Shown here: one piece after another, positions 1 through 60,137 of the stretch
Numbering within the stretch: the stretch's first letter is position 1
Layout of the letters: each line of letters begins with the position of its first letter
From: Auanema rhodensis
Lineage: Eukaryota > Animalia > Nematoda
Reading direction: 5' to 3'
DNA: 60,137 bases
Assembly: GCA_964057225.1 (NCBI GenBank)
Contig: CAXKVF010000103.1
Span: 1-60,137 of the forward strand
The notes under the pieces: generated by a model
Told to the model about the DNA's origin: nothing
Databases searched by the model: none
Seen by the model: only the letters and a program-made list of their open reading frames with translations
Translations under genes and position numbers: made by a program

Positions 1-3000
1 TCATGGTAACCATGACTTTGAAATTTACGTGAACTTTAATTTATGCTAATTAAATGTACACGTGATGTGCACTTGGTATGTAACTCGCTTCACGTGAAAG
101 ATAAAGAGATGCGGTTTTCAAAATTAGATTCCCCATGTCCATATTAGTCTAAAAACAAATTTTTTATTGATATTGGTTTATGGTAACCATGACTTTGAAA
201 TTTACGTGAACTTTAATTTATGCTAATTAAATGTACACGTGGATGTGCACTTGGTATGTAACTCGCTTCACGTGAAAGATAAAGAGATGCGGTTTTCAAA
301 ATTAGATTCCCCATGTCCATATTAGTCTAAAAACAAATTTTTATTGATATTGGTGCATGGTAACCATGACTTTGAAATTTACGTGAACTTTAATTTATGC
401 TAATTAAATGTACACGTGATGTGCACTTGGTATGTAACTCGCTTCACGTGAAAGATAAAGAGATGCGGTTTTCAAAATTAGATTCCCCATGTCCATATTA
501 GTCTAAAAACAAATTTTTATTGATATTGGTGCATGGTAACCATGACTTTGAAATTTACGTGAACTTTAATTTATGCTAATTAAATGTACACGTGATGTGC
601 ACTTGGTATGTAACTCGCTTCACGTGAAAAGATAAAGAGATGCGGGTTTTCAAAATTAGATTCCCCATGTCCATATTAGTCTAAAAACAAATTTTTATTG
701 ATATTGGTGCATGGTAACCATGACTTTGAAATTTACGTGAACTTTAATTTATGCTAATTAAATGTACACGTGATGTGCACTTGGTATGTAACTCGCTTCA
801 CGTGAAAGATAAAGAGATGCGGTTTTCAAAATTAGATTCCCCATGTCCATATTAGTCTAAAAACAAATTTTTATTGATATTGGTGCATGGTAACCATGAC
901 TTTGAAATTTACGTGAACTTTAATTTATGCTAATTAAATGTACACGTGATGTGCACTTGGTATGTAACTCGCTTCACGTGAAAGATAAAGAGATGCGGTT
1001 TTCAAAATTAGATTCCCCATGTCCATATTAGTCTAAAAACAAATTTTTATTGATATTGGTGAATGGTAACCATGACTTTGAAATTTACGTGAACTTTAAT
1101 TTATGCTAATTAAATGTACACGTGATGTGCACTTGGTATGTAACTCGCTTCACGTGAAAGATAAAGAGATGCGGTTTTCAAAATTAGATTCCCCATGTCC
1201 ATATTAGTCTAAAAACAAATTTTTATTGATATTGGTGCATGGTAACCATGACTTTGAAATTTACGTGAACTTTAATTTATGCTAATTAAATGTACACGTG
1301 ATGTGCACTTGGTATGTAACTCGCTTCACGTGAAAGATAAAGAGATGCGGTTTTCAAAATTAGATTCCCCATGTCCATATTAGTCTAAAAACAAATTTTT
1401 ATTGATATTGGTGCATGGTAACCATGACTTTGAAATTTACGTGAACTTTAATTTATGCTAATTAAATGTACACGTGATGTGCACTTGGTATGTAACTCGC
1501 TTCACGTGAAAGATAAAGAGATGCGGTTTTCAAAATTAGATTCCCCATGTCCATATTAGTCTAAAAACAAATTTTTATTGATATTGGTGCATGGTAACCA
1601 TGACTTTGAAATTTACGTGAACTTTAATTTATGCTAATTAAATGTACACGTGATGTGCACTTGGTATGTAACTCGCTTCACGTGAAAGATAACGAGATGC
1701 GGTTTTCAAAATTAGATTCCCCATGTCCATATTAGTCTAAAAACAAATTTTTATTGATATTGGTGAATGGTAACCATGACTTTGAAATTTACGTGAACTT
1801 TAATTTATGCTAATTAAATGTACACGTGATGTGCACTTGGTATGTAACTCGCTTCACGTGAAAGATAAAGAGATGCGGTTTTCAAAATTAGATTCCCCAT
1901 GTCCATATTAGTCTAAAAACAAATTTTTATTGATATTGGTTCATGGTAACCATGACTTTGAAATTTACGTGAACTTTAATTTATGCTAATTAAATGTACA
2001 CGTGATGTGCACTTGGTATGTAACTCGCTTCACGTGAAAGATAAAGAGATGCGGTTTTCAAAATTAGATTCTCCATGTCCATATTAGTCTAAAAACAAAT
2101 TTTTATTGATATTGGTTCATGGTAACCATGACTTTGAAATTTACGTGAACTTTAATTTATGCTAATTAAATGTACACGTGATGTGCACTTGGTATGTAAC
2201 TCGCTTCACGTGAAAGATAAAGAGATGCGGTTTTCAAAATTAGATTCCCCATGTCCATATTAGTCTAAAAACAAATTTTTATTGATATTGGTGCATGGTA
2301 ACCATGACTTTGAAATTTACGTGAACTTTAATTTATGCTAATTAAATGTACACGTGATGTGCACTTGGTATGTAACTCGCTTCACGTGAAAGATAAAGAG
2401 ATGCGGTTTTCAAAATTAGATTCCCCATGTCCATATTAGTCTAAAAACAAATTTTTATTGATATTGGTGCATGGTAACCATGACTTTGAAATTTACGTGA
2501 ACTTTAATTTATGCTAATTAAATGTACACGTGATGTGCACTTGGTATGTAACTCGCTTCACGTGAAAGATAACGAGATGCGGTTTTCAAAATTAGATTCC
2601 CCATGTCCATATTAGTCTAAAAACAAATTTTTATTGATATTGGTGCATGGTAACCATGACTTTGAAATTTACGTGAACTTTAATTTATGCTAATTAAATG
2701 TACACGTGATGTGCACTTGGTATGTAACTCGCTTCACGTGAAAGATAAAGAGATGCGGTTTTCAAAATTAGATTCCCCATGTCCATATTAGTCTAAAAAA
2801 CAAATTTTTATTGATATTGGTGCATGGTAACCATGACTTTGAAATTTACGTGAACTTTAATTTATGCTAATTAAATGTACACGTGATGTGCACTTGGTAT
2901 GTAACTCGCTTCACGTGAAAGATAACGAGATGCGGTTTTCAAAATTAGATTCCCCATGTCCATATTAGTCTAAAAACAAATTTTTATTGATATTGGTGCA

Positions 3001-6000
3001 TGGTAACCATGACTTTGAAATTTACGTGAACTTTAATTTATGCTAATTAAATGTACACGTGATGTGCACTTGGTATGTAACTCGCTTCACGTGAAAGATA
3101 AAGAGATGCGGTTTTCAAAATTAGATTCCCCATGTCCATATTAGTCTAAAAACAAATTTTTATTGATATTGGTTCATGGTAACCATGACTTTGAAATTTA
3201 CGTGAACTTTAATTTATGCTAATTAAATGTACACGTGATGTGCACTTGGTATGTAACTCGCTTCACGTGAAAGATAAAGAGATGCGGTTTTCAAAATTAG
3301 ATTCCCCATGTCCATATTAGTCTAAAAACAAATTTTTATTGATATTGGTTCATGGTAACCATGACTTTGAAATTTACGTGAACTTTAATTTATGCTAATT
3401 AAATGTACACGTGATGTGCACTTGGTATGTAACTCGCTTCACGTGAAAGATAAAGAGATGCGGTTTTCAAAATTAGATTCCCCATGTCCATATTAGTCTA
3501 AAAACAAATTTTTATTGATATTGGTGCATGGTAACCATGACTTTGAAATTTACGTGAACTTTAATTTATGCTAATTAAATGTACACGTGATGTGCACTTG
3601 GTATGTAACTCGCTTCACGTGAAAGATAAAGAGATGCGGTTTTCAAATTAGATTCCCCATGTCCATATTAGTCTAAAAACAAATTTTTATTGATATTGGT
3701 TCATGGTAACCATGACTTTGAAATTTACGTGAACTTTAATTTATGCTAATTAAATGTACACGTGATGTGCACTTGGTATGTAACTCGCTTCACGTGAAAG
3801 ATAAAGAGATGCGGTTTTCAAAATTAGATTCCCCATGTCCATATTAGTCTAAAAACAAATTTTTATTGATATTGGTGCATGGTAACCATGACTTTGAAAT
3901 TTACGTGAACTTTAATTTATGCTAATTAAATGTACACGTGATGTGCACTTGGTATGTAACTCGCTTCACGTGAAAGATAAAGAGATGCGGTTTTCAAAAT
4001 TAGATTCCCCATGTCCATATTAGTCTAAAAACAAATTTTTATTGATATTGGTGCATGGTAACCATGACTTTGAAATTTACGTGAACTTTAATTTATGCTA
4101 ATTAAATGTACACGTGATGTGCACTTGGTATGTAACTCGCTTCACGTGAAAGATAAAGAGATGCGGTTTTCAAAATTAGATTCCCCATGTCCATATTAGT
4201 TTAAAAACAAATTTTTATTGATATTGGTGCATGGTAACCATGACTTTGAAATTTACGTGAACTTTAATTTATGCTAATTAAATGTACACGTGATGTGCAC
4301 TTGGTATGTAACTCGCTTCACGTGAAAGATGAAGAGATGCGGTTTTCAAAATTAGATTCCCATGTCCATATTAGTCTAAAAACAAATTTTTTTGATATTG
4401 GTGCATGGTAACCATGACTTTGAAATTTACGTGAACTTTAATTTATGCTAATTAAATGTACACGTGATGTGCACTTGGTATGTAACTCGCTTCACGTGAA
4501 AGATAAAGAGATGCGGTTTTCAAAATTAGATTCCCCATGTCCATATTAGTCTAAAAACAAATTTTTATTGATATTGGTGCATGGTAACCATGACTTTGAA
4601 ATTTACGTGAACTTTAATTTATGCTAATTAAATGTACACGTGATGTGCACTTCGTATGTAACTCGCTTCACGTGAAAGATGAAGAGATGCGGTTTTCAAA
4701 ATTAGATTCCCCATGTCCATATTAGTCTAAAAACAAATTTTTATTGACATTGGTGCATGGTAACCATGACTTTGAAATTTACGTGAACTTTAATTTATGC
4801 TAATTAAATGTACACGTGATGTGCACTTGGTATGTAACTCGCTTCACGTGAAAGATAAAGAGATGCGGTTTTCAAAATTAGATTCCCCATGTCCATATTA
4901 GTCTAAAAACAAATTTTTATTGATATTGGTGCATGGTAACCATGACTTTGAAATTTACGTGAACTTTAATTTATGCTAATTAAATGTACACGTGATGTGC
5001 ACTTGGTATGTAACTCGCTTCACGTGAAAGATAAAGAGATGCGGTTTTCAAAATTAGATTCCCCATGTCCATATTAGTCTAAAAACAAATTTTTATTGAC
5101 ATTGGTGCATGGTAACCATGACTTTGAAATTTACGTGAACTTTAATTTATGCTAATTAAATGTACACGTGATGTGCACTTGGTATGTAACTCGCTTCACG
5201 TGAAAGATAAAGAGATGCGGTTTTCAAAATTAGATTCCCCATGTCCATATTAGTCTAAAAACAAATTTTTATTGATATTGGTGCATGGTAACCATGACTT
5301 TGAAATTTACGTGAACTTTAATTTATGCTAATTAAATGTACACGTGATGTGCACTTGGTATGTAACTCGCTTCACGTGAAAGATAAAGAGATGCGGTTTT
5401 CAAAATTAGATTCCCCATGTCCATATTAGTCTAAAAACAAATTTTTATTGATATTGGTGCATGGTAACCATGACTTTGAAATTTACGTGAACTTTAATTT
5501 ATGCTAATTAAATGTACACGTGATGTGCACTTGGTATGTAACTCGCTTCACGTGAAAGATAAAGAGATGCGGTTTTCAAAATTAGATTCCCCATGTCCAT
5601 ATTAGTCTAAAAACAAATTTTTATTGATATTGGTTCATGGTAACCATGACTTTGAAATTTACGTGAACTTTAATTTATGCTAATTAAATGTACACGTGAT
5701 GTGCACTTGGTATGTAACTCGCTTCACGTGAAAGATAAAGAGATGCGGTTTTCAAAATTAGATTCCCCATGTCCATATTAGTCTAAAAACAAATTTTTAT
5801 TGATATTGGTGCATGGTAACCATGACTTTGAAATTTACGTGAACTTTAATTTATGCTAATTAAATGTACACGTGATGTGCACTTGGTATGTAACTCGCTT
5901 CACGTGAAAGATAAAGAGATGCGGTTTTCAAAATTAGATTCCCCATGTCCATATTAGTCTAAAAACAAATTTTTATTGATATTGGTGCATGGTAACCATG

Positions 6001-9000
6001 ACTTTGAAATTTACGTGAACTTTAATTTATGCTAATTAAATGTACACGTGATGTGCACTTGGTATGTAACTCGCTTCACGTGAAAGATAAAGAGATGCGG
6101 TTTTCAAAATTAGATTCCCCATGTCCATATTAGTTTAAAAACAAATTTTTATTGATATTGGTGCATGGTAACCATGACTTTGAAATTTACGTGAACTTTA
6201 ATTTATGCTAATTAAATGTACACGTGATGTGCACTTGGTATGTAACTCGCTTCACGTGAAAGATGAAGAGATGCGGTTTTCAAAATTAGATTCCCCATGT
6301 CCATATTAGTCTAAAAACAAATTTTTATTGATATTGGTGCATGGTAACCATGACTTTGAAATTTACGTGAACTTTAATTTATGCTAATTAAATGTACACG
6401 TGATGTGCACTTGGTATGTAACTCGCTTCACGTGAAAGATAAAGAGATGCGGTTTTCAAAATTAGATTCCCCATGTCCATATTAGTCTAAAAACAAATTT
6501 TTATTGATATTGGTGCATGGTAACCATGACTTTGAAATTTACGTGAACTTTAATTTATGCTAATTAAATGTACACGTGATGTGCACTTGGTATGTAACTC
6601 GCTTCACGTGAAAGATAACGAGATGCGGTTTTCAAAATTAGATTCCCCATGTCCATATTAGTCTAAAAACAAATTTTTATTGATATTGGTTCATGGTAAC
6701 CATGACTTTGAAATTTACGTGAACTTTAATTTATGCTAATTAAATGTACACGTGATGTGCACTTGGTATGTAACTCGCTTCACGTGAAAGATAAAGAGAT
6801 GCGGTTTTCAACATTAGATTCCCCATGTCCATATTAGTCTAAAAACAAATTTTTATTGATATTGGTGCATGGTAACCATGACTTTGAAATTTACGTGAAC
6901 TTTAATTTATGCTAATTAAATGTACACGTGATGTGCACTTGGTATGTAACTCGCTTCACGTGAAAGATAAAGAGATGCGGTTTTCAAAATTAGATTCCCC
7001 ATGTCCATATTAGTCTAAAAACAAATTTTTATTGATATTGGTTCATGGTAACCATGACTTTGAAATTTACGTGAACTTTAATTTATGCTAATTAAATGTA
7101 CACGTGATGTGCACTTGGTATGTAACTCGCTTCACGTGAAAGATAAAGAGATGCGGTTTTCAAAATTAGATTCCCCATGTCCATATTAGTCTAAAAACAA
7201 ATTTTTATTGATATTGGTTTATGGTAACCATGACTTTGAAATTTACGTGAACTTTAATTTATGCTAATTAAATGTACACGTGATGTGCACTTGGTATGTA
7301 ACTCGCTTCACGTGAAAGATAAAGAGATGCGGTTTTCAAAATTAGATTCCTCATGTCCATATTAGTCTAAAAACAAATTTTTATTGATATTGGTGCATGG
7401 TAACCATGACTTTGAAATTTACGTGAACTTTAATTTATGCTAATTAAATGTACACGTGATGTGCACTTGGTATGTAACTCGCTTCACGTGAAAGATAAAG
7501 AGATGCGGTTTTCAAAATTAGATTCCCCATGTCCATATTAGTCTAAAAACAAATTTTTATTGATATTGGTGCATGGTAACCATGACTTTGAAATTTACGT
7601 GAACTTTAATTTATGCTAATTAAATGTACACGTGATGTGCACTTGGTATGTAACTCGCTTCACGTAAAGATGAAGAGATGCGGTTTTCAAAATTAGATTC
7701 CCCATGTCCATATTAGTCTAAAAACAAATTTTTATTGATATTGGTGCATGGTAACCATGACTTTGAAATTTACGTGAACTTTAATTTATGCTAATTAAAT
7801 GTACACGTGATGTGCACTTGGTATGTAACTCGCTTCACGTGAAAGATAAAGAGATGCGGTTTTCAAAATTAGATTCCCCATGTCCATATTAGTCTAAAAA
7901 CAAATTTTTATTGATATTGGTGCATGGTAACCATGACTTTGAAATTTACGTGAACTTTAATTTATGCTAATTAAATGTACACGTGATGTGCACTTGGTAT
8001 GTAACTCGCTTCACGTGAAAGATAAAGAGATGCGGTTTTCAAAATTAGATTCCCCATGTCCATATTAGTCTAAAAACAAATTTTTATTGATATTGGTGCA
8101 TGGTAACCATGACTTTGAAATTTACGTGAACTTTAATTTATGCTAATTAAATGTACACGTGATGTGCACTTGGTATGTAACTCGCTTCACGTGAAAGATA
8201 ACGAGATGCGGTTTTCAAAATTAGATTCCCCATGTCCATATTAGTCTAAAAACAAATTTTTATTGATATTGGTTCATGGTAACCATGACTTTGAAATTTA
8301 CGTGAACTTTAATTTATGCTAATTAAATGTACACGTGATGTGCACTTGGTATGTAACTCGCTTCACGTGAAAGATAAAGAGATGCGGTTTTCAACATTAG
8401 ATTCCCCATGTCCATATTAGTCTAAAAACAAATTTTTATTGATATTGGTGCATGGTAACCATGACTTTGAAATTTACGTGAACTTTAATTTATGCTAATT
8501 AAATGTACACGTGATGTGCACTTGGTATGTAACTCGCTTCACGTGAAAGATAAAGAGATGCGGTTTTCAAAATTAGATTCCCCATGTCCATATTAGTCTA
8601 AAAACAAATTTTTATTGATATTGGTTCATGGTAACCATGACTTTGAAATTTACGTGAACTTTAATTTATGCTAATTAAATGTACACGTGATGTGCACTTG
8701 GTATGTAACTCGCTTCACGTGAAAGATAAAGAGATGCGGTTTTCAAAATTAGATTCCCCATGTCCATATTAGTCTAAAAACAAATTTTTATTGATATTGG
8801 TTTATGGTAACCATGACTTTGAAATTTACGTGAACTTTAATTTATGCTAATTAAATGTACACGTGATGTGCACTTGGTATGTAACTCGCTTCACGTGAAA
8901 GATAAAGAGATGCGGTTTTCAAAATTAGATTCCTCATGTCCATATTAGTCTAAAAACAAATTTTTATTGATATTGGTGCATGGTAACCATGACTTTGAAA

Positions 9001-12000
9001 TTTACGTGAACTTTAATTTATGCTAATTAAATGTACACGTGATGTGCACTTGGTATGTAACTCGCTTCACGTGAAAGATAAAGAGATGCGGTTTTCAAAA
9101 TTAGATTCCCCATGTCCATATTAGTCTAAAAACAAATTTTTATTGATATTGGTGCATGGTAACCATGACTTTGAAATTTACGTGAACTTTAATTTATGCT
9201 AATTAAATGTACACGTGATGTGCACTTGGTATGTAACTCGCTTCACGTAAAAGATGAAGAGATGCGGTTTTCAAAATTAGATTCCCCATGTCCATATTAG
9301 TCTAAAAACAAATTTTTATTGATATTGGTGCATGGTAACCATGACTTTGAAATTTACGTGAACTTTAATTTATGCTAATTAAATGTACACGTGATGTGCA
9401 CTTGGTATGTAACTCGCTTCACGTGAAAGATAAAGAGATGCGGTTTTCAAATTAGATTCCCCATGTCCATATTAGTCTAAAAACAAATTTTTATTGATAT
9501 TGGTGCATGGTAACCATGACTTTGAAATTTACGTGAACTTTAATTTATGCTAATTAAATGTACACGTGATGTGCACTTGGTATGTAACTCGCTTCACGTG
9601 AAAGATAAAGAGATGCGGTTTTCAAAATTAGATTCCCCATGTCCATATTAGTCTAAAAACAAATTTTTATTGATATTGGTGCATGGTAACCATGACTTTG
9701 AAATTTACGTGAACTTTAATTTATGCTAATTAAATGTACACGTGATGTGCACTTGGTATGTAACTCGCTTCACGTAAAAGATGAAGAGATGCGGTTTTCA
9801 AAATTAGACTCCCCATGTCCATATTAGTCTAAAAACAAATTTTTATTGATATTGGTGCATGGTAACCATGACTTTGAAATTTACGTGAACTTTAATTTAT
9901 GCTAATTAAATGTACACGTGATGTGCACTTGGTATGTAACTCGCTTCACGTGAAAGATAAGGAGATGCGGTTTTCAAAATTAGATTCCCCATGTCCATAT
10001 TAGTCTAAAAACAAATTTTTATTGACATTGGTGCATGGTAACCATGACTTTGAAATTTACGTGAACTTTAATTTATGCTAATTAAATGTACACGTGATGT
10101 GCACTTGGTATGTAACTCGCTTCACGTGAAAGATAAAGAGATGCGGTTTTCAAAATTAGATTCCCCATGTCCATATTAGTCTAAAAACAAATTTTTATTG
10201 ATATTGGTGCATGGTAACCATGACTTTGAAATTTACGTGAACTTTAATTTATGCTAATTAAATGTACACGTGATGTGCACTTGGTATGTAACTCGCTTCA
10301 CGTGAAAGATGAAGAGATGCGGTTTTCAAAATTAGATTCCCCATGTCCATATTAGTCTAAAAACAAATTTTTATTGATATTGGTGCATGGTAACCATGAC
10401 TTTGAAATTTACGTGAACTTTAATTTATGCTAATTAAATGTACACGTGATGTGCACTTGGTATGTAACTCGCTTCACGTGAAAGATAAAGAGATGCGGTT
10501 TTCAAAATTAGATTCCCCATGTCCATATTAGTCTAAAAACAAATTCTTATTGATATTGGTGCATGGTAACCATGACTTTGAAATTTACGTGAACTTTAAT
10601 TTATGCTAATTAAATGTACACGTGATGTGCACTTGGTATGTAACTCGCTTCACGTGAAAGATGAAGAGATGCGGTTTTCAAAATTAGATTCCCCATGTCC
10701 ATATTAGTCTAAAAACAAATTTTATTGATATTGGTGCATGGTAACCATGACTTTGAAATTTACGTGAACTTTAATTTATGCTAATTAAATGTACACGTGA
10801 TGTGCACTTGGTATGTAACTCGCTTCACGTGAAAGATGAAGAGATGCGGTTTTCAAAATTAGATTCCCCATGTCCATATTAGTCTAAAAACAAATTTTTA
10901 TTGACATTGGTGCATGGTAACCATGACTTTGAAATTTACGTGAACTTTAATTTATGCTAATTAAATGTACACGTGATGGGCACTTGGTATGTAACTCGCT
11001 TCACGTGAAAGATAAAGAGATGCGGTTTTCAAAATTAGATTCCCCATGTCCATATTAGTCTAAAAACAAATTTTTATTGATATTGGTTCATGGTAACCAT
11101 GACTTTGAAATTTACGTGAACTTTAATTTATGCTAATTAAATGTACACGTGATGTGCACTTGGTATGTAACTCGCTTCACGTGAAAGATAAAGAGATGCG
11201 GTTTTCAAAATTAGATTCCCCATGTCCATATTAGTCTAAAAACAAATTTTTATTGATATTGGTTCATGGTAACCATGACTTTGAAATTTACGTGAACTTT
11301 AATTTATGCTAATTAAATGTACACGTGATGTGCACTTGGTATGTAACTCGCTTCACGTGAAAGATAAAGAGATGCGGTTTTCAAAATTAGATTCCCCATG
11401 TCCATATTAGTCTAAAAACAAATTTTATTGATATTGGTGCATGGTAACCATGACTTTGAAATTTACGTGAACTTTAATTTATGCTAATTAAATGTACACG
11501 TGATGTGCACTTGGTATGTAACTCGCTTCACGTGAAAGATAAAGAGATGCGGTTTTCAAAATTAGATTCCCCATGTCCATATTAGTCTAAAAACAAATTT
11601 TTATTGATATTGGTGCATGGTAACCATGACTTTGAAATTTACGTGAACTTTAATTTATGCTAATTAAATGTACACGTGATGTGCACTTGGTATGTAACTC
11701 GCTTCACGTGAAAGATGAAGAGATGCGGTTTTCAAAATTAGATTCCCCATGTCCATATTAGTCTAAAAACAAATTTTTATTGATATTGGTTCATGGTAAC
11801 CATGACTTTGAAATTTACGTGAACTTTAATTTATGCTAATTAAATGTACACGTGATGTGCACTTGGTATGTAACTCGCTTCACGTGAAAGATAAAGAGAT
11901 GCGGTTTTCAAAATTAGATTCCCCATGTCCATATTAGTCTAAAAACAAATTTTTATTGATATTGGTTTATGGTAACCATGACTTTGAAATTTACGTGAAC

Positions 12001-13238
12001 TTTAATTTATGCTAATTAAATGTACACGTGATGTGCACTTGGTATGTAACTCGCTTCACGTGAAAGATAAAGAGATGCGGTTTTCAAAATTAGATTCCCC
12101 ATGTCCATATTAGTCTAAAAACAAATTTTTATTGATATTGGTGCATGGTAACCATGACTTTGAAATTTACGTGAACTTTAATTTATGCTAATTAAATGTA
12201 CACGTGATGTGCACTTGGTATGTAACTCGCTTCACGTGAAAGATAAAGAGATGCGGTTTTCAAAATTAGATTCCCCATGTCCATATTAGTTTAAAAACAA
12301 ATTTTTATTGATATTGGTGCATGGTAACCATGACTTTGAAATTTACGTGAACTTTAATTTATGCTAATTAAATGTACACGTGATGTGCACTTGGTATGTA
12401 ACTCGCTTCACGTGAAAGATGAAGAGATGCGGTTTTCAAAATTAGATTCCCCATGTCCATATTAGTCTAAAAACAAATTTTTATTGATATTGGTGCATGG
12501 TAACCATGACTTTGAAATTTACGTGAACTTTAATTTATGCTAATTAAATGTACACGTGATGTGCACTTGGTATGTAACTCGCTTCACGTGAAAGATAAAG
12601 AGATGCGGTTTTCAAAATTAGATTCCCCATGTCCATATTAGTCTAAAAACAAATTTTTATTGATATTGGTGCATGGTAACCATGACTTTGAAATTTACGT
12701 GAACTTTAATTTATGCTAATTAAATGTACACGTGATGTGCACTTGGTATGTAACTCGCTTCACGTGAAAGATAACGAGATGCGGTTTTCAAAATTAGATT
12801 CCCCATGTCCTTGAAATTTACGTGAACTTTAATTTATGCTAATTGATTCCCCATGTCTTTGAAATTTACGTGAACTTTAATTTATGCTAATTAAATGTAC
12901 ACGTGATGTGCACTTGGTATGTAACTCGCTTCACGTGAAAGATAAAGAGATGCGGTTTTCAAAATTAGATTCCCCATGTCCATATTAGTCTAAAAACAAA
13001 TTTTTATTGATATTGGTGCATGGTAACCATGACTTTGAAATTTACGTGAACTTTAATTTATGCTAATTAAATGTACACGTGATGTGCACTTGGTATGTAA
13101 CTCGCTTCACGTGAAAGATAAAGAGATGCGGTTTTCAAAATTAGATTCCCCATGTCCATATTAGTTTAAAAACAAATTTTTATTGATATTGGTGCATGGT
13201 AACCATGACTTTGAAATTTACGTGAACTTTAATTTATG
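1..13238 (+). repeat. 176-bp tandem satellite, forward-oriented block (about 75 monomers)
   Basis: Consensus CATGGTAACCATGACTTTGAAATTTACGTGAACTTTAATTTATGCTAATTAAATGTACACGTGATGTGCACTTGGTATGTAACTCGCTTCACGTGAAAGATAAAGAGATGCGGTTTTCAAAATTAGATTCCCCATGTCCATATTAGTCTAAAAACAAATTTTTATTGATATTGGTG (176 nt, 57 G+C). Line register recurs every 2640 bp (15 x 176). Most monomers differ from consensus by 0-3 substitutions. Confidence 0.99.
12797..12892 (+). repeat. Rearranged monomer: 2 x 48-bp tandem unit spanning a 53-bp deletion
   Basis: GATTCCCCATGTC[C/T]TTGAAATTTACGTGAACTTTAATTTATGCTAATT occurs twice (12797-12844 and 12845-12892). Local period is 171 bp (12771 to 12942). Confidence 0.95.
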
Positions 13239-13584
13239 CATAAATTAAAGTTCACGTAAATTTCAAAGTCATGGTTACCATGCACCAATATCAATAAAAA
13301 TTTGTTTTTAAACTAATATGGACATGGGGAATCTAATTTTGAAAACCGCATCTCTTTATCTTTCACGTGAAGCGAGTTACATACCAAGTGCACATCACGT
13401 GTACATTTAATTAGCATAAATTAAAGTTCACGTAAATTTCAAAGTCATGGTTACCATGCACCAATATCAATAAAAATTTGTTTTTAGACTAATATGGACA
13501 TGGGGAATCTAATTTTGAAAACCGCATCTCTTTATCTTTCACGTGAAGCGAGTTACATACCAAGTGCACATCACGTGTACATTT

Positions 13585-13680
13585 AATTAGCATAAATTAA
13601 AGTTCACGTAAATTTCAAAGACATGGGGAATCAATTAGCATAAATTAAAGTTCACGTAAATTTCAAGGACATGGGGAATC
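13585..13680 (-). repeat. Rearranged monomer (48-bp duplication, 53-bp deletion), mirror copy
   Basis: Exact reverse complement of 12797-12892. Confidence 0.95.
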
Positions 13681-16600
13681 TAATTTTGAAAACCGCATCT
13701 CGTTATCTTTCACGTGAAGCGAGTTACATACCAAGTGCACATCACGTGTACATTTAATTAGCATAAATTAAAGTTCACGTAAATTTCAAAGTCATGGTTA
13801 CCATGCACCAATATCAATAAAAATTTGTTTTTAGACTAATATGGACATGGGGGAATCTAATTTTGAAAACCGCATCTCTTTATCTTTCACGTGAAGCGAG
13901 TTACATACCAAGTGCACATCACGTGTACATTTAATTAGCATAAATTAAAGTTCACGTAAATTTCAAAGTCATGGTTACCATGCACCAATATCAATAAAAA
14001 TTTGTTTTTAGACTAATATGGACATGGGGAATCTAATTTTGAAAACCGCATCTCTTCATCTTTCACGTGAAGCGAGTTACATACCAAGTGCACATCACGT
14101 GTACATTTAATTAGCATAAATTAAAGTTCACGTAAATTTCAAAGTCATGGTTACCATGCACCAATATCAATAAAAATTTGTTTTTAAACTAATATGGACA
14201 TGGGAATCTAATTTTGAAAACCGCATCTCTTTATCTTTCACGTGAAGCGAGTTACATACCAAGTGCACATCACGTGTACATTTAATTAGCATAAATTAAA
14301 GTTCACGTAAATTTCAAAGTCATGGTTACCATGCACCAATATCAATAAAAATTTGTTTTTAGACTAATATGGACATGGGGAATCTAATTTTGAAAACCGC
14401 ATCTCTTTATCTTTCACGTGAAGCGAGTTACATACCAAGTGCACATCACGTGTACATTTAATTAGCATAAATTAAAGTTCACGTAAATTTCAAAGTCATG
14501 GTTACCATAAACCAATATCAATAAAAATTTGTTTTTAGACTAATATGGACATGGGGAATCTAATTTTGAAAACCGCATCTCTTTATCTTTCACGTGAAGC
14601 GAGTTACATACCAAGTGCACATCACGTGTACATTTAATTAGCATAAATTAAAGTTCACGTAAATTTCAAAGTCATGGTTACCATGAACCAATATCAATAA
14701 AAATTTGTTTTTAGACTAATATGGACATGGGGAATCTAATTTTGAAAACCGCATCTCTTCATCTTTCACGTGAAGCGAGTTACATACCAAGTGCACATCA
14801 CGTGTACATTTAATTAGCATAAATTAAAGTTCACGTAAATTTCAAAGTCATGGTTACCATGCACCAATATCAATAAAAATTTGTTTTTAGACTAATATGG
14901 ACATGGGGAATCTAATTTTGAAAACCGCATCTCTTTATCTTTCACGTGAAGCGAGTTACATACCAAGTGCACATCACGTGTACATTTAATTAGCATAAAT
15001 TAAAGTTCACGTAAATTTCAAAGTCATGGTTACCATGCACCAATATCAATAAAAATTTGTTTTTAGACTAATATGGACATGGGGAATCTAATTTTGAAAA
15101 CCGCATCTCTTTATCTTTCACGTGAAGCGAGTTACATACCAAGTGCACATCACGTGTACATTTAATTAGCATAAATTAAAGTTCACGTAAATTTCAAAGT
15201 CATGGTTACCATGAACCAATATCAATAAAAATTTGTTTTTAGACTAATATGGACATGGGGAATCTAATTTTGAAAACCGCATCTCTTTATCTTTCACGTG
15301 AAGCGAGTTACATACCAAGTGCACATCACGTGTACATTTAATTAGCATAAATTAAAGTTCACGTAAATTTCAAAGTCATGGTTACCATGAACCAATATCA
15401 ATAAAAATTTGTTTTTAGACTAATATGGACATGGGGAATCTAATTTTGAAAACCGCATCTCTTTATCTTTCACGTGAAGCGAGTTACATACCAAGTGCCC
15501 ATCACGTGTACATTTAATTAGCATAAATTAAAGTTCACGTAAATTTCAAGTCATGGTTACCATGCACCAATGTCAATAAAATTTGTTTTTAGACTAATAT
15601 GGACATGGGGAATCTAATTTTGAAAACCGCATCTCTTCATCTTTCACGTGAAGCGAGTTACATACCAAGTGCACATCACGTGTACATTTAATTAGCATAA
15701 ATTAAAGTTCACGTAAATTTCAAAGTCATGGTTACCATGCACCAATATCAATAAAAATTTGTTTTTAGACTAATATGGACATGGGGAATCTAATTTTGAA
15801 ACCGCATCTCTTCATCTTTCACGTGAAGCGAGTTACATACCAAGTGCACATCACGTGTACATTTAATTAGCATAAATTAAAGTTCACGTAAATTTCAAAG
15901 TCATGGTTACCATGCACCAATATCAATAAGAATTTGTTTTAGACTAATATGGACATGGGGAATCTAATTTTGAAAACCGCATCTCTTTATCTTTCACGTG
16001 AAGCGAGTTACATACCAAGTGCACATCACGTGTACATTTAATTAGCATAAATTAAAGTTCACGTAAATTTCAAAGTCATGGTTACCATGCACCAATATCA
16101 ATAAAAATTTGTTTTTAGACTAATATGGACATGGGGAATCTAATTTTGAAAACCGCATCTCTTCATCTTTCACGTGAAGCGAGTTACATACCAAGTGCAC
16201 ATCACGTGTACATTTAATTAGCATAAATTAAAGTTCACGTAAATTTCAAAGTCATGGTTACCATGCACCAATATCAATAAAAATTTGTTTTTAGACTAAT
16301 ATGGACATGGGGAATCTAATTTTGAAAACCGCATCTCTTTATCTTTCACGTGAAGCGAGTTACATACCAAGTGCACATCACGTGTACATTTAATTAGCAT
16401 AAATTAAAGTTCACGTAAATTTCAAAGTCATGTTACCATGCACCAATGTCAATAAAAATTTGTTTTTAGACTAATATGGACATGGGGAATCTAATTTGAA
16501 ACCGCATCTCCTTATCTTTCACGTGAAGCGAGTTACATACCAAGTGCACATCACGTGTACATTTAATTAGCATAAATTAAAGTTCACGTAAATTTCAAAG

Positions 16601-16899
16601 TCATGGTTACCATGCACCAATATCAATAAAAATTTGTTTTTAGACTAATATGGACATGGGGAGTCTAATTTTGAAAACCGCATCTCTTCATCTTTACGTG
16701 AAGCGAGTTACATACCAAGTGCACATCACGTGTACATTTTAATTAGCATAAATTAAAGTTCACGTAAATTTCAAAGTCATGGTTACCATGCACCAATATC
16801 AATAAAAATTTGTTTTTAGACTAATATGGACATGGGGAATCTAATTTTGAAAACCGCATCTCTTTATCTTTCACGTGAAGCGAGTTACATACCAAGTGC

Positions 16900-19800
16900 A
16901 CATCACGTGTACATTTAATTAGCATAAATTAAAGTTCACGTAAATTTCAAAGTCATGGTTACCATGCACCAATATCAATAAAAATTTGTTTTTAGACTAA
17001 TATGGACATGGGGAATCTAATTTTGAAAACCGCATCTCTTTATCTTTCACGTGAAGCGAGTTACATACCAAGTGCACATCACGTGTACATTAATTAGCAT
17101 AAATTAAAGTTCACGTAAATTTCAAAGTCATGGTTACCATGCACCAATATCAATAAAAATTTTGTTTTTAGACTAATATGGACATGGGGAATCTAATTTT
17201 GAAAACCGCATCTCTTCATCTTTTACGTGAAGCGAGTTACATACCAAGTGCACATCACGTGTACATTTAATTAGCATAAATTAAAGTTCACGTAAATTTC
17301 AAAGTCATGGTTACCATGCACCAATATCAATAAAAATTTGTTTTTAGACTAATATGGACATGGGGAATCTAATTTTGAAAACCGCATCTCTTTATCTTTC
17401 ACGTGAAGCGAGTTACATACCAAGTGCACATCACGTGTACATTTAATTAGCATAAATTAAAGTTCACGTAAATTTCAAAGTCATGGTTACCATGCACCAA
17501 TATCAATAAAAATTTGTTTTTAGACTAATATGGACATGAGGAATCTAATTTTGAAAACCGCATCTCTTTATCTTTCACGTGAAGCGAGTTACATACCAAG
17601 TGCACATCACGTGTACATTTAATTAGCATAAATTAAAGTTCACGTAAATTTCAAAGTCATGGTTACCATAAACCAATATCAATAAAAATTTGTTTTTAGA
17701 CTAATATGGACATGGGGAATCTAATTTTGAAAACCGCATCTCTTTATCTTTCACGTGAAGCGAGTTACATACCAAGTGCACATCACGTGTACATTTAATT
17801 AGCATAAATTAAAGTTCACGTAAATTTCAAAGTCATGGTTACCATGAACCAATATCAATAAAAATTTGTTTTTAGACTAATATGGACATGGGGAATCTAA
17901 TTTTGAAAACCGCATCTCTTTATCTTTCACGTGAAGCGAGTTACATACCAAGTGCACATCACGTGTACATTTAATTAGCATAAATTAAAGTTCACGTAAA
18001 TTTCAAAGTCATGGTTACCATGCACCAATATCAATAAAAATTTGTTTTTAGACTAATATGGACATGGGGAATCTAATGTTGAAAACCGCATCTCTTTATC
18101 TTTCACGTGAAGCGAGTTACATACCAAGTGCACATCACGTGTACATTTAATTAGCATAAATTAAAGTTCACGTAAATTTCAAAGTCATGGTTACCATGAA
18201 CCAATATCAATAAAAATTTGTTTTTAGACTAATATGGACATGGGGAATCTAATTTTGAAAACCGCATCTCGTTATCTTTCACGTGAAGCGAGTTACATAC
18301 CAAGTGCACATCACGTGTACATTTAATTAGCATAAATTAAAGTTCACGTAAATTTCAAAGTCATGGTTACCATGCACCAATATCAATAAAAATTTGTTTT
18401 TAGACTAATATGGACATGGGGAATCTAATTTTGAAAACCGCATCTCTTTATCTTTCACGTGAAGCGAGTTACATACCAAGTGCACATCACGTGTACATTT
18501 AATTAGCATAAATTAAAGTTCACGTAAATTTCAAAGTCATGGTTACCATGCACCAATATCAATAAAAATTTGTTTTTAGACTAATATGGACATGGGGAAT
18601 CTAATTTTGAAAACCGCATCTCTTTATCTTTCACGTGAAGCGAGTTACATACCAAGTGCACATCACGTGTACATTTAATTAGCATAAATTAAAGTTCACG
18701 TAAATTTCAAAGTCATGGTTACCATGCACCAATATCAATAAAAATTTGTTTTTAGACTAATATGGACATGGGGAATCTAATTTTGAAAACCGCATCTCTT
18801 CATCTTTTACGTGAAGCGAGTTACATACCAAGTGCACATCACGTGTACATTTAATTAGCATAAATTAAAGTTCACGTAAATTTCAAAGTCATGGTTACCA
18901 TGCACCAATATCAATAAAAATTTGTTTTTAGACTAATATGGACATGGGGAATCTAATTTTGAAAACCGCATCTCTTTATCTTTCACGTGAAGCGAGTTAC
19001 ATACCAAGTGCACATCACGTGTACATTTAATTAGCATAAATTAAAGTTCACGTAAATTTCAAAGTCATGGTTACCATGCACCAATATCAATAAAAATTTG
19101 TTTTTAGACTAATATGGACATGAGGAATCTAATTTTGAAAACCGCATCTCTTTATCTTTCACGTGAAGCGAGTTACATACCAAGTGCACATCACGTGTAC
19201 ATTTAATTAGCATAAATTAAAGTTCACGTAAATTTCAAAGTCATGGTTACCATAAACCAATATCAATAAAAATTTGTTTTTAGACTAATATGGACATGGG
19301 GAATCTAATTTTGAAAACCGCATCTCTTTATCTTTCACGTGAAGCGAGTTACATACCAAGTGCACATCACGTGTACATTTAATTAGCATAAATTAAAGTT
19401 CACGTAAATTTCAAAGTCATGGTTACCATGAACCAATATCAATAAAAATTTGTTTTTAGACTAATATGGACATGGGGAATCTAATTTTGAAAACCGCATC
19501 TCTTTATCTTTCACGTGAAGCGAGTTACATACCAAGTGCACATCACGTGTACATTTAATTAGCATAAATTAAAGTTCACGTAAATTTCAAAGTCATGGTT
19601 ACCATGCACCAATATCAATAAAAATTTGTTTTTAGACTAATATGGACATGGGGAATCTAATGTTGAAAACCGCATCTCTTTATCTTTCACGTGAAGCGAG
19701 TTACATACCAAGTGCACATCACGTGTACATTTAATTAGCATAAATTAAAGTTCACGTAAATTTCAAAGTCATGGTTACCATGAACCAATATCAATAAAAA

Positions 19801-20070
19801 TTTGTTTTTAGACTAATATGGACATGGGGAATCTAATTTTGAAAACCGCATCTCGTTATCTTTCACGTGAAGCGAGTTACATACCAAGTGCACATCACGT
19901 GTACATTTAATTAGCATAAATTAAAGTTCACGTAAATTTCAAAGTCATGGTTACCATGCACCAATATCAATAAAAATTTGTTTTTAGACTAATATGGACA
20001 TGGGGAATCTAATTTTGAAAACCGCATCTCTTTATCTTTCACGTGAAGCGAGTTACATACCAAGTGCACA
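16900..20070 (-). repeat. Tandem duplication of a 9-monomer (1584-bp) unit
   Basis: Markers recur at +1584: 17224/18808, 17539/19123, 17670/19254, 18078/19662, 18271/19855. Mirrored at about 6400-9580. Boundaries are approximate. Confidence 0.88.
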
Positions 20071-23000
20071 TCACGTGTACATTTAATTAGCATAAATTAA
20101 AGTTCACGTAAATTTCAAAGTCATGGTTACCATGCACCAATATCAATAAAAATTTGTTTTTAGACTAATATGGACATGGGGAATCTAATTTTGAAAACCG
20201 CATCTCTTCATCTTTCACGTGAAGCGAGTTACATACCAAGTGCACATCACGTGTACATTTAATTAGCATAAATTAAAGTTCACGTAAATTTCAAAGTCAT
20301 GGTTACCATGCACCAATATCAATAAAAATTTGTTTTTAAACTAATATGGACATGGGGAATCTAATTTTGAAAACCGCATCTCTTTATCTTTCACGTGAAG
20401 CGAGTTACATACCAAGTGCACATCACGTGTACATTTAATTAGCATAAATTAAAGTTCACGTAAATTTCAAAGTCATGGTTACCATGCACCAATATCAATA
20501 AAAATTTGTTTTTAGACTAATATGGACATGGGGAATCTAATTTTGAAAACCGCATCTCTTTATCTTTCACGTGAAGCGAGTTACATACCAAGTGCACATC
20601 ACGTGTACATTTAATTAGCATAAATTAAAGTTCACGTAAATTTCAAAGTCATGGTTACCATGCACCAATATCAATAAAAATTTGTTTTTAGACTAATATG
20701 GACATGGGGAATCTAATTTTGAAAACCGCATCTCTTTATCTTTCACGTGAAGCGAGTTACATACCAAGTGCACATCACGTGTACATTTAATTAGCATAAA
20801 TTAAAGTTCACGTAAATTTCAAAGTCATGGTTACCATGAACCAATATCAATAAAAATTTGTTTTTAGACTAATATGGACATGGGGAATCTAATTTTGAAA
20901 ACCGCATCTCTTTATCTTTCACGTGAAGCGAGTTACATACCAAGTGCACATCACGTGTACATTTAATTAGCATAAATTAAAGTTCACGTAAATTTCAAAG
21001 TCATGGTTACCATGCACCAATATCAATAAAAATTTGTTTTTAGACTAATATGGACATGGGGAATCTAATTTTGAAAACCGCATCTCTTTATCTTTCACGT
21101 GAAGCGAGTTACATACCAAGTGCACATCACGTGTACATTTAATTAGCATAAATTAAAGTTCACGTAAATTTCAAAGTCATGGTTACCATGCACCAATATC
21201 AATAAAAATTTGTTTTTAGACTAATATGGACATGGGGAATCTAATTTTGAAAACCGCATCTCTTTATCTTTCACGTGAAGCGAGTTACATACCAAGTGCA
21301 CATCACGTGTACATTTAATTAGCATAAATTAAAGTTCACGTAAATTTCAAAGTCATGGTTACCATGCACCAATGTCAATAAAAATTTGTTTTTAGACTAA
21401 TATGGACATGGGGAATCTAATTTTGAAAACCGCATCTCTTTATCTTTCACGTGAAGCGAGTTACATACCAAGTGCACATCACGTGTACATTTAATTAGCA
21501 TAAATTAAAGTTCACGTAAATTTCAAAGTCATGGTTACCATGCACCAATATCAATAAAAATTTGTTTTTAGACTAATATGGACATGGGGAATCTAATTTT
21601 GAAAACCGCATCTCTTTATCTTTCACGTGAAGCGAGTTACATACCAAGTGCACATCACGTGTACATTTAATTAGCATAAATTAAAGTTCACGTAAATTTC
21701 AAAGTCATGGTTACCATGCACCAATGTCAATAAAAATTTGTTTTTAGACTAATATGGACATGGGGAATCTAATTTTGAAAACCGCATCTCTTCATCTTTC
21801 ACGTGAAGCGAGTTACATACGAAGTGCACATCACGTGTACATTTAATTAGCATAAATTAAAGTTCACGTAAATTTCAAAGTCATGGTTACCATGCACCAA
21901 TATCAATAAAAATTTGTTTTTAGACTAATATGGACATGGGGAATCTAATTTTGAAAACCGCATCTCTTTATCTTTCACGTGAAGCGAGTTACATACCAAG
22001 TGCACATCACGTGTACATTTAATTAGCATAAATTAAAGTTCACGTAAATTTCAAAGTCATGGTTACCATGCACCAATATCAAAAAAATTTGTTTTTAGAC
22101 TAATATGGACATGGGGAATCTAATTTTGAAAACCGCATCTCTTCATCTTTCACGTGAAGCGAGTTACATACCAAGTGCACATCACGTGTACATTTAATTA
22201 GCATAAATTAAAGTTCACGTAAATTTCAAAGTCATGGTTACCATGCACCAATATCAATAAAAATTTGTTTTTAAACTAATATGGACATGGGGAATCTAAT
22301 TTTGAAAACCGCATCTCTTTATCTTTCACGTGAAGCGAGTTACATACCAAGTGCACATCACGTGTACATTTAATTAGCATAAATTAAAGTTCACGTAAAT
22401 TTCAAAGTCATGGTTACCATGCACCAATATCAATAAAAATTTGTTTTTAGACTAATATGGACATGGGGAATCTAATTTTGAAAACCGCATCTCTTTATCT
22501 TTCACGTGAAGCGAGTTACATACCAAGTGCACATCACGTGTACATTTAATTAGCATAAATTAAAGTTCACGTAAATTTCAAAGTCATGGTTACCATGCAC
22601 CAATATCAATAAAAATTTGTTTTTAGACTAATATGGACATGGGGAATCTAATTTTGAAAACCGCATCTCTTTATCTTTCACGTGAAGCGAGTTACATACC
22701 AAGTGCACATCACGTGTACATTTAATTAGCATAAATTAAAGTTCACGTAAATTTCAAAGTCATGGTTACCATGAACCAATATCAATAAAAATTTGTTTTT
22801 AGACTAATATGGACATGGGGAATCTAATTTTGAAAACCGCATCTCTTTATCTTTCACGTGAAGCGAGTTACATACCAAGTGCACATCACGTGTACATTTA
22901 ATTAGCATAAATTAAAGTTCACGTAAATTTCAAAGTCATGGTTACCATGCACCAATATCAATAAAAATTTGTTTTTAGACTAATATGGACATGGGGAATC

Positions 23001-26000
23001 TAATTTTGAAAACCGCATCTCTTTATCTTTCACGTGAAGCGAGTTACATACCAAGTGCACATCACGTGTACATTTAATTAGCATAAATTAAAGTTCACGT
23101 AAATTTCAAAGTCATGGTTACCATGAACCAATATCAATAAAAATTTGTTTTTAGACTAATATGGACATGGGGAATCTAATTTTGAAAACCGCATCTCTTT
23201 ATCTTTCACGTGAAGCGAGTTACATACCAAGTGCACATCACGTGTACATTTAATTAGCATAAATTAAAGTTCACGTAAATTTCAAAGTCATGGTTACCAT
23301 GAACCAATATCAATAAAAATTTGTTTTTAGACTAATATGGACATGGGGAATCTAATTTTGAAAACCGCATCTCTTTATCTTTCACGTGAAGCGAGTTACA
23401 TACCAAGTGCACATCACGTGTACATTTAATTAGCATAAATTAAAGTTCACGTAAATTTCAAAGTCATGGTTACCATGCACCAATATCAATAAAAATTTGT
23501 TTTTAGACTAATATGGACATGGGGAATCTAATTTTGAAAACCGCATCTCGTTATCTTTCACGTGAAGCGAGTTACATACCAAGTGCACATCACGTGTACA
23601 TTTAATTAGCATAAATTAAAGTTCACGTAAATTTCAAAGTCATGGTTACCATGCACCAATATCAATAAAAATTTGTTTTTAGACTAATATGGACATGGGG
23701 AATCTAATTTTGAAAACCGCATCTCTTTATCTTTCACGTGAAGCGAGTTACATACCAAGTGCACATCACGTGTACATTTAATTAGCATAAATTAAAGTTC
23801 ACGTAAATTTCAAAGTCATGGTTACCATGCACCAATATCAATAAAAATTTGTTTTTAGACTAATATGGACATGGGGAATCTAATTTTGAAAACCGCATCT
23901 CGTTATCTTTCACGTGAAGCGAGTTACATACCAAGTGCACATCACGTGTACATTTAATTAGCATAAATTAAAGTTCACGTAAATTTCAAAGTCATGGTTA
24001 CCATGCACCAATATCAATAAAAATTTGTTTTTAGACTAATATGGACATGGGGAATCTAATTTTGAAAACCGCATCTCTTTATCTTTCACGTGAAGCGAGT
24101 TACATACCAAGTGCACATCACGTGTACATTTAATTAGCATAAATTAAAGTTCACGTAAATTTCAAAGTCATGGTTACCATGCACCAATATCAATAAAAAT
24201 TTGTTTTTAGACTAATATGGACATGGGGAATCTAATTTTGAAAACCGCATCTCTTTATCTTTCACGTGAAGCGAGTTACATACCAAGTGCACATCACGTG
24301 TACATTTAATTAGCATAAATTAAAGTTCACGTAAATTTCAAAGTCATGGTTACCATGAACCAATATCAATAAAAATTTGTTTTTAGACTAATATGGACAT
24401 GGAGAATCTAATTTTGAAAACCGCATCTCTTTATCTTTCACGTGAAGCGAGTTACATACCAAGTGCACATCACGTGTACATTTAATTAGCATAAATTAAA
24501 GTTCACGTAAATTTCAAAGTCATGGTTACCATGAACCAATATCAATAAAAATTTGTTTTTAGACTAATATGGACATGGGGAATCTAATTTTGAAAACGGC
24601 ATCTCTTTATCTTTCACGTGAAGCGAGTTACATACCAAGTGCACATCACGTGTACATTTAATTAGCATAAATTAAAGTTCACGTAAATTTCAAAGTCATG
24701 GTTACCATTCACCAATATCAATAAAAATTTGTTTTTAGACTAATATGGACATGGGGAATCTAATTTTGAAAACCGCATCTCGTTATCTTTCACGTGAAGC
24801 GAGTTACATACCAAGTGCACATCACGTGTACATTTAATTAGCATAAATTAAAGTTCACGTAAATTTCAAAGTCATGGTTACCATGCACCAATATCAATAA
24901 AAATTTGTTTTTAGACTAATATGGACATGGGGAATCTAATTTTGAAAACCGCATCTCTTTATCTTTCACGTGAAGCGAGTTACATACCAAGTGCACATCA
25001 CGTGTACATTTAATTAGCATAAATTAAAGTTCACGTAAATTTCAAAGTCATGGTTACCATGCACCAATATCAATAAAAATTTGTTTTTAGACTAATATGG
25101 ACATGGGGAATCTAATTTTGAAAACCGCATCTCTTTATCTTTCACGTGAAGCGAGTTACATACCAAGTGCACATCACGTGTACATTTAATTAGCATAAAT
25201 TAAAGTTCACGTAAATTTCAAAGTCATGGTTACCATGCACCAATGTCAATAAAAATTTGTTTTTAGACTAATATGGACATGGGGAATCTAATTTTGAAAA
25301 CCGCATCTCTTCATCTTTCACGTGAAGCGAGTTACATACCAAGTGCACATCACGTGTACATTTAATTAGCATAAATTAAAGTTCACGTAAATTTCAAAGT
25401 CATGGTTACCATTCACCAATATCAATAAAAATTTGTTTTTAGACTAATATGGACATGGGGAATCTAATTTTGAAAACCGCATCTCGTTATCTTTCACGTG
25501 AAGCGAGTTACATACCAAGTGCACATCACGTGTACATTTAATTAGCATAAATTAAAGTTCACGTAAATTTCAAAGTCATGGTTACCATGCACCAATATCA
25601 ATAAAAATTTGTTTTTAGACTAATATGGACATGGGGAATCTAATTTTGAAAACCGCATCTCTTTATCTTTCACGTGAAGCGAGTTACATACCAAGTGCAC
25701 ATCACGTGTACATTTAATTAGCATAAATTAAAGTTCACGTAAATTTCAAAGTCATGGTTACCATGCACCAATATCAATAAAAATTTGTTTTTAGACTAAT
25801 ATGGACATGGGGAATCTAATTTTGAAAACCGCATCTCTTCATCTTTTACGTGAAGCGAGTTACATACCAAGTGCACATCACGTGTACATTTAATTAGCAT
25901 AAATTAAAGTTCACGTAAATTTCAAAGTCATGGTTACCATGCACCAATATCAATAAAAATTTGTTTTTAGACTAATATGGACATGGGGAATCTAATTTTG

Positions 26001-29000
26001 AAAACCGCATCTCTTTATCTTTCACGTGAAGCGAGTTACATACCAAGTGCACATCACGTGTACATTTAATTAGCATAAATTAAAGTTCACGTAAATTTCA
26101 AAGTCATGGTTACCATGCACCAATATCAATAAAAATTTGTTTTTAGACTAATATGGACATGGGGAATCTAATTTTGAAAACCGCATCTCTTTATCTTTCA
26201 CGTGAAGCGAGTTACATACCAAGTGCACATCACGTGTACATTTAATTAGCATAAATTAAAGTTCACGTAAATTTCAAAGTCATGGTTACCATAAACCAAT
26301 ATCAATAAAAATTTGTTTTTAGACTAATATGGACATGGGGAATCTAATTTTGAAAACCGCATCTCTTTATCTTTCACGTGAAGCGAGTTACATACCAAGT
26401 GCACATCACGTGTACATTTAATTAGCATAAATTAAAGTTCACGTAAATTTCAAAGTCATGGTTACCATGAACCAATATCAATAAAAATTTGTTTTTAGAC
26501 TAATATGGACATGGGGAATCTAATTTTGAAAACCGCATCTCTTTATCTTTCACGTGAAGCGAGTTACATACCAAGTGCACATCACGTGTACATTTAATTA
26601 GCATAAATTAAAGTTCACGTAAATTTCAAAGTCATGGTTACCATGCACCAATATCAATAAAAATTTGTTTTTAGACTAATATGGACATGGGGAATCTAAT
26701 GTTGAAAACCGCATCTCTTCATCTTTCACGTGAAGCGAGTTACATACCAAGTGCACATCACGTGTACATTTAATTAGCATAAATTAAAGTTCACGTAAAT
26801 TTCAAAGTCATGGTTACCATGAACCAATATCAATAAAAATTTGTTTTTAGACTAATATGGACATGGGGAATCTAATTTTGAAAACCGCATCTCGTTATCT
26901 TTCACGTGAAGCGAGTTACATACCAAGTGCACATCACGTGTACATTTAATTAGCATAAATTAAAGTTCACGTAAATTTCAAAGTCATGGTTACCATGCAC
27001 CAATATCAATAAAAATTTGTTTTTAGACTAATATGGACATGGGGAATCTAATTTTGAAAACCGCATCTCTTTATCTTTCACGTGAAGCGAGTTACATACC
27101 AAGTGCACATCACGTGTACATTTAATTAGCATAAATTAAAGTTCACGTAAATTTCAAAGTCATGGTTACCATGCACCAATATCAATAAAAATTTGTTTTT
27201 AGACTAATATGGACATGGGGAATCTAATTTTGAAAACCGCATCTCTTCATCTTTCACGTGAAGCGAGTTACATACCAAGTGCACATCACGTGTACATTTA
27301 ATTAGCATAAATTAAAGTTCACGTAAATTTCAAAGTCATGGTTACCATGCACCAATATCAATAAAAATTTGTTTTTAAACTAATATGGACATGGGGAATC
27401 TAATTTTGAAAACCGCATCTCTTTATCTTTCACGTGAAGCGAGTTACATACCAAGTGCACATCACGTGTACATTTAATTAGCATAAATTAAAGTTCACGT
27501 AAATTTCAAAGTCATGGTTACCATGCACCAATATCAATAAAAATTTGTTTTTAGACTAATATGGACATGGGGAATCTAATTTTGAAAACCGCATCTCTTT
27601 ATCTTTCACGTGAAGCGAGTTACATACCAAGTGCACATCACGTGTACATTTAATTAGCATAAATTAAAGTTCACGTAAATTTCAAAGTCATGGTTACCAT
27701 GCACCAATGTCAATAAAAATTTGTTTTTAGACTAATATGGACATGGGGAATCTAATTTTGAAAACCGCATCTCTTCATCTTTCACGTGAAGCGAGTTACA
27801 TACCAAGTGCACATCACGTGTACATTTAATTAGCATAAATTAAAGTTCACGTAAATTTCAAAGTCATGGTTACCATGCACCAATATCAATAAAAATTTGT
27901 TTTTAGACTAATATGGACATGGGGAATCTAATTTTGAAAACCGCATCTCTTCATCTTTTACGTGAAGCGAGTTACATACCAAGTGCACATCACGTGTACA
28001 TTTAATTAGCATAAATTAAAGTTCACGTAAATTTCAAAGTCATGGTTACCATGCACCAATGTCAATAAAAATTTGTTTTTAGACTAATATGGACATGGGG
28101 AATCTAATTTTGAAAACCGCATCTCTTTATCTTTCACGTGAAGCGAGTTACATACCAAGTGCACATCACGTGTACATTTAATTAGCATAAATTAAAGTTC
28201 ACGTAAATTTCAAAGTCATGGTTACCATAAACCAATATCAATAAAAATTTGTTTTTAGACTAATATGGACATGGGGAATCTAATTTTGAAAACCGCATCT
28301 CTTTATCTTTCACGTGAAGCGAGTTACATACCAAGTGCACATCACGTGTACATTTAATTAGCATAAATTAAAGTTCACGTAAATTTCAAAGTCATGGTTA
28401 CCATGAACCAATATCAATAAAAATTTGTTTTTAGACTAATATGGACATGGGGAATCTAATTTTGAAAACCGCATCTCTTCATCTTTCACGTGAAGCGAGT
28501 TACATACCAAGTGCACATCACGTGTACATTTAATTAGCATAAATTAAAGTTCACGTAAATTTCAAAGTCATGGTTACCATGCACCAATATCAATAAAAAT
28601 TTGTTTTTAGACTAATATGGACATGGGGAATCTAATTTTGAAAACCGCATCTCTTTATCTTTCACGTGAAGCGAGTTACATACCAAGTGCACATCACGTG
28701 TACATTTAATTAGCATAAATTAAAGTTCACGTAAATTTCAAAGTCATGGTTACCATGCACCAATGTCAATAAAAATTTGTTTTTAGACTAATATGGACAT
28801 GGGGAATCTAATTTTGAAAACCGCATCTCTTCATCTTTCACGTGAAGCGAGTTACATACCAAGTGCACATCACGTGTACATTTAATTAGCATAAATTAAA
28901 GTTCACGTAAATTTCAAAGTCATGGTTACCATGCACCAATATCAATAAAAATTTGTTTTTAGACTAATATGGACATGGGGAATCTAATTTTGAAAACCGC

Positions 29001-32000
29001 ATCTCTTCATCTTTTACGTGAAGCGAGTTACATACCAAGTGCACATCACGTGTACATTTAATTAGCATAAATTAAAGTTCACGTAAATTTCAAAGTCATG
29101 GTTACCATGCACCAATGTCAATAAAAATTTGTTTTTAGACTAATATGGACATGGGGAATCTAATTTTGAAAACCGCATCTCTTTATCTTTCACGTGAAGC
29201 GAGTTACATACCAAGTGCACATCACGTGTACATTTAATTAGCATAAATTAAAGTTCACGTAAATTTCAAAGTCATGGTTACCATGCACCAATATCAATAA
29301 AAATTTGTTTTTAGACTAATATGGACATGGGGAATCTAATTTTGAAAACCGCATCTCTTTATCTTTCACGTGAAGCGAGTTACATACCAAGTGCACATCA
29401 CGTGTACATTTAATTAGCATAAATTAAAGTTCACGTAAATTTCAAAGTCATGGTTACCATGCACCAATGTCAATAAAAATTTGTTTTTAGACTAATATGG
29501 ACATGGGGAATCTAATTTTGAAAACCGCATCTCTTCATCTTTCACGTGAAGCGAGTTACATACCAAGTGCACATCACGTGTACATTTAATTAGCATAAAT
29601 TAAAGTTCACGTAAATTTCAAAGTCATGGTTACCATGCACCAATATCAATAAAAATTTGTTTTTAGACTAATATGGACATGGGGAATCTAATTTTGAAAA
29701 CCGCATCTCTTCATCTTTCACGTGAAGCGAGTTACATACCAAGTGCACATCACGTGTACATTTAATTAGCATAAATTAAAGTTCACGTAAATTTCAAAGT
29801 CATGGTTACCATGCACCAATATCAATAAAAATTTGTTTTTAGACTAATATGGACATGGGGAATCTAATTTTGAAAACCGCATCTCTTCATCTTTTACGTG
29901 AAGCGAGTTACATACCAAGTGCACATCACGTGTACATTTAATTAGCATAAATTAAAGTTCACGTAAATTTCAAAGTCATGGTTACCATGCACCAATATCA
30001 ATAAAAATTTGTTTTTAGACTAATATGGACATGGGGAATCTAATTTTGAAAACCGCATCTCTTTATCTTTCACGTGAAGCGAGTTACATACCAAGTGCAC
30101 ATCACGTGTACATTTAATTAGCATAAATTAAAGTTCACGTAAATTTCAAAGTCATGGTTACCATGCACCAATGTCAATAAAAATTTGTTTTTAGACTAAT
30201 ATGGACATGGGGAATCTAATTTTGAAAACCGCATCTCTTCATCTTTCACGTGAAGCGAGTTACATACCAAGTGCACATCACGTGTACATTTAATTAGCAT
30301 AAATTAAAGTTCACGTAAATTTCAAAGTCATGGTTACCATTCACCAATATCAATAAAAATTTGTTTTTAGACTAATATGGACATGGGGAATCTAATTTTG
30401 AAAACCGCATCTCGTTATCTTTCACGTGAAGCGAGTTACATACCAAGTGCACATCACGTGTACATTTAATTAGCATAAATTAAAGTTCACGTAAATTTCA
30501 AAGTCATGGTTACCATGCACCAATATCAATAAAAATTTGTTTTTAGACTAATATGGACATGGGGAATCTAATTTTGAAAACCGCATCTCTTTATCTTTCA
30601 CGTGAAGCGAGTTACATACCAAGTGCACATCACGTGTACATTTAATTAGCATAAATTAAAGTTCACGTAAATTTCAAAGTCATGGTTACCATGCACCAAT
30701 ATCAATAAAAATTTGTTTTTAGACTAATATGGACATGGGGAATCTAATTTTGAAAACCGCATCTCTTCATCTTTCACGTGAAGCGAGTTACATACCAAGT
30801 GCACATCACGTGTACATTTAATTAGCATAAATTAAAGTTCACGTAAATTTCAAAGTCATGGTTACCATGCACCAATATCAATAAAAATTTGTTTTTAGAC
30901 TAATATGGACATGGGGAATCTAATTTTGAAAACCGCATCTCTTCATCTTTCACGTGAAGCGAGTTACATACCAAGTGCACATCACGTGTACATTTAATTA
31001 GCATAAATTAAAGTTCACGTAAATTTCAAAGTCATGGTTACCATGCACCAATATCAATAAAATTTGTTTTTAGACTAATATGGACATGGGGAATCTAATT
31101 TTGAAAACCGCATCTCTTCATCTTTCACGTGAAGCGAGTTACATACCAAGTGCACATCACGTGTACATTTAATTAGCATAAATTAAAGTTCACGTAAATT
31201 TCAAAGTCATGGTTACCATGCACCAATATCAATAAAAATTTGTTTTTAGACTAATATGGACATGGGGAATCTAATTTTGAAAACCGCATCTCTTTATCTT
31301 TCACGTGAAGCGAGTTACATACCAAGTGCACATCACGTGTACATTTAATTAGCATAAATTAAAGTTCACGTAAATTTCAAAGTCATGGTTACCATGCACC
31401 AATATCAATAAAAATTTGTTTTTAGACTAATATGGACATGGGGAATCTAATTTTGAAAACCGCATCTCTTTATCTTTCACGTGAAGCGAGTTACATACCA
31501 AGTGCACATCACGTGTACATTTAATTAGCATAAATTAAAGTTCACGTAAATTTCAAAGTCATGGTTACCATGCACCAATATCAATAAAAATTTGTTTTTA
31601 GACTAATATGGACATGGGGAATCTAATTTTGAAAACCGCATCTCTTTATCTTTCACGTGAAGCGAGTTACATACCAAGTGCACATCACGTGTACATTTAA
31701 TTAGCATAAATTAAAGTTCACGTAAATTTCAAAGTCATGGTTACCATGCACCAATATCAATAAAAATTTGTTTTTAGACTAATATGGACATGGGGAATCT
31801 AATTTTGAAAACCGCATCTCTTCATCTTTCACGTGAAGCGAGTTACATACCAAGTGCACATCACGTGTACATTTAATTAGCATAAATTAAAGTTCACGTA
31901 AATTTCAAAGTCATGGTTACCATGCACCAATATCAATAAAAATTTGTTTTTAAACTAATATGGACATGGGGAATCTAATTTTGAAAACCGCATCTCTTTA

Positions 32001-35000
32001 TCTTTCACGTGAAGCGAGTTACATACCAAGTGCACATCACGTGTACATTTAATTAGCATAAATTAAAGTTCACGTAAATTTCAAAGTCATGGTTACCATG
32101 CACCAATATCAATAAAAATTTGTTTTTAGACTAATATGGACATGGGGAATCTAATTTTGAAAACCGCATCTCTTTATCTTTCACGTGAAGCGAGTTACAT
32201 ACCAAGTGCACATCACGTGTACATTTAATTAGCATAAATTAAAGTTCACGTAAATTTCAAAGTCATGGTTACCATGCACCAATATCAATAAAAATTTGTT
32301 TTTAGACTAATATGGACATGGGGAATCTAATTTTGAAAACCGCATCTCTTCATCTTTTACGTGAAGCGAGTTACATACCAAGTGCACATCACGTGTACAT
32401 TTAATTAGCATAAATTAAAGTTCACGTAAATTTCAAAGTCATGGTTACCATGCACCAATGTCAATAAAAATTTGTTTTTAGACTAATATGGACATGGGGA
32501 ATCTAATTTTGAAAACCGCATCTCTTTATCTTTCACGTGAAGCGAGTTACATACCAAGTGCACATCACGTGTACATTTAATTAGCATAAATTAAAGTTCA
32601 CGTAAATTTCAAAGTCATGGTTACCATGCACCAATATCAATAAAAATTTGTTTTTAGACTAATATGGACATGGGGAATCTAATTTTGAAAACCGCATCTC
32701 TTCATCTTTCACGTGAAGCGAGTTACATACCAAGTGCACATCACGTGTACATTTAATTAGCATAAATTAAAGTTCACGTAAATTTCAAAGTCATGGTTAC
32801 CATGCACCAATGTCAATAAAAATTTGTTTTTAGACTAATATGGACATGGGGAATCTAATTTTGAAAACCGCATCTCTTCATCTTTCACGTGAAGCGAGTT
32901 ACATACCAAGTGCACATCACGTGTACATTTAATTAGCATAAATTAAAGTTCACGTAAATTTCAAAGTCATGGTTACCATGCACCAATATCAATAAAAATT
33001 TGTTTTTAGACTAATATGGACATGGGGAATCTAATTTTGAAAACCGCATCTCTTCATCTTTCACGTGAAGCGAGTTACATACCAAGTGCACATCACGTGT
33101 ACATTTAATTAGCATAAATTAAAGTTCACGTAAATTTCAAAGTCATGGTTACCATGCACCAATATCAATAAAAATTTGTTTTTAGACTAATATGGACATG
33201 GGGAATCTAATTTTGAAAACCGCATCTCTTCATCTTTTACGTGAAGCGAGTTACATACCAAGTGCACATCACGTGTACATTTAATTAGCATAAATTAAAG
33301 TTCACGTAAATTTCAAAGTCATGGTTACCATGCACCAATATCAATAAAAATTTGTTTTTAGACTAATATGGACATGGGGAATCTAATTTTGAAAACCGCA
33401 TCTCTTTATCTTTCACGTGAAGCGAGTTACATACCAAGTGCACATCACGTGTACATTTAATTAGCATAAATTAAAGTTCACGTAAATTTCAAAGTCATGG
33501 TTACCATGCACCAATGTCAATAAAAATTTGTTTTTAGACTAATATGGACATGGGGAATCTAATTTTGAAAACCGCATCTCTTCATCTTTCACGTGAAGCG
33601 AGTTACATACCAAGTGCACATCACGTGTACATTTAATTAGCATAAATTAAAGTTCACGTAAATTTCAAAGTCATGGTTACCATTCACCAATATCAATAAA
33701 AATTTGTTTTTAGACTAATATGGACATGGGGAATCTAATTTTGAAAACCGCATCTCGTTATCTTTCACGTGAAGCGAGTTACATACCAAGTGCACATCAC
33801 GTGTACATTTAATTAGCATAAATTAAAGTTCACGTAAATTTCAAAGTCATGGTTACCATGCACCAATATCAATAAAAATTTGTTTTTAGACTAATATGGA
33901 CATGGGGAATCTAATTTTGAAAACCGCATCTCTTTATCTTTCACGTGAAGCGAGTTACATACCAAGTGCACATCACGTGTACATTTAATTAGCATAAATT
34001 AAAGTTCACGTAAATTTCAAAGTCATGGTTACCATGCACCAATATCAATAAAAATTTGTTTTTAGACTAATATGGACATGGGGAATCTAATTTTGAAAAC
34101 CGCATCTCTTTATCTTTCACGTGAAGCGAGTTACATACCAAGTGCACATCACGTGTACATTTAATTAGCATAAATTAAAGTTCACGTAAATTTCAAAGTC
34201 ATGGTTACCATGCACCAATGTCAATAAAAATTTGTTTTTAGACTAATATGGACATGGGGAATCTAATTTTGAAAACCGCATCTCTTCATCTTTCACGTGA
34301 AGCGAGTTACATACCAAGTGCACATCACGTGTACATTTAATTAGCATAAATTAAAGTTCACGTAAATTTCAAAGTCATGGTTACCATTCACCAATATCAA
34401 TAAAAATTTGTTTTTAGACTAATATGGACATGGGGAATCTAATTTTGAAAACCGCATCTCGTTATCTTTCACGTGAAGCGAGTTACATACCAAGTGCACA
34501 TCACGTGTACATTTAATTAGCATAAATTAAAGTTCACGTAAATTTCAAAGTCATGGTTACCATGCACCAATATCAATAAAAATTTGTTTTTAGACTAATA
34601 TGGACATGGGGAATCTAATTTTGAAAACCGCATCTCTTTATCTTTCACGTGAAGCGAGTTACATACCAAGTGCACATCACGTGTACATTTAATTAGCATA
34701 AATTAAAGTTCACGTAAATTTCAAAGTCATGGTTACCATGCACCAATATCAATAAAAATTTGTTTTTAGACTAATATGGACATGGGGAATCTAATTTTGA
34801 AAACCGCATCTCTTCATCTTTTACGTGAAGCGAGTTACATACCAAGTGCACATCACGTGTACATTTAATTAGCATAAATTAAAGTTCACGTAAATTTCAA
34901 AGTCATGGTTACCATGCACCAATATCAATAAAAATTTGTTTTTAGACTAATATGGACATGGGGAATCTAATTTTGAAAACCGCATCTCTTTATCTTTCAC

Positions 35001-36280
35001 GTGAAGCGAGTTACATACCAAGTGCACATCACGTGTACATTTAATTAGCATAAATTAAAGTTCACGTAAATTTCAAAGTCATGGTTACCATGCACCAATA
35101 TCAATAAAAATTTGTTTTTAGACTAATATGGACATGGGGAATCTAATTTTGAAAACCGCATCTCTTTATCTTTCACGTGAAGCGAGTTACATACCAAGTG
35201 CACATCACGTGTACATTTAATTAGCATAAATTAAAGTTCACGTAAATTTCAAAGTCATGGTTACCATAAACCAATATCAATAAAAATTTGTTTTTAGACT
35301 AATATGGACATGGGGAATCTAATTTTGAAAACCGCATCTCTTTATCTTTCACGTGAAGCGAGTTACATACCAAGTGCACATCACGTGTACATTTAATTAG
35401 CATAAATTAAAGTTCACGTAAATTTCAAAGTCATGGTTACCATGAACCAATATCAATAAAAATTTGTTTTTAGACTAATATGGACATGGGGAATCTAATT
35501 TTGAAAACCGCATCTCTTTATCTTTCACGTGAAGCGAGTTACATACCAAGTGCACATCACGTGTACATTTAATTAGCATAAATTAAAGTTCACGTAAATT
35601 TCAAAGTCATGGTTACCATGCACCAATATCAATAAAAATTTGTTTTTAGACTAATATGGACATGGGGAATCTAATGTTGAAAACCGCATCTCTTTATCTT
35701 TCACGTGAAGCGAGTTACATACCAAGTGCACATCACGTGTACATTTAATTAGCATAAATTAAAGTTCACGTAAATTTCAAAGTCATGGTTACCATGAACC
35801 AATATCAATAAAAATTTGTTTTTAGACTAATATGGACATGGGGAATCTAATTTTGAAAACCGCATCTCGTTATCTTTCACGTGAAGCGAGTTACATACCA
35901 AGTGCACATCACGTGTACATTTAATTAGCATAAATTAAAGTTCACGTAAATTTCAAAGTCATGGTTACCATGCACCAATATCAATAAAAATTTGTTTTTA
36001 GACTAATATGGACATGGGGAATCTAATTTTGAAAACCGCATCTCTTTATCTTTCACGTGAAGCGAGTTACATACCAAGTGCACATCACGTGTACATTTAA
36101 TTAGCATAAATTAAAGTTCACGTAAATTTCAAAGTCATGGTTACCATGCACCAATATCAATAAAAATTTGTTTTTAGACTAATATGGACATGGGGAATCT
36201 AATTTTGAAAACCGCATCTCTTCATCTTTCACGTGAAGCGAGTTACATACCAAGTGCACATCACGTGTACATTTAATTAG

Positions 36281-39200
36281 CATAAATTAAAGTTCACGTA
36301 AATTTCAAAGTCATGGTTACCATGCACCAATATCAATAAAAATTTGTTTTTAAACTAATATGGACATGGGGAATCTAATTTTGAAAACCGCATCTCTTTA
36401 TCTTTCACGTGAAGCGAGTTACATACCAAGTGCACATCACGTGTACATTTAATTAGCATAAATTAAAGTTCACGTAAATTTCAAAGTCATGGTTACCATG
36501 CACCAATATCAATAAAAATTTGTTTTTAGACTAATATGGACATGGGGAATCTAATTTTGAAAACCGCATCTCTTTATCTTTCACGTGAAGCGAGTTACAT
36601 ACCAAGTGCACATCACGTGTACATTTAATTAGCATAAATTAAAGTTCACGTAAATTTCAAAGACATGGGGAATCAATTAGCATAAATTAAAGTTCACGTA
36701 AATTTCAAGGACATGGGGAATCTAATTTTGAAAACCGCATCTCGTTATCTTTCACGTGAAGCGAGTTACATACCAAGTGCACATCACGTGTACATTTAAT
36801 TAGCATAAATTAAAGTTCACGTAAATTTCAAAGTCATGGTTACCATGCACCAATATCAATAAAAATTTGTTTTTAGACTAATATGGACATGGGGAATCTA
36901 ATTTTGAAAACCGCATCTCTTTATCTTTCACGTGAAGCGAGTTACATACCAAGTGCACATCACGTGTACATTTAATTAGCATAAATTAAAGTTCACGTAA
37001 ATTTCAAAGTCATGGTTACCATGCACCAATATCAATAAAAATTTGTTTTTAGACTAATATGGACATGGGGAATCTAATTTTGAAAACCGCATCTCTTCAT
37101 CTTTCACGTGAAGCGAGTTACATACCAAGTGCACATCACGTGTACATTTAATTAGCATAAATTAAAGTTCACGTAAATTTCAAAGTCATGGTTACCATGC
37201 ACCAATATCAATAAAAATTTGTTTTTAAACTAATATGGACATGGGGAATCTAATTTTGAAAACCGCATCTCTTTATCTTTCACGTGAAGCGAGTTACATA
37301 CCAAGTGCACATCACGTGTACATTTAATTAGCATAAATTAAAGTTCACGTAAATTTCAAAGTCATGGTTACCATGCACCAATATCAATAAAAATTTGTTT
37401 TTAGACTAATATGGACATGGGGAATCTAATTTTGAAAACCGCATCTCTTTATCTTTCACGTGAAGCGAGTTACATACCAAGTGCACATCACGTGTACATT
37501 TAATTAGCATAAATTAAAGTTCACGTAAATTTCAAAGTCATGGTTACCATAAACCAATATCAATAAAAATTTGTTTTTAGACTAATATGGACATGGGGAA
37601 TCTAATTTTGAAAACCGCATCTCTTTATCTTTCACGTGAAGCGAGTTACATACCAAGTGCACATCACGTGTACATTTAATTAGCATAAATTAAAGTTCAC
37701 GTAAATTTCAAAGTCATGGTTACCATGAACCAATATCAATAAAAATTTGTTTTTAGACTAATATGGACATGGGGAATCTAATTTTGAAAACCGCATCTCT
37801 TCATCTTTCACGTGAAGCGAGTTACATACCAAGTGCACATCACGTGTACATTTAATTAGCATAAATTAAAGTTCACGTAAATTTCAAAGTCATGGTTACC
37901 ATGCACCAATATCAATAAAAATTTGTTTTTAGACTAATATGGACATGGGGAATCTAATTTTGAAAACCGCATCTCTTTATCTTTCACGTGAAGCGAGTTA
38001 CATACCAAGTGCACATCACGTGTACATTTAATTAGCATAAATTAAAGTTCACGTAAATTTCAAAGTCATGGTTACCATGCACCAATATCAATAAAAATTT
38101 GTTTTTAGACTAATATGGACATGGGGAATCTAATTTTGAAAACCGCATCTCTTTATCTTTCACGTGAAGCGAGTTACATACCAAGTGCACATCACGTGTA
38201 CATTTAATTAGCATAAATTAAAGTTCACGTAAATTTCAAAGTCATGGTTACCATGAACCAATATCAATAAAAATTTGTTTTTAGACTAATATGGACATGG
38301 GGAATCTAATTTTGAAAACCGCATCTCTTTATCTTTCACGTGAAGCGAGTTACATACCAAGTGCACATCACGTGTACATTTAATTAGCATAAATTAAAGT
38401 TCACGTAAATTTCAAAGTCATGGTTACCATGAACCAATATCAATAAAAATTTGTTTTTAGACTAATATGGACATGGGGAATCTAATTTTGAAAACCGCAT
38501 CTCTTTATCTTTCACGTGAAGCGAGTTACATACCAAGTGCCCATCACGTGTACATTTAATTAGCATAAATTAAAGTTCACGTAAATTTCAAAGTCATGGT
38601 TACCATGCACCAATGTCAATAAAAATTTGTTTTTAGACTAATATGGACTTGGGGAATCTAATTTTGAAAACCGCATCTCTTCATCTTTCACGTGAAGCGA
38701 GTTACATACCAAGTGCACATCACGTGTACATTTAATTAGCATAAATTAAAGTTCACGTAAATTTCAAAGTCATGGTTACCATGCACCAATATCAATAAAA
38801 ATTTGTTTTTAGACTAATATGGACATGGGGAATTTAATTTTGAAAACCGCATCTCTTCATCTTTCACGTGAAGCGAGTTACATACCAAGTGCACATCACG
38901 TGTACATTTAATTAGCATAAATTAAAGTTCACGTAAATTTCAAAGTCATGGTTACCATGCACCAATATCAATAAGAATTTGTTTTTAGACTAATATGGAC
39001 ATGGGGAATCTAATTTTGAAAACCGCATCTCTTTATCTTTCACGTGAAGCGAGTTACATACCAAGTGCACATCACGTGTACATTTAATTAGCATAAATTA
39101 AAGTTCACGTAAATTTCAAAGTCATGGTTACCATGCACCAATATCAATAAAAATTTGTTTTTAGACTAATATGGACATGGGGAATCTAATTTTGAAAACC

Positions 39201-42200
39201 GCATCTCTTCATCTTTCACGTGAAGCGAGTTACATACCAAGTGCACATCACGTGTACATTTAATTAGCATAAATTAAAGTTCACGTAAATTTCAAAGTCA
39301 TGGTTACCATGCACCAATATCAATAAAAATTTGTTTTTAGACTAATATGGACATGGGGAATCTAATTTTGAAAACCGCATCTCTTTATCTTTCACGTGAA
39401 GCGAGTTACATACCAAGTGCACATCACGTGTACATTTAATTAGCATAAATTAAAGTTCACGTAAATTTCAAAGTCATGGTTACCATGCACCAATGTCAAT
39501 AAAAATTTGTTTTTAGACTAATATGGACATGGGGAATCTAATTTTGAAAACCGCATCTCCTTATCTTTCACGTGAAGCGAGTTACATACCAAGTGCACAT
39601 CACGTGTACATTTAATTAGCATAAATTAAAGTTCACGTAAATTTCAAAGTCATGGTTACCATGCACCAATATCAATAAAAATTTGTTTTTAGACTAATAT
39701 GGACATGGGGAGTCTAATTTTGAAAACCGCATCTCTTCATCTTTTACGTGAAGCGAGTTACATACCAAGTGCACATCACGTGTACATTTAATTAGCATAA
39801 ATTAAAGTTCACGTAAATTTCAAAGTCATGGTTACCATGCACCAATATCAATAAAAATTTGTTTTTAGACTAATATGGACATGGGGAATCTAATTTTGAA
39901 AACCGCATCTCTTTATCTTTCACGTGAAGCGAGTTACATACCAAGTGCACATCACGTGTACATTTAATTAGCATAAATTAAAGTTCACGTAAATTTCAAA
40001 GTCATGGTTACCATGCACCAATATCAATAAAAATTTGTTTTTAGACTAATATGGACATGGGGAATCTAATTTTGAAAACCGCATCTCTTTATCTTTCACG
40101 TGAAGCGAGTTACATACCAAGTGCACATCACGTGTACATTTAATTAGCATAAATTAAAGTTCACGTAAATTTCAAAGTCATGGTTACCATGCACCAATAT
40201 CAATAAAAATTTGTTTTTAGACTAATATGGACATGGGGAATCTAATTTTGAAAACCGCATCTCTTCATCTTTTACGTGAAGCGAGTTACATACCAAGTGC
40301 ACATCACGTGTACATTTAATTAGCATAAATTAAAGTTCACGTAAATTTCAAAGTCATGGTTACCATGCACCAATATCAATAAAAATTTGTTTTTAGACTA
40401 ATATGGACATGGGGAATCTAATTTTGAAAACCGCATCTCTTTATCTTTCACGTGAAGCGAGTTACATACCAAGTGCACATCACGTGTACATTTAATTAGC
40501 ATAAATTAAAGTTCACGTAAATTTCAAAGTCATGGTTACCATGCACCAATATCAATAAAAATTTGTTTTTAGACTAATATGGACATGAGGAATCTAATTT
40601 TGAAAACCGCATCTCTTTATCTTTCACGTGAAGCGAGTTACATACCAAGTGCACATCACGTGTACATTTAATTAGCATAAATTAAAGTTCACGTAAATTT
40701 CAAAGTCATGGTTACCATAAACCAATATCAATAAAAATTTGTTTTTAGACTAATATGGACATGGGGAATCTAATTTTGAAAACCGCATCTCTTTATCTTT
40801 CACGTGAAGCGAGTTACATACCAAGTGCACATCACGTGTACATTTAATTAGCATAAATTAAAGTTCACGTAAATTTCAAAGTCATGGTTACCATGAACCA
40901 ATATCAATAAAAATTTGTTTTTAGACTAATATGGACATGGGGAATCTAATTTTGAAAACCGCATCTCTTTATCTTTCACGTGAAGCGAGTTACATACCAA
41001 GTGCACATCACGTGTACATTTAATTAGCATAAATTAAAGTTCACGTAAATTTCAAAGTCATGGTTACCATGCACCAATATCAATAAAAATTTGTTTTTAG
41101 ACTAATATGGACATGGGGAATCTAATGTTGAAAACCGCATCTCTTTATCTTTCACGTGAAGCGAGTTACATACCAAGTGCACATCACGTGTACATTTAAT
41201 TAGCATAAATTAAAGTTCACGTAAATTTCAAAGTCATGGTTACCATGAACCAATATCAATAAAAATTTGTTTTTAGACTAATATGGACATGGGGAATCTA
41301 ATTTTGAAAACCGCATCTCGTTATCTTTCACGTGAAGCGAGTTACATACCAAGTGCACATCACGTGTACATTTAATTAGCATAAATTAAAGTTCACGTAA
41401 ATTTCAAAGTCATGGTTACCATGCACCAATATCAATAAAAATTTGTTTTTAGACTAATATGGACATGGGGAATCTAATTTTGAAAACCGCATCTCTTTAT
41501 CTTTCACGTGAAGCGAGTTACATACCAAGTGCACATCACGTGTACATTTAATTAGCATAAATTAAAGTTCACGTAAATTTCAAAGTCATGGTTACCATGC
41601 ACCAATATCAATAAAAATTTGTTTTTAGACTAATATGGACATGGGGAATCTAATTTTGAAAACCGCATCTCTTCATCTTTCACGTGAAGCGAGTTACATA
41701 CCAAGTGCACATCACGTGTACATTTAATTAGCATAAATTAAAGTTCACGTAAATTTCAAAGTCATGGTTACCATGCACCAATATCAATAAAAATTTGTTT
41801 TTAAACTAATATGGACATGGGGAATCTAATTTTGAAAACCGCATCTCTTTATCTTTCACGTGAAGCGAGTTACATACCAAGTGCACATCACGTGTACATT
41901 TAATTAGCATAAATTAAAGTTCACGTAAATTTCAAAGTCATGGTTACCATGCACCAATATCAATAAAAATTTGTTTTTAGACTAATATGGACATGGGGAA
42001 TCTAATTTTGAAAACCGCATCTCTTTATCTTTCACGTGAAGCGAGTTACATACCAAGTGCACATCACGTGTACATTTAATTAGCATAAATTAAAGTTCAC
42101 GTAAATTTCAAAGTCATGGTTACCATGCACCAATATCAATAAAAATTTGTTTTTAGACTAATATGGACATGGGGAATCTAATTTTGAAAACCGCATCTCT

Positions 42201-45200
42201 TTATCTTTCACGTGAAGCGAGTTACATACCAAGTGCACATCACGTGTACATTTAATTAGCATAAATTAAAGTTCACGTAAATTTCAAAGTCATGGTTACC
42301 ATGAACCAATATCAATAAAAATTTGTTTTTAGACTAATATGGACATGGGGAATCTAATTTTGAAAACCGCATCTCTTTATCTTTCACGTGAAGCGAGTTA
42401 CATACCAAGTGCACATCACGTGTACATTTAATTAGCATAAATTAAAGTTCACGTAAATTTCAAAGTCATGGTTACCATGCACCAATATCAATAAAAATTT
42501 GTTTTTAGACTAATATGGACATGGGGAATCTAATTTTGAAAATCGCATCTCTTTATCTTTCACGTGAAGCGAGTTACATACCAAGTGCACATCACGTGTA
42601 CATTTAATTAGCATAAATTAAAGTTCACGTAAATTTCAAAGTCATGGTTACCATGCACCAATATCAATAAAAATTTGTTTTTAGACTAATATGGACATGG
42701 GGAATCTAATTTTGAAAACCGCATCTCTTTATCTTTCACGTGAAGCGAGTTACATACCAAGTGCACATCACGTGTACATTTAATTAGCATAAATTAAAGT
42801 TCACGTAAATTTCAAAGTCATGGTTACCATGCACCAATGTCAATAAAAATTTGTTTTTAGACTAATATGGACATGGGGAATCTAATTTTGAAAACCGCAT
42901 CTCTTTATCTTTCACGTGAAGCGAGTTACATACCAAGTGCACATCACGTGTACATTTAATTAGCATAAATTAAAGTTCACGTAAATTTCAAAGTCATGGT
43001 TACCATGCACCAATATCAATAAAAATTTGTTTTTAGACTAATATGGACATGGGGAATCTAATTTTGAAAACCGCATCTCTTTATCTTTCACGTGAAGCGA
43101 GTTACATACCAAGTGCACATCACGTGTACATTTAATTAGCATAAATTAAAGTTCACGTAAATTTCAAAGTCATGGTTACCATGCACCAATGTCAATAAAA
43201 ATTTGTTTTTAGACTAATATGGACATGGGGAATCTAATTTTGAAAACCGCATCTCTTCATCTTTCACGTGAAGCGAGTTACATACGAAGTGCACATCACG
43301 TGTACATTTAATTAGCATAAATTAAAGTTCACGTAAATTTCAAAGTCATGGTTACCATGCACCAATATCAATAAAAATTTGTTTTTAGACTAATATGGAC
43401 ATGGGGAATCTAATTTTGAAAACCGCATCTCTTTATCTTTCACGTGAAGCGAGTTACATACCAAGTGCACATCACGTGTACATTTAATTAGCATAAATTA
43501 AAGTTCACGTAAATTTCAAAGTCATGGTTACCATGCACCAATATCAATAAAAATTTGTTTTTAGACTAATATGGACATGGGGAATCTAATTTTGAAAACC
43601 GCATCTCTTCATCTTTCACGTGAAGCGAGTTACATACCAAGTGCACATCACGTGTACATTTAATTAGCATAAATTAAAGTTCACGTAAATTTCAAAGTCA
43701 TGGTTACCATGCACCAATATCAATAAAAATTTGTTTTTAAACTAATATGGACATGGGGAATCTAATTTTGAAAACCGCATCTCTTTATCTTTCACGTGAA
43801 GCGAGTTACATACCAAGTGCACATCACGTGTACATTTAATTAGCATAAATTAAAGTTCACGTAAATTTCAAAGTCATGGTTACCATGCACCAATATCAAT
43901 AAAAATTTGTTTTTAGACTAATATGGACATGGGGAATCTAATTTTGAAAACCGCATCTCTTTATCTTTCACGTGAAGCGAGTTACATACCAAGTGCACAT
44001 CACGTGTACATTTAATTAGCATAAATTAAAGTTCACGTAAATTTCAAAGTCATGGTTACCATGCACCAATATCAATAAAAATTTGTTTTTAGACTAATAT
44101 GGACATGGGGAATCTAATTTTGAAAACCGCATCTCTTTATCTTTCACGTGAAGCGAGTTACATACCAAGTGCACATCACGTGTACATTTAATTAGCATAA
44201 ATTAAAGTTCACGTAAATTTCAAAGTCATGGTTACCATGAACCAATATCAATAAAAATTTGTTTTTAGACTAATATGGACATGGGGAATCTAATTTTGAA
44301 AACCGCATCTCTTTATCTTTCACGTGAAGCGAGTTACATACCAAGTGCACATCACGTGTACATTTAATTAGCATAAATTAAAGTTCACGTAAATTTCAAA
44401 GTCATGGTTACCATGCACCAATATCAATAAAAATTTGTTTTTAGACTAATATGGACATGGGGAATCTAATTTTGAAAACCGCATCTCTTTATCTTTCACG
44501 TGAAGCGAGTTACATACCAAGTGCACATCACGTGTACATTTAATTAGCATAAATTAAAGTTCACGTAAATTTCAAAGTCATGGTTACCATGAACCAATAT
44601 CAATAAAAATTTGTTTTTAGACTAATATGGACATGGGGAATCTAATTTTGAAAACCGCATCTCTTTATCTTTCACGTGAAGCGAGTTACATACCAAGTGC
44701 ACATCACGTGTACATTTAATTAGCATAAATTAAAGTTCACGTAAATTTCAAAGTCATGGTTACCATGCACCAATATCAATAAAAATTTGTTTTTAGACTA
44801 ATATGGACATGGGGAATCTAATTTTGAAAACCGCATCTCTTTATCTTTCACGTGAAGCGAGTTACATACCAAGTGCACATCACGTGTACATTTAATTAGC
44901 ATAAATTAAAGTTCACGTAAATTTCAAAGTCATGGTTACCATGAACCAATATCAATAAAAATTTGTTTTTAGACTAATATGGACATGGGGAATCTAATTT
45001 TGAAAACCGCATCTCTTTATCTTTCACGTGAAGCGAGTTACATACCAAGTGCACATCACGTGTACATTTAATTAGCATAAATTAAAGTTCACGTAAATTT
45101 CAAAGTCATGGTTACCATGAACCAATATCAATAAAAATTTGTTTTTAGACTAATATGGACATGGGGAATCTAATTTTGAAAACCGCATCTCTTTATCTTT

Positions 45201-46420
45201 CACGTGAAGCGAGTTACATACCAAGTGCACATCACGTGTACATTTAATTAGCATAAATTAAAGTTCACGTAAATTTCAAAGTCATGGTTACCATGCACCA
45301 ATATCAATAAAAATTTGTTTTTAGACTAATATGGACATGGGGAATCTAATTTTGAAAACCGCATCTCGTTATCTTTCACGTGAAGCGAGTTACATACCAA
45401 GTGCACATCACGTGTACATTTAATTAGCATAAATTAAAGTTCACGTAAATTTCAAAGTCATGGTTACCATGCACCAATATCAATAAAAATTTGTTTTTAG
45501 ACTAATATGGACATGGGGAATCTAATTTTGAAAACCGCATCTCTTTATCTTTCACGTGAAGCGAGTTACATACCAAGTGCACATCACGTGTACATTTAAT
45601 TAGCATAAATTAAAGTTCACGTAAATTTCAAAGTCATGGTTACCATGCACCAATATCAATAAAAATTTGTTTTTAGACTAATATGGACATGGGGAATCTA
45701 ATTTTGAAAACCGCATCTCGTTATCTTTCACGTGAAGCGAGTTACATACCAAGTGCACATCACGTGTACATTTAATTAGCATAAATTAAAGTTCACGTAA
45801 ATTTCAAAGTCATGGTTACCATGCACCAATATCAATAAAAATTTGTTTTTAGACTAATATGGACATGGGGAATCTAATTTTGAAAACCGCATCTCTTTAT
45901 CTTTCACGTGAAGCGAGTTACATACCAAGTGCACATCACGTGTACATTTAATTAGCATAAATTAAAGTTCACGTAAATTTCAAAGTCATGGTTACCATGC
46001 ACCAATATCAATAAAAATTTGTTTTTAGACTAATATGGACATGGGGAATCTAATTTTGAAAACCGCATCTCTTTATCTTTCACGTGAAGCGAGTTACATA
46101 CCAAGTGCACATCACGTGTACATTTAATTAGCATAAATTAAAGTTCACGTAAATTTCAAAGTCATGGTTACCATGAACCAATATCAATAAAAATTTGTTT
46201 TTAGACTAATATGGACATGGAGAATCTAATTTTGAAAACCGCATCTCTTTATCTTTCACGTGAAGCGAGTTACATACCAAGTGCACATCACGTGTACATT
46301 TAATTAGCATAAATTAAAGTTCACGTAAATTTCAAAGTCATGGTTACCATGAACCAATATCAATAAAAATTTGTTTTTAGACTAATATGGACATGGGGAA
46401 TCTAATTTTGAAAACGGCAT
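36281..46420 (-). repeat. About 10-kb block paralogous to 13239 to about 24600 (direct duplication within the array)
   Basis: Same order of rare variants: rearranged monomer, GTGCCC (~15499/38541), ATAAGAA (15930/38975), GGAGTC (16663/39712), ATGAGG (17539/40588), TACGAAG (21821/43286), GGAGA (24403/46221), AACGGC (24598/46416). Confidence 0.9.
36627..36722 (-). repeat. Rearranged monomer (48-bp duplication, 53-bp deletion), third copy
   Basis: Identical to 13585-13680, offset 23042 bp. Confidence 0.95.
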
Positions 46421-47739
46421 CTCTTTATCTTTCACGTGAAGCGAGTTACATACCAAGTGCCCATCACGTGTACATTTAATTAGCATAAATTAAAGTTCAC
46501 GTAAATTTCAAAGTCATGGTTACCATGCACCAATATCAATAAAAATTTGTTTTTAGACTAATATGGACATGGGGAATCTAATTTTAAAAACCGCATCTCC
46601 TTATCTTTCACGTGAAGCGAGTTACATACCAAGTGCACATCACGTGTACATTTAATTAGCATAAATTAAAGTTCACGTAAATTTCAAAGTCATGGTTACC
46701 ATGCACCAATATCAATAAAAATTTGTTTTTAGACTAATATGGACATGGGGAATCTAATTTTGAAAACCGCATCTCTTCATCTTTCACGTGAAGCGAGTTA
46801 CATACCAAGTGCACATCACGTGTACATTTAATTAGCATAAATTAAAGTTCACGTAAATTTCAAAGTCATGGTTACCATGCACCAATATCAATAAAAATTT
46901 GTTTTTAGACTAATATGGACATGGGGAATCTAATTTTGAAAACCGCATCTCTTCATCTTTCACGTGAAGCGAGTTACATACCAAGTGCACATCACGTGTA
47001 CATTTAATTAGCATAAATTAAAGTTCACGTAAATTTCAAAGTCATGGTTACCATGCACCAATGTCAATAAAAATTTGTTTTTAGACTAATATGGACATGG
47101 GGAATCTAATTTTGAAAACCGCATCTCTTCATCTTTCACGTGAAGCGAGTTACATACCAAGTGCACATCACGTGTACATTTAATTAGCATAAATTAAAGT
47201 TCACGTAAATTTCAAAGTCATGGTTACCATGCACCAATATCAATAAAAATTTGTTTTTAGACTAATATGGACATGGGGAATCTAATTTTGAAAACCGCAT
47301 CTCTTCATCTTTCACGTGAAGCGAGTTACATACCAAGTGCACATCACGTGTACATTTAATTAGCATAAATTAAAGTTCACGTAAATTTCAAAGTCATGGT
47401 TACCATGCACCAATATCAATAAAAATTTGTTTTTAGACTAATATGGACATGGGGAATCTAATTTTGAAAACCGCATCTCTTTATCTTTCACGTGAAGCGA
47501 GTTACATACCAAGTGCACATCACGTGTACATTTAATTAGCATAAATTAAAGTTCACGTAAATTTCAAAGTCATGGTTACCATGCACCAATGTCAATAAAA
47601 ATTTGTTTTTAGACTAATATGGACATGGGGAATCTAATTTTGAAAACCGCATCTCTTCATCTTTCACGTGAAGCGAGTTACATACCAAGTGCACATCACG
47701 TGTACATTTAATTAGCATAAATTAAAGTTCACGTAAATT

Positions 47740-50700
47740 TCAAAGTCATGGTTACCATGCACCAATATCAATAAAAATTTGTTTTTAGACTAATATGGAC
47801 ATGGGGAATCTAATTTTGAAAACCGCATCTCTTCATCTTTCACGTGAAGCGAGTTACATACCAAGTGCACATCACGTGTACATTTAATTAGCATAAATTA
47901 AAGTTCACGTAAATTTCAAAGTCATGGTTACCATGCACCAATATCAATAAAAATTTGTTTTTAGACTAATATGGACATGGGGAATCTAATTTTGAAAACC
48001 GCATCTCTTTATCTTTCACGTGAAGCGAGTTACATACCAAGTGCACATCACGTGTACATTTAATTAGCATAAATTAAAGTTCACGTAAATTTCAAAGTCA
48101 TGGTTACCATGCACCAATGTCAATAAAAATTTGTTTTTAGACTAATATGGACATGGGGAATCTAATTTTGAAAACCGCATCTCTTCATCTTTCACGTGAA
48201 GCGAGTTACATACCAAGTGCACATCACGTGTACATTTAATTAGCATAAATTAAAGTTCACGTAAATTTCAAAGTCATGGTTACCATGCACCAATATCAAT
48301 AAAAATTTGTTTTTAGACTAATATGGACATGGGGAATCTAATTTTGAAAACCGCATCTCTTTATCTTTCACGTGAAGCGAGTTACATACCAAGTGCACAT
48401 CACGTGTACATTTAATTAGCATAAATTAAAGTTCACGTAAATTTCAAAGTCATGGTTACCATGCACCAATGTCAATAAAAATTTGTTTTTAGACTAATAT
48501 GGACATGGGGAATCTAATTTTGAAAACCGCATCTCTTCATCTTTCACGTGAAGCGAGTTACATACCAAGTGCACATCACGTGTACATTTAATTAGCATAA
48601 ATTAAAGTTCACGTAAATTTCAAAGTCATGGTTACCATGCACCAATATCAATAAAAATTTGTTTTTAGACTAATATGGACATGGGGAATCTAATTTTGAA
48701 AACCGCATCTCTTCATCTTTCACGTGAAGCGAGTTACATACCAAGTGCACATCACGTGTACATTTAATTAGCATAAATTAAAGTTCACGTAAATTTCAAA
48801 GTCATGGTTACCATGCACCAATATCAATAAAAATTTGTTTTTAGACTAATATGGACATGGGGAATCTAATTTTGAAAACCGCATCTCTTTATCTTTCACG
48901 TGAAGCGAGTTACATACCAAGTGCACATCACGTGTACATTTAATTAGCATAAATTAAAGTTCACGTAAATTTCAAAGTCATGGTTACCATGCACCAATGT
49001 CAATAAAAATTTGTTTTTAGACTAATATGGACATGGGGAATCTAATTTTGAAAACCGCATCTCTTCATCTTTCACGTGAAGCGAGTTACATACCAAGTGC
49101 ACATCACGTGTACATTTAATTAGCATAAATTAAAGTTCACGTAAATTTCAAAGTCATGGTTACCATGCACCAATATCAATAAAAATTTGTTTTTAGACTA
49201 ATATGGACATGGGGAATCTAATTTTGAAAACCGCATCTCTTTATCTTTCACGTGAAGCGAGTTACATACCAAGTGCACATCACGTGTACATTTAATTAGC
49301 ATAAATTAAAGTTCACGTAAATTTCAAAGTCATGGTTACCATGAACCAATATCAATAAAAATTTGTTTTTAGACTAATATGGACATGGGGAGTCTAATTT
49401 TGAAAACCGCATCTCTTTATCTTTCACGTGAAGCGAGTTACATACCAAGTGCACATCACGTGTACATTTAATTAGCATAAATTAAAGTTCACGTAACTTT
49501 CAAAGTCATGGTTACCATGCACCAATATCAATAAAAATTTGTTTTTAGACTAATATGGACATGGGGAATCTAATTTTGAAAACCGCATCTCTTCATCTTT
49601 CACGTGAAGCGAGTTACATACCAAGTGCACATCACGTGTACATTTAATTAGCATAAATTAAAGTTCACGTAAATTTCAAAGTCATGGTTACCATGCACCA
49701 ATATCAATAAAAATTTGTTTTTAGACTAATATGGACATGGGGAATCTAATTTTGAAAACCGCATCTCTTTATCTTTCACGTGAAGCGAGTTACATACCAA
49801 GTGCACATCACGTGTACATTTAATTAGCATAAATTAAAGTTCACGTAAATTTCAAAGTCATGGTTACCATGCACCAATGTCAATAAAAATTTGTTTTTAG
49901 ACTAATATGGACATGGGGAATCTAATTTTGAAAACCGCATCTCTTCATCTTTCACGTGAAGCGAGTTACATACCAAGTGCACATCACGTGTACATTTAAT
50001 TAGCATAAATTAAAGTTCACGTAAATTTCAAAGTCATGGTTACCATGCACCAATATCAATAAAAATTTGTTTTTAGACTAATATGGACATGGGGAATCTA
50101 ATTTTGAAAACCGCATCTCTTTATCTTTCACGTGAAGCGAGTTACATACCAAGTGCACATCACGTGTACATTTAATTAGCATAAATTAAAGTTCACGTAA
50201 ATTTCAAAGTCATGGTTACCATGCACCAATGTCAATAAAAATTTGTTTTTAGACTAATATGGACATGGGGAATCTAATTTTGAAAACCGCATCTCTTCAT
50301 CTTTCACGTGAAGCGAGTTACATACCAAGTGCACATCACGTGTACATTTAATTAGCATAAATTAAAGTTCACGTAAATTTCAAAGTCATGGTTACCATGC
50401 ACCAATATCAATAAAAATTTGTTTTTAGACTAATATGGACATGGGGAATCTAATTTTGAAAACCGCATCTCTTCATCTTTCACGTGAAGCGAGTTACATA
50501 CCAAGTGCACATCACGTGTACATTTAATTAGCATAAATTAAAGTTCACGTAAATTTCAAAGTCATGGTTACCATGCACCAATATCAATAAAAATTTGTTT
50601 TTAGACTAATATGGACATGGGGAATCTAATTTTGAAAACCGCATCTCTTTATCTTTCACGTGAAGCGAGTTACATACCAAGTGCACATCACGTGTACATT

Positions 50701-53300
50701 TAATTAGCATAAATTAAAGTTCACGTAAATTTCAAAGTCATGGTTACCATGCACCAATGTCAATAAAAATTTGTTTTTAGACTAATATGGACATGGGGAA
50801 TCTAATTTTGAAAACCGCATCTCTTCATCTTTCACGTGAAGCGAGTTACATACCAAGTGCACATCACGTGTACATTTAATTAGCATAAATTAAAGTTCAC
50901 GTAAATTTCAAAGTCATGGTTACCATGCACCAATATCAATAAAAATTTGTTTTTAGACTAATATGGACATGGGGAATCTAATTTTGAAAACCGCATCTCT
51001 TTATCTTTCACGTGAAGCGAGTTACATACCAAGTGCACATCACGTGTACATTTAATTAGCATAAATTAAAGTTCACGTAAATTTCAAAGTCATGGTTACC
51101 ATGAACCAATATCAATAAAAATTTGTTTTTAGACTAATATGGACATGGGGAGTCTAATTTTGAAAACCGCATCTCTTTATCTTTCACGTGAAGCGAGTTA
51201 CATACCAAGTGCACATCACGTGTACATTTAATTAGCATAAATTAAAGTTCACGTAACTTTCAAAGTCATGGTTACCATGCACCAATATCAATAAAAATTT
51301 GTTTTTAGACTAATATGGACATGGGGAATCTAATTTTGAAAACCGCATCTCTTTATCTTTCACGTGAAGCGAGTTACATACCAAGTGCACATCACGTGTA
51401 CATTTAATTAGCATAAATTAAAGTTCACGTAAATTTCAAAGTCATGGTTACCATGCACCAATATCAATAAAAATTTGTTTTTAGACTAATATGGACATGG
51501 GGAATCTAATTTTGAAAACCGCATCTCTTTATCTTTCACGTGAAGCGAGTTACATACCAAGTGCACATCACGTGTACATTTAATTAGCATAAATTAAAGT
51601 TCACGTAAATTTCAAAGTCATGGTTACCATGAACCAATATCAATAAAAATTTGTTTTTAGACTAATATGGACATGGGGAATCTAATTTTGAAAACCGCAT
51701 CTCTTTATCTTTCACGTGAAGCGAGTTACATACCAAGTGCACATCACGTGTACATTTAATTAGCATAAATTAAAGTTCACGCAAATTTCAAAGTCATGGT
51801 TACCATGCACCAATATCAATAAAAATTTGTTTTTAGACTAATATGGACATGGGGAATCTAATTTTGAAAACCGCATCTCTTTATCTTTCACGTGAAGCGA
51901 GTTACATACCAAGTGCACATCACGTGTACATTTAATTAGCATAAATTAAAGTTCACGTAAATTTCAAAGTCATGGTTACCATGCACCAATGTCAATAAAA
52001 ATTTGTTTTTAGACTAATATGGACATGGGGAATCTAATTTTGAAAACCGCATCTCTTCATCTTTCACGTGAAGCGAGTTACATACCAAGTGCACATCACG
52101 TGTACATTTAATTAGCATAAATTAAAGTTCACGTAAATTTCAAAGTCATGGTTACCATGCACCAATATCAATAAAAATTTGTTTTTAGACTAATATGGAC
52201 ATGGGGAATCTAATTTTGAAAACCGCATCTCTTTATCTTTCACGTGAAGCGAGTTACATACCAAGTGCACATCACGTGTACATTTAATTAGCATAAATTA
52301 AAGTTCACGTAAATTTCAAAGTCATGGTTACCATGAACCAATATCAATAAAAATTTGTTTTTAGACTAATATGGACATGGGGAGTCTAATTTTGAAAACC
52401 GCATCTCTTTATCTTTCACGTGAAGCGAGTTACATACCAAGTGCACATCACGTGTACATTTAATTAGCATAAATTAAAGTTCACGTAACTTTCAAAGTCA
52501 TGGTTACCATGCACCAATATCAATAAAAATTTGTTTTTAGACTAATATGGACATGGGGAATCTAATTTTGAAAACCGCATCTCTTTATCTTTCACGTGAA
52601 GCGAGTTACATACCAAGTGCACATCACGTGTACATTTAATTAGCATAAATTAAAGTTCACGTAAATTTCAAAGTCATGGTTACCATGCACCAATATCAAT
52701 AAAAATTTGTTTTTAGACTAATATGGACATGGGGAATCTAATTTTTTAAACCGCATCTCTTTATCTTTCACGTGAAGCGAGTTACATACCAAGTGCACAT
52801 CACGTGTACATTTAATTAGCATAAATTAAAGTTCACGTAAATTTCAAAGTCATGGTTACCATGAACCAATATCAATAAAAATTTGTTTTTAGACTAATAT
52901 GGACATGGGGAATCTAATTTTGAAAACCGCATCTCTTTATCTTTCACGTGAAGCGAGTTACATACCAAGTGCACATCACGTGTACATTTAATTAGCATAA
53001 ATTAAAGTTCACGCAAATTTCAAAGTCATGGTTACCATGCACCAATATCAATAAAAATTTGTTTTTAGACTAATATGGACATGGGGAATCTAATTTTGAA
53101 AACCGCATCTCTTTATCTTTCACGTGAAGCGAGTTACATACCAAGTGCACATCACGTGTACATTTAATTAGCATAAATTAAAGTTCACGTAAATTTCAAA
53201 GTCATGGTTACCATGCACCAATATCAATAAAAATTTGTTTTTAGACTAATATGGACATGGGGAATCTAATTTTGAAAACCGCATCTCTTTATCTTTCACG
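47740..53300 (-). repeat. 10-mer (1760-bp) and 7-mer (1232-bp) higher-order duplications
   Basis: The marker triplet ATGAACC/GGAGTC/GTAACTT lies at 49344/49392/49497, 51104/51152/51257 and 52336/52384/52489. ACGCAAA lies at 51782 and 53014. Confidence 0.85.
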
Positions 53301-56300
53301 TGAAGCGAGTTACATACCAAGTGCACATCACGTGTACATTTAATTAGCATAAATTAAAGTTCACGTAAATTTCAAAGTCATGGTTACCATGAACCAATAT
53401 CAATAAAAATTTGTTTTTAGACTAATATGGACATGGGGAATCTAATTTTGAAAACCGCATCTCTTTATCTTTCACGTGAAGCGAGTTACATACCAAGTGC
53501 ACATCACGTGTACATTTAATTAGCATAAATTAAAGTTCACGTAAATTTCAAAGTCATGGTTACCATGCACCAATATCAATAAAAATTTGTTTTTAAACTA
53601 ATATGGACATGGGGAATCTAATTTTGAAAACCGCATCTCTTTATCTTTCACGTGAAGCGAGTTACATACCAAGTGCACATCACGTGTACATTTAATTAGC
53701 ATAAATTAAAGTTCACGCAAATTTCAAAGTCATGGTTACCATGCACCAATATCAATAAAAATTTGTTTTTAGACTAATATGGACATGGGGAATCTAATTT
53801 TGAAAACCGCATCTCTTTATCTTTCACGTGAAGCGAGTTACATACCAAGTGCACATCACGTGTACATTTAATTAGCATAAATTAAAGTTCACGTAAATTT
53901 CAAAGTCATGGTTACCATGAACCAATATCAATAAAAATTTGTTTTTAGACTAATATGGACATGGGGAATCTAATTTTGAAAACCGCATCTCTTTATCTTT
54001 CACGTGAAGCGAGTTACATACCAAGTGCACATCACGTGTACATTTAATTAGCATAAATTAAAGTTCACGTAAATTTCAAAGTCATGGTTACCATGAACCA
54101 ATATCAATAAAAATTTGTTTTTAGACTAATATGGACATGGGGAATCTAATTTTGAAAACCGCATCTCTTTATCTTTCACGTGAAGCGAGTTACATACCAA
54201 GTGCACATCACGTGTACATTTAATTAGCATAAATTAAAGTTCACGTAAATTTCAAAGTCATGGTTACCATGCACCAATATCAATAAAAATTTGTTTTTAG
54301 ACTAATATGGACATGGGGAATCTAATTTTGAAAACCGCATCTCGTTATCTTTCACGTGAAGCGAGTTACATACCAAGTGCACATCACGTGTACATTTAAT
54401 TAGCATAAATTAAAGTTCACGTAAATTTCAAAGTCATGGTTACCATGCACCAATATCAATAAAAATTTGTTTTTAGACTAATATGGACATGGGGAATCTA
54501 ATTTTGAAAACCGCATCTCTTTATCTTTCACGTGAAGCGAGTTACATACCAAGTGCACATCACGTGTACATTTAATTAGCATAAATTAAAGTTCACGTAA
54601 ATTTCAAAGTCATGGTTACCATGCACCAATATCAATAAAAATTTGTTTTTAGACTAATATGGACATGGGGAATCTAATTTTGAAAACCGCATCTCTTTAT
54701 CTTTCACGTGAAGCGAGTTACATACCAAGTGCACATCACGTGTACATTTAATTAGCATAAATTAAAGTTCACGTAAATTTCAAAGTCATGGTTACCATGC
54801 ACCAATATCAATAAAAATTTGTTTTTAGACTAATATGGACATGGGGAATCTAATTTTGAAAACCGCATCTCTTTATCTTTCACGTGAAGCGAGTTACATA
54901 CCAAGTGCACATCACGTGTACATTTAATTAGCATAAATTAAAGTTCACGTAAATTTCAAAGTCATGGTTACCATGAACCAATATCAATAAAAATTTGTTT
55001 TTAGACTAATATGGACATGGGGAATCTAATTTTGAAAACCGCATCTCTTTATCTTTCACGTGAAGCGAGTTACATACCAAGTGCACATCACGTGTACATT
55101 TAATTAGCATAAATTAAAGTTCACGTAAATTTCAAAGTCATGGTTACCATGAACCAATATCAATAAAAATTTGTTTTTAGACTAATATGGACATGGGGAA
55201 TCTAATTTTGAAAACCGCATCTCTTTATCTTTCACGTGAAGCGAGTTACATACCAAGTGCACATCACGTGTACATTTAATTAGCATAAATTAAAGTTCAC
55301 GTAAATTTCAAAGTCATGGTTACCATGCACCAATATCAATAAAAATTTGTTTTTAAACTAATATGGACATGGGGAATCTAATTTTGAAAACCGCATCTCT
55401 TTATCTTTCACGTGAAGCGAGTTACATACCAAGTGCACATCACGTGTACATTTAATTAGCATAAATTAAAGTTCACGCAAATTTCAAAGTCATGGTTACC
55501 ATGCACCAATATCAATAAAAATTTGTTTTTAGACTAATATGGACATGGGGAATCTAATTTTGAAAACCGCATCTCTTTATCTTTCACGTGAAGCGAGTTA
55601 CATACCAAGTGCACATCACGTGTACATTTAATTAGCATAAATTAAAGTTCACGTAAATTTCAAAGTCATGGTTACCATGCACCAATATCAATAAAAATTT
55701 GTTTTTAAACTAATATGGACATGGGGAATCTAATTTTGAAAACCGCATCTCTTTATCTTTCACGTGAAGCGAGTTACATACCAAGTGCACATCACGTGTA
55801 CATTTAATTAGCATAAATTAAAGTTCACGCAAATTTCAAAGTCATGGTTACCATGCACCAATATCAATAAAAATTTGTTTTTAGACTAATATGGACATGG
55901 GGAATCTAATTTTGAAAACCGCATCTCTTTATCTTTCACGTGAAGCGAGTTACATACCAAGTGCACATCACGTGTACATTTAATTAGCATAAATTAAAGT
56001 TCACGTAAATTTCAAAGTCATGGTTACCATGAACCAATATCAATAAAAATTTGTTTTTAGACTAATATGGACATGGGGAATCTAATTTTGAAAACCGCAT
56101 CTCTTTATCTTTCACGTGAAGCGAGTTACATACCAAGTGCACATCACGTGTACATTTAATTAGCATAAATTAAAGTTCACGTAAATTTCAAAGTCATGGT
56201 TACCATGAACCAATATCAATAAAGATTTGTTTTTAGACTAATATGGACATGGGGAATCTAATTTTGAAAACCGTATCTCTTTATCTTTCACGTGAAGCGA

Positions 56301-59300
56301 GTTACATACCAAGTGCACATCACGTGTACATTTAATTAGCATAAATTAAAGTTCACGTAAATTTCAAAGTCATGGTTACCATGCACCAATATCAATAAAA
56401 ATTTGTTTTTAGACTAATATGGACATGGGGAATCTAATTTTGAAAACCGCATCTCTTTATCTTTCACGTGAAGCGAGTTACATACCAAGTGCACATCACG
56501 TGTACATTTAATTAGCATAAATTAAAGTTCACGTAAATTTCAAAGTCATGGTTACCATGAACCAATATCAATAAAAATTTGTTTTTAGACTAATATGGAC
56601 ATGGGGAATCTAATTTTGAAAACCGCATCTCTTTATCTTTCACGTGAAGCGAGTTACATACCAAGTGCACATCACGTGTACATTTAATTAGCATAAATTA
56701 AAGTTCACGTAAATTTCAAAGTCATGGTTACCATGAACCAATATCAATAAAAATTTGTTTTTAGACTAATATGGACATGGGGAATCTAATTTTGAAAACC
56801 GCATCTCTTTATCTTTCACGTGAAGCGAGTTACATACCAAGTGCACATCACGTGTACATTTAATTAGTATAAATTAAAGTTCACGTAAATTTCAAAGTCA
56901 TGGTTACCATGCACCAATATCAATAAAAATTTGTTTTTAGACTAATATGGACATGGGGAATCTAATTTTGAAAACCGCATCTCGTTATCTTTCACGTGAA
57001 GCGAGTTACATACCAAGTGCACATCACGTGTACATTTAATTAGCATAAATTAAAGTTCACGTAAATTTCAAAGTCATGGTTACCATGCACCAATATCAAT
57101 AAAAATTTGTTTTTAGACTAATATGGACATGGGGAATCTAATTTTGAAAACCGCATCTCTTTATCTTTCACGTGAAGCGAGTTACATACCAAGTGCACAT
57201 CACGTGTACATTTAATTAGCATAAATTAAAGTTCACGTAAATTTCAAAGTCATGGTTACCATGCACCAATATCAATAAAAATTTGTTTTTAGACTAATAT
57301 GGACATGGGGAATCTAATTTTGAAAACCGCATCTCGTTATCTTTCACGTGAAGCGAGTTACATACCAAGTGCACATCACGTGTACATTTAATTAGCATAA
57401 ATTAAAGTTCACGTAAATTTCAAAGTCATGGTTACCATGCACCAATATCAATAAAAATTTGTTTTTAGACTAATATGGACATGGGGAATCTAATTTTGAA
57501 AACCGCATCTCTTTATCTTTCACGTGAAGCGAGTTACATACCAAGTGCACATCACGTGTACATTTAATTAGCATAAATTAAAGTTCACGTAAATTTCAAA
57601 GTCATGGTTACCATGAACCAATATCAATAAAAATTTGTTTTTAGACTAATATGGACATGGGGAATCTAATTTTGAAAACCGCATCTCTTTATCTTTCACG
57701 TGAAGCGAGTTACATACCAAGTGCACATCACGTGTACATTTAATTAGCATAAATTAAAGTTCACGTAAATTTCAAAGTCATGGTTACCATGCACCAATAT
57801 CAATAAAAATTTGTTTTTAGACTAATATGGACATGGGGAATCTAATTTTGAAAACCGCATCTCTTTATCTTTCACGTGAAGCGAGTTACATACCAAGTGC
57901 ACATCACGTGTACATTTAATTAGCATAAATTAAAGTTCACGTAAATTTCAAAGTCATGGTTACCATGAACCAATATCAATAAAAATTTGTTTTTAGACTA
58001 ATATGGACATGGGGAATCTAATTTTGAAAACCGCATCTCTTTATCTTTCACGTGAAGCGAGTTACATACCAAGTGCACATCACGTGTACATTTAATTAGC
58101 TTAAATTAAAGTTCACGTAAATTTCAAAGTCATGGTTACCATGCACCAATATCAATAAAAATTTGTTTTTAGACTAATATGGACATGGGGAATCTAATTT
58201 TGAAAACCGCATCTCTTTATCTTTCACGTGAAGCGAGTTACATACCAAGTGCACATCACGTGTACATTTAATTAGCATAAATTAAAGTTCACGTAAATTT
58301 CAAAGTCATGGTTACCATGAACCAATATCAATAAAAATTTGTTTTTAGACTAATATGGACATGGGGAATCTAATTTTGAAAACCGCATCTCTTTATCTTT
58401 CACGTGAAGCGAGTTACATACCAAGTGCACATCACGTGTACATTTAATTAGCATAAATTAAAGTTCACGTAAATTTCAAAGTCATGGTTACCATGAACCA
58501 ATATCAATAAAAATTTGTTTTTAGACTAATATGGACATGGGGAATCTAATTTTGAAAACCGCATCTCTTTATCTTTCACGTGAAGCGAGTTACATACCAA
58601 GTGCACATCACGTGTACATTTAATTAGCATAAATTAAAGTTCACGTAAATTTCAAAGTCATGGTTACCATGCACCAATATCAATAAAAATTTGTTTTTAG
58701 ACTAATATGGATATGGGGAATCTAATTTTGAAAACCGCATCTCGTTATCTTTCACGTGAAGCGAGTTACATACCAAGTGCACATCACGTGTACATTTAAT
58801 TAGCATAAATTAAAGTTCACGTAAATTTCAAAGTCATGGTTACCATGCACCAATATCAATAAAAATTTGTTTTTAGACTAATATGGACATGGGGAATCTA
58901 ATTTTGAAAACCGCATCTCTTTATCTTTCACGTGAAGCGAGTTACATACCAAGTGCACATCACGTGTACATTTAATTAGCATAAATTAAAGTTCACGTAA
59001 ATTTCAAAGTCATGGTTACCATGCACCAATATCAATAAAAATTTGTTTTTAGACTAATATGGACATGGGGAATCTAATTTTGAAAACCGCATCTCTTTAT
59101 CTTTCACGTGAAGCGAGTTACATACCAAGTGCACATCACGTGTACATTTAATTAGCATAAATTAAAGTTCACGTAAATTTCAAAGTCATGGTTACCATGC
59201 ACCAATATCAATAAAAATTTGTTTTTAGACTAATATGGACATGGGGAATCTAATTTTGAAAACCGCATCTCTTTATCTTTCACGTGAAGCGAGTTACATA

Positions 59301-60137
59301 CCAAGTGCACATCACGTGTACATTTAATTAGCATAAATTAAAGTTCACGTAAATTTCAAAGTCATGGTTACCATGCACCAATATCAATAAAAATTTGTTT
59401 TTAGACTAATATGGACATGGGGAATCTAATTTTGAAAACCGCATCTCTTTATCTTTCACGTGAAGCGAGTTACATACCAAGTGCACATCACGTGTACATT
59501 TAATTAGCATAAATTAAAGTTCACGTAAATTTCAAAGTCATGGTTACCATGAACCAATATCAATAAAAATTTGTTTTTAGACTAATATGGACATGGGGAA
59601 TCTAATTTTGAAAACCGCATCTCTTTATCTTTCACGTGAAGCGAGTTACATACCAAGTGCACATCACGTGTACATTTAATTAGCATAAATTAAAGTTCAC
59701 GTAAATTTCAAAGTCATGGTTACCATGAACCAATATCAATAAAAATTTGTTTTTAGACTAATATGGACATGGGGAATCTAATTTTGAAAACCGCATCTCT
59801 TTATCTTTCACGTGAAGCGAGTTACATACCAAGTGCCCATCACGTGTACATTTAATTAGCATAAATTAAAGTTCACGTAAATTTCAAAGTCATGGTTACC
59901 ATGCACCAATATCAATAAAAATTTGTTTTTAGACTAATATGGACATGGGGAATCTAATTTTGAAAACCGCATCTCCTTATCTTTCACGTGAAGCGAGTTA
60001 CATACCAAGTGCACATCACGTGTACATTTAATTAGCATAAATTAAAGTTCACGTAAATTTCAAAGTCATGGTTACCATGCACCAATATCAATAAAAATTT
60101 GTTTTTAGACTAATATGGACATGGGGAATCTAATTTT

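Follow-up and report, generated by a model that had tools for sequence, protein, structure and literature searches.

Contig C110 of the Auanema rhodensis germline assembly begins with a long stretch of satellite DNA that is immediately followed by its own mirror image, and the question raised by this locus is whether the mirrored tip is a fixed part of the genome or the record of one folded-back molecule at the tip of a contig. We lean toward the second answer, with somewhat better than even confidence. The window analyzed here is the whole contig (60,137 bp), which is unplaced, is among the smallest of the 112 contigs, and consists of a 176-bp satellite throughout, with nothing else in the window. 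The assembly was made with hifiasm from PacBio HiFi reads of DNA sheared to ~15 kb, and the source of the DNA was whole worms (10.64898/2026.08.27.747507). TRF reported one 176-bp array on either side of 13238/13239, in opposite orientations, and both the GC and the AT skew flip at this strand switch. The palindrome has the following parts:

Positions 1 to 13238, minus strand: left arm, an inverted copy of 13239-26470 that runs to the contig end.
Positions 13239 to 26470, plus strand: right arm, which continues into the remaining array without a change of orientation.
Positions 13228 to 13249: junction 22-mer, with an exactly symmetric centre (ATG/CAT) and no spacer.

Over 500 nt at the junction the complementarity of the arms is 100%, with 0 nt between them, in agreement with the zero-spacer orientation switch described in the initial annotation. 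Possible microhomology amounts to at most 2 bp (GC), and no adapter remnant or extra bases are present at the junction. The junction 22-mer has a single occurrence in the 181-Mb assembly. ATGCAT, an NsiI site that had been described as absent from the monomer, is indeed missing from the consensus monomer, and its only occurrence in the window is at the junction. Since the window is the entire contig, base 1 is the contig end, a point that the initial annotation had proposed to check, and nothing non-mirrored lies beyond the left arm.

We then consider how closely the two arms resemble each other and the other copies of the satellite. A gapped alignment of the reverse complement of 1-13238 with 13239-26470 reached base 1 and contained only 29 differences (24 one-base indels and 5 substitutions), which bears out the claim that the left arm mirrors the adjacent right arm over its full length. 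The 11.3 kb adjoining the centre contain no substitutions; all five are near base 1, where they are interleaved with mirrored rare variants. The features relevant to this comparison are:

Positions 634 to 1877: five substitution sites; the consensus majority base is found in the left arm, and the right arm retains a minority variant.
Positions 36281 to 49519, plus strand: direct paralog of the right arm at a period of ~23,042 bp, representing the undisturbed, non-inverted state.
Positions 22071 to 22100, plus strand, and 4374 to 4403, minus strand: A-run variant (a 175-bp monomer), mirrored between the arms and missing from the paralog.
Positions 12792 to 12893, minus strand: variant monomer with a 48-bp internal repeat, mirrored at 13584-13685.

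Compared to the paralog at 36281-49519, the left arm has 62 substitutions and the right arm has 70, together with 1 real indel. The left arm has 96 substitutions relative to C82:81724-94963 and 118-130 relative to arbitrary registers. The resemblance between the arms is far beyond chance, and the left arm duplicates the adjacent DNA in inverted form, without true divergence. With 5 substitutions as opposed to 62-70, it is also younger than the 23-kb direct duplication, as had been proposed. The array is highly homogeneous, with in-register segments ~99% identical pairwise, and this could be taken to favor an old inversion between sub-arrays or a chance likeness of homogeneous segments. However, the 5 substitutions to the mirror, compared to 62 for the nearest paralog and ~125 for random registers, together with the clean 11.3 kb beside the centre, refute such an origin, to which we attach a negligible probability; the initial annotation had likewise set the old inversion aside.

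Individual variants were also followed. The A-run variant had been cited as private to the right arm and its mirror; it is mirrored and missing from the paralog, as claimed, but it is not private, since it is found at 22 other sites genome-wide. Besides the A-run, no 31-mers private to the arms were found. A 9-mer duplication cited for the same purpose was not confirmed, as the right arm shows no multi-base indel relative to the paralog and the C110 array contains no monomer of ~185 bp. The variant monomer with the 48-bp repeat also occurs at 36626-36727 and at C82:82078. A 1-kb query for another contig overlapping the right arm past 13239 returned only paralogs of 99% or less. C82 was considered as a parent of C110, but the two are related rather than identical (99.2-99.9%, with whole-monomer shifts), so that C82 does not provide a direct test.

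All 24 indels between the arms are changes in homopolymer length, and in 21 cases the deviant form is absent (0 copies) from the clean portion of the contig (18-60 kb). These indels look like sequencing errors that are independent in each arm. They are distributed as follows:

Positions 1 to 17160: homopolymer read-error zone, straddling the junction.
Positions 1 to 650: error sub-block with 5 events.
Positions 650 to 11427: error sub-block with ~0.65 events per kb.
Positions 13849 to 17160: error sub-block with 13 events (~3.9 per kb).

The 13 events at 13849-17160 were assigned to the right arm by a three-way test with the paralog. The zone from 1 to 17160 makes up 28% of the contig and holds 24 of the 26 indel events (p = 1.5e-11), which corresponds to 1.4 per kb vs. 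0.05 per kb in the other 43 kb. A similar uncorrected patch is found in C82, in ordinary array with no strand switch there. Therefore, we read the zone as raw-read sequence in the layout and not as a property of the palindrome, and since such patches are also found in ordinary array, this one argues only weakly for single-read support.

The tip may instead stem from a fold-back inverted duplication of the 176-bp satellite that is real, arose very recently in the germline and was truncated by the assembly, an explanation that we regard as possible though doubtful. Possible sources of such a duplication are the fusion of sister chromatids, the replication of a break capped by a hairpin, and template switching of a replication fork at the GC dinucleotide. 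Its perfect arms would exceed the reads, so that hifiasm would collapse them and the contig would stop one read past the centre; an isolated 60-kb contig between graph tangles may be just how a collapsed arm is expected to look. A real palindrome is also favored by the many strand switches of the satellite in contigs of chromosome scale, where anchor-pair matches numbered 53 head-to-head and 61 tail-to-tail. We read ±1.5 kb at 15 junctions, all of them head-to-head, and the comparison comprised 12 head-to-head junctions, namely C110 and 11 internal ones. At 4 of the 11 internal junctions, for example C4:4861357 and C83:190971, the arms were identical in the mirror register over 750-1336 nt, again in support of a real palindrome. 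Young fold-back palindromes of natural origin are a frequent feature of the satellite, which makes the real palindrome a stronger rival than the initial annotation allowed; its choice of an artefact as the leading explanation is supported in part, by the homopolymer errors, the contig end and the unique 0-nt junction.

However, C110 has the only exactly symmetric, 0-nt junction among the 12 that were read. The 11 internal junctions have 30-99 nt between the arms at the first register, and in the four young ones the unpaired centre measures 218-405 nt each, so that none of the natural junctions is spacerless. Two guessed cases (C6:21.44 Mb and C88, C5:5.16 Mb) likewise yielded no spacerless symmetric internal junction. 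C110 resembles natural fold-back duplications (attributed to breakage-fusion-bridge cycles, breakage-replication/fusion or fork template switching) in having undiverged, head-to-head arms that derive from adjacent DNA, are closer to each other than to any paralog, and share at most 2 bp of microhomology. The internal satellite junctions, in contrast, have unpaired centres of 30-405 nt and assembled flanks on both sides, whereas the left arm of C110 has no assembled flank, its centre is 0 nt, and its junction 22-mer has no second occurrence in the assembly. A further argument against a real palindrome is the instability of long spacerless palindromes in vivo. Finally, roughly double read depth would be expected near the centre if the palindrome were fixed, yet there are uncorrected errors on both sides of it. 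If real, the C110 palindrome would be the youngest of many fold-back inversions in a satellite that is probably kept only in the germline, and the only spacerless one read so far. It would show the initial product before erosion of the centre; the process is well known and the gain would be modest. Under either reading, the kind of feature is one that is already known.

We prefer a single folded-back molecule because the left arm runs off the contig end and has about the length of one fragment, the 17-kb stretch around the junction contains uncorrected read errors, and this junction is the only spacerless one of the 12. C110 shares with fold-back chimeric reads and false terminal inverted duplications the origin of both halves from the same locus on opposite strands, the meeting of these halves at the same base in exact symmetry, a mirror that continues to base 1 at a contig end with no non-mirrored sequence beyond, and independent errors in each arm. 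In addition, the arm of 13,238 bp does not exceed one library fragment (~15 kb shear), consistent with its earlier description as read-sized. One HiFi read appears to carry both strands of a single ~13.2 kb satellite fragment, joined head to head, and the fold-back of one fragment would give a balanced read of ~26.5 kb. The fold-back may have formed during library handling, or it may have been a rare molecule already in the DNA sample; exactly such a junction would result if a polymerase had switched to the displaced strand at the GC, which is self-complementary. hifiasm would have retained the read as the sole one extending this small, unplaced satellite contig.

Several points weigh against the single folded-back molecule. 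A real perfect palindrome larger than the reads would likewise interrupt the assembly, and the contig would end just past the centre. This case was simulated with a toy string-graph model, not hifiasm itself, in which a true perfect palindrome was walked with reads of 14 ± 3 kb; the path ended 5-10 kb past the centre and 13.2 kb was never attained at 3x, 10x or 29x coverage, so that the overhang of C110 is beyond the reach of genuine ~14 kb reads in this walk. As to the frequency of such molecules, fold-back junctions have been named as one of the leading classes removed by filtering from PacBio libraries (10.64898/2026.06.24.734375), which favors the single molecule. One survey detected almost none among genomic PacBio HiFi reads, compared to ~0.6% for nanopore (PMC12338684), and because of this near absence few would be expected in the satellite. 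The rarity of HiFi fold-back artefacts also favors a real palindrome, and it limits to nanopore the initial annotation's premise that fold-back chimeric reads are common. No relevant report of hifiasm producing false terminal inverted duplications turned up in a literature search.

Another explanation is that the molecule was real but rare: an end of germline-restricted satellite DNA that was either covalently closed as a hairpin or fused to its sister and was represented by 1-2 reads. This we consider improbable. It could stem from eliminated DNA broken during programmed DNA elimination, or from a de novo event in a few of the cultured worms. Reads through a closed hairpin or through an unprocessed sister fusion are exactly symmetric and spacerless, and the signs of low read support would be equal to those of an artefact. 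The satellite is probably restricted to the germline and discarded from somatic cells from the 12-cell stage on, and the sequenced DNA came from whole worms. By sequence, however, a rare molecule of this kind is indistinguishable from a library artefact. Telomere repeats, which are TTAGGC in this nematode host, and elimination motif context are absent from the window, the young-adult DNA probably included few elimination-stage embryos, and we know of no nematode process that makes hairpin ends. It is equally improbable that the tip represents a real hairpin or unprocessed sister fusion in the sense of an elimination intermediate, or of the pristine, spacerless first state behind the asymmetric fold-back junctions of this satellite. 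Sequencing through the covalently closed hairpin telomeres of poxviruses, Borrelia and phage N15 also gives a perfect spacerless palindrome, as in C110, but C110 has no sign of a replicon end and no resolvase context. The idea of a hairpin-capped chromosome end is therefore unsupported, as there are neither telomere repeats nor any sign of a terminal position.

If the mirrored tip is an artefact, as a single folded-back molecule would imply, the first 13.2 kb of C110 are to be trimmed. Similar tips in other HiFi satellite assemblies could then be flagged by the same four signs: a mirror with no spacer, an arm length close to one fragment, a location at the end of a contig, and homopolymer errors that are independent between the arms. 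Fold-back chimeric reads are well documented for nanopore, whereas the platform here is PacBio HiFi, where they are rare. Nanopore fold-back reads usually have ~35 nt of adapter at the join (PMC12338684; 10.64898/2026.06.24.734375). This adapter is absent from the C110 junction, which counts against a fold-back read, and the adapter or low-quality bases typical of nanopore follow-on reads are not seen at the join. Adapter bases at the join are not required of a hairpin-type molecule on PacBio.

The 176-bp satellite fills the whole of C110 (60,137 bp; G+C ~32%), one of the 112 contigs of a 180.9-Mb assembly, and its array changes strand only once, between 13238 and 13239, where both GC and AT skew reverse sign. 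Across 500 nt the arms pair with 100% complementarity, and they abut with 0 nt separating them, which bears out the spacerless palindrome proposed in the initial annotation. The centre is ATG/CAT, and both arms stop at the same monomer base; alternatively, they may overlap by 2 bp at the self-complementary GC. This is the window's sole ATGCAT, a sequence that, as had been claimed, the consensus monomer lacks. Since the window is the complete contig, the left arm terminates at a contig end, and the gapped alignment of the arms does extend to base 1. The copies compared were as follows.

1-13238, minus strand: left arm of the palindrome
13239-26470, plus strand: right arm
36281-49519, plus strand: direct copy of the right arm (paralog)
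C82:81724-94963: third related copy, in another satellite contig

The reverse complement of the left arm differs from the right arm at 29 positions (24 one-base indels and 5 substitutions), and no substitution falls in the 11.3 kb adjoining the centre. The left arm differs by 62 substitutions from the paralog, by 96 from the C82 copy and by 118-130 from arbitrary registers; therefore, it is a copy of the neighbouring sequence. By these counts, the copying postdates the ~0.5% divergence (70 substitutions) of the 23-kb direct duplication, in agreement with the earlier view of an inverted copy younger than that duplication (5 vs. 62-70 substitutions). An old inversion or a chance resemblance is excluded by the substitution counts and by the unsubstituted 11.3 kb beside the centre. 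The direct duplication has a period of ~23,042 bp and 99.4% identity; the C82 copy is 99.2% identical, with a whole-monomer offset relative to C110. Every copy of the block carries a variant monomer with a 48-bp internal repeat, a useful landmark, in which anchor spacing is 48 + 123 rather than 176.

12792-12893: variant monomer, left arm
13584-13685: variant monomer, right arm
36626-36727: variant monomer, paralog
C82:82078: variant monomer, related array

Two other variants had been cited as private to the right arm and mirrored in the left. The A-run is indeed mirrored in the arms and absent from the paralog, but it recurs 22 times elsewhere and so is not unique to C110 but shared or recurrent; 14 of these 22 copies of the 175-bp A-run monomer cluster at C5:21292159-21543148 (21.29-21.54 Mb), with 8 sites besides. 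The 9-mer duplication was not found on inspection of the arms and paralog.

All 24 indels between the arms alter the length of a homopolymer run, and 21 of the deviant forms occur nowhere in the clean array sequence. At each of the 13 right-arm events (13849-17160), the paralog matches the left arm. We take the indels to be read errors that arose independently in each arm rather than divergence. Indel events number 1.4 per kb in 1-17160 vs. 0.05 per kb in the remaining 43 kb, with 24 of 26 confined to 28% of the contig (p = 1.5e-11), and the 13849-17160 block has a higher density (13 events in 3.9 kb) than the left arm (11 in 13.2 kb; p = 0.0009). We infer that the layout includes two or more uncorrected reads: one would run from base 1 past the centre, and a second would start at the centre or just to its right. 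At each of the five substitutions (634-1877), the majority base is in the left arm and a minority variant in the right, and mirrored rare variants interleave with them, including the 26293/26294 pair near base 180; this looks like a read end over-corrected towards consensus rather than an arm boundary.

The control contig C82 has a similar patch at 66.6-74.9 kb (66592-74860; 25 events, nearly all homopolymer) and a second at 113.7-115.9 kb (113753-115860), together 29 events at ~3 per kb in an otherwise clean contig. No strand switch was found in its first 120 kb. Therefore, such patches mark read sequence left uncorrected by hifiasm and are not a property of palindromes; those of C82 probably mark individual low-quality HiFi reads used in the layout, and the joins there may be weak.

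The assembly is very likely the 180.9-Mb Auanema rhodense APS4 germline assembly of a 2026 preprint, built with hifiasm 0.16.1 from PacBio HiFi reads (Sequel IIe) of DNA sheared to ~15 kb, which leaves ~11 Mb of repeat-rich sequence unplaced and has tandem-repeat blocks, at ~29x depth, that are lost from somatic cells (10.64898/2026.08.27.747507). Contigs C1 and C3-C7 carry the 176-bp satellite close to their ends, consistent with the autosome-terminal repeats that the preprint describes as germline-restricted.

We lean, by a modest degree, towards the tip of C110 being a single-molecule fold-back; artefact stays the best explanation, as first suggested, but is not proven. The arm stops at the contig end, its length matches one fragment, and the junction 22-mer has no second copy in the assembly. 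The junction is exactly symmetrical, as required if both duplex strands were read in series. Uncorrected read sequence flanks the centre on both sides, where a fixed palindrome should show doubled depth, although uncorrected patches are present elsewhere too. A toy string graph of a genuine perfect palindrome, walked with reads of 14 +/- 3 kb, never yielded a path extending 13.2 kb beyond the centre (median 5-8 kb), whereas a balanced ~26.5-kb read, the product of a folded 13.2-kb fragment, would reach that far; the toy model, however, differs from hifiasm. Among the classes filtered from PacBio libraries, fold-backs are named as a leading one (10.64898/2026.06.24.734375), but one survey found them virtually absent from HiFi genomic data (PMC12338684). 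A contig would likewise end at a real perfect palindrome that exceeded read length, and a very recent germline palindrome is the less probable but still substantial alternative. A real but rare molecule, hairpin or sister-fused, seems very unlikely.

Also weighing against an artefact, natural fold-back is frequent in this satellite. Anchor-pair patterns gave 53 head-to-head and 61 tail-to-tail matches genome-wide, the majority in chromosome-scale contigs; among the small contigs C100-C112, C110 alone is represented among the closely spaced junctions listed. We read +/-1.5 kb around 15 head-to-head junctions and measured the 11 simple ones, in which first-register arm separation is 30-99 nt and none has a spacerless centre. 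Searches for two further candidate spacerless internal centres found none. A register scan recognised four of the 11 as young palindromes.

C4:4861357 (C4:4859857-4862922): 0 differences in 1336 nt, mirror register; unpaired centre 218 nt
C83:190971 (C83:189471-192641): 0 differences in 1207 nt, mirror register; unpaired centre 405 nt
C5:23049676 (C5:23048176-23051310): 0 differences in the first 895 nt, mirror register; unpaired centre 265 nt
C83:749357 (C83:747857-750946): 0 differences in the first 752 nt, mirror register; unpaired centre 234 nt

After a shift of 1-2 monomers, the arms of the first two are identical over all readable sequence, and both are natural young fold-back palindromes within large contigs. 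In the other two, ~8 substitutions follow in the next 360-590 nt, so the copied arm is just 4-5 monomers long. With identical arms at 4 of 11 junctions, natural, very young fold-back copies are common in the satellite. Neither explanation, artefact or natural process, is of a new kind.

We infer that the C110 junction could form when a polymerase copying one strand changes template without shifting position, moving to the displaced strand or to that of the sister, with the self-complementary GC providing the pairing; such a switch would yield exactly TTTATGC then ATAAA, without a spacer. The same sequence would come from two identical sister ends fused blunt, or from a closed hairpin that was replicated, and an event in the tube would leave the same sequence as one in the worm. 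Elsewhere, some strand switches are repeated as parts of higher-order units at C1:18.17-18.18 Mb, C5:5.16/5.18 Mb, C84:47/53 kb and C99:86-91 kb.
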